The position numbers were made by a program, and so were the translations under genes. The notes below the pieces were generated by a model. That model was not told the DNA's origin. It did not search any database and saw only the letters and a list, made by a program, of their open reading frames with translations. A stretch of DNA of 64,000 nucleotides from a virus: positions 1-64,000 of IMG/VR virus record IMGVR_UViG_3300009105_000002. One strand, given 5' to 3'. Positions within the stretch are counted from its first letter, which is position 1, and the number at the start of each line of letters is the position of its first letter. Shown one piece after another: positions 1-64,000 of the stretch.

Positions 1-1
1 G

Positions 2-76
2 ATATTTGCTTCACGATATAAATTATATTTACCGACAGAAGAAGAATTAATCAGAGAGCTTAAAAGACAACGTTAA
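2..76 (+). CDS. 3' end of YhcG/DUF1016-like PD-(D/E)XK nuclease-domain protein (partial)
   Basis: Frame 2 reads IFASRYKLYLPTEEELIRELKRQR*, resembling the C-terminus of DUF1016/YhcG proteins. Confidence 0.7.
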   Translation: MFASRYKLYLPTEEELIRELKRQR

Positions 77-83
77 TCAAAAA

Positions 84-372
84 CTTGCACCACCAGTGCA
101 AGAAATTATATATAACCTATTGTAGAATTCCCAGACAATGTCTGGGAATTTATCAACCCCAGAGGTTTATATCGACCCCTGATTGTGGGTTCTAGGGGGT
201 CGATGGGGTTTGTAGGGGGTGTGAATATAGCCCTGTAGGGGAGAGGCATAACTTGCCAATCTAGTAATAATCCTGCCATAAGGGCCTGAAAGGGGCCTAA
301 TTAAGCCTAATAGACGCATAGAGACAGTTTCCTATGATGGACTAACATGTGGAGATGGAAACAGTCTCTATG
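84..372. repeat. Cluster of inverted repeats
   Basis: CTTGCAC/GTGCAAG 84-102; perfect AATTCCCAGACA-A-TGTCTGGGAATT 126-150; ATCGACCCC/GGGGTCGAT about 171-203; CATAGAGACAGTTTCC/GGAAACAGTCTCTATG 317-372 (one mismatch). Confidence 0.85.
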
Positions 373-384
373 AGCAAAATAGTG

Positions 385-393
385 TTATCCACA
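385..393 (+). promoter_or_regulatory. DnaA box, 76 bp before left dif-like site
   Basis: Perfect TTATCCACA. Confidence 0.7.
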
Positions 394-460
394 GGGTTTT
401 CACAAATAGCTGTAAGTCGTTGAGCCATATATACTTGCGGCAGTTTAATTTATATAGGCA

Positions 461-488
461 AGTTAACATAAGATACATTTTAAAAAGT
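461..488 (-). other. dif: dif-like XerC/XerD site, left boundary of prophage 1
   Basis: Minus strand ACTTTTTAAAA-TGTATC-TTATGTTAACT; XerD arm 10/11 and centre 5/6 identical to E. coli dif (GGTGCGCATAA-TGTATA-TTATGTTAAAT); XerC arm divergent. Confidence 0.85.
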
Positions 489-520
489 ATTTTATAACTG
501 TTTAATTAATCTAAACAGCT

Positions 521-556
521 AAGCCAAGCAGGATCAAATTCTTGCTTGGCTTTTTT
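521..556 (+). terminator. Intrinsic terminator-like hairpin just inside the left end
   Basis: AAGCCAAGCAGGA-loop-TCTTGCTTGGCTT followed by T run. Confidence 0.75.
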
Positions 557-577
557 ATTTTTAGGGAGGTGCTTCTT

Positions 578-1036
578 ATGACATTCGAATGGAAAGAATG
601 TCCAAACTTACCAAACCCAAAATGGTTTATACCTTTACTTATTATATTCCTCTTTATAGTGTTTTTCTGCTCACTTGCTTTTGCAGAGGAAATAACAGCT
701 CCACCAATTTGGAAAGTTTTAATGGCAGAAGCAGTATCAGAAGGTTATGACGGCATGTACGCTGTAGCATGCGTCATAAGAAATCGAGGGGGTGATTTAC
801 GTGGATTTATGGGAGCGAAAAGATCAGATCTGGACGAATTTTGTAATCGCCAGGGTAAGAGACATATTGAGATGGCGAAACGAATTGAGACTCTTGTATT
901 TAAAAATAACGCTAAAGATATTACAGGTAAGGCTACGCATTTTGAAAACGTGGGGAAATATGGAACACCCTATTGGGCTAAGGAAATGGTAGTCACATGT
1001 AAAATTGGCAAACACACATTCTTTACAAGGAGGTGA
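578..1036 (+). CDS. SleB-like cell wall hydrolase (Hydrolase_2) with N-terminal hydrophobic segment
   Basis: MAEAVSEGYDGMYAVACVIRNR, DITGKATHF, PYWA, KIGKHTFF; RBS AGGGAGG favours ATG 578. Confidence 0.8.
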   Translation: MTFEWKECPNLPNPKWFIPLLIIFLFIVFFCSLAFAEEITAPPIWKVLMAEAVSEGYDGMYAVACVIRNRGGDLRGFMGAKRSDLDEFCNRQGKRHIEMAKRIETLVFKNNAKDITGKATHFENVGKYGTPYWAKEMVVTCKIGKHTFFTRR

Positions 1037-1042
1037 TATCCA

Positions 1043-1360
1043 ATGACAGCAAAAGAAAGAACTAGAAAGACAATCCACGAGTTATACGAGAAATACTATG
1101 CCGACAGAAAAAACGGCAACAATGGTAACGGCAAAATAGCCATAGGAATGAAGCGACACCTGCTAGGCTCTTCAAGAAATGACTTAGTGTTACAAGCTAA
1201 ACAACGCGGGATAAAGAATTTCAGAGTCATGAATAAGGAACAGCTGACCGAGATTCTACAAGAAGATACAACGGTAGAGCGCGCACAAGAAATAGCGAAT
1301 CAGGCGGTTAGTCGCTGGAAGGCAGGCTGGAGCAAAAATAAGGCGGTGATAAAGCAATGA
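1043..1360 (+). CDS. Protein with Rho N-terminal-like helix-extended-helix motif
   Basis: SRNDLVLQAKQRGIKNFRVMNKEQLTEIL; RBS AGGAGG. Confidence 0.55.
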   Translation: MTAKERTRKTIHELYEKYYADRKNGNNGNGKIAIGMKRHLLGSSRNDLVLQAKQRGIKNFRVMNKEQLTEILQEDTTVERAQEIANQAVSRWKAGWSKNKAVIKQ

Positions 1361-1473
1361 ATGATTATTACAAGGATAGATTAAAGGATGCGGAGTTTAG
1401 CGCAAAAGTCATAGCAATATGTATAATCTTGGCGGGTTTATTGACATCAATCTGCATGCTTTTTGATTTATAA
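1357..1473 (+). CDS. 38-aa single-pass membrane peptide (not in ORF track)
   Basis: MNDYYKDRLKDAEFSAKVIAICIILAGLLTSICMLFDL*, ATGA overlap with previous stop. Confidence 0.45.
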   Translation: MNDYYKDRLKDAEFSAKVIAICIILAGLLTSICMLFDL

Positions 1474-1537
1474 AGAGGAATTTGGATTATAAAAAGAACT
1501 CGGCATATAAGATAGAACAATATTTTGGAGGTTTGAT

Positions 1538-2632
1538 ATGAGAGCGAGCGCACTTCCCATAGTTTCAAAATGCAGAGGATCCCACAAGCTTACGAAGGGA
1601 CATGGATCCGTAATCTCCAGGCTCGGAACAGCGTTCCACGAAGCAGCCAGGGCCCAAGTTTTACATGAACCGATGGACATGGCGGGCTTGACAATTAGAT
1701 ACGGCCTGACAGAGGACGAAATAAGGAGCCTGAGGGCCGGGCTTTACAACCTTATTATAAACATCCCTGAAGGAGCAACGGTTCTGGCTGACAATACGCA
1801 ACTCATAGGGCTGAACGGAAAGCTAAGCGGGACCCCAGATCTGGCTGTCTATCACAAAAAGACAGTTCTTATCGTAGATTGGAAATCCGGATGGGGTGAC
1901 GTGGAACCTCCAGAGACTAACAATCAAATAATAAGTTATGCAATTTTGATTTTGGAAGAACTGGAAAAAAAGGGTCTCGAGATCCATGGCTTTAATCTGA
2001 TGATCGTGCAGCCAAAGCTCGGCCAGGTAAAGAGCGTAAACATGACACCGGAACAGATTCGAGCGCTGGCCAAAGACATCGAGACAATTATCGATGAGGC
2101 AGAGAAAGAAGGCGAGCCAGAATTTACAACAGGGCCATGGTGTGCGGCGTGTTTTAAAAGCATGAACTGCCCAGCCTTCGCGGGCCAGGTGCAGGCCCTG
2201 GCAAAGTTTCTGGTGCCAGGCTCCGAGCTCGAGGCAAAGACAGCTGTGGCTGCCCTGCTGCCATTCGCTAAGGCCTGCAGTTTTATGGCCAAGAAGATAG
2301 AAGATCTTGCCAAGGCTTATGTCGATAAGCATGGTGAGCTGAACTTGGGTTATAGCCAGAAATACATCAAGGCAATCGACCAAAGAAAGGAGGTAGAAGT
2401 AAGAAAAGCATTGCGTATTTTAAAGGAATACTTTCCAGAGGATCAAATCTTTGATGAGTGTATATCGATAAGTCTCACCAAGATCATGAATCTGGCGAAG
2501 GCAACAAAAAGGGGACTGACGACAATTTTAAGTAACAGGCTGACCCAGGAGGGAGCAATAACACAAAAGCCTATAACGTCGTATCGCATAATTAAAGGAG
2601 GAGATAATGGTAGAAAAGAAAGCCTTGAGTAA
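1538..2632 (+). CDS. PD-(D/E)XK Cas4-like exonuclease (DUF2800-like)
   Basis: GTAFHE, GTPD, IVDWKSG, QIISYA, CAAC-x5-CP; next to recT. Confidence 0.8.
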   Translation: MRASALPIVSKCRGSHKLTKGHGSVISRLGTAFHEAARAQVLHEPMDMAGLTIRYGLTEDEIRSLRAGLYNLIINIPEGATVLADNTQLIGLNGKLSGTPDLAVYHKKTVLIVDWKSGWGDVEPPETNNQIISYAILILEELEKKGLEIHGFNLMIVQPKLGQVKSVNMTPEQIRALAKDIETIIDEAEKEGEPEFTTGPWCAACFKSMNCPAFAGQVQALAKFLVPGSELEAKTAVAALLPFAKACSFMAKKIEDLAKAYVDKHGELNLGYSQKYIKAIDQRKEVEVRKALRILKEYFPEDQIFDECISISLTKIMNLAKATKRGLTTILSNRLTQEGAITQKPITSYRIIKGGDNGRKESLE

Positions 2633-3704
2633 AACGGAAGGCACGGGAGATATCCGAAGCCTTATACAATCGGATGCAGGAAAGAAACAATTTGCGCTCG
2701 CATTACCAAAGCACATAAAGCCGGACAGGTTTGTAAGGGTAGCACTTACGGCGTTCACCAAGAACCCAAAGCTGTTGAGTTGTACCAAAGAAAGCCTTTT
2801 ATCCGCGCTTTTAGATTGCTCATCCATGGGCATAGAACCGGATGGCAGAAAAGCTCACCTTATACCTTATAACGATAAAAAGAACAATCGAATTATTTGC
2901 ACGCTTATCGTCGATTATAAGGGCCTGGTGGATATCGCCAGGAGATCCGGAGAGATAGCCGATATCCATGCGGACGTGGCATGCGAGAATGATAAATTTG
3001 AATGCAGCTATGGAACAGATTCTAAGCTTACCCATGTCCCGGCGCGCAGCAATAGAGGCAAAGTCGTTCAAACCTATAGCTTTGTAAGACTGAAGGACGG
3101 ATCCTCGAGCTTCGAGGTTATGAATATCGAAGAGATAGAGAAGATCAGGACCAGATCGAAGGCAGCAAACAACGGACCATGGGTTACGGACTGGAACGAG
3201 ATGGCGAAGAAGACAGTCTTCCGAAGGCACTCAAAATGGCTTCCGGAATCACCAGAGATGCAGATGGCCCTGGAGAAAGATTGGGATAAGCCTACGGATA
3301 TATTTTCCCCAGGAGATATCGCAGCTCCGATGGTCGGTTTAAGGAATGACAAAAAAAACAAACCACAGCCGGCGATAGATGTACAGGCAGGCCCGGGAGC
3401 AAAAACAGAAAAACCCGAGGAACAACAACAGGCTAAGCAATTTATGCCGTCGCCTTCGGACTTGACAAAGACATCCTCGACTGTCATGAAGCGCGAGATC
3501 ATGGCCATGATAAGAGACGTTGTAGGAGAAGATGAGAAGGCGGTAGCGGATACCCTGATGGCCTACACGACGTACATAGGAGGAAACGGAGTGAAGGTAA
3601 TGGGAATAAGAGATATAAATGACCAGTTATTCAACGACGAGTGGGTCGTAAGAGCGCATGAGAAACTGGCGAAGTCTTATATCGAGAGGGCAGGGAAGAA
3701 ATAA
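2607..3704 (+). CDS. recT: RecT single-strand annealing protein
   Basis: ALPKHIKPDRFVRVAL, YKGLVDIARRSG, PWVTDWNEMAKKTVFRR. Confidence 0.92.
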   Translation: MVEKKALSKTEGTGDIRSLIQSDAGKKQFALALPKHIKPDRFVRVALTAFTKNPKLLSCTKESLLSALLDCSSMGIEPDGRKAHLIPYNDKKNNRIICTLIVDYKGLVDIARRSGEIADIHADVACENDKFECSYGTDSKLTHVPARSNRGKVVQTYSFVRLKDGSSSFEVMNIEEIEKIRTRSKAANNGPWVTDWNEMAKKTVFRRHSKWLPESPEMQMALEKDWDKPTDIFSPGDIAAPMVGLRNDKKNKPQPAIDVQAGPGAKTEKPEEQQQAKQFMPSPSDLTKTSSTVMKREIMAMIRDVVGEDEKAVADTLMAYTTYIGGNGVKVMGIRDINDQLFNDEWVVRAHEKLAKSYIERAGKK

Positions 3705-3767
3705 AGGGTTCAGGCTTTTGAAAGTTTTTGATTTAGGGGTTTATGAATACAGAAAAAAGGAGGAGCG

Positions 3768-3932
3768 ATGAAGATTAGATTTGACAAAAACGACGTGCAG
3801 GAGATCCTTAAAAGACATGTTGAGAAGATAATCCCAGGATCCAAGGTAACGGATATCAAAGATAAATACGATGACTATGAATGCATCGCAGAAATAGAGC
3901 CACAGAAAAAGGAAGAATTGATAACGACATGA
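3768..3932 (+). CDS. Hypothetical 54-aa protein (not in ORF track)
   Basis: RBS AGGAGGAG, MKIRFDKNDVQEILKRHVEK. Confidence 0.55.
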   Translation: MKIRFDKNDVQEILKRHVEKIIPGSKVTDIKDKYDDYECIAEIEPQKKEELITT

Positions 3933-3945
3933 CGGAGGAACTTGC

Positions 3946-4146
3946 GTGAGAATTTCTGAGATTAAAACAGGAGATTGGATTATAAATTTTAAAATTAAGC
4001 GAGCAAAACCTTGGTATGTTTGTGGAAAATATACAGGTTTTGTCGTAATGCGCCGTAGACCTAAAATCGGGAAGATAATATCTTTGATGCCAGGACAACT
4101 AAGAGATTTTAAAAAATTTTGTGAAAACTGCGGTGAACCAGTATAG
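3946..4146 (+). CDS. Hypothetical protein
   Basis: GTG start with GGAGG RBS, in operon. Confidence 0.45.
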   Translation: MRISEIKTGDWIINFKIKRAKPWYVCGKYTGFVVMRRRPKIGKIISLMPGQLRDFKKFCENCGEPV

Positions 4147-4160
4147 GAGGGCTAAGAGCC

Positions 4161-5519
4161 ATGAAGATTTTGGAACTAAGAGCAGAGAACATAAAGAACC
4201 TGAAGGCGATTGAAATTAGGCCTGGAGATGATGCTGTAATACTTTCTGGAAAAAATGGAGCTGGAAAATCGGCGATCCTTGATAGTATTTTTATAAGTTT
4301 GACCGGCAAGAAGATCGAACAGCCAATCAGAAACGGAGAAAACCGGGCAGAGATAAACGTGGACCTGGGAGATTATAAGATCCGGAGAATCTTCACAGAG
4401 AAGTCGGATAGGCTCGAGGTATTAAGTAAGGAAGGCGCGGCCTTTAAATCACCGCAAACCTTGCTGAATGCGATATTCGGAGATTTATCCTTTGACCCGC
4501 TCGCCTTCTCTAACATGAAAGAGAAGCCTCAGCGAGAGCTTCTGGCCCAGCTTGTAGGTCTGGATTTTACGGAGATCGATGCAAAGAGGGTTGCCCTTTA
4601 CAACGAACGGACCGTAAAGAACAGGGAAATCAAAGGAAGCGATTCAGGACAATATAGGGATGATCCTAATGCGCCCCTGCCTCTGGAGAGCCTTGTAAGC
4701 AAGATGGAAGTGCCGAAGCCGGGCACGCCAAGACTGGAGATATCCATAGCCGAGGAGATAGCCAAGATCGAGGTCATTGAAGATAAGCGGGATAATTATC
4801 TGGATGCCTTAAAAGCAAAGGAAACTCTCGAGGCTGAGATAAAACAGACAGGAGAAGGCATAGAAAAAGAAGAGAAAGAATATAACCAGAAAATTAATGA
4901 GCTCATCGATGAGGTAGCCAGGATTAATGAGGAGATAGCGCGATTGCGGCGGGCAAAAAAAGACAATGCTGAGGGAGGAATTGCAGCCATAAACAAAACG
5001 TATGAAAAAATTCAAACCATGGCCATCCCTGAAGAAGTAAAACAAGAGGATATTGCAAAAGCGCGTCAGGCCTTGTCCGACATCGAGGCCACGAACATCA
5101 AAATCCGCAAGGCCATCGAATACGACAAGAAGCAGGCTGAGCTCAAAGAGGCCAAGCGCGTCATTAAGAACCTCGAGGACGGCATGATGAAGATAGAGAT
5201 CGAGAAGGACCGCAGGCTTAAAGAGGCGAAATTCCCGATCGAAAGCCTGAGTCTTACAGATACATGCGTCATTTATAACAATAAGCCTTTCAGTCAGCTA
5301 TCTACAGGAGAGCAAATCCGCATTTCAACTGCAATCGCCATGACGCTGAATCCGCAGCTCAAGATAATCCTTATCCGAGAAGGCTCCCTATTAGATTCCG
5401 AAGGATTGAAAGCAGTGACAGAGATTGCAAAAGGCAGAGATTACCAACTCTGGATTGAGAAAGTTTCTGACGATAAAGGCGTAGGCATATATATCGAAGA
5501 TGGGGAGATAAAAAGTTAA
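4161..5519 (+). CDS. SMC/Rad50-like ATPase with coiled coil
   Basis: Walker A GKNGAGKS, long coiled coil, signature LSTGEQ. Confidence 0.85.
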   Translation: MKILELRAENIKNLKAIEIRPGDDAVILSGKNGAGKSAILDSIFISLTGKKIEQPIRNGENRAEINVDLGDYKIRRIFTEKSDRLEVLSKEGAAFKSPQTLLNAIFGDLSFDPLAFSNMKEKPQRELLAQLVGLDFTEIDAKRVALYNERTVKNREIKGSDSGQYRDDPNAPLPLESLVSKMEVPKPGTPRLEISIAEEIAKIEVIEDKRDNYLDALKAKETLEAEIKQTGEGIEKEEKEYNQKINELIDEVARINEEIARLRRAKKDNAEGGIAAINKTYEKIQTMAIPEEVKQEDIAKARQALSDIEATNIKIRKAIEYDKKQAELKEAKRVIKNLEDGMMKIEIEKDRRLKEAKFPIESLSLTDTCVIYNNKPFSQLSTGEQIRISTAIAMTLNPQLKIILIREGSLLDSEGLKAVTEIAKGRDYQLWIEKVSDDKGVGIYIEDGEIKS

Positions 5520-5552
5520 CTGATATAAAACCATGAAAGGAGGGTCAAGGAA

Positions 5553-7211
5553 ATGGGAGATCTAAAGAATATCTTATTGTCTGAAATAAGCGTATCAAAG
5601 CACAACCCGCGCAAGCATCTGGATGATGGAAAGATGCAGGATCTGATTAAGTCGGTTATTGAAAAGGGAGTAATCCAGCCGATACTTGTACGCCCTAAGA
5701 ACGGAAAGTGCGAGATAGTATACGGTGAGCGTAGATTCAAGGCGGCAAAAGAGGCGGGTCTTAAGGCGATACCGGCCGTTGTGAAGGATCTTGATGATAA
5801 GCAGGCGCTTGAATTTCAGGTGATAGAGAACCTGCAACGCGAGGACGTGCATCCTTTAGAGGAAGCAGAAGGGTACGAGGTATTGATGAAAAAGCACGGT
5901 TATAAAACCGTGGATGATATCGCAGCCAAAGTCGGAAAAAGCAGATCCTATGTTTACGGCCGGATAAAGTTATGTGATTTAATCCCAGAAAACCGTAAGC
6001 TATTTTATGCAGGTAAATTTTCGCCTTCCGTGGCGCTTCTCGTGGCCAGGGTACCGGCGCATCTACAGAAAGAAGCGGGTAATAAAGTCGCGTATGGACA
6101 GTACGGTCGCGGATATCCTATGTCCTACAGAGATGCAAAGGAATATATCCATGAACATTTTATGCTACAGCTCAAAGAGGCACAGTTTGACACAAAGGAG
6201 AAAGGCCTAGCCGGCAAGATATCCTGTGCGGAATGCCCAAAGAGGACAGGTAACCAAAAAGAGCTTTTTGAGGACGTAAACCGTGCAGACGTCTGCACTG
6301 ATCCGGCCTGTTTTGAGGCAAAGAAGAACGCCTTCACGCAGAGAACTATTGCAAAAATGAAAGCACAGAAGAAGGCCGTACTTTCCCAGGATGAGGCAAA
6401 AAAATTATTCCGGTATCAGAACGACGAAACCCCGGAGCATAAATATACCAACTTGGAAGATCAACACTACTATGGCGGTAAATATAGGGACCTGCGTGGC
6501 ATAGCTAGGGCTACCAAGGATCTGGAAATCGTCCACGCGGTGCAGCCATATTCCGGCAAGATCATCCAGATGGTCAAAAACGAGGACGTCCCCAGGATCC
6601 TTAAAAACGCAGGGATCAAGCCGGGTTCGGACGGCTCTTCAGGCAGAGACGCGAAATCCATGGCGCAGGCAAAGAAACAGAACCGGGTCAAAGAGGCAAA
6701 GAGAGGGTTTTGGATTAGCAAGGTCTCAATCGCCAAGGACCGCAGATGCATGAACGTAGTCATCTTGGACATCCTTTTGCATGACCTGGGGATAGGGGTA
6801 GCCAATTCACTCCTGCCGTTCAAGACCAGAGAGAGCTATTATCGCTCTTGGGATATACCAAAGCTATATGAACTCGGAGATGATGCTGTCCAGAAGTTAA
6901 TAGTCAAGGTTATATCCAAAAAGAGCGAATATCTCCTTGATGACGATTTAAAATTCCTATGTGGCGAGCTCGGGTTTGATATGTCCAGGGATTATGTGAT
7001 CACGGAGACATATCTCAATGCCATGACGAAAGACGAGCTGGTAAAACTGGCTAAAGAGATCGGGATGATAAAGGCACTGGAGGAGAAGAATATCGATTGC
7101 TCTGACATGGGTTCGGTGAAGAAAAAGGCGCTTGTGCAGGCGTTCCTAACATGGAACGGACTCAAGGGTAAGATTCCTAAGGAGCTCAGCGGCTCAAAAA
7201 AGAGGAAGTAA
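5553..7211 (+). CDS. ParB/Spo0J family protein (PRTRC ParB-like)
   Basis: NPRK, GVIQPILVR, GERRFKA, ENLQREDV, HTH, CAECPKRTG and CTDPACF; no parA seen. Confidence 0.88.
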   Translation: MGDLKNILLSEISVSKHNPRKHLDDGKMQDLIKSVIEKGVIQPILVRPKNGKCEIVYGERRFKAAKEAGLKAIPAVVKDLDDKQALEFQVIENLQREDVHPLEEAEGYEVLMKKHGYKTVDDIAAKVGKSRSYVYGRIKLCDLIPENRKLFYAGKFSPSVALLVARVPAHLQKEAGNKVAYGQYGRGYPMSYRDAKEYIHEHFMLQLKEAQFDTKEKGLAGKISCAECPKRTGNQKELFEDVNRADVCTDPACFEAKKNAFTQRTIAKMKAQKKAVLSQDEAKKLFRYQNDETPEHKYTNLEDQHYYGGKYRDLRGIARATKDLEIVHAVQPYSGKIIQMVKNEDVPRILKNAGIKPGSDGSSGRDAKSMAQAKKQNRVKEAKRGFWISKVSIAKDRRCMNVVILDILLHDLGIGVANSLLPFKTRESYYRSWDIPKLYELGDDAVQKLIVKVISKKSEYLLDDDLKFLCGELGFDMSRDYVITETYLNAMTKDELVKLAKEIGMIKALEEKNIDCSDMGSVKKKALVQAFLTWNGLKGKIPKELSGSKKRK

Positions 7212-7311
7212 ATTTATACGACGCTTGGTGGCCCTGACACAGCCTAAGTGCAGGAAAATACCTTCATATCAAACTGCAGCCAGCGCGTTAAAACCCGAAT
7301 AAAGGAGCGTT

Positions 7312-7917
7312 ATGGCAAGAAAAAGACAATTAGACCCGGAGTTCTTCAAGGATGAGGACATGGCGGATATCCCCTTTGAGGGCCGGCTATTCTACGCGGG
7401 CACCTGGTGCTTCTGCGAAGATACAGGGGTGTTCGAGGTTAAACATAGGACATTAAAGGCCGAGATATTCCCATATGATAACTTGGATACAAAGTCCTTA
7501 TATGAGCAGCTGAGAGATAAAGGGATGTATGTAGAATACAGTGTAAACGGCGCTATATACGCCTTTATAAGGGGGTTTCACAACAGGCAGACCATACAGT
7601 GGCCCTCGCAGTCTTTTTTGCCTCTACCGCCTAAGCCTTTTGTTGCCAGGATACCTTCAAAAATACGCAATCTCAATAAGTCCTCATTGAGCCTTCACGT
7701 AGCCCTCACTGAGCAATCAGCAAGAGTAGAGAAGAATAGAATAGAATTGAATAGAATAGAATTAATAGAATTAGATCATATAGATATCAATATAAATAGC
7801 CTTAAAAAACTCTTTAATTCAAAAACAAAACTTAAAGACCATCTCCTGAGGACAAGAGGTATGAAAGAAGAAAGAGTAGATGAGATTTTAAAGAAGCATT
7901 TCTCTAACTTAAAGTAA
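7312..7917 (+). CDS. Phage replication initiator-like protein
   Basis: N-terminus MARKRQLDPEFFKDE typical of phage replisome organisers; internal repeats. Confidence 0.65.
   Translation: MARKRQLDPEFFKDEDMADIPFEGRLFYAGTWCFCEDTGVFEVKHRTLKAEIFPYDNLDTKSLYEQLRDKGMYVEYSVNGAIYAFIRGFHNRQTIQWPSQSFLPLPPKPFVARIPSKIRNLNKSSLSLHVALTEQSARVEKNRIELNRIELIELDHIDININSLKKLFNSKTKLKDHLLRTRGMKEERVDEILKKHFSNLK
7670..7790 (+). repeat. Putative phage origin: five 11-bp iteron-like repeats then AGAAT repeats
   Basis: ATCTCAATAAG TCCTCATTGAG CCTTCACGTAG CCCTCACTGAG CAATCAGCAAG (nnnTCAnnnAG) at 7670-7724, then AT-rich pentamer run. Confidence 0.6.
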
Positions 7918-7990
7918 TGAAAGATGTTATACGAGAAATAGGCATTATAAAGACGCAATGAATGTAACACTATAAAAAAAGGAGGATATT

Positions 7991-8254
7991 GTGAAACATA
8001 AACTTATAGGCAACTATCCAACTCGGGATGTATGGCTCGATGGTAAGTTGTTGGACCCAAAACCGAGCCAGGAACATAGGAATCATTCGCCTGATGGCTT
8101 TAATTGGGGATATGGAGGATCTGGGCCTGCACAGTTAGCCTTGGCAATAGTACTTAAGATAACTGGTAAACCAAACGGTTATCAAGAGCTTAAGTGGAAA
8201 GTTATCGCTATGTTACCGCAAGGCAAATCTTTTGTGACCGAATTCGAGCTATAA
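7991..8254 (+). CDS. DUF6166-like protein
   Basis: NHSPDGFNWGYGGSGPAQLALAI. Confidence 0.75.
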   Translation: MKHKLIGNYPTRDVWLDGKLLDPKPSQEHRNHSPDGFNWGYGGSGPAQLALAIVLKITGKPNGYQELKWKVIAMLPQGKSFVTEFEL

Positions 8255-8272
8255 AAAGGGGGTTGCAAAGCA

Positions 8273-8491
8273 ATGGCAGAGAAAGAGGTCATTTTATCAA
8301 ACGGCATAACAGTATTCTTGGATGATAATATTCAACCAACGAGCTGCAGGTCTTGCAACAAGATAATATGGTTTGCCAGGACAGCTTATAACAGGCATAT
8401 GCCTATCACAAAAAATGAGAATGGCGAATGGATATCGCACTTCCAGGATTGTCCGGCGGCTAAGTATCATAGGAAAGGGTGCAAAGGATGA
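8273..8491 (+). CDS. Small zinc-binding protein
   Basis: CRSC and HFQDCP. Confidence 0.6.
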   Translation: MAEKEVILSNGITVFLDDNIQPTSCRSCNKIIWFARTAYNRHMPITKNENGEWISHFQDCPAAKYHRKGCKG

Positions 8492-8566
8492 AAAGAATAC
8501 CAAGAAATTGTAAAAACAAGAAAAGATGTTTTTGGTCCGGCAAAATACCTACTTTTTGTCAAGAAT

Positions 8567-8773
8567 GTGGTGGATTTGTCCCCAAAGGTAAGAACAATGA
8601 TTAACATCGGCCACATCACAACATCAGATAAATCTATATTGAAACGCTATAAGAAGGCCCATAATCCAGAGGAACTGGAAGGCTCGCAGAAGCCCTGCCC
8701 GCACTGCGGCCACGGGACCATTTACAGACATGGCAGGATGTGGACACCGTGTCCTGCTTGCAGGAATAAATAA
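8567..8773 (+). CDS. Small zinc-ribbon protein
   Basis: CPHC and CPAC; start may be ATG 8597. Confidence 0.55.
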   Translation: MVDLSPKVRTMINIGHITTSDKSILKRYKKAHNPEELEGSQKPCPHCGHGTIYRHGRMWTPCPACRNK

Positions 8774-8943
8774 TGAGCAAAGAGAGTGAATTTTCTGGTG
8801 GAAGAATAAGACCTGAATGCCCTGATTGCGGGCAATTTTGTAAAATGCCTAAACATTATTGGGCAAGTCATAGGGGAAGCTTCGCTAATAGCTATTGTAA
8901 GCGGTGCAAAAAGAAAGTTAAGTTGAGCGTAGAGTTTATTTAA
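8773..8943 (+). CDS. 56-aa zinc-ribbon protein (not in ORF track)
   Basis: MSKESEF..CPDC..CKRC; TAATG coupling. Confidence 0.55.
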   Translation: MSKESEFSGGRIRPECPDCGQFCKMPKHYWASHRGSFANSYCKRCKKKVKLSVEFI

Positions 8944-8985
8944 CCAAGGGCGCAAACAGCAGCGTCTCGAAGAAAGGGAGGTAAT

Positions 8986-9183
8986 ATGTACGGCAAGGTT
9001 AAATGGTTCGACAATAAAAAAGGATATGGCTTTATTACGCCCGAAAATGGAAAAGATGTATTTGTTCATCATACGGCCATAAAGGGAACGGGATATAGGA
9101 CATTAGAAGAAGGTCAGGAAGTAGAATTTGATGTTGTCGAAGGAAATAGGGGGAAACAGGCGGCTAACGTAGAAAAATTATAA
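8986..9183 (+). CDS. cspA: Cold-shock domain protein
   Basis: GKVKWF, KGYGFI (RNP1), DVFVHH (RNP2), QAANV. Confidence 0.95.
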
Positions 9184-9188
9184 ACAAG

Positions 9189-9425
9189 ATGAGCATGAGT
9201 CAGGAAAATATAATATTGGAATATCTGAAATCAGGCAAGAGCCTTACGCCTATGGATGCGCTTACTCTTTGTAATTGCTGGGCGTTATCGAGCCGGATTT
9301 CCGAGATCCGCAAAAAATACCCTTCTATAGACATACAGGTAGATACGATTCATGATGAAGCGACAGGAAAACATTATGCAAAATATTATATTCCTCGAGA
9401 GGCCCAGATGGAAATGAAATTATAA
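9189..9425 (+). CDS. Winged-helix DNA-binding protein
   Basis: ILEYLKSGKSLTPMDAL..LSSRISEIR. Confidence 0.7.
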   Translation: MSMSQENIILEYLKSGKSLTPMDALTLCNCWALSSRISEIRKKYPSIDIQVDTIHDEATGKHYAKYYIPREAQMEMKL

Positions 9426-9491
9426 ACAGGGAAGCCCCGGTACGCAAGCCGGCGAGCGGGGGCAGGGCCCGCCAACTAAAGGAGGTAGCGC

Positions 9492-9920
9492 ATGGTGAAC
9501 CAGAGACTTGCACCAAACCAGGAGGACAAAATAAGGGACATGCGGGCCCAGGGCAAGACTCCGCAGGAATGCGTGGATTATATGAAGAAAACCTACGGGA
9601 TAGACGTGCCGCTATGGAAGATAAGTTATGTTGTCGGAAAAGGCCGCGCTGGAAAGAAAAGAGCCCGAGGGGGGGGTAAGGTGAAAAAGCAATTTAACAA
9701 TAGACTCGAGGTAACCGAGGCCATGGAAAGCAAGCTCGGCATGGCTGTGCCAATCGAGGAAGCCGTAAAGGACATTACAAAAGGCATGCAGCAGATATTT
9801 GAAGGTTACACAGCCATATTCATGCACTTAAGGCTTGAAGTGATAAAAGAAGCGGGCAAGGTCTTTAGGATGGCCAAAGAGGCCGGCATAGAGATAAAAG
9901 GAGAGGACATACAAGAATAG
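9492..9920 (+). CDS. Hypothetical protein, possible N-terminal HTH
   Basis: RBS AGGAGG; basic central segment. Confidence 0.55.
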   Translation: MVNQRLAPNQEDKIRDMRAQGKTPQECVDYMKKTYGIDVPLWKISYVVGKGRAGKKRARGGGKVKKQFNNRLEVTEAMESKLGMAVPIEEAVKDITKGMQQIFEGYTAIFMHLRLEVIKEAGKVFRMAKEAGIEIKGEDIQE

Positions 9921-10133
9921 ATTACCACAGGCGCGTGAAACGCATCGCACCGTCGACCTCCTCCGAGCAAGAATAAAGATGGAAAAGTAAATAATTCGTC
10001 ATGGTATGACATATCTCGACTTACAATTATATCTAAAAAACCTGTTATGAAACAGCCTGATTTTATAGAAGGAAAGCAAGCAAAAGGAGAACAAGGTCCG
10101 GCATATAAACCGGATTTTCGATTATAAAATAAT

Positions 10134-10263
10134 GGCCGGTTGACCCTTCACGGAAATGACAGGTCCGGTAGATTGCGGTAAAGAGCGCTTCTTGTGGGAG
10201 AAGCGCCCCATAGTAAACCTCGCCGTCCGATGAGCAGCCGCAAGCAGAATGCGGAGACCGGCC
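10134..10263 (+). ncRNA. Candidate structured RNA
   Basis: Closing stem GGCCGGT/ACCGGCC with internal hairpins GCGCTTCT/AGAAGCGC and CCGCA/TGCGG in an ORF-poor gap. Confidence 0.4.
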
Positions 10264-10279
10264 TTAAGAAAGGAAAAAG

Positions 10280-10882
10280 ATGAAAGAACGCTCCATAATT
10301 ATGTGCGCAGAAGATGTAATAGCGACTCTTGAAGGTAGAAAGACGCAGACGAGGAGAGTTATTAAGCCACAGCCACTAAAAATAATCTATTGTGGTAGAA
10401 AGGTAGGGCGACCAAAGGAAGAATATGATTGGAAAAAATTAGCTACACCGAAGAAAGATTTAGTGAAGGCTTGCCCCTATGGTCAAGTCGGAAATAGGTT
10501 GTGGGTGAGGGAAAGCTATACATTAACTAATTATAAAAACCCTGTGTATAGAGCTGATTTTAAAGATAAAGATGGAATGTTTTGGAGTAGAGTAGCGATT
10601 GACCCAAAAGATGTAAAATGGTATCCTTCAATTTTTATGGCAAAAAACCTTTCTCGCATAACCTTAGAGATTACTGATGTAAGGGTGGAGAGGTTGCAGG
10701 AGATAAGCGAGGAAAATGCTAAAGCAGAAGGAACTAACTATATCACAACTTGTCCATATTGTTGTCCTAATTGTCCAACTTATATAGATTATTTCCGTGA
10801 GTTATGGAACTCCATCCACAAAAAAGAACATAGATGGGAAGATAATTGTTGGGTGTGGGTGATAACATTTAGGAGGGCATGA
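10280..10882 (+). CDS. ASCH/PUA-like phage protein
   Basis: GRKTQTRR, CPYGQVGNRLWVRE, PSIFM..SRITLEITDVRVERLQEISE, WVWVITF. Confidence 0.75.
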   Translation: MKERSIIMCAEDVIATLEGRKTQTRRVIKPQPLKIIYCGRKVGRPKEEYDWKKLATPKKDLVKACPYGQVGNRLWVRESYTLTNYKNPVYRADFKDKDGMFWSRVAIDPKDVKWYPSIFMAKNLSRITLEITDVRVERLQEISEENAKAEGTNYITTCPYCCPNCPTYIDYFRELWNSIHKKEHRWEDNCWVWVITFRRA

Positions 10883-10883
10883 T

Positions 10884-11141
10884 ATGGGATTTCCAAAGGA
10901 GATAGATCCAAAGAAAGTAGAAAAAGCAGTCAAAGATATTATTTGCGAGCAGCTCGGACTCAAGGAAGTTAAGAATGAACAGAATTTGTCAATAGACCTT
11001 AATGTTGATGAGCTTGATATGATTGAGCTTTGCATGGTGTTTGAGGAGAAATGGGGTATAGACATTAGCGATGAAGATGCAGAGAGATTGACAACAGTTA
11101 AAGATGCAGTGAATTATATTATTGGGAGGACGAAGCAGTGA
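10884..11141 (+). CDS. Acyl carrier protein homologue lacking the phosphopantetheine serine
   Basis: VKDIICEQLG..DLNVDELDMIELCMVFEEKWGIDISDEDAERLTTVKDAVNYI; canonical DSL is DEL. Confidence 0.85.
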   Translation: MGFPKEIDPKKVEKAVKDIICEQLGLKEVKNEQNLSIDLNVDELDMIELCMVFEEKWGIDISDEDAERLTTVKDAVNYIIGRTKQ

Positions 11142-11316
11142 GAAAATGTAAATCTGGATGGGATAGATCTCTTGGCACAAGTAAACGTAAGCAGGGCATT
11201 AGGACGCCAAAGGCGCCGCAGAATATTACAGGGCATTTTACAATAAGAGGAAGTCAACTTCCCAAGGAAAGCGGGCTTGCAGAATTTATAGCAAAGCTAA
11301 TAAGAAAGGAGACATA

Positions 11317-11556
11317 ATGTTTTTAAAAATAGGCAAGGCCCTGATCAATCAGGATTATATTTCGCATTGCATCGTCGATGAGGATGCAGGAAGGATATTA
11401 ATCAATCTTAAAAGCGGCGCGTTGTTCATGTTCGGGAAAACATCAGAGACATTCGATCCTCGAGGCAAGGAAAAAGGTGTGACATATTTATCAAGCGATG
11501 AGTTTTATTCGCTTCAATGTTATTTGAAAGGAGATTTTTGCCGCAATGTGGCTTAG
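11317..11556 (+). CDS. Hypothetical protein
   Basis: RBS AAGGAG, 79 aa. Confidence 0.55.
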   Translation: MFLKIGKALINQDYISHCIVDEDAGRILINLKSGALFMFGKTSETFDPRGKEKGVTYLSSDEFYSLQCYLKGDFCRNVA

Positions 11557-11690
11557 ACGCTTAATGCAATATAACTTCCGCAAGAAGGCCCGGAAGTTGA
11601 TCAGGCAATATCAAGAGCTCGAAAGGATCCATGGTAGAGGCATAAAGGAGATGAAGAAAATTCAGGCCAAACTTGGAGTAATGAGGAGAG

Positions 11691-11927
11691 TTGAAAAATA
11701 GAACGGAGCTTATTTTGGCCAGAAATAGATTACTGGAATTTAATGTTATTGAAGTCTATATCCCTCGCAAGTTCTTACTGAAGTGTCTGCGGAAGGAAAC
11801 TCTCACAAGGAAAGAAAAGACAAAAATTACCCAAAAAATGAAGGAAATAGAAAAAAATCTTTATAGGCTCAAGCATGCGGCTTCTGTCGTCGCTGTTCTA
11901 AAAGAGAAGCATTTCACTAATCTATAG
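11691..11927 (+). CDS. Hypothetical basic protein
   Basis: TTG start with GAGGAG RBS. Confidence 0.45.
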   Translation: MKNRTELILARNRLLEFNVIEVYIPRKFLLKCLRKETLTRKEKTKITQKMKEIEKNLYRLKHAASVVAVLKEKHFTNL

Positions 11928-11999
11928 GTCTTATTGTAATATTCTTATAAATATATAAACTTTATATTAGAGGCAGGAGACGTCTTGCTTCGAAATTAT

Positions 12000-12041
12000 A
12001 GGCCCGTTACCGTTCGAACGGCGGTAGCGGGCCTTTTTCTT
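12000..12041 (+). terminator. Terminator-like hairpin in leader of late operon
   Basis: AGGCCCGTTACCG/CGGTAGCGGGCCT followed by TTTTCTT. Confidence 0.7.
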
Positions 12042-12211
12042 TGGAAAGTAAAGGATGGCAGGACCGCAACCGGGCGGGTCGACCCTTGCCATCTCTGTAT
12101 ATTGTGAGTATACAGCGCTCTACTTGAGCTACGATTGCGGTAGAGATATCTTATCAAACTTTGCCTTAAATGGCAAACAATTGCATTTGTGAGGTGCGTC
12201 ATGAGACATAA

Positions 12212-13540
12212 ATGCAAAACCCCATCAAATGGCATAGCGAGAAAAGAATGATACAAGACCTCAGTTTAGCAGAATATAATCCGAGAAAAGCCACAGAAAA
12301 ACAGACCGCAGATCTCTCCGCTTCACTTGAACGATTCTCCCTGGCTGATCCAATCATTATTAATAAGAACAATAGGGTCATAGGCGGGCATTTTAGAATC
12401 AAAGTTTTACAAGAAAAAGGCACCCAGGAAATAGATGTCAGGGTGCCAAATAGAGAGCTGAACGAATCGGAAGAAAGAGAGCTTAATCTGAGGCTTAATA
12501 AGAATTTAGGGGATTGGGATATCGATGCACTATCTAATTTCGATGAGAGCTTATTGAAAGATATCGGGTTTAGCAGCGAGGAAATAGATAGCATTTTTGA
12601 TCTGAATATCAGCGAGCCTGAAGAGTTTGACATAGAAAAGGAGTTGGAAAGACTAAAGATAGAAGAGATCAGGGTTAAAAAGTGCGATATCTGGCAGCTG
12701 GGGAATCATCGGTTAATGTGTGAGAGCTCAACGAGCCTTGAGGCCTTGGAGAAGCTTGTAGACGGCCAGAGAATGGATTTTTGCTTTACTGACCCGCCCT
12801 ATATTCTTGATTATCTTAAGACAAAGTATAAGGGCAAGCCGAGCTGTAAGGGGTTTGGATATAGGGCTAACCGGAGATATCTCGAGACAGATTCCGCGCC
12901 GCAATTTAATGAATGGATACCGAATATAGCCAAACTCTTGAAAGAAAATGCCAGCATAATCATTTATGAGAACTGGAAGAATATTATACCACTATGGCAG
13001 GAGATGGAGAAGCATTGGAAGATCCGTAATTTAATCGTTTGGCATTTATCAAACCGTGTCCAGGGCTTTGCTGCGAAATATAGATTCTTCAATAAGTATG
13101 ACATAGCAATGCTCGCAACCCATGGAGATATGAATATTAACTCAGAGACCGAGGAAGAACTCTTACAGAATGAATATGAAATGGCAGTTTACGCAACATC
13201 AGGTAAGCCACACTGGGAGTCCTATCAAAAAGGCAAGAAATATTGCCCAACCGATGTAATTACTTTTAGGGCAAGCGATCGCACTCATTCGGGCCAGGGG
13301 ATAATATTCGGGACTAAGCCTGTAGAGATCTTAATTCCTTACATAAAAGTTTTGACCAAAAGAGACGATAACGTGATTGAACCTTTTGCGGGCTCCGGAT
13401 CTACGCTTATTGCCTGCGAAAGGATGAAAAGGCGTTGTTTCTGTATGGAACTGGTGCCGACTTATTGTGAAGTGATTATAAATCGCTGGGAAAAATATAC
13501 AGGGAAGAAGGCAGGATGTATAACCGCTGGAAGAGATTAA
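12212..13540 (+). CDS. ParB-N domain fused to N4/N6 DNA methyltransferase
   Basis: YNPRK..GGHFR; TDPPY; KPVEI; EPFAGSGST. Confidence 0.9.
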   Translation: MQNPIKWHSEKRMIQDLSLAEYNPRKATEKQTADLSASLERFSLADPIIINKNNRVIGGHFRIKVLQEKGTQEIDVRVPNRELNESEERELNLRLNKNLGDWDIDALSNFDESLLKDIGFSSEEIDSIFDLNISEPEEFDIEKELERLKIEEIRVKKCDIWQLGNHRLMCESSTSLEALEKLVDGQRMDFCFTDPPYILDYLKTKYKGKPSCKGFGYRANRRYLETDSAPQFNEWIPNIAKLLKENASIIIYENWKNIIPLWQEMEKHWKIRNLIVWHLSNRVQGFAAKYRFFNKYDIAMLATHGDMNINSETEEELLQNEYEMAVYATSGKPHWESYQKGKKYCPTDVITFRASDRTHSGQGIIFGTKPVEILIPYIKVLTKRDDNVIEPFAGSGSTLIACERMKRRCFCMELVPTYCEVIINRWEKYTGKKAGCITAGRD

Positions 13541-14016
13541 AAGCTATAACCAAAAGCCTGGATAACGGCGCGTCCTTAACTGCGGCATGTAAGGGTGTCG
13601 GGATACGTTTCGTCACGCTTTGGAGATGGCGAAAGGATAATCCCAAGATAGATGCGTTCATACAAAAGGCGCTCGATAATCAGATTCAGATAGTAGAGGA
13701 TGCCTTATTCAAGCGCGCCACAGGATATCGATATGAAGAAGTCACAAAGGAAAGAGAAGAAAGCGCGTCTGAAAAACGCATTGCAAAAGTAGTTGTTAAA
13801 GAGGTCCTACCGGACACCACCGCCCAGATTTTCTATCTTACTAACCGGGCTCCGGAGAAATGGAAAGATAGAAGGGCGCTTGTTAATAACACCGTAATAA
13901 ACAACCCTAAAGACAGCAAACGCAAAGACCCATTTAAAGACATACCTGTACCCGTTTTAAAAAGAATGGTTGATCAATCTGAAGGAAAAGTTGATGACGG
14001 AAACGGTAGAAAATAA
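13516..14016 (+). CDS. terS: Terminase small subunit
   Basis: HTH, VEDALFKRATGY, PDTTAQIFYLTNR; upstream of terL. Confidence 0.75.
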   Translation: MYNRWKRLKAITKSLDNGASLTAACKGVGIRFVTLWRWRKDNPKIDAFIQKALDNQIQIVEDALFKRATGYRYEEVTKEREESASEKRIAKVVVKEVLPDTTAQIFYLTNRAPEKWKDRRALVNNTVINNPKDSKRKDPFKDIPVPVLKRMVDQSEGKVDDGNGRK

Positions 14017-15499
14017 TATTATAAACGGCGCTAAATTATCTCTTGCCATAAGAGATGCTGATTCATTCTGCGAGTATGTGTTAAAAGATGATAAGGGCCA
14101 AAAGGTTACGCAGGCGTCTATTCATCGTGAGATGAATGAGCATATAGATGAATGCCGCAGACGCGGCGTAAGATGCGGCATATTGGCGCCATGGAGACAT
14201 GGTAAGACAGAACAAATTGCCATTGCCCGTACGCTTCAATTCTTAGGTGAAAATCCTAATAATAGAATCCAGATTGTAACTAATACGGATGCCAATTCAG
14301 TGTCAAGGGTGGATTCCATATCCAGATATATAGAACACGATGAAGATTATCATGAAGTATACCCCAATATAGCCCCAGGAGAGAAGGAATCCTGGTCCAA
14401 ACATAAACTCATAGTTCAAAGAGAGACAAAGATAAAAGACGGCTCTGTCGAGGCGTGGGGTATTACCACGTCCGGCACAGGTTCAGGCTGTGATTACTTA
14501 ATAGTCGATGACCCGGTAGACCTTAGGAATGCAATACTTAATCCCGCAATGCGTAAGACCGTAAAAGACTCTTTTTACAACGTATGGTCAACGAGGCTTG
14601 AGCCTAACGGATTTATGATCTATATCGCAACGATCTGGCATGAGGATGATCTAACGTCAGAGCTTTTAAAGAACCCGGAGTATTATTTCCTCGTGATGAA
14701 GATATCCCAAGACTTCAGCTGCATAGAATGCGAATCGCCGTTTAAAGGTAAGTATACGATACCGCTCTGGGATAAGTGGCCGAAAGAAAAGTTAATCGCA
14801 AGGCATAATGAAATAGGCTCGCGCGCGTTCAATCGAGGGTATAGACAGGAAGCATTGTCAGACGAGGACAGGACTTTTAACTATTACCTTAATATATTTA
14901 AGAAAGGTATCAAAATTAGTGATGTGGTTCGCCGCGACTGGCCTAGGGTGGGCGGCATGGATCCATTTGGCCAATGGGTAGTTATATTCACATTGGCATT
15001 GAGCCCTGAGGGCAGGAGATACCCGGTTGAGATCAGGCGTGGCAAGTGGGATCCTAAAGTGGCAGTAATGGAGTTGATCGATTCATATAGAATGCATAAG
15101 CATCAGATTATCTGTGTTGAAAATAATGCCGCGCAGTCTGCAATAAGGCAGTGGGCCCTGGAGAAGGGATCAGCAGGGATGCCGCTTGTGCCTTTTACCA
15201 CAGGTTCACAAAAGGCGCATCCGGAATTAGGTCTTCCAGGTATGAATGTTGAATTCGAGAACGGATCATGGGTTGTTGCGGATCCGGAGCATGGACTGGA
15301 TTGTCAATGCGCGTGGTGTATTTGGAAGATGGAGTTAAGGACACATCCTGTAAGCACGACAGCTGATACAGTAATGGCATCATGGCTTGCGCGCGAAGCA
15401 GCCAGGGCGCTTATGGCGGGAGTGTGTCAGCCTCAGGCCGAAGAGGTTGTCACTATGGAAGACGTAGGTTTAGAGCGCGTTAAAATAGGGGATTATTAA
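13970..15499 (+). CDS. terL: Terminase large subunit
   Basis: APWRHGKT (Walker A), LIVDDP (Walker B), YRQE, GMDP nuclease motif; start may be ATG 13994. Confidence 0.88.
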   Translation: MINLKEKLMTETVENNIINGAKLSLAIRDADSFCEYVLKDDKGQKVTQASIHREMNEHIDECRRRGVRCGILAPWRHGKTEQIAIARTLQFLGENPNNRIQIVTNTDANSVSRVDSISRYIEHDEDYHEVYPNIAPGEKESWSKHKLIVQRETKIKDGSVEAWGITTSGTGSGCDYLIVDDPVDLRNAILNPAMRKTVKDSFYNVWSTRLEPNGFMIYIATIWHEDDLTSELLKNPEYYFLVMKISQDFSCIECESPFKGKYTIPLWDKWPKEKLIARHNEIGSRAFNRGYRQEALSDEDRTFNYYLNIFKKGIKISDVVRRDWPRVGGMDPFGQWVVIFTLALSPEGRRYPVEIRRGKWDPKVAVMELIDSYRMHKHQIICVENNAAQSAIRQWALEKGSAGMPLVPFTTGSQKAHPELGLPGMNVEFENGSWVVADPEHGLDCQCAWCIWKMELRTHPVSTTADTVMASWLAREAARALMAGVCQPQAEEVVTMEDVGLERVKIGDY

Positions 15500-15514
15500 T
15501 GCTGCATGTTTATC

Positions 15515-15560
15515 CATTAGAAGGTATAGAGCATACATTAGAAGGTATAGAGCATACATT
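15515..15560. repeat. 21-bp perfect tandem duplication
   Basis: CATTAGAAGGTATAGAGCATA x2 plus CATT between terL and portal. Confidence 0.9.
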
Positions 15561-15572
15561 GAGAGGTGACCG

Positions 15573-17786
15573 ATGTTTGGATTAAGCATAGTCAAAGACA
15601 AAGCTCTTAAAGCGATCAAAGAAACTATGACGTTGTATCAAAGGACCTTGGAAGATATCGGGTGGATCAACCTTAGCATGGAGGATACAACGCAAGAGGC
15701 TTTTATAGGTGAAGGTTTTAAGAAAATGCTGAAGCGTTGCAAGATGTATTACTATCGCAATCCTCTTGCCGGTCATTGGGTTAACTTAACAACGGATTTT
15801 GTTTTTGGCGAAGGCGTCGGGGTACCTAAGAGTAAAGATAAAAAGATTCAAGAGGTAATAGAAAATTTTTGGAACGATCCAGATAATAAGATATCACTTA
15901 CATCTTTTATGGCACAGCATTTGTTATCGAATAAGCTTCAGTACGAAGGGAATTTATTTTTTGCTTTATTCTCAGATGAATTGGGCGACGTCCGGGTCCG
16001 CATAATGAACACTGAGGAGATATCGGATATCATTCGGGACGAAGAGGACAGGATGAGGGTTAATTTTTATAAGGTGCAGACAAAAGAAAAGAAGTTTAAT
16101 TTTTCATCTGATAGTTACGATGTATCAATGGTTAATTATAAATACTATGCTGACTGGACTAACTTAGAGCCGAACGATTTCGGAATACCGGAGAATAAGC
16201 TTATAAAAGAAGTATCCATATTTCATGTAAAGATAAATTGTGACATTAACGATAAGTTTGGCGTGCCAGAGTTATATAGAGGCATAGATTGGATTAAGGC
16301 CAATAAGGAAGCGTCTGAAGATCTTGCGACATTGGTTCGCAGCTTATCAACGCTTGCATGGAAAAAGAAGGTTAAGGGAACACCCGCCCAGGTGACAGCG
16401 CTTAAGAATGCTTTACATGCAAAGACGGACCTTACGAATATAGGCCCGGGTGCAGGATCAACGCAGATAGAAAATCAAGGCATAGATACTCAGGCCATAG
16501 ATGTAAAGGCAGGAGGAGCAAATATAAATGAAATAAGTATCAGACAGTCAAAGCTCATGGTGTGTGCGGCATCAGGCCTTTTCGAGCATTACTTCGGGGA
16601 TCCGTCAACAGGCAATATGGCCACAGCGACAACAATGGAATTACCAATGGTTAAGAAGTTCACAAAATATCAGATCATCTGGGCCGGGATATTTGATGCA
16701 ATATTACAATATCAGATTAATAAAAAGATTGAGGTAGGATTGCTGGATGGCCAAATTGAATATGATGTTAAGACGCGCAGAAATAAAGTAGAGACTAAGA
16801 TTGATAGAACGATAGATCAGGATTTCCCTCCGATATTAGAAAAGGATCCCAAGATAACAGCTGAAGCATTAGAGATAGGGAAACGTGCAAAGTTAATAGG
16901 AGACGAGACAGCGGCACAGATATTTTTGCTCGCGCTTAATCAAAATAATATAGAAGAAGAGATAGGTAAGATAGATTTTACAAAGGTTGAGGCGGTTCCT
17001 GGAGAACCAGGCAATCCAGAACCTAAGCCTAAGAAAACAGAAGAGAAAGAAATTAAGGAAGCAGTGGAAGTGGCAGACAGGAAGAAGGCAGCACGGTTTG
17101 CTAAGAAGGGTAATTATGTGTTACAGAGGATGAATGGATACAAAAAGGCTTTAGCAGGGCATTTGGTCACGCTTCAAAAGGGAATACAGCGATCGATGAA
17201 GGCCGCAGGTGATAAAGGTAAGATTGTCGGGATCGTAGAAGGATTAGACGCTCATATGATGAAATTTACAAAGGGCATGTTAAAATCTGCTGAATTATAT
17301 TATCCGATTGCGATTGATATAGGAGAAAAGTATTTGCAGTCACATTTAAAAGAGTCACAGATCACAGAGTCTATTTATGAAGCGAGTAGAGGAAATGAAA
17401 CGCTTCTTAGTCGCAGATTAGCTTGGAACAAAGGATATATTGAAAGTTCACTTGTGCCGGATATCACGGCAACGATACAAAATAGAATGAGGACTACGTA
17501 TGACACTGCAGATGATTTTTATGATGCAGTGAATAAATCAGTAGGGTCCTTTGAGGGTCGGATAGGGCAATATGCAGGGGCCTTTTGGACAGTAGAGGAA
17601 GAGGCAGTTAAAGAAGCAGGTAAAGGGACAGGGTTACAGGCAAAATTCGCAGGGGCTGATGATTCAAAAACGTGTCAGGGTTGTAATGACGCGATGGCAG
17701 GAAACCCCTGGCCAATAGATCAGGTGCCGGAACCAGGATCTCATACATGTAATGGGAACTGTAGGCACGCGATCCAAATAATTTAA
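15573..17786 (+). CDS. Portal protein fused to Mu gpF-like minor head domain
   Basis: Position after terL; C-terminal DDSKTCQGC..PGSHTCNGNCRH. Confidence 0.75.
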   Translation: MFGLSIVKDKALKAIKETMTLYQRTLEDIGWINLSMEDTTQEAFIGEGFKKMLKRCKMYYYRNPLAGHWVNLTTDFVFGEGVGVPKSKDKKIQEVIENFWNDPDNKISLTSFMAQHLLSNKLQYEGNLFFALFSDELGDVRVRIMNTEEISDIIRDEEDRMRVNFYKVQTKEKKFNFSSDSYDVSMVNYKYYADWTNLEPNDFGIPENKLIKEVSIFHVKINCDINDKFGVPELYRGIDWIKANKEASEDLATLVRSLSTLAWKKKVKGTPAQVTALKNALHAKTDLTNIGPGAGSTQIENQGIDTQAIDVKAGGANINEISIRQSKLMVCAASGLFEHYFGDPSTGNMATATTMELPMVKKFTKYQIIWAGIFDAILQYQINKKIEVGLLDGQIEYDVKTRRNKVETKIDRTIDQDFPPILEKDPKITAEALEIGKRAKLIGDETAAQIFLLALNQNNIEEEIGKIDFTKVEAVPGEPGNPEPKPKKTEEKEIKEAVEVADRKKAARFAKKGNYVLQRMNGYKKALAGHLVTLQKGIQRSMKAAGDKGKIVGIVEGLDAHMMKFTKGMLKSAELYYPIAIDIGEKYLQSHLKESQITESIYEASRGNETLLSRRLAWNKGYIESSLVPDITATIQNRMRTTYDTADDFYDAVNKSVGSFEGRIGQYAGAFWTVEEEAVKEAGKGTGLQAKFAGADDSKTCQGCNDAMAGNPWPIDQVPEPGSHTCNGNCRHAIQII

Positions 17787-17800
17787 AGGGAGGTAGTGAG

Positions 17801-19156
17801 ATGAAAAAGGTACTTGATTTTGTAATCCAGGGATCGGAGAAAGATTGGAAGGCGATCAAAGAAGCTGTTGTTGTAGGTAGTTTTGAGGAAATGAGAGCCA
17901 AGGTGGATGCGGCATTAAGCGCATCTGGATTTTTTCCAAGTGAAGACACAAATGGTAAATACATTAGTGGTGTTTATATCAGAAGCATGTTTCCCGCAAA
18001 GGTGGTTGTAAGTTATAACGGTTTTCTGTATCAAGTATCTTATTCGATAGTTGATAAGGCGGTGATCCTAGGTACGCCTAAGGAAGTCGAAGAGGCGTAT
18101 ATTATAAAGGAAAGCATTGAGGAAGATTTAAAAGAAGCAAAAATAAAAAAGATCAGAGAAGCAAGAGATGAAGATGTTATGGTACTTGATTTTATAAGTC
18201 TTAAAGAAGCAAAATGGAATGATGAGACAAGTGAAGTTGAAGTAGTGTTGATTGAGGCCGGGACTAACCTCGAGAAGAAGCGACATTATCCCGTTCAGAC
18301 AATAAAAGAGGCGGCCTCGAGGTTCTCTGGCCTTAAGATGTATATAAATCATCCTACCAGGGCAGAAGAGAAGGAAAGGCCTGAAAGAGATTTAAAAAGT
18401 TGGGCATCTACGATCGTGGAGTCACGATTTGAAGGTGGAAAGGCTGTAGCGCGCGTTTCAATACACGATGCATGGCTTCGTGAAAGGCTGAAGGATCCTG
18501 TAGCAAGGGAGCATATCGGCCTTTCTATAAATACGGGCGGAAAGATCTCCATTGGTAAAATTGGAGGTCAGGAAATGCAGATAGTCGAGAAAATAGTCTT
18601 TGCACGGAAAAGCGGCCTGGCCAGTGTGGACTGGGTGACAGAGCCCGGAGCAAGAGGACGCGTTAGTCGGCTACTGGAAAGCAGAACGGAGGATATTAAT
18701 ATGGATTGGACGACAGTAACATTAAAAGAAGTCAGAGAGGCAAGGAAGGATCTAGTCGAGGCAATTATTAAAGAGGCCATCGAACCGATTCAGGCAAAGC
18801 TTACCAAAGCCGAGGCTGATTTGAAAGAGGCTATTGAAAAGATTGCAGACTTTGATAAGAAGCAGAAGACCGATGCGCAGTCAGTATTGGTTGAAGCGTC
18901 TTTGAAAGAGTCAAAGGCCCCTGATGCAGTAAAGGACAAGGTCAGAGATCACTTTAAGGTCAACCTCATAGAAGGATCTGAGGCAGATCTTAAGGAAGCA
19001 ATAGGCAAGATAGTAAAGGCCGAGCTTGATTATGCAAATAAGCTAAGCGGAAAGGGTAAGATAAGTCTTGGGGATAACCAGCCTGGTGACCTTAAGGAAT
19101 CTATCCAGAACGACTTAGATGCAAGGGCCGGCATAGTAAAAGAAGAGAAGAAGTAA
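17801..19156 (+). CDS. Prohead protease/scaffold
   Basis: MYINHP, GLSIN, SVDWVTEPGARG, C-terminal coiled coil. Confidence 0.75.
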   Translation: MKKVLDFVIQGSEKDWKAIKEAVVVGSFEEMRAKVDAALSASGFFPSEDTNGKYISGVYIRSMFPAKVVVSYNGFLYQVSYSIVDKAVILGTPKEVEEAYIIKESIEEDLKEAKIKKIREARDEDVMVLDFISLKEAKWNDETSEVEVVLIEAGTNLEKKRHYPVQTIKEAASRFSGLKMYINHPTRAEEKERPERDLKSWASTIVESRFEGGKAVARVSIHDAWLRERLKDPVAREHIGLSINTGGKISIGKIGGQEMQIVEKIVFARKSGLASVDWVTEPGARGRVSRLLESRTEDINMDWTTVTLKEVREARKDLVEAIIKEAIEPIQAKLTKAEADLKEAIEKIADFDKKQKTDAQSVLVEASLKESKAPDAVKDKVRDHFKVNLIEGSEADLKEAIGKIVKAELDYANKLSGKGKISLGDNQPGDLKESIQNDLDARAGIVKEEKK

Positions 19157-19212
19157 ATCCCGCCTACGTAAAGTCGTAGGAAGATTACTTTAAAACGGAG
19201 GATTAAAAGATC

Positions 19213-19575
19213 ATGGCAAATAATTATAAGTATTCAGGAAAGCGTGTCACGATTTCCCCTGCAGCGCCGGTTGCTTCTGGTGTATTGGCGAGGCAGGTAG
19301 GTTTTATCGGTATACCTTTGAATAACCGAGTAGCAGGAGAGTCAGTTGCATTTGCTCTCGAAGGTGCATGGGGTATGACTTATGCAGCTTATGGAGCATA
19401 TCAGCCGCCGGTAGGTACGATTCTTTATTGGGATACGACTGCTAGCGCATTATCCATAGGTGCAGCGAATGATGATTACCCGATAGTAAAGGTTGTCACA
19501 GCGGTTAGCGCGACCGATGGTTCGTTCGATGGTTTGCTGCTTCCTCAGGGCAAGGCATACGGATTAGAGCAGTAA
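19213..19575 (+). CDS. Capsid cement/decoration protein (DUF2190-like)
   Basis: MANNYKYSGKRVT..GTILYWD; between scaffold and MCP. Confidence 0.7.
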   Translation: MANNYKYSGKRVTISPAAPVASGVLARQVGFIGIPLNNRVAGESVAFALEGAWGMTYAAYGAYQPPVGTILYWDTTASALSIGAANDDYPIVKVVTAVSATDGSFDGLLLPQGKAYGLEQ

Positions 19576-19636
19576 GCTGTAAAGATTTACAGTAGTAAGC
19601 AGGCGTGCTAATACGCAAAACACGAAAGCGAGGAAT

Positions 19637-20626
19637 GTGATGAGAAAAAGTTTACTCAAAATGTATCACGACTTGAAAGAGTCGGCCTCATCGAGCGACT
19701 TTCCTTATCTATTGGGTAATACCATGCATAAGAAGTTGCTTGCGAGGTTTAATGGGTGGCCATCACCTTGGCGCCAGTATGTTTTAAAAGGTGACCTGAA
19801 TGATTTCAGGACGCATGACAGGATATTGCTGTCTGAAGCACCGGACCTCTTGAAGATAGAGGAAGACGGCAATTATAAGGATGCAAAGTTTTCGGATTAC
19901 AGGTATCAGATCAAAGCTGATACTTTTGGCAGGACATTTAAGGTAACCCGTCATGCGATCATCAATGATGATCTTAACGGTATAATGAAGATGCCTCAGA
20001 TGTTTGGCCGCGCAGCGATAAGGACGCTCGTAAAACAAATCCTTGGATTATATGCGGCAGGTAGCCATAAATGCTATGACGCTAAGTCATTGTTCCACGT
20101 TGATCATAGTAATTATTTGGCTACACCAGTCGCTCTTGCTAATTCAGCGGCAGGATTGACGGCGGTTGCAGATTGCTGCAATCAGATCGAAGCAGGGACA
20201 GATCCAGATACCGGTGAGTTATTAGGTGTCAGGCCGAAGTATCTATTGACAGGCACCACGCTGAGCAAAAAGGCCGCGGCGCTTTTGAAATCATCACAGA
20301 TTATACCTACTTCTACAGGCGGTGGCGGTACGTATAATCCAGTAGCAAGTTTAGAGCTGTTAGTTGATCCTTTGATTGATACGCAGCTTTCGACTACGTG
20401 GTGGGCTGTATTAGCTGATCCAGCAGATTGCCCTATCGTTGAAGTAGGGTTCTTGAATGGATTAGAGACTCCGGAGCTATTGGCTTTGAAGCCTAATACA
20501 TACAGGGTTGCAGGCGGCGGTGAAGATCCTTACGGTTTTGAGTTCGATGATATGGATTTCAAAATGAGGTGGGATTTTGGCTTGCAGCTAGCAATGTACC
20601 AGGGTATTTGCAGAGGCAAGGAATAA
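19637..20626 (+). CDS. Major capsid protein (Mu gpT-like)
   Basis: SDFPYLL, LNDFR, TFGRTFKVTRHAIINDDL, EVGFLNG. Confidence 0.85.
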   Translation: MMRKSLLKMYHDLKESASSSDFPYLLGNTMHKKLLARFNGWPSPWRQYVLKGDLNDFRTHDRILLSEAPDLLKIEEDGNYKDAKFSDYRYQIKADTFGRTFKVTRHAIINDDLNGIMKMPQMFGRAAIRTLVKQILGLYAAGSHKCYDAKSLFHVDHSNYLATPVALANSAAGLTAVADCCNQIEAGTDPDTGELLGVRPKYLLTGTTLSKKAAALLKSSQIIPTSTGGGGTYNPVASLELLVDPLIDTQLSTTWWAVLADPADCPIVEVGFLNGLETPELLALKPNTYRVAGGGEDPYGFEFDDMDFKMRWDFGLQLAMYQGICRGKE

Positions 20627-20650
20627 ATCTCTGCGCGCATTAAAGAAGAT

Positions 20651-20689
20651 ATATAGGGTGCGAGGTCTGAAACCTCGCCCCCTATATTT
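20651..20689 (+). terminator. Hairpin after MCP
   Basis: ATATAGGGTGCGAGG/CCTCGCCCCCTATAT. Confidence 0.6.
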
Positions 20690-20701
20690 GTGAGGTGACA
20701 G

Positions 20702-21079
20702 ATGGCTTTTACGTATGATTTAAGTACGAATGTAGGAAAGGTTAGAAATTTAATCGGGGATGCCGTTGATTCAGGGCATTTGTTAGAAGATGCGGATATA
20801 ACTTCGTTTTTAGCAATGACGACGAGTGATCTCTATATGACAGCGTATCATTGCTTGATGCGGATTGCTAATTCTCAGGCCTTATTGGCCAAAATGAAAC
20901 AGGCCGGGGACTACAAAGAGGATCTTAGATCTGTTGCTAAAGAGTTAAGAGAGAATGCCAAGATGTTTAAGGAGATGTCAGAAAATATACCTGCTGAAGC
21001 ACAAGCAGAACATTTTAGAAATGATTTTAGCTATAGAGATATCACTGACCGTAAAGCTTTAAGGAATGATAATACATGA
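20702..21079 (+). CDS. Head-tail adaptor
   Basis: MAFTYD..GKVRNLIGD..LLEDADI; follows MCP. Confidence 0.7.
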   Translation: MAFTYDLSTNVGKVRNLIGDAVDSGHLLEDADITSFLAMTTSDLYMTAYHCLMRIANSQALLAKMKQAGDYKEDLRSVAKELRENAKMFKEMSENIPAEAQAEHFRNDFSYRDITDRKALRNDNT

Positions 21080-21582
21080 AGAAGCAATGGAAAGATAGTT
21101 ATTGGTATACAGTGCCTTGCGCACGTGCGCGCATAGAAGAAATTGTAAGACGCGCAAAAGGATCATATAAGGTTCTTGATGCCGGATGTAGCGATGGTTT
21201 TTTATCACAGGCCCTTAAAGAGGCAGGCTTTCATGTTACGAGTATAGATAATAATGATAAGGCTATTAAACAAGCGGATGAGTTCTTTGGGATTAAGGTC
21301 ATTAAAGCGGATGTCGAAAATCTGCCTTTTATGGATGATGAGTTTGATCTATCAATAGGTGGAGAATTGTTGGAACATTTAGTCAATCCGGGCAAAGGAT
21401 TATCAGAGCTTTTTAGGGTTGCAAAAAATAGAGTTATATTAAGTCTTCCGATAGGTAAATATTGGTTAGGATGTAAAGATCATCTATGGGAAATAAATGC
21501 GACAATTATAGAACATGATAAAGGCAAAAAAGATATACTTGAGAAAAAAATAACTGTTTTGGAATTTATAAAAAGACGATGA
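21076..21582 (+). CDS. Class I SAM-dependent methyltransferase
   Basis: VLDAGCSDG, ADVENLPF, ELLEHL. Confidence 0.85.
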   Translation: MKKQWKDSYWYTVPCARARIEEIVRRAKGSYKVLDAGCSDGFLSQALKEAGFHVTSIDNNDKAIKQADEFFGIKVIKADVENLPFMDDEFDLSIGGELLEHLVNPGKGLSELFRVAKNRVILSLPIGKYWLGCKDHLWEINATIIEHDKGKKDILEKKITVLEFIKRR

Positions 21583-22109
21583 ATATAATAGAGATAGCTC
21601 AAGAGGCAGTAAAATTACCAATACCTGAATGGATGGCAGTTGATATAAAAGGCAATCATGGTCAAGCGCCTTATTATAGATTTTTATATTTACTGGCCAA
21701 GGAAATGAAGCCTCAGGTAATGGTGGAGCTTGGAACTATGGAAGGCCTGGGAGCTATGTGTATGGCAAAAGGTAATCAGGATGGCCAAGTGATGGCAATA
21801 GATAAAAATATAAAGGATCTACATCCGGCATGCATAATGCCTAATGTGCAATATCTCAGGCAGGATAGTTTAGATGAATGCAACATAAGAGATATTGACA
21901 TATTATTTATAGATACTGATCATAACGGCCGGGCATTGTTTGAATATGAAGCTTGGAAGGGCAGAATGGCTAAGGGTGGAGTGATGTTATTCGATGATGT
22001 GAATTTAAACACAGAGATGAAAGTATTCTGGCATGAATTTAATCCTGAAGGTCAAAAGATAGATCTCCCAGAGCTACATGGTAGTGGATTCGGAGCGGTA
22101 GTCATATGA
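21579..22109 (+). CDS. SAM-dependent O-methyltransferase (Methyltransf_24-like)
   Basis: VELGTMEG, DILFIDTDH, GGVMLFDD. Confidence 0.8.
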   Translation: MNIIEIAQEAVKLPIPEWMAVDIKGNHGQAPYYRFLYLLAKEMKPQVMVELGTMEGLGAMCMAKGNQDGQVMAIDKNIKDLHPACIMPNVQYLRQDSLDECNIRDIDILFIDTDHNGRALFEYEAWKGRMAKGGVMLFDDVNLNTEMKVFWHEFNPEGQKIDLPELHGSGFGAVVI

Positions 22110-23056
22110 ATATAGTAGTTTTTTCTTGCGCTAATACAGGGAATTTCGGGGATGATATCATTCTTGAAGGTATAAAGAAAAAGTTTTCGCGGGAATATCC
22201 CGATCATGGTGGAGTTATAAGGCAGATATTAAGGATCAATGCTGAAACAGCAAAATTTATCAATGAGCAGGATTTTCTGATTATAGGTGGTGGTGAGATA
22301 TTATCGAATTCAGATATGTTGAAGCAAATAATAAAATATGAGATAAAGATTCCTTATATGTTTTTGTCAGTGGGTATTGGAAGCAGTAAAGATATACTTC
22401 CATATTTAAAAAAGATACACCCTACAGCTTGGTATGCAAGGACACAAAAGGATCTTGATATATTGAAGGAGTGCGGAGTTAAAAACGCAATGATTCATAA
22501 GGATCTATTGTTTGAATGTTGTACCAAAAGAAAACCCAATGGCCGGATAGGATTTAATATAAAAAATCAAAAGAAACCATCTGTATTTATAGAGTCAATG
22601 GCGCATACACTCGACACTATGATTGCGGCTGGGATAGAGATAGATCTATTGGCTTTAAATTGTAAACCTCAACAGCCAATCAGTTATTGCGGAGAGAATA
22701 TATTAATATCTGACTGCAGCGACCTTGATTTGATGGAAAAAATACAACATAGGATGAAAAAGGATATCAATATAGTGACTTATAATGGCAAAGATCCTTT
22801 GAGATTTTTGGATATACTGGCTGATTATGAGGCTATAGTAGGAGAGAGATTGCACTCAATAATGGTGGCATTTCATGCAAAAATAGACTTCCGGGCGATT
22901 CCATATCATCCAAAAATCGATAAATTCCTTGATATGCATGGATTAAATGATAAGAAAATAGGCAATACGCCGGTAGATATCGGCATGGCAATAAAAGAGA
23001 TATGGTTAAAGAGGCCCGAGAGGCCTAGAAAGGGGATTTATGAACATACTGCATGA
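22106..23056 (+). CDS. Polysaccharide pyruvyl transferase family protein
   Basis: NFGDDII, IIGGGEI, SVGIG, RLHSIMVA, YHPKI. Confidence 0.85.
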   Translation: MNIVVFSCANTGNFGDDIILEGIKKKFSREYPDHGGVIRQILRINAETAKFINEQDFLIIGGGEILSNSDMLKQIIKYEIKIPYMFLSVGIGSSKDILPYLKKIHPTAWYARTQKDLDILKECGVKNAMIHKDLLFECCTKRKPNGRIGFNIKNQKKPSVFIESMAHTLDTMIAAGIEIDLLALNCKPQQPISYCGENILISDCSDLDLMEKIQHRMKKDINIVTYNGKDPLRFLDILADYEAIVGERLHSIMVAFHAKIDFRAIPYHPKIDKFLDMHGLNDKKIGNTPVDIGMAIKEIWLKRPERPRKGIYEHTA

Positions 23057-24041
23057 GCTTAATCAGCTCGAATATGGAGGAGTTGAGCGGATGATTGCCA
23101 ATCTTATCAAATTTGATAAGAAAAATAAGCATTCGATTCTTGCTTATCAGGATGGACCGTTCAGAGAGGAATTAAAAGATGTAGAAATTATTATAGCGCC
23201 AAAGGAAAAAGGCAAAGAATTAGATTTTGAAACTGATCTTATTCATATTCACTCGGGAGGAGCGGTGAGTGAGCTGGCAATGTCAGTCGGGAAGGGTTTT
23301 CCAATAATTGAGACAATTCATTCTCCGATTCGTTCACCCATGAGAAGTGAATTGATTGCTCAAAGGGTCGGAGTGACAGATGTCGTGAGTAAATTAAATC
23401 ACGATTGTATTACGATTCATAATGGCTTGGATTTTTTGGAGATTATGCCTACAAAGGAACCTGAGGATATTAAAAAAGAACTCGGGATAAAAGAAGGATT
23501 GCCGGTTATAGGCAGGCTCGGCCGGATAGGCGAAGATAAGTATCTCGAGGAATGGCTTCTGGTTTGTAATTATTTGCAAAGGATGGGTTTAGAATTTATA
23601 CCTTTAATAATAGGCGACGAGACCATTGGTTTAAATGGCTATATAGGTAAGCTTAAACTTATGGCCGCCTCGCTGCCAGTCAAAAATGTTATATGGGCCG
23701 GACATAAGGTAGATGTGGCCAATTATTTGCAAATCATGGATGTATTTTTATATCCATCAGCTACAGAAGGATTTGGTCTTGTTTATGTTGAGGCAATGTT
23801 TAATGACGCGGTCCTTGTGACATATGAAAACGAAGTATCGAAGGAAATAGCAGCCGGGTATTCAATATTGACTGGTCCTAGCATCGAAGATCTTGCTATG
23901 GGTGTTATTAAAGGATTGGATATCAATATGAAGGACGCTATTACATCAGTGGCCAGGGGATGGGTTGAAGGCGAATTTAACGCAGAGCAAATGGTAGAGA
24001 AATACGGAGAATTGTATGAGCGAGTTAACAAATGTTCTTAA
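23040..24041 (+). CDS. GT4 (GT-B) glycosyltransferase
   Basis: GGVERMI, GRLGR, PSATEGFGLVYVEAM. Confidence 0.9.
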   Translation: MNILHELNQLEYGGVERMIANLIKFDKKNKHSILAYQDGPFREELKDVEIIIAPKEKGKELDFETDLIHIHSGGAVSELAMSVGKGFPIIETIHSPIRSPMRSELIAQRVGVTDVVSKLNHDCITIHNGLDFLEIMPTKEPEDIKKELGIKEGLPVIGRLGRIGEDKYLEEWLLVCNYLQRMGLEFIPLIIGDETIGLNGYIGKLKLMAASLPVKNVIWAGHKVDVANYLQIMDVFLYPSATEGFGLVYVEAMFNDAVLVTYENEVSKEIAAGYSILTGPSIEDLAMGVIKGLDINMKDAITSVARGWVEGEFNAEQMVEKYGELYERVNKCS

Positions 24042-24615
24042 TGCCAGCATAGATATCAAGAGAATGATGGATGAGGTTCTTGATAAAGCAGCTGTAGTTG
24101 CATCGATGAGTCTTGATCGGCAGCCAGCAGAGGAAGTATACCTTCAGATTGAAGTGGAAGGATGCACAGTAGGATCCGGGCTTGTAAGTTTTGATGGATC
24201 AACGACTGAACAGGTTGCTTTTACCGCAGATGGTATAAATGTATCAACTAAGGGATTCACAAGCGTGTCTGGGATCACAGTTGCAGAGATATCTGATGGT
24301 TTTATTACGATCAGGGGAGTCAGCAAGCTTGGCCAGAATATAAATCAAGAAGTCAGTATTTATACAGGTATGTCGGTTATGTTTTATCCTCTGACTGGCA
24401 GGGCAAAAGAGATTTTGATGATAGCAACTGGTCAAAAGGATATAGCAATTTATAAATTCATGGCCCCACCTGCAAATATTATCAAACGTAACGATTTAAT
24501 GTATGCAGTATCGGGAATTCAGGGATTAACGCGAGGTCAAGTTGATTCTGTTAATGAAATAGTTGATCTTGATGGCAATACTCATCATGTAGAATGTAAC
24601 ATCTTAGGCCTTTGA
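24016..24615 (+). CDS. Probable head-closure/structural protein
   Basis: Position in head-tail region; C-terminal HHVEC resembles head-closure proteins. Confidence 0.5.
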   Translation: MSELTNVLNASIDIKRMMDEVLDKAAVVASMSLDRQPAEEVYLQIEVEGCTVGSGLVSFDGSTTEQVAFTADGINVSTKGFTSVSGITVAEISDGFITIRGVSKLGQNINQEVSIYTGMSVMFYPLTGRAKEILMIATGQKDIAIYKFMAPPANIIKRNDLMYAVSGIQGLTRGQVDSVNEIVDLDGNTHHVECNILGL

Positions 24616-24633
24616 GGCCGTAAAGGAGGAAAC

Positions 24634-26961
24634 ATGCGATATTCAGTAATCATAGTGACACATAACGGGTTGGAATTTACGGTTAAATGTATAGCCAGCA
24701 TAGTGCGCCATACGCAGGATTATGAGCTTATAGTGGTGGATAACGGCTCAAAAGACGGCACTGTAGGGTATTTAGAGGAATTATCGAGGCGCAGAGATAA
24801 CGTTCATATCATCTTAAATAAAGAAAATTCGACATATGCCAAGTCTAATAATCAAGGATATGAAATATCTGAAGGTGATCATGTATGTTTTTTGAATAAT
24901 GACACGGTGGTTAATGAAGGATGGCTTGATCACATGACGGCACATCTTTATAAAAATAATTCACTCAGCAATATCGGTATTGTAGGGCCTATAACAAATT
25001 GCTCGAATGGTAAACAGGCATATGGCAATATTCAGGATCCTAAGGTCTGGTATGAACAGAATAAAGGCAGATGGTGCCATGCCGGCAGGCTTTATGGATG
25101 GTGTTTATTGATGAAGAGGGCTCTTTTGAATGAGATAGGTATATTTGATGAGCAGTTTGAAAATTCACATGAGGATAATGATATATGCCTCAGGGCGCAA
25201 TTGGCTGGATACAGGCTTGTAATAGCTTTTGATACATGGATTCATCATACAGGCCAGGGGACATTCAGGAATTTTTATACTACTGAAGAATATCTAAGTA
25301 ATGGCCAAAAAAATTCAGAAAAATATTTTAATAAGTGGTGGGATCCACGGCCAAGGAAGCTTGTAGCAGTTTATAGACTTGGCAATTGCGAGCAGTATAT
25401 AGAGGAAAGCATGAAGCAGACCTCTAAATTTGCGGATTCTATTATAGTGCATTTATGTAGATCTACGGATAAGACAGAGGAAATTGTCAAACGGTTTCCG
25501 AAGGTTATTAAAATAGGCAGATATGACGGTGCCTTTCAGGAGGACTTTGAACGCAACTGGTTACTGCAGGAAGCATTAAAAACAGATGCAGATTGGTGCA
25601 TATCAGTTGACGGAGATGAGGTCTACGAGGATAAATTTGTCGAGAGGGTTCAAAAGATGATGAATCCGCGCAATCCGGAGATATTTGCTTATAGTTATAG
25701 ATGGCGCACTATTTGGGAGAGGCGCAATGGAGACGAATATTTTAGAGCTGATTCTACTTTTGGTGATTTTACTAATCACAGATTTTTTAGGCTGATAAAA
25801 AGACAGGAGATTACTTCAATTCATCCGGAAGGACATCATTGCGGATCAAACCCGATTATAGCACCTGAAAATATCACATGGTCGAATATTAGGGTAAAGC
25901 ATTTAGGATATGATACGACCGATCAGAGGCAAAAGAAGTATGAATTTTATCAGGCGAATGACCACTTTAAGGATTCAAGAGATATTGGAAATAAGGATTA
26001 TTCGCATTTGATAGATATGAATGTGCAGCTTGAAAAGTATGATCCTAATAATGGCATCAGTTGCATCATGATGGTCAAGAATGAAGAGGAAAGAATTCAG
26101 GCATGCATAAGTAATTTAGAATGTTTAGTGGACGAATATATTATTGTTGATACAGGATCAACGGATAAAACGGTTGAATTGATAAAGCATTTTGCCAAAT
26201 ATTCATCTGTACCAGTGAAATTATTACAGATGCCCTGGCCGGACAATTACTCAATACCTCGTAACTTTGCAAAGTTACATGCTACGCAGAAATGGATCCT
26301 TATGATGGATGCGGATGAGAGATTTGAGATGGAAGACATCTATAAATTGTTCAAAATGATAGAGTCTGAGGCAGATGCGATAATCTTCCATGTTATAAAT
26401 TACCTTAAGAAAACTATGCCCGGGCAAAAACCAGTATATGCATCTACGGAGTCAGTCAGATTGTATCGTAATATTCCAGAGTTTTATTATACAGGAATAA
26501 TTCACGAAACGATTGATGATTCGATGGCGGCTATGAAAAATAGAAGACCAGTGAAGATAGGACGTTCGCCGGTCAAATTACATCATGGTGGATATCTTAA
26601 GGATAAAAATAGAGTGGAAGGTAAGCTTCAATATTATACAAAACTTAATGAACAGCAGATTGAAATAACAGAAGGCAAGGATCCACGGCCTTATTTTAAC
26701 CTTGCGCTTCATTGGTTGAACAATGATGAAGAGAAAAAGGCCTTACAGTGCTTTCAGAAATCGATACAAGTCAATCCGAGATTTTGGCATTCACATCAGC
26801 AGATGGCAGCTTTGAATATAAAAAGTACAAAGATATTTTTAGAGAATGTGTTGCAATTTATCCCAGAGACTCATCCTTTTGTGCCTGAGGCCAAAGAGAT
26901 ATTAGAATATTTGAAATCAAAAAGCATCGGGAATGTAAAGGTAGGAAAAAATGCCTGTTAG
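24634..26961 (+). CDS. Triple GT2 glycosyltransferase with C-terminal TPR
   Basis: Three GT-A units (VVDNGSKDGT..FLNND; ISVDGDE; IVDTGSTD..MDADE) then TPR-like YFNLA..ALQCFQKSIQVNP. Confidence 0.88.
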   Translation: MRYSVIIVTHNGLEFTVKCIASIVRHTQDYELIVVDNGSKDGTVGYLEELSRRRDNVHIILNKENSTYAKSNNQGYEISEGDHVCFLNNDTVVNEGWLDHMTAHLYKNNSLSNIGIVGPITNCSNGKQAYGNIQDPKVWYEQNKGRWCHAGRLYGWCLLMKRALLNEIGIFDEQFENSHEDNDICLRAQLAGYRLVIAFDTWIHHTGQGTFRNFYTTEEYLSNGQKNSEKYFNKWWDPRPRKLVAVYRLGNCEQYIEESMKQTSKFADSIIVHLCRSTDKTEEIVKRFPKVIKIGRYDGAFQEDFERNWLLQEALKTDADWCISVDGDEVYEDKFVERVQKMMNPRNPEIFAYSYRWRTIWERRNGDEYFRADSTFGDFTNHRFFRLIKRQEITSIHPEGHHCGSNPIIAPENITWSNIRVKHLGYDTTDQRQKKYEFYQANDHFKDSRDIGNKDYSHLIDMNVQLEKYDPNNGISCIMMVKNEEERIQACISNLECLVDEYIIVDTGSTDKTVELIKHFAKYSSVPVKLLQMPWPDNYSIPRNFAKLHATQKWILMMDADERFEMEDIYKLFKMIESEADAIIFHVINYLKKTMPGQKPVYASTESVRLYRNIPEFYYTGIIHETIDDSMAAMKNRRPVKIGRSPVKLHHGGYLKDKNRVEGKLQYYTKLNEQQIEITEGKDPRPYFNLALHWLNNDEEKKALQCFQKSIQVNPRFWHSHQQMAALNIKSTKIFLENVLQFIPETHPFVPEAKEILEYLKSKSIGNVKVGKNAC

Positions 26962-27463
26962 TGGAGCAGATGTAGTTGCCAGAAATATAAAAGCATTCGG
27001 AGGCGGGTTTGAAAGGCATGCTACGAAGGTAATGAAAAAAGCAGCTGATATACTTGATGGAGAAGTCACTAAAAATATGAGCTTATCTGATCATAGCCAG
27101 GCTGATCTTACTAAATTAGGGCATCCTTATGCGCGCAGGCATGGGCCTGAGGGCAAAGGATTACATAAGCCGCCATGGTTAGTTCATCGACAGAGCGGCA
27201 AACTATTAAGTAGTAAATTCAAGGGATCTAGTGAAGCATCTGTACTAGGAGGTCAGCTTAAAGTCAGCGGATGGGTGGGATTGGATCAAGGAAGGACTGG
27301 ATATGCGCAGGCTATTATCTGGGGTACATCGAGAATGATACCTAGAGATGTATTATCAGGTAGTTTGTTTAATAAAAGATTTCAGGGCAAAGTAGGAGTT
27401 CTGTTAAATACTAATCTCAGGGATTTAGTTGTAAATTTCAGAGGAGCTGAAACGCATGGCTGA
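26951..27463 (+). CDS. Tail completion/neck protein (HK97 gp10-like)
   Basis: QSGKLLSS, YAQAIIWGTSRM; position. Confidence 0.65.
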   Translation: MPVSGADVVARNIKAFGGGFERHATKVMKKAADILDGEVTKNMSLSDHSQADLTKLGHPYARRHGPEGKGLHKPPWLVHRQSGKLLSSKFKGSSEASVLGGQLKVSGWVGLDQGRTGYAQAIIWGTSRMIPRDVLSGSLFNKRFQGKVGVLLNTNLRDLVVNFRGAETHG

Positions 27464-27869
27464 ATATAAGGTAATAGAAAAAATACGAAATATATTAAAA
27501 GCGGATACAACTATAAAAGGATTTGTGAAGGATAAAGTTTACGCTCAACATCCGTCTACTATTGAAAATCCTATATTTCCAGCAATATCGATTGCGCTTT
27601 TGCCCGGACAGGCAAGGACTAACGTGCCAGCCATGGTGGATATAGTTATTCAAATAGATTTGTGGTTTCCTGTTGATAAATATACAGTTGACGATGTCAT
27701 GACTTGTTTTAGAAGAGTGAGGGCATTGCTTCATCGTGAAACTTTGAAGGATACAACGATAGATATTGAATTAAAACAGATCATGGAAACAGGCATCGGG
27801 CCGTTGATGTATGATGTTGATTCTAAATCACATCATTTGCCGGCCAGATATGCGGTGGTGGCAATATGA
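27456..27869 (+). CDS. Tail terminator protein
   Basis: ILKADTTI..KVY..FPAI..IQIDLW. Confidence 0.7.
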   Translation: MAEYKVIEKIRNILKADTTIKGFVKDKVYAQHPSTIENPIFPAISIALLPGQARTNVPAMVDIVIQIDLWFPVDKYTVDDVMTCFRRVRALLHRETLKDTTIDIELKQIMETGIGPLMYDVDSKSHHLPARYAVVAI

Positions 27870-28060
27870 TAAAAGAATGGCTATGCATAGCTTGTAAATT
27901 TACATTAGCTTGGATTGAAGATAATAAAATAATTCGTATTAAGCGAAAAGATTTATATGTAGATGTAGAAGGTGGAAAAGTAACGATTACTTGTTGCCGG
28001 TGTGGCAAGAGAAATACGGCAATTGACGATAAAGTAAAATCTGAAGGAAAGGAGGAATGA
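27866..28060 (+). CDS. Com-like zinc-ribbon protein
   Basis: CIAC and CRCGKRN. Confidence 0.6.
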   Translation: MIKEWLCIACKFTLAWIEDNKIIRIKRKDLYVDVEGGKVTITCCRCGKRNTAIDDKVKSEGKEE

Positions 28061-28064
28061 GACA

Positions 28065-28619
28065 ATGGCTTATAATGTCCCAACGTATCAACACAAGCGG
28101 TTTTCTTTTGGTCCTGGAGTATTGTATTTAGGATCGGAAGGAACGACACCGACTGTGGAACTCGGAGCAGTAAAGGGCAATGCAGAACTTTCAGTTGAGA
28201 GAACGCGCCTTGAGATTTTTCAGGGTAGCCCTCAGTCAAAAGTGAAGCAATATGCTATTAAGGAAGAAGTAATCCTTAAGGTAACTGGCATAGAGTGGAA
28301 TTTTGACAACTTTAATGCAGCCCTGGGCGCAGGTGTTACAGGCGCAAGCAACCCGGATGAGACGTTTGAATTCGGCGGAGACATGGATATGGCTGATAAG
28401 GCAGTGAGATTTCTGCACATACAACCTGATGGCAGTACCATAGACATTCACATGTTTAAGGTAGAAGGCGCAGGTAAGATTGCTATGACGTTTAATGAAG
28501 CAGATACTCATGAATTTCCTTATGAGTTTCATTCAGTCGAAGCGACAACAGGTTTTGATGCCGCAGCTCTAGCAGCGAACAAGAAGCATTTTAAGATAAT
28601 TAGGACAGTAGCAGCTTAA
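28065..28619 (+). CDS. Major tail tube protein
   Basis: FGPGVLY..LGAVKG; position before chaperone and TMP. Confidence 0.75.
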   Translation: MAYNVPTYQHKRFSFGPGVLYLGSEGTTPTVELGAVKGNAELSVERTRLEIFQGSPQSKVKQYAIKEEVILKVTGIEWNFDNFNAALGAGVTGASNPDETFEFGGDMDMADKAVRFLHIQPDGSTIDIHMFKVEGAGKIAMTFNEADTHEFPYEFHSVEATTGFDAAALAANKKHFKIIRTVAA

Positions 28620-28638
28620 CTTAGGAGGAGACATAGAG

Positions 28639-29034
28639 ATGTCCAATTCCGCTTTTATACCAAAGACTAAAAAGATTCAGATTGTCGGGAAAGAATTTGA
28701 GATTAAGCCGTTTGTAATAAGAACAAGGACTAAATTCCTGAAAATAGTATTTGATATTTTTAGGGAATTATCAGAAAAGAGATCAGAATTAAAATTGGAT
28801 AATATCCAAACTCGAAATGTAGCACAGCTAGTGCCAGTGCTTGCGGAAGCAGCCGGGGAGAGATTGATTGATATCTATGAATTGGTTATTAGTGAACCTC
28901 GGGAATGGATGATAGATAATGTCCAGATCAAGGATGAAATAGCCATCATAGAAGCAATTCTGGAGGTTAATGATATCTCTTTTTTGGTGTCACAGGTCAA
29001 GAACATCGGTCAACAGGTGAAAAAGTTGCAATAG
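28639..29034 (+). CDS. Tail assembly chaperone (gpG-like)
   Basis: Position; slippery T-TTT-TTG at 28980-28986. Confidence 0.75.
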   Translation: MSNSAFIPKTKKIQIVGKEFEIKPFVIRTRTKFLKIVFDIFRELSEKRSELKLDNIQTRNVAQLVPVLAEAAGERLIDIYELVISEPREWMIDNVQIKDEIAIIEAILEVNDISFLVSQVKNIGQQVKKLQ

Positions 29035-29330
29035 ATGAGTTGATTGTGTTTTTGGCCTGTGAATGCGGATGGGATCATGATTTTATATTAGACCATCTGA
29101 CATGGGCGCAGTTAAAAGTATATTACGAATTAATAAATAAGAAGAAACTGCAAGAGTTAAAAATAAGAACGATTGCAACGTTTAACGCTGTAGCTTACGC
29201 ATACGGTTCAATGAAGAAAGAAGCATTTATGAGGTTTATAGATAAGTTAGATCCGCCGGGAATAGTTAAAGATGGCGGTCCGGCGTTTGATAAAATGAGA
29301 CAGGATGGCTTTCCAGTGGAGGAAAAATAA
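28980..29330 (+). CDS. Tail assembly chaperone -1 frameshift extension (gpGT-like)
   Basis: The -1 frame is open from TTTTTTG at 28980 into the 29040-29330 ORF. Confidence 0.75.
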   Translation, partial: FFGVTGQEHRSTGEKVAIDELIVFLACECGWDHDFILDHLTWAQLKVYYELINKKKLQELKIRTIATFNAVAYAYGSMKKEAFMRFIDKLDPPGIVKDGGPAFDKMRQDGFPVEEK

Positions 29331-29331
29331 G

Positions 29332-29538
29332 ATGAAATTTAAAGTTACTATGATATGTAAGGAAATTTGGCGTGCTGAAACGGTTGTGGAAGTAGAACAA
29401 CAATTTTCAGATGTGGCTTTAGACATGGAAGCGATTAAAGATGAGGCGTGGGGAAAGTTTGATGCAATTTGTGCAAGGGATTTGGAACAAGAAAATTATA
29501 CAAAGGTAGAAGAAATAAAACCAATGAGGTTTAAATAA
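29332..29538 (+). CDS. Small hypothetical protein between chaperone and TMP
   Basis: MKFKVTMICKE, GGAGG RBS, TAATG coupling to TMP. Confidence 0.55.
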   Translation: MKFKVTMICKEIWRAETVVEVEQQFSDVALDMEAIKDEAWGKFDAICARDLEQENYTKVEEIKPMRFK

Positions 29539-31802
29539 TGCCTTTATTCGGCGCAGGTAACTTAGGATCTCTAGTTGTCAAGATAGAAACGGATCTGACT
29601 AATCTTAACAGAGGGCTAGAGACGGCCAACACAAAGATACAAAAATCCAGCGGAGCTATACTCAAAATGGCCAGTCAAGTCGGCCGGCAGATGACGATTG
29701 CCGGGGTGGCTGTCACAGCGGCCATGGGAGGCATGGTAAAGGCCTCTATTGACTTCGAGAGTGCCTTTGCAGGGGTTAGGAAGACCGTTGATGCCACAGA
29801 GGCTGAATTTAAGCAATTAGAAGGCAATTTTAGGGGTCTATCCACAGAAATACCCATCACAGCCACAGAATTGGCTCGTATAGGCGAAAAAGCAGGCCAG
29901 CTGGGCATCCGGGGCGTTGAAAACCTTACTAAATTCACAGAGACGATTGCATTAATCGGAGTTACTACGGATCTAACCACTGAGGATGCAGCTATTCAGT
30001 TCGCCAGGATTACCAATGTCATGCAGGAGCCAATTGCAAATATTGACCGTATGGGCGCGTCTATAGTAGATCTGGGTAATAACTTCGCAGCCAATGAAGT
30101 TGAAATTACCAATTTTGCTACGCGTGTAGCAGGTGCCGGCAAGCTTATGCATATGACAACAGCTAATGTGTTAGGTATAGGTACGGCATTTACAGCTGTG
30201 GGTGTTAAGGCGGAAATGGGTGGCACTGCAGTTCAAAAGGTTATATTGAAAATGATCGCGGCAGTGGCATCGGGCAATAAGGATCTAGAGGTATTTGCAG
30301 AAGTAGCAGGTATGACGGTTGAAGAATTCGTGAAGATGAAGGAAAAGGACCCTTCTGAAGTGTTTGTGCGGTTTGTGGAAGGCATAGGAGAGCTTGGAGA
30401 TGATGCTATACCTATATTAGAGAGCCTGGGGTTATCAAATGAGAGGGTCCGTAGTTCATTTTTAAGAATGGCGAGCGCAAGCGATACCTTAAGAAGCGCA
30501 ATTGATAGATCTGATATAGCATGGGATGAAAATACAGCTTTGCTGATCGAGGCTGAGAAGCGTTTTAAAACTACCGCATCACAACTTAAGCTTCTGGTAA
30601 ATAATATCGTTGAGGTTGCGCGTAAAGTCGGAGATACATTATTACCTGTTCTTAAGCCCATGATAGAGGATTTTAAAGAGTGGATTCAAAAAGTAGGAGA
30701 ATGGATCACAGCACATCCTCAATTTACAGCAGGGCTGGCCAAAGCAGTAACTTTATTTGGACTTTTAATGCTTACGATAGGACCAATTTTAATAGTGCTT
30801 CCGCAGTTAGTTACTTCTATTCAAATGATTACAACTGCAATTAATTTGATGAAAGTATCATTAGGCGGTGTTGCAGGTATAGCAGGGGCAGCATTTATAG
30901 GATGGAATATAGGCAGAGTGCTTGGTGAAGTCACAGGATTAGATGAGGCATTAAGCGGAGAAGAAGGCCTTTTCACTAAAATGTGGGAATGGCTTGATAA
31001 GATTGATCCTAGGCTTGAAAAAATGATTGAGACCATTACGAGAATAGCTGAGGCTACAGCTACACTTGGCTTTTCAGAGTTATTTAGAGGAGAAAAAGAA
31101 GCACCTGAGGAAGAAGAGGAAGAGGAAGATAATACAAAAGAGAAAGAAGCAAAGAAGACAGCAATATTAGAAGCAGAAAACGAAAAGAGGATGACCAAAG
31201 AAAGACTTAGAAATGCAAATAAAGCAAAAATGTTATTAATAGAAGAAGGGAGAGAAAAGAAGAGCTTAGCTTCAAAAACAAAATGGTATGATAAATATTA
31301 TAAGGATAAGGACGACTTTCAGCAGAAATCTTTTGATAATATGAAGCGAGTTTTAGCCGGGGCCGCTCAGGAAAGTAAGGCGGCAGCGGTTGCTTTGTCA
31401 GCAATAAGAATTGGCGAAGCGATTATGAATACAGCGGCAGGTGTTACATTTGCATTGGCTTCATATCCACCGCCAATAAGTTATGTGTGGGCAGCTATTA
31501 CAGCAGCTATGGGCGCAATTGAAATTGCTACAATTGCATCAGTAGGTTTCGCAGAAGGGACTGATGAAATTCCTGCAAATGTATCTCCAGGAGAGATGAT
31601 TGTGCCAAGGACATTTGCCTCAGCTATCAGGTCAGGAGATATTACAGTTGCAGGCCCTGAGGGAAGCAATTCAGGAGGCAAGATAATTCAAGAATTAAAT
31701 ATTATATTTGAAGGTGATCTTAAATTAGAAAATGATACAGACATAGAAGACCTTGCAGAACAGTTAGGCGATGAAATAGAACGCAATTTGAGGGTCGTAT
31801 GA
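29538..31802 (+). CDS. Tape measure protein (TP901 family)
   Basis: ASIDFESAFAGVRKTVD, IVDLGNNFAANE, EAEKRFKT. Confidence 0.9.
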   Translation: MPLFGAGNLGSLVVKIETDLTNLNRGLETANTKIQKSSGAILKMASQVGRQMTIAGVAVTAAMGGMVKASIDFESAFAGVRKTVDATEAEFKQLEGNFRGLSTEIPITATELARIGEKAGQLGIRGVENLTKFTETIALIGVTTDLTTEDAAIQFARITNVMQEPIANIDRMGASIVDLGNNFAANEVEITNFATRVAGAGKLMHMTTANVLGIGTAFTAVGVKAEMGGTAVQKVILKMIAAVASGNKDLEVFAEVAGMTVEEFVKMKEKDPSEVFVRFVEGIGELGDDAIPILESLGLSNERVRSSFLRMASASDTLRSAIDRSDIAWDENTALLIEAEKRFKTTASQLKLLVNNIVEVARKVGDTLLPVLKPMIEDFKEWIQKVGEWITAHPQFTAGLAKAVTLFGLLMLTIGPILIVLPQLVTSIQMITTAINLMKVSLGGVAGIAGAAFIGWNIGRVLGEVTGLDEALSGEEGLFTKMWEWLDKIDPRLEKMIETITRIAEATATLGFSELFRGEKEAPEEEEEEEDNTKEKEAKKTAILEAENEKRMTKERLRNANKAKMLLIEEGREKKSLASKTKWYDKYYKDKDDFQQKSFDNMKRVLAGAAQESKAAAVALSAIRIGEAIMNTAAGVTFALASYPPPISYVWAAITAAMGAIEIATIASVGFAEGTDEIPANVSPGEMIVPRTFASAIRSGDITVAGPEGSNSGGKIIQELNIIFEGDLKLENDTDIEDLAEQLGDEIERNLRVV

Positions 31803-32539
31803 TATATACATTAATGTTTGGGTCTTATACATTTCCAAATCAAACCTTTGAAGTAGAAAGTTTACCTCTGGTCAATAATATTAAACAAAATACTGTACCT
31901 CGCAGGCATGGTAGTATTATTCAGGATCCATATCTTAAAGCGAGAAAGATTAAAGTAAAAGGGACTATTCATAATGCCACCCGGGCTACTGCATGGACAG
32001 AATTTATGGATATGCAGGAAGCGTTATTGGCAAGCGAAGATAAATTTTATCATCGCGCAGATAGGTATGTAAATTGTTGTTGCAATAAAATAACTCCTAA
32101 ATTTGCAGAAGGGACAGATAAAGGTGTTATTAATATAAATATAGATTTTATATCACAGGATCCGTTTTTTTATATGGCAGCGGCATCTTATAGCGATGTC
32201 AATAATCCTGTAGGAGTAACATTATCTTTTAATATAAATGGATTAGGTAATGTTTTTGCTGAACCTATAATTTACATATGCGCGACAGGTGGAACGATAA
32301 CAGATGAGATTCAGCTTGAAAACCAGACAACAAAAGAACTCTTTGTATTTAATGGCGTAGTTAATAATGGCGTAACCTTAGAAATAGATACCAAGGATTT
32401 TACGGTAGAAAACAATGCAGTTGACGGGATAAGTGAATTTGGAGGAGATTTTTTAACTGTAGCAGCGGGTTCAAATTTATTTAGATTTGTAGGAGCTACA
32501 TGCAGGGTTACAGTGGAACATAAATCAAGGTGGTATTGA
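31799..32539 (+). CDS. Distal tail protein (Dit-like)
   Basis: After TMP; DPFFY, EIDT, GSNL, SRWY. Confidence 0.75.
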   Translation: MIYTLMFGSYTFPNQTFEVESLPLVNNIKQNTVPRRHGSIIQDPYLKARKIKVKGTIHNATRATAWTEFMDMQEALLASEDKFYHRADRYVNCCCNKITPKFAEGTDKGVININIDFISQDPFFYMAAASYSDVNNPVGVTLSFNINGLGNVFAEPIIYICATGGTITDEIQLENQTTKELFVFNGVVNNGVTLEIDTKDFTVENNAVDGISEFGGDFLTVAAGSNLFRFVGATCRVTVEHKSRWY

Positions 32540-33648
32540 TGAGGCACAGGATAGAAATCAGAGATACGAATTTTGATATATTGGAAGTATTAGAAAAAGA
32601 AGCAACGAAAATCCAATGGGAATATAAAAGGATAGGTGGATGTGGAAATTTTTCATTTATATTACCAAGGAAATTTGATGATGTAGGATACGTTCGGGGT
32701 GATTTTAATATTCGGATTTATAAGAGAACAGGAGCTGGGACATTTAGCCTTTGGTATCAGGGACTGATAGAAGATAGGTCGCCTGCATTGGGAGATAATG
32801 AAAAGGTGCAAGTCAGAGGATTTGGATATTCATCACAGCTTGAAAGGATACATGTTAGTAAAACTTATACATCGGATGAAATAAGCGTCATAGTAAAAGA
32901 TATCCTCGATACTTATGTTACGCCAAATACAAATATTGCGTATGATGCAGGAGATATAGAAGCTACTTCATTTACAGCAGATAGTTTAGAATTTAAAAAT
33001 GTCTCAGCAGCTAGTGCATTTAAGACGTTAGCCGATCTTGTAGGAACAAGAGAATGGGGAGTCGGAAAAGATAGAAAATTTTTCTTTAAGGCAAGATCTA
33101 CAGCAGTTAATTATAGATTCTGGTTGGGGAAAAATATCACAAAAGTAAATCAACTTGATACATTTAGACAAATAATCAATAGGATGCTTATAGAAGGCGG
33201 TGATGTTGCAGGCACAAAATATACGAGAACTATTAACAGGGCAGCTAGTCAGGTTAAATATGGACTCAGGGAAAAGGTTATCCAAAATGCAGCCATAGTG
33301 ACAAATACAGTAGCAGATCAATATGGAAGCGCGGTCCTTGATGAAAATGAGAATATGTCGCGCAGGGTGACATGTGAACAGATAGATAATGAAACTTTAA
33401 TAGAGGATAGCGTTCCATTAGGAATGGCGGTTATAAAGGAAGCAGGTATAAGGTATAGTGAGAAATATTACGGAGTATTTTTGTACGCAGGAGTCATTGA
33501 ATATCAAATCAATAAGATATTGTATAAGTTAGATGACAGCGGAGGTTTATCAAAAAAATTCAGTTTAGGGAAATTGAGGCCAAGTACTACTGAGAGCTTA
33601 AAGGGAATAGAATACGAAATTGAGCAGCTTAGAGCTGCGAGGGAGTAA
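32539..33648 (+). CDS. Tail tip/baseplate hub protein (Tal-like)
   Basis: After Dit; ASQVKYGLRE motif. Confidence 0.65.
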   Translation: MRHRIEIRDTNFDILEVLEKEATKIQWEYKRIGGCGNFSFILPRKFDDVGYVRGDFNIRIYKRTGAGTFSLWYQGLIEDRSPALGDNEKVQVRGFGYSSQLERIHVSKTYTSDEISVIVKDILDTYVTPNTNIAYDAGDIEATSFTADSLEFKNVSAASAFKTLADLVGTREWGVGKDRKFFFKARSTAVNYRFWLGKNITKVNQLDTFRQIINRMLIEGGDVAGTKYTRTINRAASQVKYGLREKVIQNAAIVTNTVADQYGSAVLDENENMSRRVTCEQIDNETLIEDSVPLGMAVIKEAGIRYSEKYYGVFLYAGVIEYQINKILYKLDDSGGLSKKFSLGKLRPSTTESLKGIEYEIEQLRAARE

Positions 33649-33649
33649 A

Positions 33650-33883
33650 ATGGAAAATCCATATCAGCCTTTAAAAGTAGAAGATGTTGAGGAAAAGATA
33701 AAACTTAATGCAAAAAAAGGAATAAAAATAAGAAAGTTACGGGATTTATTATATGAAGAATTATTTAAAGCAGAGAGAACGCTTTTGAAAATTCAAGCAT
33801 CACTGCATTCGATAGAAATACAAAATCAGAATTTACGGGAACAGATTAAAATTATAGAAAGGAAGATAAATCATGGCAGCTGA
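33650..33883 (+). CDS. Small coiled-coil protein
   Basis: GAGGGAG RBS, heptad pattern. Confidence 0.5.
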   Translation: MENPYQPLKVEDVEEKIKLNAKKGIKIRKLRDLLYEELFKAERTLLKIQASLHSIEIQNQNLREQIKIIERKINHGS

Positions 33884-34595
33884 TTATCCTGGAAGTATAA
33901 AAACATTTACAACGAAGACTGACAAAGTTGACCTTGTAATGGCAGCTCATGTAAACGATATCCAAGCAGAAGTCGTAGCCATAGAAACAGAGTTAGGCGC
34001 GGATGTCGCAGGCAGCGCAACGGATTTAGTTACTAGGCTTGCCATTTCACTGGCAGATAGCGGAGCTTTGGCGCAGGGGACAAGTATGCCTGGAACTCCA
34101 GTTATAGGCCAGCCGTTTTATCGAACAGATGAGGATATTTTTTATATATATGATGGCGCAGCGTGGGATGCCATAGGTATGCCTACGGCAACCGCAGGTG
34201 ATATATTATATGCTTCTGCGGAAAATACGTGGTCAAAACTTACTAAAGGAACTTCTGGACAATTTCTTAAAATAGGAGCAACAATTCCCGCATGGGCTCA
34301 TCTAATTGCTAAAGGAACATATACAGGCGACGGAAATGCCACTAAAGCAATAACAGGCGTGGGATTTCAACCTACTGCTCTTATTGTATGGGGTAGAACT
34401 GGAGCTGCGTTTGATATGGGTATAAAAACTTCTGATGACATAGGATTAAGTTCTGCGATAGTAGGTGCTGCAATAAGTGATGACCAGATTCGATCTCTTG
34501 ACGCAGATGGATTTACAGTTGGAGATGGGACAGATGATGCTAATAGATTAAATATTAACGCTGAGTCATATAACTATATTGCTTTAAATATATAA
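33873..34595 (+). CDS. Tail fibre-like protein
   Basis: AAHVNDIQAEVVAIETELG; AGDILYA; GTYTGDG..ITGVGFQP. Confidence 0.7.
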   Translation: MAADYPGSIKTFTTKTDKVDLVMAAHVNDIQAEVVAIETELGADVAGSATDLVTRLAISLADSGALAQGTSMPGTPVIGQPFYRTDEDIFYIYDGAAWDAIGMPTATAGDILYASAENTWSKLTKGTSGQFLKIGATIPAWAHLIAKGTYTGDGNATKAITGVGFQPTALIVWGRTGAAFDMGIKTSDDIGLSSAIVGAAISDDQIRSLDADGFTVGDGTDDANRLNINAESYNYIALNI

Positions 34596-34620
34596 AATGA
34601 ACAAACAAAGGGAGGGTATC

Positions 34621-35871
34621 ATGAACAAGTTATTAGTATTGATTTTTGCAGCTTTGTTAATGGTTCCGGGCATTGCAGGAGCATCGGATAATGCCAGAGA
34701 CATCGGAAATACTGGGTATATAGATACTGCTGTTGTGATAGCTGACGTAACGACCGCTAATACGGCCGCAGTCAATACGAGCAATCAGTTAGAAGTAAAG
34801 TCCAATGTAGATGATGAAGCAGATAGTACTTACTACCAAGATGATGCAGATTGGACAGATAATACCTCAGATCATCAGTTGATAGGTGGCATATATCAAG
34901 GCACGCCTCATTCTATTACTGATGGGGATACCGGGCCGATATCTTTGACAGCAAATGGATTTGTAAAGGTTAGTGATGGTGGGACAGATTTAAACGTGGA
35001 AGTTACAGAAACTTCTTTTGACGCTACACAAGCAACGCATGACAGCTTAAATTGTAATGCTAATATTCAGCAGGGTGATGCTGATATTGCTTCTGATAAT
35101 GAATTATATGTAAGGGGTTCTGGAACAGCCGGCACTGCTGATGAAGCAGTCCTTACAATTCAGGGAATAACTTCCATGACACCGGTGATTGTAACTGGTG
35201 ACTCGGCAGGTTCTTTAACAGTAGATCAAGCGACTGCTACCAATTTAAAGGTACAGATTTTTGGTGATGATATAACCTCTGCTATAAATACTGATGCAAC
35301 AGGAGATCTACAAATCGACGTGGCCACTATTGCCGCAGGGGATAATAATATAGGAAATGTCGATATAGTGACTCTACCCTCTGGCAATTTAGGCCAACAG
35401 GCAATGGCCGCATCACTATCAATTGTACCTGCGAGTGATATTACTGATACAACATATATAGGTGATATAAAATTCGGAGAAGCATTGCCTGCAGGTTCAA
35501 GCAATATAGGCGATGTAGATGTTCTTACGCAAGGCATGGCGCTTGCAAGAAAGGAATCTACGCAGGATTTAAATGTCGGGGCATTAAGCTATACGACGAA
35601 CTTTGCAGCTAAAACGAGAGTAAAACAGATATTATTTACTGCATCGGGATCGATAACTCAAACAGTTACCTTTACATTTGATAGCACAACAGGCGCAACT
35701 TATGACACGGTGATTGCAAGTGAGGATTTAGTAAGTGAAACAAATTATACATACATTCCCTCAGGAGAACTAATATTGGCGAGCGGCGATGAGATTCTTA
35801 TTGCATGTACTAATTCAGGGACACCTGCGGTTAATGCTTATGTAACGGTCATAGGAGAAACTTTAAATTAA
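34621..35871 (+). CDS. Acidic beta-rich tail-region protein with signal peptide
   Basis: MNKLLVLIFAALLMVPGIAGA; repeats AGDNNIGNVDI / AGSSNIGDVDV. Confidence 0.65.
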   Translation: MNKLLVLIFAALLMVPGIAGASDNARDIGNTGYIDTAVVIADVTTANTAAVNTSNQLEVKSNVDDEADSTYYQDDADWTDNTSDHQLIGGIYQGTPHSITDGDTGPISLTANGFVKVSDGGTDLNVEVTETSFDATQATHDSLNCNANIQQGDADIASDNELYVRGSGTAGTADEAVLTIQGITSMTPVIVTGDSAGSLTVDQATATNLKVQIFGDDITSAINTDATGDLQIDVATIAAGDNNIGNVDIVTLPSGNLGQQAMAASLSIVPASDITDTTYIGDIKFGEALPAGSSNIGDVDVLTQGMALARKESTQDLNVGALSYTTNFAAKTRVKQILFTASGSITQTVTFTFDSTTGATYDTVIASEDLVSETNYTYIPSGELILASGDEILIACTNSGTPAVNAYVTVIGETLN

Positions 35872-35905
35872 CGAAAAAAGAAAACAGATTAAAAGGAGGA
35901 CAGAC

Positions 35906-37609
35906 ATGAAAAGTAAAATTTTGATATTGCTCTTGGCATTGGCATTTGTTGCATCTAGTTCATTTGCTGATGAGAAAAGAGTTGACGGGAAAAAGGTAGA
36001 GACCTTCAAGCGTATCACAGTAGATACTATTAGAGGGGACTCTACAAATGGTTTATATATTGATTCGGATAGGGATGGGGTGACCGAGGCAACAGTTACG
36101 GCTTCAGGAGACATAACTGCAACAAGTTCTTTTATTATTGGCTCGGCTGATATAAATGAAACTGATTTAGAAAAACTTGATGGTATAACTAATGGAACAG
36201 CAGTAGCCAATAAAGCCTTGGTGACCGATGTAAATATTGACATAGATTTAGGTACTGGTGATATGGATGTTACTAATTTAGTCGCAGATGGGACATCAAA
36301 TCTTATTGGTGCAGTTACCATAGGAACTGCTACATCAGCCGCAGGCAATCTTTCAATGTATGACGCAGGGACTCTTACTCTTTATGAGGATGGTGATAAT
36401 TTTAATGTTACCTTGCAATGTAATTCAGGGGAGGCAGTAGGAACACTTACTGGAGGCTTAGATGTTTCAGGTGTAATAACTTCAACGTCTCCCGTATTTA
36501 CCACGCCTAATTTGGGAACGCCATCGGCCTTAGTAGGAACAAATATATCAGGAACAGCGGCAAATCTGACAGCAGGCTCAGTAACAAATGCCACCTTAAC
36601 GACTGCTCTTACTGTAGATACAGGCACGGTTACATTAACTGGTAACGTAGCAAATAGTTCTGTTTTAACTATTGGTGCCGGGGCAGTATCAGTATCAGGA
36701 AGTAATACCGGTGACAATTCAGGAACAGATGATCAGACTTTAGCTGAAGTATTAGCGAGTGGCGCTGACGGGAACGATGTAGATATAACTTCACTCGGTA
36801 AATTAGAGTTCTTTGACGCAGGATTATATTTAGACGCTGACGCTGACGGGGTAATGAATATAACCTCGGATAATACACTTGAATTACATTCTGCTGACTG
36901 GGATATATCTACAACTGGTGCGATTACTAATGCCGCAATAGATGCAGACAATAATACTGTTACCAATATAGTTATAGGTGCGGAATGCACAGGAGCTTCT
37001 ACTTCATTAACTGACACAGCAGATATTTTTTATGACGCTGAATTGACAGCGGCAGCAGTAGAGGCAGCACTTACAAATGACGCGATAGATTTTGGAACAG
37101 GCGTTGTAACAGCTGCTGGATTTACTCTTGCTGCCAATGAAAATATTACTCTTGGTGCTCAGACATTAGACCATGACGGAACTGATTTTGTATTCAATGA
37201 CAGCGTAAATGCTGGGGCAAATGCTATCAAATCAACCGTCAATATGCCTGGAGTGCCTCATCATTTAATCTTCAACGTGGCTAATCCCAATGTCAGGGCT
37301 ACAGCGGATACCCAAATATGTATCTGGCCATTAACGCCTGCGGCATTTAATATAGATAAAATAGAAGTAACGCTTGACGCTGCCGGAAATGAAGTAGCGG
37401 GGGATTTAAAGTATGCGGACACTTTTATAGGCTTGGCAAATCCAGTATTAATAGAAACTTTTGACACTACAAACGGTGTCCGTAGTGATAGCTCTATGTC
37501 TGGGACTGCTGATGTTCCTGCATCAAAGTGTCTATACATACAATTTGACTCTGTTCCTAATGCGGCTATTTTGCAAATGTCGGTAGACATAACTTTTAAT
37601 TACGATTAA
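35906..37609 (+). CDS. Fibre-like T/A/G-rich protein with signal peptide
   Basis: MKSKILILLLALAFVASSSFA; LDGITNGTAVANKALV; SPVFTTPNLGTPSALVGTN. Confidence 0.65.
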   Translation: MKSKILILLLALAFVASSSFADEKRVDGKKVETFKRITVDTIRGDSTNGLYIDSDRDGVTEATVTASGDITATSSFIIGSADINETDLEKLDGITNGTAVANKALVTDVNIDIDLGTGDMDVTNLVADGTSNLIGAVTIGTATSAAGNLSMYDAGTLTLYEDGDNFNVTLQCNSGEAVGTLTGGLDVSGVITSTSPVFTTPNLGTPSALVGTNISGTAANLTAGSVTNATLTTALTVDTGTVTLTGNVANSSVLTIGAGAVSVSGSNTGDNSGTDDQTLAEVLASGADGNDVDITSLGKLEFFDAGLYLDADADGVMNITSDNTLELHSADWDISTTGAITNAAIDADNNTVTNIVIGAECTGASTSLTDTADIFYDAELTAAAVEAALTNDAIDFGTGVVTAAGFTLAANENITLGAQTLDHDGTDFVFNDSVNAGANAIKSTVNMPGVPHHLIFNVANPNVRATADTQICIWPLTPAAFNIDKIEVTLDAAGNEVAGDLKYADTFIGLANPVLIETFDTTNGVRSDSSMSGTADVPASKCLYIQFDSVPNAAILQMSVDITFNYD

Positions 37610-37668
37610 ACAAGTTGGATTGAACGACTGAAATTTTTTAAGTTAACGACAAGACAAGGGGATCTCAA

Positions 37669-38532
37669 ATGAAAATACTTAAAATTGCATTAGGACTTTT
37701 GTTATTGTTTTCGACATCGGTCTATGCTTTTACCCCGCCTACAGAAGAATACACTTCTGACGAGTATACTAGACTGCTGCTTCATATGAATAATGACGCG
37801 TGGGCTGATGACGGGGAAACTGGGCATACCCCAACAGCGGAAGGTGACCCCGCATTTGACGCCGTCAATAAGAAGTTTGGTTCTCATTCAGGAGAGTTTG
37901 ACGGGAATGACTACATAACTTATCCAGATCACGCTGATTGGTATTATGCAACAGGTCTTCTCACCATAGATTATTGGATAAGATTCGCAACCGACCCTAC
38001 AGCATTATCTACGACATTGATGTATGAGCAGTATGAAGATGGTTCTAATTATGCTCAAATAGCAATTGATGGTAGTGGAAAATTATACCTTTATTACTTT
38101 GAGGGAGCAGCTTCTACTGCTGTGGCTTTTAATACTTCGAGCGCAGTCTTTTTAGCTGCCGACACTTGGTATCACGTCGCAGTAGTTAGATATGGGACAG
38201 GCGAAAACAATATGTATGTGTTTATAGATGGCGATTCAAAATCTTTATCTTGGGCTGCGACCTTAGCAGCAAATGAGGAACTCGGGGATATAGCAGCTCT
38301 CATAGCTATTGGCGCGGAAAACGGCGGGACAAAGGGGTTAAATGGATTGCTTGATGAATACAGGATAAGCAAGGGCATCGCAAGGGATTGGATCCCTCCT
38401 GACATAGGAAATGTGATGATGATACAATGTGTTAAAAATTACATCAATAATTTAAACCCCGATAAGATAGGCACTCCAATGTGGAGCTGTAAGATAAAGT
38501 TAATGTGTTGGTGGAAAAATTTGAAAGGATGA
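37669..38532 (+). CDS. LamG/concanavalin-like protein with signal peptide
   Basis: MKILKIALGLLLLFSTSVYA; TRLLLHM, KKFG, WYHVAVVR, LDEYRISKGIAR. Confidence 0.8.
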   Translation: MKILKIALGLLLLFSTSVYAFTPPTEEYTSDEYTRLLLHMNNDAWADDGETGHTPTAEGDPAFDAVNKKFGSHSGEFDGNDYITYPDHADWYYATGLLTIDYWIRFATDPTALSTTLMYEQYEDGSNYAQIAIDGSGKLYLYYFEGAASTAVAFNTSSAVFLAADTWYHVAVVRYGTGENNMYVFIDGDSKSLSWAATLAANEELGDIAALIAIGAENGGTKGLNGLLDEYRISKGIARDWIPPDIGNVMMIQCVKNYINNLNPDKIGTPMWSCKIKLMCWWKNLKG

Positions 38533-38534
38533 TC

Positions 38535-38831
38535 ATGCCTCCAGAACAGGTTTGTAATAAACATGACGAAACCATGACGCGTTTATTCTCAAAGATAGAA
38601 GAGAATGAAAAAGCCCAAGCAATATTTGTAGCTGAAGTAAAAGGATATATTCAGAACACAAATTCCTTTATACAAAAAGCGGACAAGGTTTTATTCGGAG
38701 ACGAAAGAGGCAATGGGATCATTACTCAGCTTAAGGTTTTATTGAAACATGTAAGTATTCAATGGACCTTAATTATTATCATATTAGGCGGTATAGTAGG
38801 AATAGGAATTAAAATGGTGTGGGGTGGATAA
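38535..38831 (+). CDS. Coiled coil plus C-terminal TM protein (lysis cassette)
   Basis: WTLIIIILGGIVGIGI at the C-terminus. Confidence 0.55.
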   Translation: MPPEQVCNKHDETMTRLFSKIEENEKAQAIFVAEVKGYIQNTNSFIQKADKVLFGDERGNGIITQLKVLLKHVSIQWTLIIIILGGIVGIGIKMVWGG

Positions 38832-39088
38832 TGATGAATGTTTGGACATTTCTTTCAATAGTAGTTCTAGCGATTGTCGCATTAGAAATAATCAAAATCA
38901 AACCTGAACCGCCTTTCGATCAACTTCTCAAACCCCGATCACTCTACGCTGGGATGATCTATTTGACATTCTGTTATCTTGCAGTTGTGGGAAAGATAGA
39001 AGCCCGTTTTGTAGTGGAAATAGTAATGTTATTAATGGCATTTTATTTCGGCTTTAAGGCCGGACAAAAAACAGGAGGTGTAAAATGA
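38831..39088 (+). CDS. Holin-like three-TM protein
   Basis: Three hydrophobic segments, AFYFG motif, basic tail. Confidence 0.6.
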   Translation: MMNVWTFLSIVVLAIVALEIIKIKPEPPFDQLLKPRSLYAGMIYLTFCYLAVVGKIEARFVVEIVMLLMAFYFGFKAGQKTGGVK

Positions 39089-39486
39089 AAGCATTATGTA
39101 TTGTGATGGTTTCAATCATGGTGTTGTGTGGTAGTGCTTTGGCAGAAGATTTATCAATTGAAGATTCATTAAAGAAATTACCTGCTCTTAAGCAAGGCAT
39201 TGCATATTCTTTAATGGAACACGATATCCATTATCTTAGCACTCTGGAATTAATCAACTGGAAAGGTATAGCTTTTGAGGCCGGATATTCTTCAAAGGAT
39301 AAGGTTGTAGGAGTTATAAGTTATGAACTTCTAAAACTTAAGGATCTCGGGGTAACAGTACCAGTATTAGATCTTATCGAATGCAGGGTAGGCACTTATG
39401 CAGGCTGGGGTAGGCTTGGCGTAACAAAGGGCAATAATGAGTATGATTATGGACTTTCGGCTACCCTTATAAATATTAAGTTTTAA
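39085..39486 (+). CDS. Exported beta-rich protein with terminal Phe
   Basis: Signal peptide ending ALA; C-terminus YDYGLSATLINIKF. Confidence 0.55.
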   Translation: MKALCIVMVSIMVLCGSALAEDLSIEDSLKKLPALKQGIAYSLMEHDIHYLSTLELINWKGIAFEAGYSSKDKVVGVISYELLKLKDLGVTVPVLDLIECRVGTYAGWGRLGVTKGNNEYDYGLSATLINIKF

Positions 39487-39537
39487 AGGGTTTTAAGGGG
39501 CGTATTTTAATGATCTATGGTCCGGAGGTGATAAGAT

Positions 39538-39750
39538 ATGGCAGGATGGGGTTCTTTTTTAGGCGGTTTAATGGAAAAACTGCCTATCCAAGGCAGGGTA
39601 GAGCGGTGGAAAAATAAACTTGAGAATCTGGAAAAGAAGAGAAAGGAGCTACTTAAAAGTGAATGGACTCCTGAAAAAGGTAAAATGCTCGATCGTATTG
39701 ATCGCGATATTGACAAGCTCAATCAGCTGCTCAAGAACAAGGCCAATTGA
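39538..39750 (+). CDS. Amphipathic/coiled-coil protein, possible i-spanin-like
   Basis: GGAGG RBS; overlaps a lipoprotein ORF. Confidence 0.5.
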   Translation: MAGWGSFLGGLMEKLPIQGRVERWKNKLENLEKKRKELLKSEWTPEKGKMLDRIDRDIDKLNQLLKNKAN

Positions 39751-39859
39751 TACGGAACCTATAAGGTCTATGTGGGGTAGCAAAGAGCAAGTAATAGAGT
39801 TTTTACAGAGCCCGCAAGCTCAGGCAGAGAGATGGCTTGTGCAGGCATTGGGGGATTAA
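39659..39859 (+). CDS. Small lipoprotein, possible o-spanin (Rz1-like)
   Basis: GTG 39659 after AAGGAG; IVLIAILTSSISC lipobox-like; overlaps previous gene out of frame. Confidence 0.5.
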   Translation: MNGLLKKVKCSIVLIAILTSSISCSRTRPIDTEPIRSMWGSKEQVIEFLQSPQAQAERWLVQALGD

Positions 39860-39860
39860 G

Positions 39861-40334
39861 ATGAGCGAATATGACATTATTTGGCTGGCAAGCGGATCTG
39901 GAATAGGTCTTGTTATTGCTTCTACGCTTTACTCTATTGGAGGTCGGGCAAAGAAGATAATACGACGATTAGGTGGAGCTCTTGTTTTAGCATTGACCGT
40001 TAATATAATCTCTGGATTTAAAGGTATATGGACAGGGCAATTGCTTTTAATACTACCTTTATTATTCGCGGGATTTAGCATGGGATATGGTGCAGATTTT
40101 GTCCCAATGAAAATATTAAGACGCACTCTTTATATGCTCGGGGTATGTGCTTCTGGTGCTATATTTATCTGGGCATTCGGTGGCAATGCTTGGTGGGTTT
40201 TCATTCCACACATTGGGATAGGAGCTTGGTCGATTTATTTAGGGGTTAGAAATCCTATCGATGCAGCTGCAGAGGAATTTTTTATCAGCATGCTCTTGAA
40301 TCTAGGACTTTGTATGTACCCGTTTATTGCCTAG
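39861..40334 (+). CDS. Multi-pass membrane protein
   Basis: GG..RR, MGYG, EEFFI motifs shared with 53758-54234. Confidence 0.65.
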   Translation: MSEYDIIWLASGSGIGLVIASTLYSIGGRAKKIIRRLGGALVLALTVNIISGFKGIWTGQLLLILPLLFAGFSMGYGADFVPMKILRRTLYMLGVCASGAIFIWAFGGNAWWVFIPHIGIGAWSIYLGVRNPIDAAAEEFFISMLLNLGLCMYPFIA

Positions 40335-41036
40335 CTTGATTAAAATCTTCTGGTATATATTTTTTATAGCTTCAGGTGATGAAGGGCTGACTCCACAATA
40401 ATGCTTCTTGCTTCCAGGAGAAGTGCTTATACCGATTGTTAAATGCCTACCGTATACCTCAATATATTCCCAATCAGAATCTATGTTAGGATTAACCGTT
40501 TCAGGAAAGACATCAAGAACCTGGAACATTAGATCTATGTTTAAAGCTGGACAAAATCTAAATCGGTGAGTATTTGCTTTAAGGTAATGCCCTATTTTTT
40601 TCTTATCAAATATAAATGTCCCGTCAACATCAAATTGTCCGTAATGAAGCCACTCTGTATCATTGCTTAAAGGCATCATAGTTTGAAGGCATCCCCAGGG
40701 ATTAAAGGCCGGATATTGCCTTGAATCTCCTGTGCAATACTCAATAGGATCGTAGGCCTGCTGCCTCAGCCTATAACACCAATTATAATGAAAAACTTCA
40801 GGCCAAGGCATTTCTTGGTTATCTACATATACGCGCTTATTCCTGACATTTTTAAAGCATTCTATTAATTTGTGCAGGGCTTTAAATTCTCTTCTTTTAT
40901 AACTAACAGTATACACTGAAGCCTTGCCTGAATCTATTTGCTTAAAGGAAAGTTGTGTCTGGGCTTCTTCAAGGGCAAATTTAAAGGCAGGGGAGAAGGA
41001 GTGGTGAAATTCTATAGTTATGGTTCGGTATGACAT
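40302..41036 (-). CDS. Hypothetical Cys/Trp-rich accessory protein
   Basis: 244-aa ORF opposite to phage operon. Confidence 0.65.
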   Translation of the reverse strand: MSYRTITIEFHHSFSPAFKFALEEAQTQLSFKQIDSGKASVYTVSYKRREFKALHKLIECFKNVRNKRVYVDNQEMPWPEVFHYNWCYRLRQQAYDPIEYCTGDSRQYPAFNPWGCLQTMMPLSNDTEWLHYGQFDVDGTFIFDKKKIGHYLKANTHRFRFCPALNIDLMFQVLDVFPETVNPNIDSDWEYIEVYGRHLTIGISTSPGSKKHYCGVSPSSPEAIKNIYQKILIKLGNKRVHTKS

Positions 41037-41042
41037 GAAGAA

Positions 41043-41486
41043 CTACGGAGACGGCTTAAGATTTACGCTTACTAATTTCCATTCGCCATTGCCATGGTAT
41101 TCCATTATGACGCTATAACGATTTCTTATTAAAGCTCCAAAAGCATTTTGCGCATCCACATAAGAAGTAACTTTGTATCTATTGCCTGTATTAATTACTT
41201 TATGAACATCAGAACCCCAGGGAAACTTTGCAGTTTTAGGAGCCAAGAGCTCTTTGAGTACAAATTCATGAGCCACTGTATAGGCTTCTATCTTATCTGG
41301 AACATCTACTTTAACTTGTTGTATTTGTTGTTTTTTAAGACGGGTTTTTGATTTGATTTCTGGCGTTATCAACGATAAAAAGAATGCAGTTATACCTATC
41401 AAAAAGGGGATCCCTAAAAATATTATCCCTAAAGCCATTATAGGAGTAGACACAACTTTTCTCTTATTCTTGATTTGTTCAGCCAT
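41043..41486 (-). CDS. Membrane-anchored protein
   Basis: AGGAGG RBS before MAEQIK; TM; LLAPKTAKFP..YVDAQNAFGALIR. Confidence 0.7.
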   Translation of the reverse strand: MAEQIKNKRKVVSTPIMALGIIFLGIPFLIGITAFFLSLITPEIKSKTRLKKQQIQQVKVDVPDKIEAYTVAHEFVLKELLAPKTAKFPWGSDVHKVINTGNRYKVTSYVDAQNAFGALIRNRYSVIMEYHGNGEWKLVSVNLKPSP

Positions 41487-41538
41487 AGTTAAGATTTCCT
41501 CCTTATGAAGACTGGAATTGCTTTCCAATGGTAAGTTA

Positions 41539-41616
41539 ATTATATCATACGAATGGCCCCTTTGTAAAGAAATTAAAAAATAATTCTTGACAGAACTGTT
41601 ATACTTGTATTATACT
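41539..41616. promoter_or_regulatory. Divergent sigma70-type promoter pair
   Basis: Minus: TTTACA-18-TATAAT with TG (41568-41539); plus: TTGACA-18-TATACT (41587-41616). Confidence 0.65.
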
Positions 41617-41649
41617 ATAGTAAACAATTAACGTGAGAAGGAGGTACTT

Positions 41650-41826
41650 ATGCCGAGAATAAAAAAATATGGCAAGGCTCACGCAGTAAGGTTTAAAAAG
41701 GATGTTGAAAAAAAGCTCCTTCAGGTCTGCATTCAAAAGGAAGTCAATAAATCCGACATCATTCAGAATGCCGTAGAGTGTTATCTCTTCAACAAAAAAT
41801 GCTTTGCAAAGAGAAGATCGCTGTAA
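41650..41826 (+). CDS. Ribbon-helix-helix (CopG-like) regulator, 58 aa (not in ORF track)
   Basis: AAGGAGGT RBS; HAVRFKKDVEKKLLQVCIQKEVNKSDIIQNAVECYL. Confidence 0.7.
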   Translation: MPRIKKYGKAHAVRFKKDVEKKLLQVCIQKEVNKSDIIQNAVECYLFNKKCFAKRRSL

Positions 41827-41839
41827 AGAGAGGGCTATC

Positions 41840-42262
41840 ATGCAAAAAATGTTCAATATGATTATACATAAAGTATCAAAAAAGGGTAAATCTAATTTAA
41901 CATACTCGTATCCTGAATATAAGCTTGTTTTTAAAAGAGGGGCTGTGGCAGCGATCAAGAAAGCAAAAGGATGGAAAAGCGACAACAAGATGGCAATGGC
42001 CTTAGGGATCACAAGGGCAATGCTTTCTGGCATGAAAAGTCAGAAATTAAACGTTACTCATAAGATAATGACGAGGCTGGCATACCAGCTCAGCAATACA
42101 AGAGGCAATTGGTGGACACACTTTGAAATGGTAGAATGGGGACATATACCGCAGAACCACCCATTATACAACCACGACAAGTACATGGGTCGGATACCTT
42201 ACACAGAACATAGCCCAGCAGCTGCTTTTAGAAGCTTAGATTATGAGGCAGAGAGCTTGTAG
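41840..42262 (+). CDS. XRE/Cro-like HTH regulator
   Basis: SDNKMAMALGITRAMLSGM. Confidence 0.65.
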   Translation: MQKMFNMIIHKVSKKGKSNLTYSYPEYKLVFKRGAVAAIKKAKGWKSDNKMAMALGITRAMLSGMKSQKLNVTHKIMTRLAYQLSNTRGNWWTHFEMVEWGHIPQNHPLYNHDKYMGRIPYTEHSPAAAFRSLDYEAESL

Positions 42263-42299
42263 GATTCGGGTGGATCCTAAAAAAATCGGGAAAAAGACC

Positions 42300-42328
42300 T
42301 TGACAGGGAAAAGACCATCAGGTAAACT
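42300..42328 (+). promoter_or_regulatory. Sigma70-type promoter pointing toward right dif site
   Basis: TTGACA-17-TAAACT. Confidence 0.65.
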
Positions 42329-42352
42329 ATTAGGTGAAAAGGAGAGAAGCGC

Positions 42353-42478
42353 ATGAAACACAAAGCCCCCAAAGTCGAATTTGAAAAGCGTGGATTTTTT
42401 CTGTCCATTAAATCCCTGTCTCTGAAAGGAACAAGACCACGCTACCTGAAAAGGTTAATGGCTTTGGGGCCCGAGTAA
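42353..42478 (+). CDS. 41-aa peptide overlapping a structured RNA
   Basis: AAGGAG RBS; MKHKAPKVEFEKRGFFLSIKSLSLKGTRPRYLKRLMALGPE*. Confidence 0.35.
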   Translation: MKHKAPKVEFEKRGFFLSIKSLSLKGTRPRYLKRLMALGPE

Positions 42479-42663
42479 GAGCAGGGCTTTTTTATTTGTG
42501 AAATGAGAGAGGACCGTAAAAGAGTCTTTAGAAACTGAATGGGTAGCGCCGAGAAGGCAGTACGGAGATTAAGCCGTCAGGAGTAGGCCGCAAGGTCGAT
42601 TAAAACCGTAAGGGCTACAAAGCAAGGGCAAAATAGCTTGCTTGGCGTGACTTGGGTAAAGTG

Positions 42664-42672
42664 TTATCCACA
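42664..42672 (+). promoter_or_regulatory. DnaA box, 76 bp before right dif-like site
   Basis: Perfect TTATCCACA. Confidence 0.7.
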
Positions 42673-42739
42673 CGATTCTAACAATATATCGTAACTTGTT
42701 GAAAGACTTACAGTTACGCATATATTTTTTAAATACCCA

Positions 42740-42767
42740 AGTTAACATAAGATACATTATAGGCGGT
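42740..42767 (-). other. dif: dif-like XerC/XerD site at junction of prophages 1 and 2
   Basis: Minus strand ACCGCCTATAA-TGTATC-TTATGTTAACT with canonical inner ATAA/TTAT symmetry. Confidence 0.9.
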
Positions 42768-42779
42768 TCGGACATACCA

Positions 42780-42808
42780 ATATTACCACAAGCCTTTATG
42801 TTTGTCAA
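42780..42808 (-). promoter_or_regulatory. Sigma70-type promoter reading leftward across dif
   Basis: TTGACA-17-TAATAT with TG extension. Confidence 0.7.
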
Positions 42809-42827
42809 GGGCAAGCTAAAAAAATCA

Positions 42828-43112
42828 CTACCTTCCTTTTAGATAATAACCCTGATGGGCGTCTTTTTCCTGACGATTACCGTTATTACCAAGCAACTCA
42901 AAGATCCTACCTCTCCATTTCTTGATTTTGCTCGATAATGGCAAATCAGGAAACTCAACCTGCAGCTCTGAATAGAAAAGCCTTGTAAGTTGGCTTACAG
43001 AAATGTGGTTGAATTTGCAGAACTCCACTACGTAGTCCTTTAGCCATACAGGTAGTGTTACAACAATCTTCACGGTTTCAGTCTCATAGCGACTCATTAC
43101 CATTGGTATCAC
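42828..43112 (-). CDS. Ribbon-helix-helix-like protein
   Basis: KIVVTLPVWLKDYVVEFCKFNHISVSQLTR; AAGGAG RBS. Confidence 0.6.
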   Translation of the reverse strand: MIPMVMSRYETETVKIVVTLPVWLKDYVVEFCKFNHISVSQLTRLFYSELQVEFPDLPLSSKIKKWRGRIFELLGNNGNRQEKDAHQGYYLKGR

Positions 43113-43144
43113 TCTCCTTTTGGACTTGTGGCAGAGAATAAGTT

Positions 43145-43306
43145 TTATTTAAATCTTTTTCGATAAGCAAGAAAATTAGCAAGGGCCTTCCGCATGATGT
43201 CGCTTTCGTTCCAACCCATTTCCTTTGCTAATTTCGCAACGCGCTTCTTTTGCTTTTTAGGAAGGCGAAATGTTATTTTGGAATGGTAGTTTGTGATGTC
43301 TGTCAT
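43145..43306 (-). CDS. Ribbon-helix-helix (CopG-like) regulator
   Basis: KITFRLPKKQKKRVAKLAKEMGWNESDIMRKAL; ATG 43306 just downstream of promoter. Confidence 0.75.
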   Translation of the reverse strand: MTDITNYHSKITFRLPKKQKKRVAKLAKEMGWNESDIMRKALANFLAYRKRFK

Positions 43307-43316
43307 ATGTAAGACA

Positions 43317-43381
43317 AGTTTATCATATAACCATAACTTTGTCAAGAAAATTGTTGCTATTGAAAAAAGGCATGGTATAAT
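43317..43381. promoter_or_regulatory. Back-to-back sigma70-type promoters
   Basis: Minus: TTGACA-17-TAAACT (43345-43317); plus: TTGCTA-16-TATAAT with TG (43354-43381). Confidence 0.65.
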
Positions 43382-43386
43382 TAGAA

Positions 43387-44193
43387 ATGATGGGTAAATT
43401 TGGATTGTTATTACTCCTCTTGTTTTTTATAAGTGGTTGCGCTACGCTCAATTTTTCTGCCAATTATTATTCCCCTCCATCTAATTATAAAAGTGAAGTA
43501 AATAACTTGTGGACAGAAATAAATTCTAACTTTTCTCTAAAATATAAATACACATTACGCATTGTTGATGACAATGAATGTCAAATGCCGGGTATCCCCG
43601 AAAACGACAATGGAGTTGTTAAATTGCCAGTTAATTATTTAAAATATGTATATCAAAATTATTACGATAATAGATTTACGATATTAACATGTTTAATTGT
43701 TCATGAATTATGCCATAGTGAATATGATTTACCTGACAACCCACCAGAAACTCATTTCCAGACTGATTTAAAAGCAATTTCTTTGTTATCCTGCTATACT
43801 ACTATTTCAGCAGAAGATTATTACAAAAGCATATATGTAGTAAAAAACTATTGGTTTGCCCGCAAGGGTATTGCCGGACATGCCTTTAATGTTGGTTGGA
43901 ACGCTCTCCAAATAGTATCTTTAGTCAATGGAGGTTCTTATTGTTTTATGGATTGGTTTGCTACAGATTTAGATGTGCGCCTAAACCTATTATCAAGCAA
44001 ATATGAAAAAATGCCACCTTGTTTTGCTATTACCAAGGATTCTAAAAATAATACTAATTCAGAAAAATCAGATTTTAAGTTTGCTTTTAAAAAGACAGAC
44101 TACTATAAAATAGAAAGCTTAATTTATCCTGACTATACTGCGGGATTGGATGTATCTGAAAAAACAAGCATTAACATAGTGGGTGAAAAATAA
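43387..44193 (+). CDS. Lipoprotein with HEXXH zinc-metallopeptidase motif
   Basis: LLLLLLFFISGC lipobox; IVHELCHSE; AT-rich, opposite to phage operon. Confidence 0.7.
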   Translation: MMGKFGLLLLLLFFISGCATLNFSANYYSPPSNYKSEVNNLWTEINSNFSLKYKYTLRIVDDNECQMPGIPENDNGVVKLPVNYLKYVYQNYYDNRFTILTCLIVHELCHSEYDLPDNPPETHFQTDLKAISLLSCYTTISAEDYYKSIYVVKNYWFARKGIAGHAFNVGWNALQIVSLVNGGSYCFMDWFATDLDVRLNLLSSKYEKMPPCFAITKDSKNNTNSEKSDFKFAFKKTDYYKIESLIYPDYTAGLDVSEKTSINIVGEK

Positions 44194-44196
44194 AAA

Positions 44197-47100
44197 CTAA
44201 GGGGAGATTTTAAGTTCCATGTATAGGGCTTTAACGTCTTCTTCTATTGGTTTATCGGCATCTCTGTATTTCTTTCGTAAAACAGGGAGAATTTCTTTTC
44301 TTTCATCATCAGTAGCTATCGAATAAACATTCAATCCTTCTTCAAGGGTGAGCCTTTTAAACGACTCCACGAAAGGAGTTAAGCGCGAATCTTTTGCAAG
44401 CTTCCTATAGCCGTCCCTCCCAAGCACCTCTATGGCCTCCTCTTTAATCTGCCATGGCCGAACCTCTCCTTTTCTGATTCTGTCTTTCTGCACCTTGCGA
44501 TACAAGGTTTTTGCAAAATCCGCTTCTGTGCGAGTAGTATCCGGCATCCTTTCAGAGATATAGCGATACATAAGTTTCTGCGCATTGCTCCGGGCAACAT
44601 AGGAAGGCGCCGCGATTATGCCGGTAATGGATATCAAAATATTTAACAGCGGATCAGGAGAGGTGAGTTGCATTCTTTCATAGTTCTTAAAAGAAAACGG
44701 TTTGGCGTAATTCTTTATGTGGATTGTCCTATCATAAAGTTGCTCCATTAAACCATCCTTTTCATCATAAAGCATGACATTATAAAAATCCTTATTCCTA
44801 AACTGCTCCATGGAAAGTCCGATTAGGGGGTGCCTTTTGCTGACAAATGTTTGTAAAGGCCTTGTAGCGTAGGCATATATATCCTTTGCGTAAGTAGGTA
44901 GAGATAACCGTTCGTCGGATCCATCGGGGTTCTTTCTGCCAGTTCTTGGGAAGAAATAGTCCCTTATTTCTCTTGGGCGCTCCCCTGACAAGACATATGT
45001 TGCAATTGCCCCTATGATCATATATACTATCATCGCGCCGATCCCATACGCCATTTTATGGCTTAATAGCTTATCTCCTGCTCTTATACGGGCTCCTGCA
45101 GTTCCTAAATCAACAGGTATGCCCCCATATTCCCTCCAAGAGCCCAAATTCCACCCTACCGACCTCACAGAGGCCATCAAAACGTCTTTTAAGGTCTTAT
45201 TCCAGAACAGGTTGTCATATATCAGCGATCCCATGCGGTTATCCACGCTATCCCATACCTTTGTAAGCATATACCACAATTGCTCGTCGTTTATTTCTCC
45301 GGAGGCAGCACGCTCCATTTCGCTTTGTGCGAGTTTAGAAAATAGCCCTAATTTGCCGGTAGGAACATACCACTCCATAATCGGCTTGGCAGCGGTTTCT
45401 AAAATGGATCCAAATATATTTAAAGGTAATTTCGCCATAGCAGCTATCTTCTCTATGCCCGATCCTACCAAAATATCCTTAAATGTCTTCTGTAACGCCT
45501 TGATTTGTTGGTTATAATAGAACACATCTATCCTATCTCTGCCTCCAGCTCTTATCATCGTATCTACTTTAAGCCTTAATTTCGGATCCTGTATAGTATC
45601 CATTTGTTGCTTATATGCCCTCTTAATCCGCGAGCCTTCCCATAAGACCTTAATAGGTGCTATTGGAAATGTAATCAAATCTTTCAATCCTTGATAGAGC
45701 TGTCCTTTTATAGTCAGTTTCCGAAGCCCTAATCCTACCGTAGAAGCCCAAACATCAGTAGTAACGTTTAAGCCGTGAAAAGCCGACAACGATAAATTGA
45801 CTTGATTTAGTATGTTTCCAAACCCCCTCACTAAGTTATATCCTGTCGCTATGAGCTTATTGTCGCTTGTCCTTAATCCCGGCGAAAGGTGATTATTTAT
45901 GATTAAAGCCACATCTTTAGGTGCGTAATAATGTCCCAACGTAGTGAACCCGGGTATCTTTATCTTGGCGTCAGCCTCCCCTAATACCAGAGAAGGTCTT
46001 ATGTCAAGGATCGGCCTTAATTGACCGTGCTCATTTAAAAACTTCGTGAATAATTCGTATATATCCGGCGCTAATTTCTTGAATTCCTCCGGCGCATGGA
46101 TCAGCGCTTCCAGTAAAACAGCCTCTTTTTCCCTGTATTTCCTTACATAGTTTTTATAACTCGCAGGTGCGTCTATACCTTTATACCTTGCATCGGCAAG
46201 CGCTCGCCATTGCTCGTTTATATTTTTTCTCCACTCAATCGCCTCTTTGGTAGGCTTTACTTCTTCTGTTCCTACCTTCTTGCCCTTGACATAGGTGTGG
46301 ACATAGGTGTCTTTATACGCCGTGAAAGTATTGAACAGGTTGAACCTATACCCTAAAATATGCCCTATTTCGTGGGCCAATACACTTTCCGGACTGGCAA
46401 ATTTAGTCCTTACTGTTGAAGGCCATTGCGCATACCCCCAACGAGTGCCTCCTATGGTTACAAACCTCTTGGTATCTATTTCAAGGGATTTCGCCACATC
46501 CATAAGTTGTTCCACTAAAATGCTGTCAAACGCCTCTTTCTTCGTTATCTCCGGAGGCATATAGACAGTAAAAGCGGTGTCGTTTATCTTTGCAAACCCT
46601 TGAGGTGGCGTCTTGCGAGAATATACAAACCGGATCATACCCCTATTTTTTAAATCCCTTATGACGTTTTGCGCCATTACATACCGGTCTACTTCGTGGA
46701 GTTTTAGCAATACAAGATCAACAGGATTATTGCTTACCGGTGTAAGCCCGGCCTCAAGGCCTTCTTTAATCGTCATATAAGTTCGTTCTTTAAGAAAACC
46801 CTTCGTGCCTTCCAACCTCTTTTTCCCCATAATCTTTGCTATCACGCCTTTTGCGTGCTCAAATCTCTCCCATATATGAGGAAAATAATTCTTATAAAAG
46901 TTTTGTAATTGCCCTTTCCCAAGATTTTGAACCGACTCTCGCCTTTCATCAAGGAGTTTTCTCATTACGTCGCTGAACGCTTGAAGTTTTTCATTTTCTT
47001 GAGGAAGGCCTTTTTCCATATTATCTATGAATTTATAACTATCCTCCTTGTTCATCCAAGTAAAGGCGCGGTGGGCTTTCTTTAACGCCTCAATAGCAGT

Positions 47101-50100
47101 AACGTCTTTATGTGCCAACTTCGCTAATCCACCCCGCATAACTTGAGAGGTTACTTGCGCGAGATTTGATACCGACGCCGGAGATAGGATTTTAAGAAAT
47201 TCCTTGATATAGTTTATTCTTTCAGGAGGAGGCATACCTGCCTCTACCTTTACTCTATCTGTTATTCTTACTTTTTCCTCTTTTGATTCGATCGTGCCGT
47301 ATCCTTTTGGTGCTTTAGAGGCGACAGATGAACCGCCTGCGCCACCGCCTTTGACCGGTTTTTTATAAAAACCCACTGTAACTCCATAAATAAAATCTTT
47401 ATCAGGTGTTTCTACGAATTCCCCCCCGATCAGTTCTAACCCTTTTTCTTTAGCTTTTTGTTGCAATATTTTAGGCGTCATATCCTCAGCATAATTAACT
47501 TTCTCCTGTGCTTCATATTCTCCAAATCCTGTGCCTGCGTAGCATTTATCACACCACCCCTCGACATATACATTGCCCTCCCAATAATTTATCTTATTGG
47601 GATTATTTACATCAGGAACTTTATCAGTAATTGCTTTAGCGCCCATCTCTTTACTTGGGGTTTCGGCGGCTTTCTCAACCCTCGGCTTAATATGTTCCTC
47701 TACTGCTTTTTCGGAAATCTCTACGCCCACACCCTTTCTGCCGGTAGCAACGGCTTGTTCTATCGTTACGCCGGAACCAGCGAAAGGATCAAAAACCACT
47801 TCGCCTTGTTCAGTAGTCATTTCGATCATAGCTTTTAACATCTTGCGGGGTTTCTCGGTTTGATATCCCCTCGGCCTCACAAGTTTAAAGTTAAGATTTT
47901 TTATAGGTTTTGTGAGTTTCCCGCTAAAATTAAAGACAATTATTCCTTCCGGCTCGATTATATCGCCCCTCATATTACGAACTCTTGTAATTCCGTCTTT
48001 TTGTAATTTAGTATATTCACCCTTACCGACGGCAATCATTTCTAATCTATTGAATACATCTGTATATCTCTGCATTTCCTTTAATCCGGATTTGGCTTGG
48101 GAATACATATAAATCAAAGGAGTATCTGATGTGCGCATTACTTGTCCAAGCCTTTCAACCATAGTATAAAATTGTTCAGGCGTTATATAGTCATACTTAA
48201 TCCCTCTATTGCCTCCGATAACTGCCGGTGTTTTATACGGGACGTCGAGGAATATCATATCAGCTTTAAATCCTTGATCTACGAGTTTCGGCACAATTTC
48301 AAGAGCATCGCCGGTATGTATATAGGCAACATCTCGCCCTTGATTACGCAGAACATATACGCCCTTACCTACTCTTTTAAACGTGCCTTCCTTGGCGCCT
48401 ACGCCTACGATCCTGCGAACATTAGGTTCGAGGATTTCAGTTTCTTTGGCTATCTGCTTTATGGATTTAGGTTCTTCCTTGACGGCTTCTTTGACTTTTT
48501 CTTTTTGAACGATCTTGCCTTTTTCAAATACAAACTCTTTTTGTGTAGCGTCGGGCTTTTCTGCTTTTAATTCTTTTATTAAATCTTTATGCTCAACCTG
48601 TTCCTCGGTAGGTCGGAGAGGCGTCGGAGACATTTTGGCTTCCGGCGCAAGGGAGGGTTTAACAATCCGTGCCTTATCCTCATTTAAAACTATAATCTGA
48701 TCTGCAAGAATTGCTTTGAAAAACTTATGGTCGGTTTCTTTTGCGATTTTCCGAACATTTTTAAAAACTACTGCGTCATACTTTTTAGCGAGTGCGTCAA
48801 AAAACTCTTTCTCTTGATGAAGTGCCGGATGTCCAACCTCTGCCTCGGCTTCCCTATATGCCTCAATACTGTCAACAACCTTTATCTTCGCCCCTTTATC
48901 TATCTCGTATTCAACAGACTCAAGGTTTTTTATTACCTGTTTTGCGCCTACCTTAGCCATCCATTTCTGCTTATCGTAATCATAAAAGGTTTCAGCACCA
49001 GCTTTTTTCAACTCTTTTAAATGTTCTAATCCCCCTACTTCAACAATTTTATCTTCGCCTTCCCTAATAGAAGTTTTTCCCCATATCCTATCTTCTAATG
49101 AAAGATATATCCTGTCCCCAGCAAATCTACCAAGTTTTTCCTCCCCTCCTAATGATCCTGTGCCGTGAATAGGTTTCTTGGTAAAATCAAACCTTTCCCC
49201 TCGTTCCAATGCTTCCTTGCCTTCTTTTGTTGTGAAATGTTTAGCGCGGAGAGGCTTTTCTTCTGATTCACCCGGTTGCTTTTCTGTTACCCATTCGGGT
49301 TCTCGTTCTGTATCTTTCTTGCTTGCGCCTTCAGGATCCCCCTCTGCTTCCCCAGCTCGTAGAGTTTTTTCAATCTCGGATTCTGAGACTTTTTCTTTCC
49401 TGAGTTGCTCTCGTTCTTCTCTGATTCGTTCTTCATTTCCGTATCCCTCCGATAGATTTTTGTAAATCTGTTCTTGCTTTTCTGTTAATTTTTCACCCTT
49501 CTCTTTCTTGTCTATTATATCAAGTGCTTTCTTTTTAGTCAAATTTGTCCAAGCATCTCTGAACCATTGCGGAAATGTAGATCCTTGACCAATCCATTCG
49601 CCTGTTTCTGTCTTTATGCGCTTGCCGGCTTCTCCCCTTTCTATCTCGGATTTCATACCCATAATTAAATCTTTTTCTTCTTGAGGGATTTTCGGTGCAG
49701 AAGGCTCCACTTCCTTAACCGGCTTAAACTTCTTCTCGCCCTCTTTAGCCCACTCTTTTACCCATTCAGGGATTTCGGGCTTCTCTTTTGCAGATTTAAC
49801 AATCTGATTATATTGTTTATCAATCAATCCGCGTGCAAATAATTCATCTATAATCCTATCTTCACTATAACCTCCTTCGCCCTCCCCGAAGGCATCGCCC
49901 TTTAAAAATGTTACCATTCTCCATAGGGGGGAATCTGGATTTTTTAATTCTATAGCTACTAACTCCCGTATTTGTTCTCTTTGTGATTCCTGCAATTTGT
50001 TGAATTTGTGATGGCGTCTTTCGTGCTCAGCTATATATTCTTTATCAGCAATGTTTTCTTTATTTATTATTATAACATTATCATTAGGGCTTATATCTCC

Positions 50101-51261
50101 CAAGTCAAAATCTATAACCCCTGCTCTCCGAGCCATAATAAGAGAATTGCCATCTATTGCCATACCACCCACTGGTCTTAAATTTCCCATTTGTTTGATT
50201 TGTGCAGGAGATAATTCTAATATTTTTTCCCCTCCCTCGCTTGATTTAATTTCAGGCTTAACCGGAGGTAGCGGAATAGGTTGAGGGGTAACAGCTTTGA
50301 CGGCTATCTTGGGCGGCGTAACTTTCACACCTTTTGCGGCTTGATCTAAAAGTTGTTGAGAGGGAGGCCCAAGTTCTATCGGCTTAACTACCTGCTGAAC
50401 ACCGGGTATATTGGCTGTTGGGCCGGTTATGGTTTGTCCGGCACCTGCTGTATATTCCGGAGTCGTTTTTACAATCTTATACATTTCCCTTGAAAGTCGA
50501 GATATTTTATCAAAGGTTCTTGGATCAAGCGTCCGCTTTAATTCCATTATGGCTTTTCTATCAAGAACACCTTGTTTTATGGCTCTATTTATATTGTCAC
50601 CAACCTCAAATGTAATTTCTTTTGCGTTCCGGATTTGCTTTACAGTTTCATATTTTGCGAATTTATAGGCAGAAGGGCTTACCGCCATAAGATATAGATA
50701 TCCAGAGGGGGTTCCTACGGCGTTCCCTAAAACTGATAATGCTTTTGAGGCACCGGGATTATATCCTAATTCATTGAATAATTGCTCATAACTATAAGGG
50801 TGTCCTTCATCTGCTTCGGCTAATCCTTGTCGCCAAAACCCCCTTACTCTTATGGGTGTTAATGGCTTAAAAGTTTGTCCGGAAATAGCTTTCCCCCACT
50901 CCTGCATTACTCTCGCTGATCCGCTTGACTCTCGGGTTTGTGCTGCACCAAGTTCTTTTAAAGGAAACGCTTTAGCCGGATAACTTAACCCGGCTGTCAA
51001 TACTTCGTGCATACCCATTTTAGGTATATTTGTGCCTTTGTATTTCTCGGGGGAAATCATTGGCATTAAGACTTTATTAAGGGCTATTTTTGAGGTTGAC
51101 TCTGCTGCTGGACGGAGTTTTTCCGGCACGGCTTCTTCTACCTTTTTGACAGAAGCCATCTGTTCTTCGCTTTCACGCAGATATTTTTTACGAGGATCTA
51201 TGTCTTCCCTGACAGGTTGGAACCCAGCAAGCCCTACTTCTTGAACGGGGATAAAAGGCAT
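44197..51261 (-). CDS. Giant internal virion/large polyvalent protein with DNA methyltransferase, HEXXH and ART-like domains
   Basis: HERRH, LAHEIGH, FLDVPY plus DPFAGSG, H..IYLS..YDAVVF..DQIIV; last gene of ejection module. Confidence 0.8.
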   Translation of the reverse strand: MPFIPVQEVGLAGFQPVREDIDPRKKYLRESEEQMASVKKVEEAVPEKLRPAAESTSKIALNKVLMPMISPEKYKGTNIPKMGMHEVLTAGLSYPAKAFPLKELGAAQTRESSGSARVMQEWGKAISGQTFKPLTPIRVRGFWRQGLAEADEGHPYSYEQLFNELGYNPGASKALSVLGNAVGTPSGYLYLMAVSPSAYKFAKYETVKQIRNAKEITFEVGDNINRAIKQGVLDRKAIMELKRTLDPRTFDKISRLSREMYKIVKTTPEYTAGAGQTITGPTANIPGVQQVVKPIELGPPSQQLLDQAAKGVKVTPPKIAVKAVTPQPIPLPPVKPEIKSSEGGEKILELSPAQIKQMGNLRPVGGMAIDGNSLIMARRAGVIDFDLGDISPNDNVIIINKENIADKEYIAEHERRHHKFNKLQESQREQIRELVAIELKNPDSPLWRMVTFLKGDAFGEGEGGYSEDRIIDELFARGLIDKQYNQIVKSAKEKPEIPEWVKEWAKEGEKKFKPVKEVEPSAPKIPQEEKDLIMGMKSEIERGEAGKRIKTETGEWIGQGSTFPQWFRDAWTNLTKKKALDIIDKKEKGEKLTEKQEQIYKNLSEGYGNEERIREEREQLRKEKVSESEIEKTLRAGEAEGDPEGASKKDTEREPEWVTEKQPGESEEKPLRAKHFTTKEGKEALERGERFDFTKKPIHGTGSLGGEEKLGRFAGDRIYLSLEDRIWGKTSIREGEDKIVEVGGLEHLKELKKAGAETFYDYDKQKWMAKVGAKQVIKNLESVEYEIDKGAKIKVVDSIEAYREAEAEVGHPALHQEKEFFDALAKKYDAVVFKNVRKIAKETDHKFFKAILADQIIVLNEDKARIVKPSLAPEAKMSPTPLRPTEEQVEHKDLIKELKAEKPDATQKEFVFEKGKIVQKEKVKEAVKEEPKSIKQIAKETEILEPNVRRIVGVGAKEGTFKRVGKGVYVLRNQGRDVAYIHTGDALEIVPKLVDQGFKADMIFLDVPYKTPAVIGGNRGIKYDYITPEQFYTMVERLGQVMRTSDTPLIYMYSQAKSGLKEMQRYTDVFNRLEMIAVGKGEYTKLQKDGITRVRNMRGDIIEPEGIIVFNFSGKLTKPIKNLNFKLVRPRGYQTEKPRKMLKAMIEMTTEQGEVVFDPFAGSGVTIEQAVATGRKGVGVEISEKAVEEHIKPRVEKAAETPSKEMGAKAITDKVPDVNNPNKINYWEGNVYVEGWCDKCYAGTGFGEYEAQEKVNYAEDMTPKILQQKAKEKGLELIGGEFVETPDKDFIYGVTVGFYKKPVKGGGAGGSSVASKAPKGYGTIESKEEKVRITDRVKVEAGMPPPERINYIKEFLKILSPASVSNLAQVTSQVMRGGLAKLAHKDVTAIEALKKAHRAFTWMNKEDSYKFIDNMEKGLPQENEKLQAFSDVMRKLLDERRESVQNLGKGQLQNFYKNYFPHIWERFEHAKGVIAKIMGKKRLEGTKGFLKERTYMTIKEGLEAGLTPVSNNPVDLVLLKLHEVDRYVMAQNVIRDLKNRGMIRFVYSRKTPPQGFAKINDTAFTVYMPPEITKKEAFDSILVEQLMDVAKSLEIDTKRFVTIGGTRWGYAQWPSTVRTKFASPESVLAHEIGHILGYRFNLFNTFTAYKDTYVHTYVKGKKVGTEEVKPTKEAIEWRKNINEQWRALADARYKGIDAPASYKNYVRKYREKEAVLLEALIHAPEEFKKLAPDIYELFTKFLNEHGQLRPILDIRPSLVLGEADAKIKIPGFTTLGHYYAPKDVALIINNHLSPGLRTSDNKLIATGYNLVRGFGNILNQVNLSLSAFHGLNVTTDVWASTVGLGLRKLTIKGQLYQGLKDLITFPIAPIKVLWEGSRIKRAYKQQMDTIQDPKLRLKVDTMIRAGGRDRIDVFYYNQQIKALQKTFKDILVGSGIEKIAAMAKLPLNIFGSILETAAKPIMEWYVPTGKLGLFSKLAQSEMERAASGEINDEQLWYMLTKVWDSVDNRMGSLIYDNLFWNKTLKDVLMASVRSVGWNLGSWREYGGIPVDLGTAGARIRAGDKLLSHKMAYGIGAMIVYMIIGAIATYVLSGERPREIRDYFFPRTGRKNPDGSDERLSLPTYAKDIYAYATRPLQTFVSKRHPLIGLSMEQFRNKDFYNVMLYDEKDGLMEQLYDRTIHIKNYAKPFSFKNYERMQLTSPDPLLNILISITGIIAAPSYVARSNAQKLMYRYISERMPDTTRTEADFAKTLYRKVQKDRIRKGEVRPWQIKEEAIEVLGRDGYRKLAKDSRLTPFVESFKRLTLEEGLNVYSIATDDERKEILPVLRKKYRDADKPIEEDVKALYMELKISP

Positions 51262-51960
51262 TTAGATATCCTCCCATTCTCCGTTCCCTTTATACCTTTT
51301 TGAGACACCTTCGGCATTTTTATAAACCCTGCCGACTACCAAATTTTCTTCTGGAATCGGCTTTTTCTGAAACGCCCCTTTGACTTTATCTACTATTTCT
51401 CTAATGTTAATACCACCCTTTTTTTCAACAACAGGTTCTGGTGTTACTTCTTCTTGAACCTCTGGATATTTCGCATCAAAGAGATTGGCTAAATCTGCGT
51501 CTATCCCACGCCAATCAGGGCCAAGTTTACGCATTATATAATTCTCGGCTTCTATCCGTGCTTGTTGCCCTATTCCAAACTCCTCTTTATAACCAGAAGG
51601 ATCAATATAGCCGCCGGCTGCAATTCCACCTTTTATTGCTTCTATCTGCGCCGGAGTAAACTTACGCTTAATAGACAGATCTCCTGATCCGGTTACATCT
51701 AAATACCGATTACCTGATCCACCTTCAACTTGGAAATCATCAAGGACGCCTGTTAAATGCTCTTTTTTTACGCCATATTCTGCCTTTGTTTTCTTTTTAT
51801 GGAGCTCCGCTTGGAACGCCATTTCTTTGCCTAATTCCACGTTCTTATTATAAGCGTCCACGACACTATTTATGGCGTCGCCGGTTGGATTGACACCCGG
51901 CATTTGCGCCATTTGGACACCTGTTTGAAACTGCTCCATAGGTAATCTTAATCGTCCCAT
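51262..51960 (-). CDS. Probable ejection (DNA transfer) protein
   Basis: Position; C-terminal VGRVYKNAEG..YKGNGEWE. Confidence 0.6.
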   Translation of the reverse strand: MGRLRLPMEQFQTGVQMAQMPGVNPTGDAINSVVDAYNKNVELGKEMAFQAELHKKKTKAEYGVKKEHLTGVLDDFQVEGGSGNRYLDVTGSGDLSIKRKFTPAQIEAIKGGIAAGGYIDPSGYKEEFGIGQQARIEAENYIMRKLGPDWRGIDADLANLFDAKYPEVQEEVTPEPVVEKKGGINIREIVDKVKGAFQKKPIPEENLVVGRVYKNAEGVSKRYKGNGEWEDI

Positions 51961-51972
51961 ATTTTACCTCTC

Positions 51973-53436
51973 TTATGTGTAAGATACTTTGTCTAATCCA
52001 AGACCTTTCTGCATCATCATACCTCCAAATTTACCGAAGATCTCCTTGAATTGTGCCGCTGTTGCATAATCTATGCCGTATTCAAGCATAATCCTGTCCA
52101 GATCCAATTGTGCTATATCGGCATATCTATTAAAGGTTTGCTCGTCTACGCCTAAAGCGGTGCGCATATCCTCGGCCTCTCTGGTCAAAAATTCCTGTTG
52201 GTGTTGGTGTTCAAGGTTTGCTATATAATTCGATTTCTTCTGTGCCCAATCGCTTTCCAATTTCATCATATCTTTTCTGAAAGCAGAATCGGTTTCTATA
52301 TCGGCACCCGGTCGCAATTGCTTGTAGCGAGATACAAGGCTATCTTTTGCATCTTTATAAGCGTTATCAAAATTCGCTAACTGCGCTGTCTTGTAGTCTT
52401 CCGGTAATCCTGAATATTCTGCCCCTAAACGGCCTGTAAGTTTTTCAAGTCCCAATGTTCCAATCGGTGTAACAGCGCCATCTCCTCCTTTTATCTTTTC
52501 AGAAAGACTGGCGACTTCTGCCGATTCAGGCATTTCCGGTTGTTTCATGCCCTGCGCCGCCATAGGAATTGCAAAACCGGCTAAAGTTTTTGGCCAGCTT
52601 TTGCCCAGCAATTTTGTCATAATACCGCCTTGAGAGGCGGCTGATGATGTTTGACCTGCACTTGGTAATCCTGCCTTTGCTACTGAGGGAGCCGGCCCTC
52701 CGTATAAACGACTTACATTACCGGTAGTGGCAGGCTTTGCTATACCCTGCGCTCCAATTGAACCCGTTGATTTTGGCACCGCTGGCGTTGTTGTTTTTGG
52801 GATACTAAACGCGTCTAATGCACCTGCAGTTTTTCCTGCTGTTGCAGTTTTTCCTGCTGCTGCTGCTGTTAATCCTGTGCCTGTAGCAGCCGTTTTTCCT
52901 GCCGTCAATCCTGCGCCTGCGGATCCTGCAAGTGATCCTGCACCTGCAGCCCCCACGGCTGCGCCTCCTGCAGTTAAAGTCGGAGCTGCAAACATTTGTC
53001 CTGCCGTAGCCATATTACCTCCGGCTCCTATGCCGCCTGCCGTATAACCGGTAGCAGGGGCAGCTCCTCCATATAAAGTAGTTCCAGTGGCAGCAGTGGT
53101 TGTTCCAGTTCCAGTAGCAGCTGGAGCAGCAGCCGCTCCTCCTCCGGCCATAAGGCCTCCCCCTAAAGCAGCGGTAAGGATTCCAATAGTAGCATTTCTC
53201 CAAGTTTTCTTATGCTTATATCTAATCCCGTCTTCATCTTCATGGTTGCTATATTTCGCTATCATTTCGTCCATTTCGTGATCAAGAGTCAACCTGTTAA
53301 GCCGGCCATCCCCTAAGTCCATAAGGAAAATTTTACCGTTTTTCCTATCACAAAGACCGAACGAATCTTTCGCATAGCGATAGGGCAAATTTTCAAATTT
53401 TTCCGGACTCATAACTTCAATTGTAAACTTTGCCAT
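51973..53436 (-). CDS. Ala/Gly-rich pilot/ejection protein
   Basis: AAGGAG RBS before MAKFTIE; long A/G/T low-complexity region. Confidence 0.65.
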   Translation of the reverse strand: MAKFTIEVMSPEKFENLPYRYAKDSFGLCDRKNGKIFLMDLGDGRLNRLTLDHEMDEMIAKYSNHEDEDGIRYKHKKTWRNATIGILTAALGGGLMAGGGAAAAPAATGTGTTTAATGTTLYGGAAPATGYTAGGIGAGGNMATAGQMFAAPTLTAGGAAVGAAGAGSLAGSAGAGLTAGKTAATGTGLTAAAAGKTATAGKTAGALDAFSIPKTTTPAVPKSTGSIGAQGIAKPATTGNVSRLYGGPAPSVAKAGLPSAGQTSSAASQGGIMTKLLGKSWPKTLAGFAIPMAAQGMKQPEMPESAEVASLSEKIKGGDGAVTPIGTLGLEKLTGRLGAEYSGLPEDYKTAQLANFDNAYKDAKDSLVSRYKQLRPGADIETDSAFRKDMMKLESDWAQKKSNYIANLEHQHQQEFLTREAEDMRTALGVDEQTFNRYADIAQLDLDRIMLEYGIDYATAAQFKEIFGKFGGMMMQKGLGLDKVSYT

Positions 53437-53757
53437 GTTCCACTCCTTTCGTGTAAGTGCAAAACAAATCGTTTTTATTTCCATTAAATCTGAACCAACA
53501 AACTGATTCGATTTGTGGAAATCTTGTCTTAAAATAATGCCACATCTTCCCTTTTTTAATTGTAACGCCTCTCGAAACTATCTTGTCTAAATAAATAAAC
53601 CTTCCGTTTAAATCTTCTTTTACAATAGACCACATTGGACGCTTATAGCATTTCTTGACATCATTTGTAACGAAATAAGTTACGATAGCCTTCCTTCTTT
53701 CTAACGGAATTACCCTCCCCTTTAATTTCATCACCAAAAAATACCAAAGCATTTTCA
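53417..53757 (-). CDS. Hypothetical protein (start approximate)
   Basis: C-terminal part of ORF 53417-53977, probable start at MKMLWYF after the upstream stop. Confidence 0.45.
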
Positions 53758-54234
53758 TTAAAGACATGCGCACCCGCCCATTATTGCGTAAATGATTATC
53801 TCCTCTGTATTTAAAACCTTGCCAAAAACTTTTATTTGCGGTTCCGTTTTGATAACTGCTCCAAAAAGCGGCATAGTAATTCCGAGAATAGGTATAGGCC
53901 ATATATTCCGAACCACAACAGCGATAGTGCCTCCGAGCAAGACTCCAATAACCAATCTCGTGCACACCGCAGCCCAAAACGGATTCTCTTTAGTAACCTT
54001 GTAATAAAAGAACCTGCCAATTAAACTCCCTTGGTCTAAAGGCGGAGGGCCGTCGGGGATTCCATACCCTAATCGTAATGGCGCTGCGCTTAACAGCCCC
54101 CACCAATTCCATTTCGCCAAAGCAATTATTACCGGTATTCCTATTCGTCTCCAATTTTTACTCGTCCCTTCTGCTCCTGCCCAACCTCCTAAAAATCCAC
54201 AAGTTATTATCAAAATTGTATTTAGAATAATCAA
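53758..54234 (-). CDS. Multi-pass membrane protein
   Basis: GG..WRR, LGYG, EEIII; similar to 39861-40334. Confidence 0.65.
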   Translation of the reverse strand: MIILNTILIITCGFLGGWAGAEGTSKNWRRIGIPVIIALAKWNWWGLLSAAPLRLGYGIPDGPPPLDQGSLIGRFFYYKVTKENPFWAAVCTRLVIGVLLGGTIAVVVRNIWPIPILGITMPLFGAVIKTEPQIKVFGKVLNTEEIIIYAIMGGCACL

Positions 54235-55067
54235 TTTATCACCGCTATTTTAAAAGGCGTTCCGTTGACTATTAAATTAACGTATGCCGCTGAACTTACT
54301 ACTGCTGCGCCGGCCATTGTATCTACTGCTACTCCAAAATCCCATCTATTTGTGCCTCCGTCAGTTGCTATTGGCCCTGTAAAATCCCCTGTCCTTGCCG
54401 TAAAATCCCCTGTCGCTGTAAGGTCTCCGGCAAAATTACCAGTTCCGGCTCTAAAATCGTGCGTGCCTATATTAACTGCCGTGCTCGCACTTGCATAAGG
54501 AACGATCCCTGTTAAACCGGTTCCAATCCCAAGATATGAAGCAGCGTTTATACTACCAGTCGTTAAGATATGTTTTGCCCCTAAATTAAGATTTGAAACC
54601 GCTCCTACGTATGGAAGTATCCTTAGCCCTGTATCTACTTTTAAACCAGTCGCACTCTTTGAAAGCGTAGTGCCGTCTAAATTAAGGGCCATATAAAAAT
54701 TAAGATTAGCACCGCTGTCAGCCGTAGCCAAACCCTCCCCGGCCGTTAAAATCCTTTCATACGCAAGATCGCCGTGCGTTGAAACCATTAAGTAAGTGCC
54801 ATCAAGAGGAGCTCCTCCGTAGCCGGATCCGGCGAACCTCATCCACACCCATCCAGAATTGATCCAGAAGTATGTCCAAAAATCATTTCCTCCGGTAGAA
54901 TTAGCCGATACCCTATAACAAAATTCCCCTTCCCTGCCTGTCCAAGTTGGTGCAGCAGTAACTATCTGTGAAGAATATTTGCCGTAATCAAGGAGTAGCG
55001 TTACTTTATCCTTAAAATCTATGACCTCTTGAGGCATTTTATAGAAATCGTAATCGCCTACTTTCAT
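54231..55067 (-). CDS. Tail fibre/needle-like protein
   Basis: ERILTAGEGL, PYVGAVSNLNLG / PYASASTAVNIG repeats. Confidence 0.6.
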   Translation of the reverse strand: MKVGDYDFYKMPQEVIDFKDKVTLLLDYGKYSSQIVTAAPTWTGREGEFCYRVSANSTGGNDFWTYFWINSGWVWMRFAGSGYGGAPLDGTYLMVSTHGDLAYERILTAGEGLATADSGANLNFYMALNLDGTTLSKSATGLKVDTGLRILPYVGAVSNLNLGAKHILTTGSINAASYLGIGTGLTGIVPYASASTAVNIGTHDFRAGTGNFAGDLTATGDFTARTGDFTGPIATDGGTNRWDFGVAVDTMAGAAVVSSAAYVNLIVNGTPFKIAVIN

Positions 55068-56536
55068 GCTTTTCCCACTCCAAAGTCCGTGCTCATTAAA
55101 TCTGTCCTATTGAGGTTCCACGGATTTGCCTTACTACTGTCAGATGTAAGTTTATATTGATATACATTGCAAGTTATCGGAACGTCTATGAATTTTACAA
55201 TCTGGTTAACGGATCCAGATACAGCTAATTTAACAGTGTCTCTGTTTCTAAAAGTCCTATCGAAATTAAGGGCTTCACTATAGGTCAGAGTTCCAGAAGA
55301 AGTTTCCTCAAAATACATACACATCTTACGTTGCTTTGAAACTACATTGGGGGCCTTATTGAACATGAACGGGCTCTCATACCACTCGTTTACCCCTGTG
55401 GCTCCCACGCCATTTCCACTATCCAACATCCAGCAATACCCTTGATAATCAAACGCCATAAGATACTGCCTATTAGCGCTTTCAGCCATCGTCATATGAA
55501 AGAAATCCTTACCATACCTGTAAGGGAACCAAGCCCCTGTCCGGAGGTTTAAACACGCCATATGCGTAATTTTGCTTGATGGTGTAATCGCTACGGCTAT
55601 TTTATAGAAGTTTTCATTGGTGTCCACTTCCGCAAAAGAGTTGGGAAGCTGACTATCGTCTATTTTTTCTAAGGCAAATTCACACATTTTATTATCGTTC
55701 TCGATCGCACCGGAAACTATTTCGTCGTTAGATCCGTCAAATATCCTCACTCGCCTATCCCAACAAAGCATCATTATTACTTCGCCATAGTCCTTATAAT
55801 TCACTTTCTTAATCGTGCCGGGAACGGCTCCAAAATCTTTCATTTCCTTATAATCGAAGTCCGGGTTGCCTCCAACATATGAAACCTTAAAAATCTTATA
55901 TTTGGTCATTATGTAAAGAAGTCTTCTGTAAAGAACGGCTCCTGTAATTTCATCATCTTTTGAGGAAGGGAGACTGAACGAATTATCCCAATCGCCGTTT
56001 ATCATTGAATTAAAATCCTCATAAGATACGAGCCTCTTATCAGCTTGGGAGTTCATTAAAAAAGCAAATCCTTGAAATTCTATTGAATATTTACAGTTAT
56101 TCGCCGAATTTGAAAGAACGGTCATTTGTGTTCCTGAAGTTCCGGCCCAATACAAAGGAACATCATAACTGTCGTTGGTAGCAATCAGGTAAGCCTTGAT
56201 CCTATCAAAATACATTCTGCTTGCAGTTTGACTTGTTGCTATATGAGTAAAAGTGCTTCCTAAATTTGTTGAATAAAAAATGCCTGTTCCGGCCCCTACA
56301 ATTAAATTTCTCGTGGAAGCGCCGGATCCGAAGTCAAAGCTCCCCCACCCTCCGGTATTTGCGGTAATGGCCCCGTTCATGGATTTAGCACCGTAGATTT
56401 TCTGCAATGAGCCATCCTGAAACTTCATATTCATACAGTTAGGCGACTGTCCTTCGCTTAAGGAAAATACATTCCTTATAGTGCTTAACCCGTCATTGTA
56501 TTCTTTAGTTGAGGCGTCGCGAACTTTCTGTATCAT
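55064..56536 (-). CDS. Tail nozzle/stabilisation protein (P22 gp10/T7 gp12-like)
   Basis: GLST..QSPNCMN start, beta-propeller-like pattern, position. Confidence 0.7.
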   Translation of the reverse strand: MIQKVRDASTKEYNDGLSTIRNVFSLSEGQSPNCMNMKFQDGSLQKIYGAKSMNGAITANTGGWGSFDFGSGASTRNLIVGAGTGIFYSTNLGSTFTHIATSQTASRMYFDRIKAYLIATNDSYDVPLYWAGTSGTQMTVLSNSANNCKYSIEFQGFAFLMNSQADKRLVSYEDFNSMINGDWDNSFSLPSSKDDEITGAVLYRRLLYIMTKYKIFKVSYVGGNPDFDYKEMKDFGAVPGTIKKVNYKDYGEVIMMLCWDRRVRIFDGSNDEIVSGAIENDNKMCEFALEKIDDSQLPNSFAEVDTNENFYKIAVAITPSSKITHMACLNLRTGAWFPYRYGKDFFHMTMAESANRQYLMAFDYQGYCWMLDSGNGVGATGVNEWYESPFMFNKAPNVVSKQRKMCMYFEETSSGTLTYSEALNFDRTFRNRDTVKLAVSGSVNQIVKFIDVPITCNVYQYKLTSDSSKANPWNLNRTDLMSTDFGVGKA

Positions 56537-56538
56537 TT

Positions 56539-57642
56539 TTACTCCCTGTAATCATATTCCTCAAAATCGCCCTCTAAATCAACCGAATCCAAGCGAGTTA
56601 GATACCTTACCTTTGCGTCCGTCATTATGGTTGCTGTTTTAACATGATGATAAGCATACATAGGATCATCTTGGTTACCTATCAATTCCCGCACTGCTCC
56701 GTGCAATACGGCCAAGTGCATAAACGCCGGCATATCAGGAACAGAGCTGATAACATATTCTGCGCCTGCAACGGAAGAATTTGTGAAAAGAGTTGATACG
56801 GTCAGGGAGGAGTCGTGAGTAATGCCATTTATCCTGAACCACTCGCTATCCTCTTGTATGCCATTAGCGTTTACCCTGATATAATCGCCAGTATTCGCCT
56901 CTAAAAAGCGTGATCCTGTGCCTGTAACGGTGCTTGTGGATCCTGTAATAGTAATCGTGCCCATAGAAGTTTGTCGTAGAGGTTTTGCAACTCGGAAATA
57001 ATCATACCCTAAAGCAATCCCATATTGAGGAGGAGGGATCAATTCTACTTGAGGGTTCCCCGCAGTATCATTTGATACAATCCGGCAACAGCTTGGAGTG
57101 CCCGGCGAGGCAGAATATTCCCTGTAATACTGAATATGTCGCTTTTCCGGAATAATAGTTTTCTTCCCACCTTGCCATAAGATAAGGCCTCCCTTGATTG
57201 GAAACCTATCAAAATCCGGCGCTAATGCGTATATAGGTTGAAAGATATTATAGCTTTGGCTTGAAATATTTGTAGTGCCGGCAATAGGAGGATTAACTGT
57301 GCCTCCCGTAGTATCGGTAAAAGTAAAATCATATACTACATCATTTCCTGAAATCTTAATTTTTCTGCCTGTCATACCTGCAATAAGCGTGGTTCCTGAA
57401 AAAGTCAACTGTGTTGCGCCTGTATTCGCTGAAACTGTGCCGGTGTTATATTTCTGGTCGCAGGTAATCGATGAACTTGCCTTCATAAACTCCCAATCAA
57501 ATTTACCGCTTATCTCCTTCGTGGCCATATCGTTCACTGATCCACGCACTCTTGGTCGATCATTTTCAGAACCGGAACGTGAGATTTCGGCGGCGCGCTC
57601 AATGAGTTCAGTATAAGGGATTTCGTTAATATTTTTGCTCAT
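56539..57642 (-). CDS. Head-tail adaptor with inserted beta domains
   Basis: WEFMK, YALAPDFDR, VPDMPAFMHLAVLHGA. Confidence 0.65.
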   Translation of the reverse strand: MSKNINEIPYTELIERAAEISRSGSENDRPRVRGSVNDMATKEISGKFDWEFMKASSSITCDQKYNTGTVSANTGATQLTFSGTTLIAGMTGRKIKISGNDVVYDFTFTDTTGGTVNPPIAGTTNISSQSYNIFQPIYALAPDFDRFPIKGGLILWQGGKKTIIPEKRHIQYYREYSASPGTPSCCRIVSNDTAGNPQVELIPPPQYGIALGYDYFRVAKPLRQTSMGTITITGSTSTVTGTGSRFLEANTGDYIRVNANGIQEDSEWFRINGITHDSSLTVSTLFTNSSVAGAEYVISSVPDMPAFMHLAVLHGAVRELIGNQDDPMYAYHHVKTATIMTDAKVRYLTRLDSVDLEGDFEEYDYRE

Positions 57643-57753
57643 ATCAAAACCTCACTTTGAATTTAAAACCTACGTATCTCTCTCCACTTGGAGTAGTTAA
57701 ATTACCTATCTTTGTATGAGAACCTACAAAATAGATGACTTTCCCGACCCTAA

Positions 57754-57966
57754 CTACTCCCCGAATTTTTTTAACAGTTCTTGCCCCTTAAACAAAATCT
57801 TTTGTATCTTCTCTAAGGTGTCAGCTATTTTGTTTACGAGATGATCTTCTGCCGGTTGAAATACATTTATAATTCCGGCGAGCAATTTTAAAATAGCGCC
57901 TATAATACCCGTTGCCATGCTGATTACTTTAAGCAACCATGCGATTCTGTTGGTTATAAATCTCAT
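57754..57966 (-). CDS. Small amphipathic holin-like protein; possible -1 frameshift extension to 57644
   Basis: Hydrophobic N-half; A-AAA-AAA at 57772-57766 followed by stem-loop. Confidence 0.55.
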   Translation of the reverse strand: MRFITNRIAWLLKVISMATGIIGAILKLLAGIINVFQPAEDHLVNKIADTLEKIQKILFKGQELLKKFGE

Positions 57967-57968
57967 AA

Positions 57969-58163
57969 TTACCTCCCGTTTTTTAACATAAAATCTTTTA
58001 AATCTTCTATCCTTGAATTCACGTCATCTATTCTTGTATCAAAATGACCTCGTAAGCCCTGAACACTTTCTTTTATACTATTTTGAGCTTGGTGACATTC
58101 TCGCGTTTTAACATATTTGCCATTCTTTCCCGAAAAAGTAACGTCAAAACCAAGTAAATTCAT
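57969..58163 (-). CDS. Small coiled-coil protein
   Basis: GGAGG RBS; YVKTRECHQAQ..RIDD. Confidence 0.55.
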   Translation of the reverse strand: MNLLGFDVTFSGKNGKYVKTRECHQAQNSIKESVQGLRGHFDTRIDDVNSRIEDLKDFMLKNGR

Positions 58164-59401
58164 TACTTACCTCCCATCCATTTCCCTCGACTCGTTTCCT
58201 GCCACACCGAGTTGTCAGTTTGATAGACAAGGTTCAAAACAAAACCTGAACCCATTACATATGCGCCTCCACCCATCAGAGAAATACCGGTTCCATCTCT
58301 AATCCTCAGTTTAGGGGTATCTGTTGTATGGTGTATAGTTAATAAATCTCCGGTTTTACCTGCGGAAATTTGAGGATTTTTGGAAATTTCAACTATTGTT
58401 TCGTCGCCGCCTCCTGATAGGGCAAAGGGTTGTTCTGACGGGGTTACAGTTTCTATTAAAGTTTTAGTAAAACCCTTACCGACATTAGCATCAGAAGGAG
58501 TAGCTGTATCTAAAAGCGACGTCTTAACAACGGCTTTAAGTATGACCTCTGAAAGAGTAGTCGTATCTGTCATAGGAAGCTTTACTATGGCTTTAGCCCC
58601 AAAGGGTTCGGAGGTAGTAATGGTTTCCGCCACAGACTTTCCTATGGCTTTAGCCCCAAAGGGTTCGGAGGTAGTAATGGTTTCATTGATAGTTTCAGTA
58701 TATTCTGATAAGTTATTATACGCAGCAGTGGGGGGTGTAAAGTTAGAAGTCCATCTTGCTACACCCTTGCTTATACGAAATTCGTCTATCCAACCAACGA
58801 CGCCCTTACTTCCTCCGTTTTCTGCGCCGATGGCTAATATTGCCGCTATATTTCCGAGTTCCTCGTTCTCTGCTAAAGCTGAACCCCAATATATGCTTTT
58901 TGAATCTCCATCTATAAAAGCATACATGTTGTTTTCGCCAGTGCCATATCTAACTACTGCGACATGCTGCCAGTCAGTTGTAAAAACAGCACTGTTAGTA
59001 TTGAACGCAGCAGCAGTAGTTGCACCACTTTCATAGTAATAAAAATATAGTTTCCCGTTATAGCTGAGTATTTGAGCATAGTTGGTGCCATTTTCATATT
59101 GTTCATAAAACATAAATGTTGACGCGACCACAGGGTCAGTATTAAATTTAACCCAAAAATCTATGGTGAAGTTTCCTGTTCCATAATACCAGTCGTCATC
59201 GTCCGCATAAGTTATATAATCGTCTCCGTCTAACAATAAACTCGCAGTTCCAAATTTCTTCTGCGCCGTGTCTAATTGAGCATCGTTTACGCAGGTAGCA
59301 TTACCGTGACTGCCCCCCACAGAAGTATCTGGAACAGTCGTTGACGTATCCGATCCATCACACGCAAGCAATAGTTTTGTATTACTATCGTTACCCGGCA
59401 T
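58163..59401 (-). CDS. LamG domain, Thr-rich repeats and partial beta-sandwich domain
   Basis: TKLLLACDG, KKFGTAS, WQHVAVVR, IDEFRISKGVARWTSNFTPPTAAY. Confidence 0.8.
   Translation of the reverse strand: MPGNDSNTKLLLACDGSDTSTTVPDTSVGGSHGNATCVNDAQLDTAQKKFGTASLLLDGDDYITYADDDDWYYGTGNFTIDFWVKFNTDPVVASTFMFYEQYENGTNYAQILSYNGKLYFYYYESGATTAAAFNTNSAVFTTDWQHVAVVRYGTGENNMYAFIDGDSKSIYWGSALAENEELGNIAAILAIGAENGGSKGVVGWIDEFRISKGVARWTSNFTPPTAAYNNLSEYTETINETITTSEPFGAKAIGKSVAETITTSEPFGAKAIVKLPMTDTTTLSEVILKAVVKTSLLDTATPSDANVGKGFTKTLIETVTPSEQPFALSGGGDETIVEISKNPQISAGKTGDLLTIHHTTDTPKLRIRDGTGISLMGGGAYVMGSGFVLNLVYQTDNSVWQETSRGKWMGGK
58585..58684. repeat. 43-bp exact direct repeat, period 57 bp (in frame)
   Basis: CTATGGCTTTAGCCCCAAAGGGTTCGGAGGTAGTAATGGTTTC at 58585 and 58642; encodes ETITTSEPFGAKAI x2. 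Confidence 0.9.
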
Positions 59402-59409
59402 AAATCTCC

Positions 59410-59886
59410 TTAGGCGATTTTTATATTATGCGTTATTTGCAATGTATCTCCGGAGTTCATTGTTACTGCCCCGAATGTTTGCACGGCTAATATCCAACCT
59501 CCAGCGTCAGTTTGCATAATAGCTTCCTCTTGCACGCTTTGATTATCTGAATTACAGGTAAAAGTCTTTACGTATCTCGTAGTATCTCCGCTTGTGGTTG
59601 TGAGCGTGTTTGAAGTTGTCGCTACTGCCCTCACAAGTCCTGCACCGTCGGCTCCAATATACTCTCCGATTGCAGTCGTGGAAGTAGTAATTGAAGTGAG
59701 GTTTGAGCCCAAGGCCATGTATTGTCCGCCCGAGTTGTCCGTAGTAAGACCAAGCAACATAGCGCAAAGACGCTTGCCGGAACTGGTAATAAGGTTTGTA
59801 ACTTTCCTTGTTGCAAAAACCGATCCGTCCGGGTGCCTTGCTACAATCTCTACTTCCCCCATCATTTTCATCATTTCTCCAAACAT
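59410..59886 (-). CDS. Phage structural protein
   Basis: NLITSSG..YMALGS..MNSGDTLQITH. Confidence 0.6.
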   Translation of the reverse strand: MFGEMMKMMGEVEIVARHPDGSVFATRKVTNLITSSGKRLCAMLLGLTTDNSGGQYMALGSNLTSITTSTTAIGEYIGADGAGLVRAVATTSNTLTTTSGDTTRYVKTFTCNSDNQSVQEEAIMQTDAGGWILAVQTFGAVTMNSGDTLQITHNIKIA

Positions 59887-59896
59887 AACCCCTCCC

Positions 59897-60217
59897 TTAG
59901 TTTGATAGTATCCAACTCACATAAGTCGACGACGCTGTAACCAACATCCACGGAACATTTAGGTTTAAGGCAATTCCGCCTGAATTTGTTATATACTGCA
60001 CCACCCTTGCGCTTTCAGGAGGAACAGTCGTCGTAGTTGAGTTAGCTCTTTTTTGACTTGCGCCTATTTCGCCCTCGCCCCCTAAAGATTTTTTAGAGGG
60101 CTTAGGTGTATCGTAACATTCCTCATCAAGCCATAGACCGTCTTTCTGTTTAAGGACGTTCTTATGAAAAACAAACCCACAGCGATCGCATTCTCGTAAT
60201 TGTAATCTATTACTCAT
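59897..60217 (-). CDS. Zinc-finger-start phage protein, possibly truncated
   Basis: ECDRCGF..GLWLDEECYD. Confidence 0.6.
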   Translation of the reverse strand: MSNRLQLRECDRCGFVFHKNVLKQKDGLWLDEECYDTPKPSKKSLGGEGEIGASQKRANSTTTTVPPESARVVQYITNSGGIALNLNVPWMLVTASSTYVSWILSN

Positions 60218-60263
60218 AATAGTATATAAAAATGCAAGGGGAGGTTTTGGCCCCCCCCTAATG

Positions 60264-61247
60264 TTACGGTGCTATTCTACCAGATCTATTTCCGCAAAGT
60301 TGCCATTGACCGCCAAAGCCATTGACAAACTGCCAATAAGCGCCTGATACACATACCATAGCGCCTGTTGACTCTGCGTCATACATACAAGTTGGCCCGG
60401 CAGAAGTTACAATAATTACTGCCGAATTAGGAGCATAGACAGTAACTACTTGCCCGGGAACTCCGCCTTGTAAGTTTCTTAACTGTGTTGCGGTGCCACC
60501 AGAAGCATTCATGTAAATCATCTTTGTTTCTTTGTTGATCGTCACTACATGATTTGCAGAAGTTGCCCCTTTAGGTGGCAGAGCCACCACATTTGTATCT
60601 GCATTGAAGTTTGAAGCAACCTCAAACCATTGGCCGCCGTTCTTTACCAATTCAAGCGTGCCTGAATTAGCCAATGCAAGGTTGCCCGACCCCATTAGGT
60701 TAATCGCGCCAACGGAATTGACTACTGCTACCGCAGAACCTAACGCCAATACAGTTACATGCTGTCCATCGTAACCATTTGAAAGACTATCAATGTTAAC
60801 AGGCGCACCTGTTGATGTATTTACGGCAATTTGTGTTTTGCCGTTCACATTGATAACATCGGCAGCGATATTACTCCCCGATTGAACCGAGAGAACATAG
60901 CTTGTCTGGTTTTGACTTCTCGATATTTCATACCAAGAAGTGTTGTGTTGTATCAGGGATATTACATTGTTGTTTCCGGAAAAATCACCGGAACCGGCTA
61001 AAACAAGCTCGCCGGAATTTGCTACGCTTGTTGAACCTCCGTCAATCATTATAAGCGTTATGACCTGACCTTCCTCGCCACCATCAAAATCGGTTATAAC
61101 CGTAGCGCCTGTATTGACGGCATAAAAAACTGAACCTAACGTAACATCCGGCGTTGCATCGGATTGAGTTAACAGATTATCCGACCGCGCTTGGAAGTTT
61201 TTGTAAGGCCCGTAAGCATGCGCATATCTGGTTCTATCTGCGCTCAT
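60264..61247 (-). CDS. Structural protein with three tandem beta-sandwich repeats
   Basis: GEEGQVITL..WYE, GYDGQHVTV..WFE, GVPGQVVTV..WQL. Confidence 0.65.
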   Translation of the reverse strand: MSADRTRYAHAYGPYKNFQARSDNLLTQSDATPDVTLGSVFYAVNTGATVITDFDGGEEGQVITLIMIDGGSTSVANSGELVLAGSGDFSGNNNVISLIQHNTSWYEISRSQNQTSYVLSVQSGSNIAADVINVNGKTQIAVNTSTGAPVNIDSLSNGYDGQHVTVLALGSAVAVVNSVGAINLMGSGNLALANSGTLELVKNGGQWFEVASNFNADTNVVALPPKGATSANHVVTINKETKMIYMNASGGTATQLRNLQGGVPGQVVTVYAPNSAVIIVTSAGPTCMYDAESTGAMVCVSGAYWQFVNGFGGQWQLCGNRSGRIAP

Positions 61248-61316
61248 TCAATCCTCCTTGTGAGATCCAAACCGCTTTTACGGAAATATGGACGCTGTTA
61301 AGCATTACCTCGGTAA

Positions 61317-61352
61317 GTGCGAGGCGGGAACAATTAAGCCCCCGCCTCGCAC
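61317..61352 (-). terminator. GC-rich hairpin after MCP
   Basis: GTGCGAGGCGGG/CCCGCCTCGCAC; weak U tract. Confidence 0.5.
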
Positions 61353-61355
61353 AAT

Positions 61356-62276
61356 TTACTGCCCTGTTGAATGATAAAGATTCGATGGCTTGTTAACTTC
61401 CACGCTAAATCTAAATGTTACTTTAAATTTTGCGTCGCCTGTTTCAAAATCTCCATCCTTCGCAAAGGTAATCTTGCGTCTTAGAAACGCGATTGGCCCT
61501 GACTTTCTATTTGGAGGCATAGCAACAAAAGTAAAGGCGTCGGTATCCGTCAGATACGGACTTGCTATCGGCGAAATCCCTATTCCCTTAATAGTATTGA
61601 CCGCGTTATTGCTTGACTCTGGATCATAGCCCGAATTTAACAACTCCTTTGCTTTCCAAAGGTTATTCGGGTGAACCCAAAGCTCTTTAACCTTTATGAT
61701 TTGATACTTTCCAGTATCGTCCTTCGTCGTCGTGAAGTTATCATAAGCGGTTTGAAAACTTGTTACGCCCAAATCCGCGCCCGGCGTTAAGAGATTTGAC
61801 CATGTTCCACCCCTAAGTGCCGTATGTGAATTTGAGAATACTGCTAAACCATCGCCTGCTGTATGGTTCGTGGTTGCCGTGCCATTGTTGATAAGATCGT
61901 GAACAAGAGTTTCCAAAGTCTCTCTTGCTGACGAGCCCAACTCCGCAGTAATATCTCCCATTTCCGTAGGAATATCCGGATATCTCGCGTCATCGATAAG
62001 TTCCTCACTTACCTTTCCGCCCAAACCATAAGTGATGTGGTTCCACCTTTTGGTCGGCCCTTGAACCATATCGTCGTAGACTATTCCCTGCGACTCTGGT
62101 TTTTTAGGTATCTTTCCATATCCCGCGAAATACGCAGCTTCTTCATACGCGTTTTTGGAAGGCAATACTGTTACAAGACGTTTCCAGATCTGTTCACTAT
62201 TCTTCGGCCTATACGCACTAACCGCAATAGCAAACAAACCGGGAACGACTGATTTATTAAACGTAGATCTATTCAT
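61356..62276 (-). CDS. Major capsid protein
   Basis: VVPGL, SKNAYEE, HITYGLGGKVSEELIDD, DGLAVFSNSH, SPYLTDTDA, DGDFETGD. Confidence 0.85.
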   Translation of the reverse strand: MNRSTFNKSVVPGLFAIAVSAYRPKNSEQIWKRLVTVLPSKNAYEEAAYFAGYGKIPKKPESQGIVYDDMVQGPTKRWNHITYGLGGKVSEELIDDARYPDIPTEMGDITAELGSSARETLETLVHDLINNGTATTNHTAGDGLAVFSNSHTALRGGTWSNLLTPGADLGVTSFQTAYDNFTTTKDDTGKYQIIKVKELWVHPNNLWKAKELLNSGYDPESSNNAVNTIKGIGISPIASPYLTDTDAFTFVAMPPNRKSGPIAFLRRKITFAKDGDFETGDAKFKVTFRFSVEVNKPSNLYHSTGQ

Positions 62277-62285
62277 CGTCCCTCC

Positions 62286-62864
62286 CTATATGCCTGCGGC
62301 ATTTAAGCCGGTAGTGATAAGTTTCTGGTGCCTGTTGATCTTAACACGCCACTTACAATAATCGCCGTAATCGTTGTCGCCATCGGCCGCATACATCGGG
62401 CCTAACAACAAAAACTGCCCTGACGAAGTTTGCACTCCGCTACGGTCTAATACTGCATTACTTAATCCGGTTGTCGTATTCCCTGTCGTAGCCAAATAGG
62501 TAAAATCTGCCAAATTGCCTACTTCACTGACAGTCAAAGCTGTTCCTCCCGTATCCTCCTCAATTATAAACTCTTGATTAGGATCGTCCGCGACACCTAC
62601 AAAAACCGGTGGTATCGTAGAACCAATTCCTTTCAGATACGGTGCGTCCTCGTAAGGACAGCTCAAACCGTCTTTTAAAAAGAGTTCCGCAGAACCTAAA
62701 ATAGCATTCGCAGAACCGCATGTAGCCGGTATGACTTTACCAGTATTGTCTAAGGCAACGGGTTGATGTAGATACATTGCTTTCGCTGTGTCCGCGCGAT
62801 AGTAATTTATCTTCACAGCACCGGGGCCCGCAGGGAATAAGCCTTTTGTAAATTGAACGTTCAT
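62286..62864 (-). CDS. Capsid-associated protein upstream of MCP
   Basis: VADDPNQEFII, TGNTTTGLS, VKINRH. Confidence 0.7.
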   Translation of the reverse strand: MNVQFTKGLFPAGPGAVKINYYRADTAKAMYLHQPVALDNTGKVIPATCGSANAILGSAELFLKDGLSCPYEDAPYLKGIGSTIPPVFVGVADDPNQEFIIEEDTGGTALTVSEVGNLADFTYLATTGNTTTGLSNAVLDRSGVQTSSGQFLLLGPMYAADGDNDYGDYCKWRVKINRHQKLITTGLNAAGI

Positions 62865-62866
62865 GC

Positions 62867-63580
62867 TTACTCCTCCTTTGTTTCGTCTTTACCGAAATCT
62901 CTCCCTTCCTGCAAGCCAGGGGTAGTTTCATCGTTCTCCTCGGCCTTGGAAAGTGTCGGCTTATAAAATTTCTTTGGATCTTCTTCGTGCTTACGAATCT
63001 GCACGTTTACCATATCGCTACTTTTCTGTTGAGCCTCTCTTGTTTTTGCTTCGGCTCTCCTTCTGCCCATACACGCCAATATCAAATCGCCTTTCTCTAT
63101 CGCACCCGCAACAGAAAATAGGTAATTCGGCAGTTTTGGAAAAAGTTGCCTATTTACAAAAACCCATCCTTTGTCAATTGCTTCATCAATAGCCCTCTTA
63201 CTGCGGAGGATCCAATGAAAAGCAAATTCTTGAGTATGACGCTCAAGTGGTTTTGGTAATGATAATCTGTGCCGGCCCGGCTCTTTTTCAGGCGCGGCAA
63301 CCTTGGTAACTTCTTCCAAGGTTTGAGGTTGTGTTTTCATACGCTCCGTCAAATACGTATCAACCTCAGTTATCAAAACACTTTTCGTCACATCGGGAGG
63401 CGGAGTAACCCCCTTTGGTTCAACAGGTGGAACTTTTTTTTCTTCCTTTACGGCAGGAGTAGCCTCCGGCTTTTTCTTTTTCTCTGGAAAGCCGAAAACA
63501 GGTTTTTCTTCTTTTTTGTCTTTCTTTACGCCCACGACATCTTCCGGTGTTACTATGTCGGTTTTATTTTGATCGTCCAT
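62867..63580 (-). CDS. Phage head-region protein
   Basis: FHWI..KGWVFV..GDLILA motif, position. Confidence 0.6.
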   Translation of the reverse strand: MDDQNKTDIVTPEDVVGVKKDKKEEKPVFGFPEKKKKPEATPAVKEEKKVPPVEPKGVTPPPDVTKSVLITEVDTYLTERMKTQPQTLEEVTKVAAPEKEPGRHRLSLPKPLERHTQEFAFHWILRSKRAIDEAIDKGWVFVNRQLFPKLPNYLFSVAGAIEKGDLILACMGRRRAEAKTREAQQKSSDMVNVQIRKHEEDPKKFYKPTLSKAEENDETTPGLQEGRDFGKDETKEE

Positions 63581-63996
63581 TATTGAACCTCTACTTTCTT
63601 TTCACCTGAATTTAATCTTTTCAGGGTAGCCGCGTAATTCTTGAGCGGTATATTATTGTGCTTACAGAAAATTATTTGCTCTTGCGTGAGAACTACTTCC
63701 CCTCCACCCGGCTTAGTCTTCGCTCCGGGCTTTAAACTTGTTTGCCTGACGTTCGTGCGCCTACTGACTTCCTTTTCAATTACCTTTTCTGCGTTAACGC
63801 CTTCCTCTTTCACTTTCAACCCTTGTTTGCGGCACTCGTCTTCCATATCCCTCATTAACATCAAAGGCCCCAAATAATTTGTTTTATAATGAGGTTTTTT
63901 ATCTAAAAGCTCGAACCAGATCTTTGCGTAATCAGAAGTTGGGTCATTTAACTCCGGATATTTCTCCAAAACCCCCTGTTTGTTTGTTTCCATCAA
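63580..63996 (-). CDS. Scaffold protein, C-terminal part (continues beyond window)
   Basis: KYPELND; VVLTQEQIIFCKHNNIPLKNYA. Confidence 0.6.
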   Translation of the reverse strand: MMETNKQGVLEKYPELNDPTSDYAKIWFELLDKKPHYKTNYLGPLMLMRDMEDECRKQGLKVKEEGVNAEKVIEKEVSRRTNVRQTSLKPGAKTKPGGGEVVLTQEQIIFCKHNNIPLKNYAATLKRLNSGEKKVEVQ

Positions 63997-64000
63997 GCTA

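Follow-up and report, generated by a model that had tools for sequence, protein, structure and literature searches.

Positions 381-488 of the window (the whole stretch of DNA analyzed here, the first 64 kb of a 95,319-bp IMG/VR record) appear to be the XerD-side half of an Omnitrophota dif site, which now serves as attL of a prophage, and the ~90-bp flank next to it is probably a docking platform for proteins that act on XerCD/FtsK. Judged from its sequence conservation in the phylum, this module is a real, selected cis-element, which we regard as a putative variant of Xer accessory architecture. It offers a 110-bp substrate that is directly testable.

Two integrase-less prophages at a chromosomal dif site

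The record consists of two integrase-less tailed prophages (42 and 52 kb), designated A and B, which are stacked at the chromosomal dif of an Omnitrophota host. Neither tyrosine nor serine recombinases (PF00589, PF00239) were matched anywhere in the 95-kb record, and the sites bounding the prophages are dif-like and have a common centre. In these respects the prophages are similar to IMEXs (CTXphi, VGJphi, TLCphi and the gonococcal island), which also lack an integrase, have dif-like bounds, regenerate one functional dif upon integration and form tandem arrays. In contrast to known IMEXs, the elements observed here are two tailed prophages of the above sizes, and the attP of prophage A extends past the 28-bp core into a copy of ~90 bp of host flank; a TLCphi-like lack of the XerD arm was seen in prophage B only. 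It appears that a Xer-dependent lifestyle is possible for large tailed phages.

The window opens with the host chromosome flank located left of the module (positions 1-380, plus strand). This flank was matched by blastn to left flanks of dif in other Omnitrophota genomes, and the segments involved were 79-231 and 377-460. Based on these matches, positions 1-460 are host DNA and site 1 carries the host copy of the module. The nearest host module was 79% identical to this copy. A metagenome scan for the empty site of the window's own host recovered related species only, which contributed two more unoccupied dif loci (84% and 79% identical). Segment 79-231 contains a G/C hairpin element (CGACCCC...GGGGTCG) that matches several Omnitrophota loci, including three places in L021, and is probably a dispersed repeat.

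Site 1 (461-488, plus strand) is attL of prophage A and is composed of the XerD arm (461-471), the centre GATACA (472-477) and the XerC-side arm TTTTAAAAAGT (478-488). Its XerD arm and centre are the same as those of site 2; the degenerate right arm TTTTAAAAAGT, which is unlike the host consensus TTATAGGCGNT, is phage-derived. Prophage A is a complete tailed prophage spanning 489-42739. Its body (489-42647, plus strand) encodes a cell-wall hydrolase, a PD-(D/E)XK exonuclease, RecT, a ParB-like protein, a methylase, the large terminase, portal, capsid and tape measure. In the interval from site 1 to the first prophage A gene, a strong hairpin resembling a terminator (13 pairs and a T-run) is present at 521-560. 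The body is followed by a phage-borne module (42648-42739, plus strand), with a DnaA box at 42664-42672 and a palindrome at 42691-42717, and then by site 2 (42740-42767, plus strand), which is located between prophages A and B and contains the XerD arm, GATACA and the XerC arm TTATAGGCGGT.

Prophage B is unrelated to prophage A and has its own terminase and RecT. It occupies the minus strand from 42768 to the end of the window at 64000 and continues to ~95,191 of the record. At its far end, site 3 (record 95,192-95,219) contains the centre GATACA, a host-type XerC arm and the right flank, with the XerD arm replaced by ...TATCTGTCAA; neither a DnaA box nor the module was found at this site. Thus, the attP of prophage B mimics the XerC half of dif only. 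Because site 1 has no good XerC arm and site 3 has no XerD arm, site 2 is the sole complete 28-bp dif of the record. At site 2, the good XerC arm is prophage B DNA, and the ~40 nt past it (window 42757-42800) resemble, by eye, the conserved dif right flank of the clade (GCGGTTnGG ... TTTAT), a likeness that is the mirror image of the left-flank copy in prophage A. Prophage B also contains an extra perfect XerD arm (record 70,130-70,157, minus strand) in the opposite orientation and with the centre CAAATA, and no DnaA module was found upstream of this arm. In addition, an IMG/VR contig (L005) and a genome contig (L022) have in common a different, box-less left flank that abuts an intact dif, and this flank is probably the right end of another family of Xer-dependent elements in Omnitrophota.

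Sequence motifs of the module

The sequence AGTGTTATCCACA occurs at 381-393 and 42660-42672. In the host copy it consists of an AGTG lead-in and a perfect DnaA box, TTATCCACA (385-393, plus strand), and just two such boxes are present in the 64-kb window, compared with a shuffle mean of 0.55. Two copies of AGTTAACATAAGATACATT, at 461-479 and 42740-42758, were found versus a shuffle mean of 0.01. As stated in the original prediction, which was made from the window alone, the start of the DnaA box is 76 nt ahead of the XerD arm at both sites (385 versus 461; 42664 versus 42740). Equal spacing of the two copies proves little by itself, because they are homologous. An IHF-like TAA-N4-TTGA was indeed present where expected (413-423 and 42692-42702), and the bases between the motifs had diverged, with the 80-nt flanks of the two sites being only 62.5% identical.

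Palindromes that start 49 nt ahead of the arm had also been described at both sites. Their starting points (412 and 42691) were confirmed, but the copy at site 1 is imperfect: GTAAGT-N15-ACTTGC (412-438, plus strand) has five of the six pairs and one G.T, and when G.T pairs are allowed it extends to GCTGTAAGT/ACTTGCGGC. The site 2 counterpart is GTAACT-N15-AGTTAC. Within the site 1 palindrome, TAA-N4-TTGA is located at -48 relative to the arm and its inverted partner at approximately -26. A second DnaA-box-like 9-mer with one mismatch, GTTTTCACA (396-404, plus strand), starts 11 nt past the first box. It is a clade-specific feature that is present in L040 as well and is not kept phylum-wide.

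Conservation of the module in Omnitrophota

We scanned the genomes of 401 Omnitrophota species, sampled from the phylum, with the pattern TTWTNCACA-N57..77-AGTTAACATAA, in which 21 gap lengths were allowed. The combination of DnaA box and XerD arm was detected in 88 genomes, with one match in each, and a reversed-pattern control gave no matches in the 401 genomes. The gap between box and arm was 67 nt in 70 sequences, 68 nt in 17, 66 nt in 7, 65 nt in 5, 69 nt in 4 and 77 nt in 1. The proposal that both motif and spacing are under selection therefore gained support, as the register of box, YAA-N4-TT and XerD arm is found in 88 of the 401 species with diverged spacers. A pattern search had been suggested for related genomes as well as for phage contigs; it was productive in the former, whereas in IMG/VR no further viral contig with the module was detected.

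When 44 loci were aligned on the XerD arm, the DnaA-box 9-mer fell into one column in most of them, and so did TAAC at -48. Among the 41 species loci with enough left flank, a strict box was present at the fixed offset in 28 and a box with one mismatch in 3 more, and 10 loci with an exact dif had no recognizable box. In ~27 kb of adjoining flank we found 1 strict box; the background was 0.07 boxes per kb. The box occurs as TTATCCACA, TTATTCACA, TTTTCCACA or TTTTACACA, and this variation is confined to positions 3 and 5, which are left free by the consensus TTWTNCACA. The surroundings of dnaA contained 6 and 7 boxes within 3.5 kb in L070 and L072, respectively. No DnaA box was found within 300 bp of dif in E. 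coli. The dif loci that lack a box, together with the box-less flank next to an intact dif in L005/L022, indicate that the module is not indispensable in cis.

Chance, or shared ancestry without constraint, would agree with the homology of the two copies in the window, but it is extremely improbable as an explanation of the 104 distinct module sequences, in which 28 positions and two distances were kept while the spacers diverged, and of a reversed control that remained empty. It is refuted by the pattern scan, the gap distribution and the presence of strict boxes in 28 of 41 loci versus one in ~27 kb. The module occurs once per genome, at the host's own chromosomal dif, and is not phage-specific.

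Host dif and Xer machinery

An exact 24-mer, comprising the arm, the centre and the start of the XerC arm, was found in 44 species genomes, almost all of them labeled Candidatus Omnitrophota. In the 104 module sequences, a 6-nt centre and then a TTATAGGAAGT-like arm come after the XerD arm almost without exception, and AGTTAACATAA-N6-TTATAGG(A/C)(A/G)NT describes nearly all of them, i.e., a 28-bp site with the 11-6-11 organization of dif. The commonest form of dif in Omnitrophota is AGTTAACATAA GATATA TTATAGGAAGT. The two arms of the site are different and resemble those of B. subtilis and E. coli dif. There is one exact dif site per genome. All 13 Omnitrophota genomes examined for Xer-type recombinases had two of them, and the FtsK gamma domain was detected in all 31 examined for it. 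With FtsK gamma present throughout the phylum, there is no gap in the canonical activation pathway that would call for a new factor.

In three long contigs, ~97% of long ORFs aim at dif from either side. The strand bias was extreme, e.g., 42 of 43 and 129 of 133 long ORFs were aimed at dif (G005:C2, G002:C16 and G004:C4; L050-L069). We also considered raw GC skew, which flips at dif, as proof of the terminus, but dropped it when the flip vanished at four-fold sites, where the skew showed no consistent flip. Thus, the raw GC-skew flip is a coding-strand effect, there is no visible skew from replication-linked mutation, and the tentative assignment of the terminus rests on gene orientation. In a near-complete single contig of 1.55 Mb (G147:C1), dif is at 894,588 and dnaA at 1,087,257, only ~193 kb apart, and in another genome (G159) the dnaA-dif distance is ~947 kb.

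The genes adjoining dif converge and differ between genomes, and for these reasons a role of the module as regulator of a conserved neighbor gene was rejected. Of 44 species loci, 10 (L010, L011, L014, L017, L024, L031, L032, L038, L039 and L044) had a gene coding for a DUF134 helix-turn-helix protein at 100-750 nt on the right side of dif. All 10 belong to the clade with a ...GGAAGT/GGACGT XerC arm, and none to the clade of the window.

Architecture of the flank

The IHF core WATCAANNNNTTR was read as YAA-N4-TTG on the opposite strand. YAA-N4-TT was exact at the fixed offset in 73 of 104 sequences, and the flanking ATW part of the IHF consensus was not conserved. Among these 73 sequences, the motif was located 28 nt from the start of the box in 66 and 48 nt from the XerD arm in 60. 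Numbered from the arm, the conserved positions are -76 to -68 and a G at -67 in the box region, with CA at -58/-57; TAAC at -48 to -45, TT at -41/-40, A at -32 and TTA at -26 to -24 in the middle; and a T-rich stretch at -18 to -15 and A.AT at -9 to -6 close to the arm. This conservation pattern is that of predicted phased protein-binding sites. One or two DNABII genes were present in each of 21 Omnitrophota genomes, and none of them scored above the cut-off of the IhfA model.

In most clades, two direct repeats ((A/G)GTAAG followed by AGTAA(A/G), with a 10-bp period) are located just upstream of the box, at about -106 to -88 from the XerD arm (L075-L148); they are absent in the clade of the window. 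We considered them as FtsK-guiding, KOPS-like sequences, but the counts on the two strands were even (51 versus 53 and 66 versus 71), and GTAAG words without strand skew are not KOPS-like motifs.

A quite different possibility is that the flank encodes a small RNA, or that it is a promoter or a transcription terminator by which dif is shielded. In its favor, the folds of single sequences were slightly more stable than those of shuffles (mean z = -1.3), a T-run comes after AGCCATA-N6-TATGGCT in one clade, and a TTGAAA-16-TATATT match is present at site 2. However, there was no Rfam match, RNAalifold revealed no consensus pairs on either strand, and pairs in the fixed register were 40-60% complementary, barely above shifted controls; the palindrome is kept as a sequence (TAA.../...TTA) and not as a covarying stem. 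Neither a promoter nor a terminator is common to the two copies in the window, and the neighboring genes are convergent and vary between genomes. We therefore consider this explanation very unlikely. A DnaA-dependent replication origin was also rejected, since there is one box per module and the 95-kb record contains 7 relaxed boxes, which corresponds to background density, with no cluster.

Possible function of the module and relation to known systems

To our knowledge, chromosomal dif is regarded as a bare 28-bp site with FtsK as its sole regulator, and we know of Xer accessory DNA for plasmid sites only. Full-text literature searches returned no description of the flanks of dif in Omnitrophota or of a DnaA box linked to dif. 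The plasmid Xer sites, ColE1 cer (ArgR/PepA) and pSC101 psi (ArcA/PepA), are similar to the Omnitrophota site in that a core is accompanied, at a fixed distance, by a conserved flank that binds proteins or, in Omnitrophota, is predicted to do so. However, the accessory DNA of cer and psi is on the XerC side and is ~180 bp long, whereas the Omnitrophota flank is on the XerD side and comprises ~90 bp, which places it outside the cer/psi type. The recognized motifs are also different (ArgR or ArcA boxes in cer/psi, and a DnaA box plus an IHF-like core in Omnitrophota), and, unlike the plasmid sites, the Omnitrophota site is chromosomal and its host has kept FtsK gamma.

The flank contains three elements that might serve as binding sites: a canonical DnaA box of the high-affinity type at -76; the IHF-like core YAA-N4-TT(G) at -48, accompanied by an inverted TTA at -26; and a T-rich/ATAT stretch abutting the arm. 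The proteins docking there would most likely be DnaA and a DNABII-type bending protein, both of which are candidates by motif. Once bound, they would have a defined geometry relative to the adjacent XerD and would influence, in cis, the recombination of dif by XerCD/FtsK. The nucleoprotein complex would touch the Xer/FtsK machinery on the XerD side, and it could stimulate, restrain or time recombination. In E. coli, it is from the XerD side that FtsK activates recombination (PMC2800217, PMC3130261).

A more specific version of this mechanism, in which DnaA, brought into position by a DNA bend of the DNABII type, assists XerCD-dif recombination as an accessory factor in Omnitrophota and possibly in other phyla, is tentative, and we consider it possible but clearly less probable than a docking function as such. 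If true, the replication initiator would, for the first time, be connected in cis with the resolution of chromosome dimers, and its state would be coupled to this process or to completion of the replication cycle.

The main rival explanation is that the module is a functional host element independent of Xer, such as a terminus-anchored DnaA-regulatory or chromosome-organizing site in the spirit of datA/DARS or of a terminus boundary, and that the phage copy hitch-hiked when attP originated. We consider this rather unlikely, although several observations agree with it. Pairs of a DnaA box and an IHF site are a hallmark of DnaA-regulatory loci of E. coli. Most clades have (A/G)GTAAG repeats ahead of the box that look like protein sites, the DUF134 gene adjoins dif in some loci and codes for a DNA-binding protein, and some dif sites have no box.

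The spacing between the strong box of the module and its IHF-like core resembles that at the left end of E. coli oriC, where the R1 box (GTTATCCACAG type) is ~28 nt from an IHF-type core. In contrast to oriC, datA and DARS2, the module has just one box, which is neither clustered nor accompanied by an unwinding element or an adjoining dnaA, and it is located next to dif, where two gene-orientation blocks converge. Against the rival explanation, a solitary box is far from a cluster of the datA or DARS type. The phage copy corresponds to exactly the module and retains 25 of its 28 conserved positions. Finally, the distance to the arm is kept to +/-2 nt while the spacer drifts, which would be difficult to account for if the module were not physically coupled to the dif complex. 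For these reasons we favor a docking platform that acts on XerCD/FtsK.

The module copy of prophage A

The right end of prophage A is homologous to host flanks over 42648-42739 only, a segment that corresponds exactly to the module. Thus, the attP of this prophage is made up of the module followed by the XerD arm, the centre and a poor XerC arm. Prophage A copies far more than the recombinase core, and this bears on site choice by the phage and on host viability. The phage copy is 62.5% identical to that of site 1, and its nearest host module (L028) is 71% identical. Compared with the phylum consensus, it agrees at 25 of 28 strongly conserved positions and at 27 of 52 others, and the host copy gave equal values. 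When sites 1 and 2 were compared directly with the box excluded, they agreed at 14 of 20 conserved and 28 of 52 other positions, a difference that is not significant (p = 0.29). For the phage copy, there is modest sequence evidence of selection, and this copy could be a relic of captured host DNA.

Integration would occur by recombination at the centre between the attP of prophage A and the host dif. With a poor XerC arm in attP, the left junction is crippled (site 1, with the host module and no XerC arm) and the right junction is complete (site 2). Because the module of site 2 is phage-borne, integration rebuilds an intact dif together with its module. A parallel is provided by integrase phages whose attP restores a tRNA gene at its 3' end, as in both cases the phage brings a replacement for the displaced host sequence. 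The case of prophage A differs in that a non-coding flank of the recombination site is replaced and the recombinase is that of the host. If DnaA is an accessory factor as suggested above, Xer-exploiting tailed phages would copy an accessory region in order to recombine with, or rebuild, the host site.

The original prediction had assigned the module to phage att sites, as an accessory device that may gate integration and excision of the prophage. In its favor, both junctions of prophage A carry the module as a direct repeat with identical spacing. Directly repeated accessory sequences favor deletion at plasmid cer/psi sites; there and in prophage A alike, the DNA to be deleted lies between directly repeated copies. 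This assignment was not supported, as the module proved to be a feature of the host chromosomal dif, present once per genome in 88 species with no second copy, and its left copy in the window is host DNA. Among the phages it was found in prophage A only: prophage B and the L005/L022 element, which is IMEX-like, are devoid of it, and so are 37 viral loci encoding relatives of RecT, in which no dif-like site was detected within 6 kb. Pattern scans of IMG/VR revealed the module in no other viral contig, leaving one phage known to have it, and a search for relatives of prophage A via its hydrolase and right-end protein returned nothing useful. We consider a role as phage att-site device improbable.

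A looser scan of IMG/VR yielded mainly chance matches, plus one unrelated phage family (e.g., L160, L168, L172, L176, L179, L183, L194, L206 and L207). Members of this family have a non-coding region with ~3 to 6 DnaA boxes in roughly 300 bp, which is probably a DnaA-dependent origin, and one of these boxes is located, by coincidence, 66 nt ahead of AGTTAACATAA.

Follow-up and report, generated by a model that had tools for sequence, protein, structure and literature searches.

Two integrase-less tailed prophages in tandem at the dif site of an Omnitrophota replication terminus, probably integrated through the host XerC/XerD

Two tailed phage genomes and three dif-type sites

The window analyzed here (64,000 nucleotides) covers the initial part of a 95.3-kb IMG/VR contig, record IMGVR_UViG_3300009105_000002, and the features found along the whole record are collected in Table 1. 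Two complete phage genomes unrelated to each other, A and B, lie side by side next to Omnitrophota chromosomal DNA. Phage A encodes a large terminase subunit (TerL), portal, protease, HK97-like major capsid protein (MCP), tape measure protein and Dit, and phage B encodes TerL, an MCP-like protein and baseplate- and fibre-like proteins together with a putative portal assigned from its position only, placing both among the Caudoviricetes. The structural and replication genes form a full set in each phage. The genes of both phages run co-directionally with replication. The cumulative GC skew of the 95-kb record peaks at 44 kb. The proteins encoded next to the attachment sites are orphans in both phages and their fold models were unusable; those of phage A had no significant Pfam match, and its 152-aa protein matched nothing but itself among 5.8 billion clusters and gave a single-sequence fold with a mean pLDDT of 41.

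Table 1. Features of the 95.3-kb record (positions up to 64,000 are in the window; those marked "record" lie in or extend into the part past it)
Feature	Position	Strand	Description
Host flank	1..458		Omnitrophota chromosome, XerD-arm side of dif; mostly non-coding; 3' end of a + strand gene at 2-76
Host dif-adjacent module	377..460	-	palindrome and DnaA-box 9-mer, TTATCCACA at 385-393 on + strand
Site 1	461..488	-	ACTTTTTAAAA-TGTATC-TTATGTTAACT; junction of phage A early end and host
Phage A	489..42739	+	42.3-kb siphovirus-like genome, recombinase-free; PHROG and Pfam matches
A, intrinsic terminator	521..552	+	13-bp stem, then T run; between site 1 and first gene
A, cell-wall hydrolase	542-1036
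A, exonuclease	1538-2632
A, RecT	2607-3704
A, ParB-like	5553-7211
A, replication initiator	7312-7917
A, ParB-methyltransferase	12212-13540
A, TerL	13970-15499
A, portal	15573-17786
A, protease	17801-19156
A, MCP	19637-20626
A, glycan genes	~22.1-27.0 kb
A, tape measure	29538-31802
A, Dit	31799-32539
A, att-proximal regulatory region	41539..42262	+
A, divergent promoters	41539-41616		sigma-70-like
A, 58-aa ORF	41650-41826		RHH-like
A, 152-aa orphan	41804-42262		HTH-like
A, copy of host dif-adjacent module	42660..42739	-	DnaA box 42664-42672, same 68-nt offset
Site 2	42740..42767	-	ACCGCCTATAA-TGTATC-TTATGTTAACT; between the two converging prophages
Phage B	record 42768-95191 (52.4 kb)	-	integrase-less tailed phage converging on site 2; late half in window, 42768..64000
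B, promoter-like site	42780..42808	-	TTGACA-17-TAATAT, TG upstream; late end, reads into site 2; consensus match only
B, 94-aa orphan	42828-43112
B, RHH_1 protein	43145-43345
B, giant protein	44197-51261		2,354 aa, methyltransferase-containing
B, baseplate-like	58163-59401
B, MCP-like	61356-62276
B, TerL	record 67325-68785
B, RecT	record 92397-93509
B, exonuclease	record 94169-94795
B, terminator	record 95056-95091
Site 3	record 95192-95219		co-oriented with sites 1 and 2; host XerC arm, crippled XerD arm; bounds phage B

The window contains exactly two copies of the 21-mer CAAGTTAACATAAGATACATT (459-479 and 42738-42758, + strand), and none of 100 dinucleotide-preserving shuffles contained a match to this repeat, even with three mismatches allowed. 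The exact direct repeat that a preliminary description had placed at both ends of phage A is thereby confirmed, as is its extension to 28-bp dif-like sites which, read on the minus strand (488..461 and 42767..42740), share the XerD arm and the spacer and differ in the XerC arm, the divergent arm of this phage, as had been claimed. At site 1, where the XerD arm and spacer are canonical, the XerC arm agrees with the host arm at 5 of 11 positions; site 2 is indistinguishable from a canonical host dif, both XerC-arm variants (AGCGCC.. and ACCGCC..) being present in host genomes. An insertion between two dif sites, as originally proposed, is thus correct insofar as both are 28-bp dif-type sites, but only site 2 is a canonical dif, and what adjoins phage A on the right is, instead of host DNA, another integrase-less phage in which the opposite arm is crippled, its XerD arm matching at 3 of 11 positions and retaining the innermost T. 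The three sites are co-oriented 28-bp sequences with the same TGTATC spacer and reciprocally swapped arms, and they delimit the two complete phage genomes exactly. At all three junctions the exchange point falls within the common AATGTATCTT, which covers the Xer spacer and the 2 bp flanking it at either end, with exact identity extending over 21 bp in A and 17 bp in B.

Judging from these junctions, the circular form of phage A would carry the attP ACTTTTTAAAA-TGTATC-TTATGTTAACT, and that of phage B ACCGCCTATAA-TGTATC-TTGACAGATAC. The earlier reading of the phage A attP is retained in its dif-type arms and spacer and refined in its extent, since homology between attP and host runs about 80 bp past the XerD arm. 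The 6-bp spacer, the place of Xer strand exchange, is common to all sites, so that a complete two-strand exchange is possible. Exact-match scans of viral and metagenome collections, possibly not including the window's own record, retrieved no contig with the predicted phage A attP junction, the empty site or an alternative occupancy.

The Omnitrophota dif and its surroundings

A 26-mer within site 2 matched 24 genomes, all of them Omnitrophota and once in each; of 401 Omnitrophota genomes sampled, 25 contain the 17-mer made up of the spacer and XerD arm, in none of them more than once. The canonical sequence represents the dif, or chromosome-dimer resolution site, of Candidatus Omnitrophota and is present there in one copy. 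Its position relative to the terminus, a check suggested by the preliminary description, was examined in three long contigs of related genomes (not the record's own chromosome), one of which was uninformative; in the other two the site lies on the maximum of the cumulative GC skew (site at 120,639 and maximum at 120-122 kb in G002:C1; site at 57,620 and maximum at 58 kb in G003:C2). Several contigs of metagenome-assembled genomes (MAGs) end at dif or within a few bases of it. The machinery acting on such a site is also present, as read from related MAGs and single-amplified genomes (SAGs) and not from the contig's own genome: Xer paralogues and FtsK-gamma were both found in five of five host genomes, with scores above the cut-offs for the XerD (383-391 bits) and XerC (351-362 bits) equivalogs in G003 and G004. 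[quoted passage not shown] No second copy of the 17-mer was present in any of the 25 Omnitrophota genomes carrying it and a distant homologue of the phage A portal appeared in only 2 of the 401, so the array is as yet unseen in binned genomes.

The left flank identifies the host side. Positions 377-482 are 73-85% identical to the dif-downstream block of 24 Omnitrophota loci, and the non-coding blocks 79-153 and 161-220 have counterparts in three loci (L012, L005 and L023), located there on the corresponding side of dif. In 20 of the 22 host loci with enough flank, the DnaA box TGTGGATAA (at most one mismatch) starts 68 nt past the XerD arm (67 nt in two loci); the left flank of the record also has it at 68 nt, and host conservation stops just past the box. 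On the far side, the record continues for only 100 bp past site 3. This stretch agrees with the host upstream block in 27 of its 29 conserved columns and may be chromosomal or belong to the margin of another element.

Both phages imitate these surroundings. Positions 42660-42771 at the end of phage A are 72-82% identical to host loci over about 105 bp, with the best matches in hosts having a 'type II' module (L008, 82%; L019 and L024, 80% each), and phage B has a partial likeness to the host block that precedes the XerC arm. A fragment of a third, unrelated phage (L001, with AAA_24 and DUF669 genes) adjoins a complete site in a different sample and provides an independent junction. No integrase was found in its 16.6 kb, and compared with the nearest host locus (L013) it is 93% identical over 85 nt downstream of the site, 70% over the nearest 40 nt upstream and about 55% farther out.

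Integration without a phage recombinase

The preliminary description had expected an HMM search of all frames to find no integrase, and this holds across the 95 kb: in six-frame searches of the whole record, tyrosine and serine recombinases and DDE transposases (PF00589, PF00239, PF07508, PF00665) were absent at E<=1, with positive controls that worked. A profile made from the Xer proteins of the hosts themselves and run at maximum sensitivity gave only noise (best E ~1), although the same profile readily detects integrases in nine other phage loci. Phage A is accordingly, as first described, a complete tailed prophage without a recombinase of its own between co-oriented dif-type sites. For phage B there is also comparative evidence: its giant late gene recurs in nine distant relatives, each with a tyrosine integrase at a distance of 0.04-7.5 kb on the downstream side, the place where phage B has its dif-type site instead; by this gene order its integration module was replaced. 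The Xer activator XafT/DUF3653 (PF12375) was likewise absent from all six frames at E<=1, and it is possible that the phages have an analogous factor unrelated to XafT.

We put at about 75% the probability that the record represents the region around the replication terminus in an Omnitrophota chromosome, with a tandem array of two unrelated integrase-less tailed prophages, both integrated at dif via the host XerC/XerD as IMEXs. Xer catalysis and the order of strand exchange are our inference. On the minus strand, the array comprises the host upstream flank, site 3 (host XerC arm, spacer and the crippled XerD arm of B) and phage B; then site 2, made of the good XerC arm of B, the spacer and the good XerD arm of A with its copy of the downstream module; and finally phage A, site 1 (the crippled XerC arm of A, spacer and the host XerD arm with the host module) and the host downstream flank. 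Each phage would thus bring one half of dif with the adjacent conserved flank, rebuilding one fully canonical dif on integration. As the other arm of each phage is degenerate, the far junction would be a poor Xer substrate, which should shield the prophage from deletion whenever FtsK-activated dimer resolution fires; and since opposite arms are crippled in A and B, the two phages come to lie on opposite sides of a single functional dif.

A more speculative extension, which we offer as possible rather than probable, is that the Omnitrophota dif is part of a phylum-conserved terminus module of about 160 bp (upstream block, 28-bp dif, palindrome and DnaA box at 68 nt) that perhaps acts as a unit, for instance with DnaA or another factor aiding Xer synapsis or termination. 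Tailed phages might then have evolved two complementary half-module mimics, 'D-side donors' such as phage A (XerD arm, palindrome and DnaA box) and 'C-side donors' such as phage B and the L001 phage (upstream block and XerC arm), each rebuilding the complete module after Xer-mediated integration and stacking convergently round one functional dif.

Other origins of the array appear far less probable. Integration at dif could have proceeded without Xer, either by a recombinase unrecognized among the orphan ORFs (many ORFs of both phages have no family assignment) or by homologous recombination, given that an exonuclease and RecT are encoded near the early end of both phages and that homology to the host module extends over about 105 bp in A, at the identity given above, and 45 bp in B. 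We consider this quite improbable: exchange is confined to AATGTATCTT at all three junctions, the homology around the 21 or 17 bp of exact identity is too diverged for efficient homologous recombination, a reciprocal arm swap leaving one canonical dif is a hallmark of site-specific exchange, and no recombinase fold family is detectable. Alternatively, A and B may be plasmid-like prophages that use their dif-like sites for multimer resolution, as with cer/psi, the chromosomal co-integrate being an occasional by-product of Xer and not an evolved strategy. XerCD multimer resolution is common in plasmids (PMC5357621), there has been discussion of tailed prophages of plasmid type that have Xer-related functions (PMC8026635), and phage A does encode ParB-like proteins and a replication initiator. 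This too is distinctly unlikely, as a resolution site needs both recombinases bound and one arm per phage is severely degenerate (5/11 and 3/11). In addition, no ParA partner for the ParB-like proteins was seen, strong terminators insulate both early ends from the flanks, and the stretch of host flank imitated by each phage is precisely the one needed to restore a complete dif after integration, which resembles adaptation to the integrated state. Very improbable, finally, is an assembly chimera in which free circular A and B, each with one dif-like site (e.g. for multimer resolution), were threaded into the host terminus through the 17-21-bp cores: a path via a shared k-mer would give exactly these hybrid junctions, the exact-match scans returned no independent contig for any junction of the record, and the MAG contigs breaking at or near dif indicate that assembly graphs branch there, but real polymorphism in occupancy predicts such breaks too, the cores are shorter than the k-mers that current metagenome assemblers generally use for final contigs, three mis-threadings in exact order would be needed for the array to come out biologically coherent and with its canonical dif on the GC-skew peak, and the L001 junction of phage and host was obtained independently in another sample.

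Comparison with other elements at dif

With Xer-mediated integration as the preferred reading, the tailed-phage array is a known mechanism in a new form, and it suggests that tailed phages can borrow the host XerC/XerD for integration. To our knowledge, the only elements so far described as doing so are small phages without tails, satellites and a few islands, and tailed temperate phages have been assumed to bring an integrase. If this reading is right, prophage finders and lifestyle predictors based on integrases misclassify such 42-52-kb tailed phages, dif is a hotspot where large prophages should be looked for, with contig breaks at dif as a diagnostic signal, and the arm degeneracy tolerated by Xer widens to a crippled XerC arm. 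The array also provides a firm sequence-based host link for phages of the Omnitrophota, an uncultured phylum with small genomes, and brings to light a still unexplained association of dif with a DnaA box, conserved across the phylum.

Ordinary temperate Caudoviricetes, with a tyrosine integrase beside attP, resemble A and B in genome layout, gene content and the position of attP between the late and early ends, but A and B have no integrase, excisionase or other recombinase, and their att core is the host dif instead of a tRNA or intragenic site. The gonococcal genetic island (GGI) is similarly a large (57-kb) dsDNA element without its own integrase, bounded by one canonical dif and one degenerate site whose degeneracy probably limits FtsK-driven excision; it is, however, a type IV secretion island and not a virus, and has no known extended mimic of the host dif flank.

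Closer in strategy are the CTX/VGJ-type inoviruses and the dif-type double jelly-roll (DJR) vibriophages, which use the host XerC/XerD and a dif-like attP; their integration restores a canonical dif at one junction, and tandem arrays of them are frequent (PMC12715192, PMC4246890). A 2025 survey sets these non-tailed phages explicitly against 'Int-encoding tailed phages'. A and B share with them the lack of an integrase, the dif-like attP, the canonical dif at one junction and the array, but are of Caudoviricetes type (TerL, portal, HK97-like MCP, and tape measure in A), whereas the former are filamentous or DJR phages with small genomes. Further differences are that phage A cripples the XerC arm and those phages the XerD arm or the spacer, and that A and B lie on opposite sides of the functional dif. 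An attP of the CTXphi type, a folded ssDNA hairpin with spacer homology on the XerC side only, was considered and rejected, these being dsDNA tailed-phage genomes with a spacer identical at all six bases.

The nearest parallel to phage B is TLCphi of Vibrio cholerae, a satellite phage integrated at dif1 via XerCD that leaves a functional dif on one side and forms arrays at dif (PMC6744903, PMC9226527). A XafT next to attP, as in TLCphi, was discarded for phage B with the absence of PF12375, and phage B further departs from this model as a 52-kb tailed dsDNA phage rather than a small satellite, in its Omnitrophota host and in its partial mimic of the host block upstream of the XerC arm. Both are integrase-less and combine an attP spacer identical to that of dif with a good XerC arm and a severely degenerate XerD arm keeping the innermost T, and in both a functional dif remains on one side and arrays occur at dif.

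Two tailed phages between three dif-type sites

The exact 21-bp direct repeat that a preliminary description had placed inside 28-bp dif-like sites, CAAGTTAACATAAGATACATT, has just two exact copies in the window (459–479 and 42738–42758), and shuffled sequences gave no match to it even when up to three mismatches were allowed (0/100). On the minus strand both copies widen into the architecture of dif, the chromosome-dimer resolution site, with a 6-bp spacer between two 11-bp arms. The description was also right that the XerD arm and the central TGTATC are the same in both sites and the XerC arms different. A third site lies about 100 bp from the end of the contig; it has a 17-bp exact core in common with site 2 (the XerC arm from position 3, the spacer and TT), and its XerD arm agrees with the canonical arm at 3 of 11 positions. 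Site 2, between both prophages, is the sole fully canonical one and stands at the cumulative GC-skew peak of the record, a skew that is confounded by gene orientation. A fourth dif-like site, inside phage B between the terminase genes and the block upstream of them, has a perfect XerD arm, a different spacer and no adjoining DnaA-box module, and could be a chance occurrence, a relic or an Xer-binding decoy.

A complete tailed phage genome had been postulated between sites 1 and 2, and PHROG and Pfam assignments identify one there, of siphovirus type and on the plus strand (phage A). The DNA to the right of site 2 is a second phage (phage B), a long minus-strand block whose gene order mirrors that of phage A. 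Just three proteins are common to the two, among them a small CxxC...CxxC zinc-ribbon protein (70% identity) encoded with the early genes in both, for which none of the fetched loci has a homologue and the Atlas gave only unnamed viral clusters, below 0.9. Among deposited phage genomes, megablast with a 24-kb stretch of phage A returned no match, and no relatives of its exonuclease were found in viral contigs. Within a divergent gene pair of phage A, the region 8970–9186 has 68% amino acid identity over 60–65 residues to sequences located a few kb from dif in two host loci (L022 and L023), and may represent a regulator gene in common.

Features of the record and its two phages; positions marked "record" refer to the whole contig
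Feature	Position	Strand	Sequence or content
Site 1	461–488	-	ACTTTTTAAAA-TGTATC-TTATGTTAACT
Site 2	42740–42767	-	ACCGCCTATAA-TGTATC-TTATGTTAACT
Site 3	record 95192–95219	co-oriented with sites 1 and 2	AGCGCCTATAA-TGTATC-TTGACAGATAC
Fourth dif-like site	record 70113–70140 (L002:10113–10140, a stretch of the same record)	+ (inverted)	GGGATATATAA-TATTTG-TTATGTTAACT
Phage A	489–42739	+	42.3 kb
A, first group of genes		+	cell-wall hydrolase, exonuclease, RecT, SbcC-like, ParB-like, replication initiator, ParB-methyltransferase (PHROG/Pfam)
A, structural genes		+	TerL, portal, protease, MCP, tape-measure protein, Dit (PHROG/Pfam)
A, glycan-synthesis cassette	21076–26961	+	pyruvyl transferase and glycosyltransferases, set within the structural operon (PHROG/Pfam)
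A, zinc-ribbon protein	8567–8773	+	
A, divergent pair	8722–9072 / 9189–9425	- / +	second member a winged HTH
A, att-proximal small ORFs			RHH-like, 58 aa; HTH-like, 152 aa (together 41650–42262)
A, intrinsic terminator	521–552		
Phage B	record 42768–95191	-	52.4 kb
B, exonuclease	record 94169–94795	-	
B, RecT	record 92397–93509	-	
B, zinc-ribbon protein	record 90967–91158	-	
B, large glycosylation and radical-SAM region	record ~73–90 kb	-	radical-SAM enzymes, GtrB-like glycosyltransferase, nucleotide-sugar epimerase (glycan-related cassette)
B, TerL	record 67325–68785	-	
B, probable portal		-	
B, MCP-like protein	61356–62276	-	
B, baseplate- and fibre-like proteins		-	
B, giant protein	44197–51261	-	2,354 aa, central DNA-methyltransferase domain; late end, stops 1.4 kb from site 2
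B, att-proximal small ORFs			RHH_1 protein, 66 aa; 94-aa ORF (together 42828–43345)
B, intrinsic terminator	record 95056–95091		

That no tyrosine or serine recombinase would be encoded between the sites was upheld by HMM searches of all six frames of the whole 95,319-bp IMG/VR record, whose first 64 kb are the window. In these, Phage_integrase, Resolvase, Recombinase, rve and DUF3653 (XafT) had no match at E≤1; control genomes gave positives in the same searches. A profile of six Omnitrophota tyrosine recombinases, applied with speed filters off to every six-frame fragment of the record, returned only noise (best E ~1 at 4 bits), and the same profile picks up integrases in nine other phage loci. 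The small att-proximal proteins of both phages are obvious candidates for an Xer accessory factor. The 152-aa protein of phage A and the 94-aa protein of phage B matched only themselves among 5.8 billion clusters, and single-sequence AlphaFold models of these two orphans were unusable (mean pLDDT 41 and 56). Five contigs are on record as encoding the 91-aa att-proximal protein of phage B (P0002), 61 nt from the site. In each phage a strong intrinsic terminator lies directly inside the early-end att site. The idea that a late-end promoter of phage B drives the early operon once the genome is circular is weakened by the phage B terminator, with its 15-bp stem between attP (the inferred circular phage site) and the early genes.

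The host and its chromosomal dif

A 26-mer that site 2 shares with the site of L001, an independent viral fragment, was used to scan bacterial and archaeal genomes, one for each species. It matched 24 contigs, one per genome, all of them Candidatus Omnitrophota MAGs or SAGs (some labelled 'uncultured Planctomycetia'). The 17-mer formed by the spacer and the XerD arm was present in 25 of 401 sampled Omnitrophota genomes, in single copy every time, and none of the 401 had a second copy of the half-site. The GC-skew check for a position at the terminus, called for in the preliminary description, came out positive in two long host contigs, where the site falls on the cumulative maximum (site at 120,639 vs 120–122 kb in G002:C1; 57,620 vs 58 kb in G003:C2); a third contig (G308:C2), which runs just 12 kb past the site, has no skew turn. 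Genome size in these hosts is 1.4–1.7 Mb, and they encode one XerD equivalog (383–391 bits), one XerC equivalog (351–362 bits) and an FtsK with the gamma domain. Single copy, skew maximum and this gene set together identify the site, on the evidence of the Omnitrophota genomes, as the dif of the host chromosome, served by a canonical XerCD/FtsK system. Homologues of the phage A portal in Omnitrophota are rare and distant.

Conservation of the host dif regions reaches well past 28 bp. The XerC side has a block of ~45 bp (..AACCATATAAAC..TTTGA..AAGCCAA), and the XerD side one of ~77 bp terminated by a DnaA-box 9-mer, TGTGGATAA, that starts 68 nt past the arm (for two loci, 67 nt) and is present with at most one mismatch in 20 of the 22 host loci with enough flank. 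By sequence match, a DnaA box at this fixed distance past the XerD arm is part of a phylum-conserved composite around dif at the replication terminus (host loci L004–L027; 377–460 and 42660–42739 in the window); the lineage of L001 and the host locus L013 lacks it. At the site, neither the host loci nor the window gave a match to an Rfam family or a tRNA, and neither kind of RNA gene accounts for the conservation of the flanks.

The left flank of the record (458 down to 377) carries the host XerD-side block, its box likewise 68 nt from the arm, together with two more non-coding blocks in common with host loci, and is genuine host DNA. These two blocks, G/C-rich and located at 79–153 and 161–220, recur downstream of dif in three other Omnitrophota loci (L012, L005 and L023) and could represent a repeat or a structured element. 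At the other end, the 100 bp past site 3 agree with the host upstream block in 27 of 29 conserved columns. The phages differ in how far they copy these blocks: the right end of phage A (42739 down to 42660) has its own diverged XerD-side block, again with a DnaA box at +68, the late end of phage B partially mimics the XerC-side block (19/29 columns), and the early end of phage A does not (15/29).

Several contigs of Omnitrophota MAGs (L010, L012, L019, L020 and L027 among them) break off only a few bases from dif, and in one genome (G405) the halves of the locus are on separate contigs, C7 and C52, that overlap at the site only. Contigs breaking at dif fit assembly-graph branching, as polymorphic occupancy would predict. 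Two contigs that begin at dif (G405:C7 and G006:C7) consist of ordinary host sequence and lack a second site.

Proposed integration and its alternatives

[quoted passage not shown] Along the minus strand, the host upstream flank would be followed by site 3 (XerC arm from the host, spacer, crippled, i.e. degenerate, XerD arm from B), phage B, site 2 (XerC arm from B, spacer, XerD arm and module, i.e. palindrome plus DnaA box, from A), phage A, site 1 (crippled XerC arm from A, spacer, XerD arm and module from the host) and the host downstream flank. This order is what two Xer-type exchanges inside the shared spacer would be expected to produce from a host dif AGCGCCTATAA-TGTATC-TTATGTTAACT, a putative attP_A ACTTTTTAAAA-TGTATC-TTATGTTAACT and a putative attP_B ACCGCCTATAA-TGTATC-TTGACAGATAC. 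Each phage would contribute a half-site plus flank that rebuilds a complete dif, and its far end would be left with a crippled site. By analogy with TLCphi (PMC9226527) and with the gonococcal island, the crippled far sites should restrict FtsK-driven excision.

Independent support comes from L001, a 16.6-kb viral fragment from a different sample (AAA_24, DUF669 and tRNA-Met genes). It has no detectable integrase, shares no gene with phage A or B and adjoins a complete dif-type site. Compared with its nearest host locus (L013), identity is 93% in the 85 nt downstream of the site, drops to 70% in the first 40 nt on the upstream side and is at background further out; this pattern indicates a junction. 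An apparent second site in L001 (~10727–10754) is inverted, lies in AT-rich sequence and was treated as chance. Scanning viral contigs for the 15-mer of XerC arm and spacer gave 20 matches, most of them in coding sequence and chance-like; the full site was present in L001 alone, and three contigs (L053, L062 and L063) have candidate B-type sites.

In nine distant relatives with the giant late gene of phage B, a tyrosine integrase is encoded 0.04–7.5 kb downstream of that gene, where phage B has a dif-type site, which suggests from gene position that its integration module was replaced. Among relatives of phage B, a permissive arm-scoring scan for dif sites gave noise and a stricter dif regex nothing convincing. 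Viral contigs contain 47 relatives of the C-terminal 700 residues of the giant protein. Of these, the nine nearest (52–62% identity) share no other gene with phage B, and the giant-protein gene therefore appears to be a mobile module.

The array could instead be a graph chimera threaded through the shared 17–21-bp cores. It would yield identical junction sequences, and exact scans of viral and metagenome contigs turned up neither the attP_A junction nor an empty site nor any other state of occupancy (no match to the first two in viral contigs, nor in metagenome contigs to the phage A right end or the host flank joined to the half-site). We regard such a chimera as unlikely. A circular A+B co-integrate is rejected because terminal overlap is absent and sites 1 and 3 differ, and a single 95-kb phage because TerL, MCP and the exonuclease/RecT set are each present twice.

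Relation to known Xer-dependent elements

Inoviruses, satellites, DJR phages and islands are well-established users of the IMEX mechanism, for which tandem arrays and dif regeneration at one junction are typical (PMC12715192, PMC4246890, PMC6744903). No tailed-phage IMEX came up in full-text search of open-access papers; in the sole open-access paper joining IMEX, Xer and Caudoviricetes, IMEXs are regarded as non-tailed and set against Int-encoding tailed phages. For the combination in phage A of a crippled XerC arm and a perfect XerD arm we found no counterpart. Phage B resembles TLCphi in its crippled XerD arm and identical spacer, but differs from it in having no XafT. The mechanism class, IMEX, is already known, and the tailed-phage form would be a variant of it.
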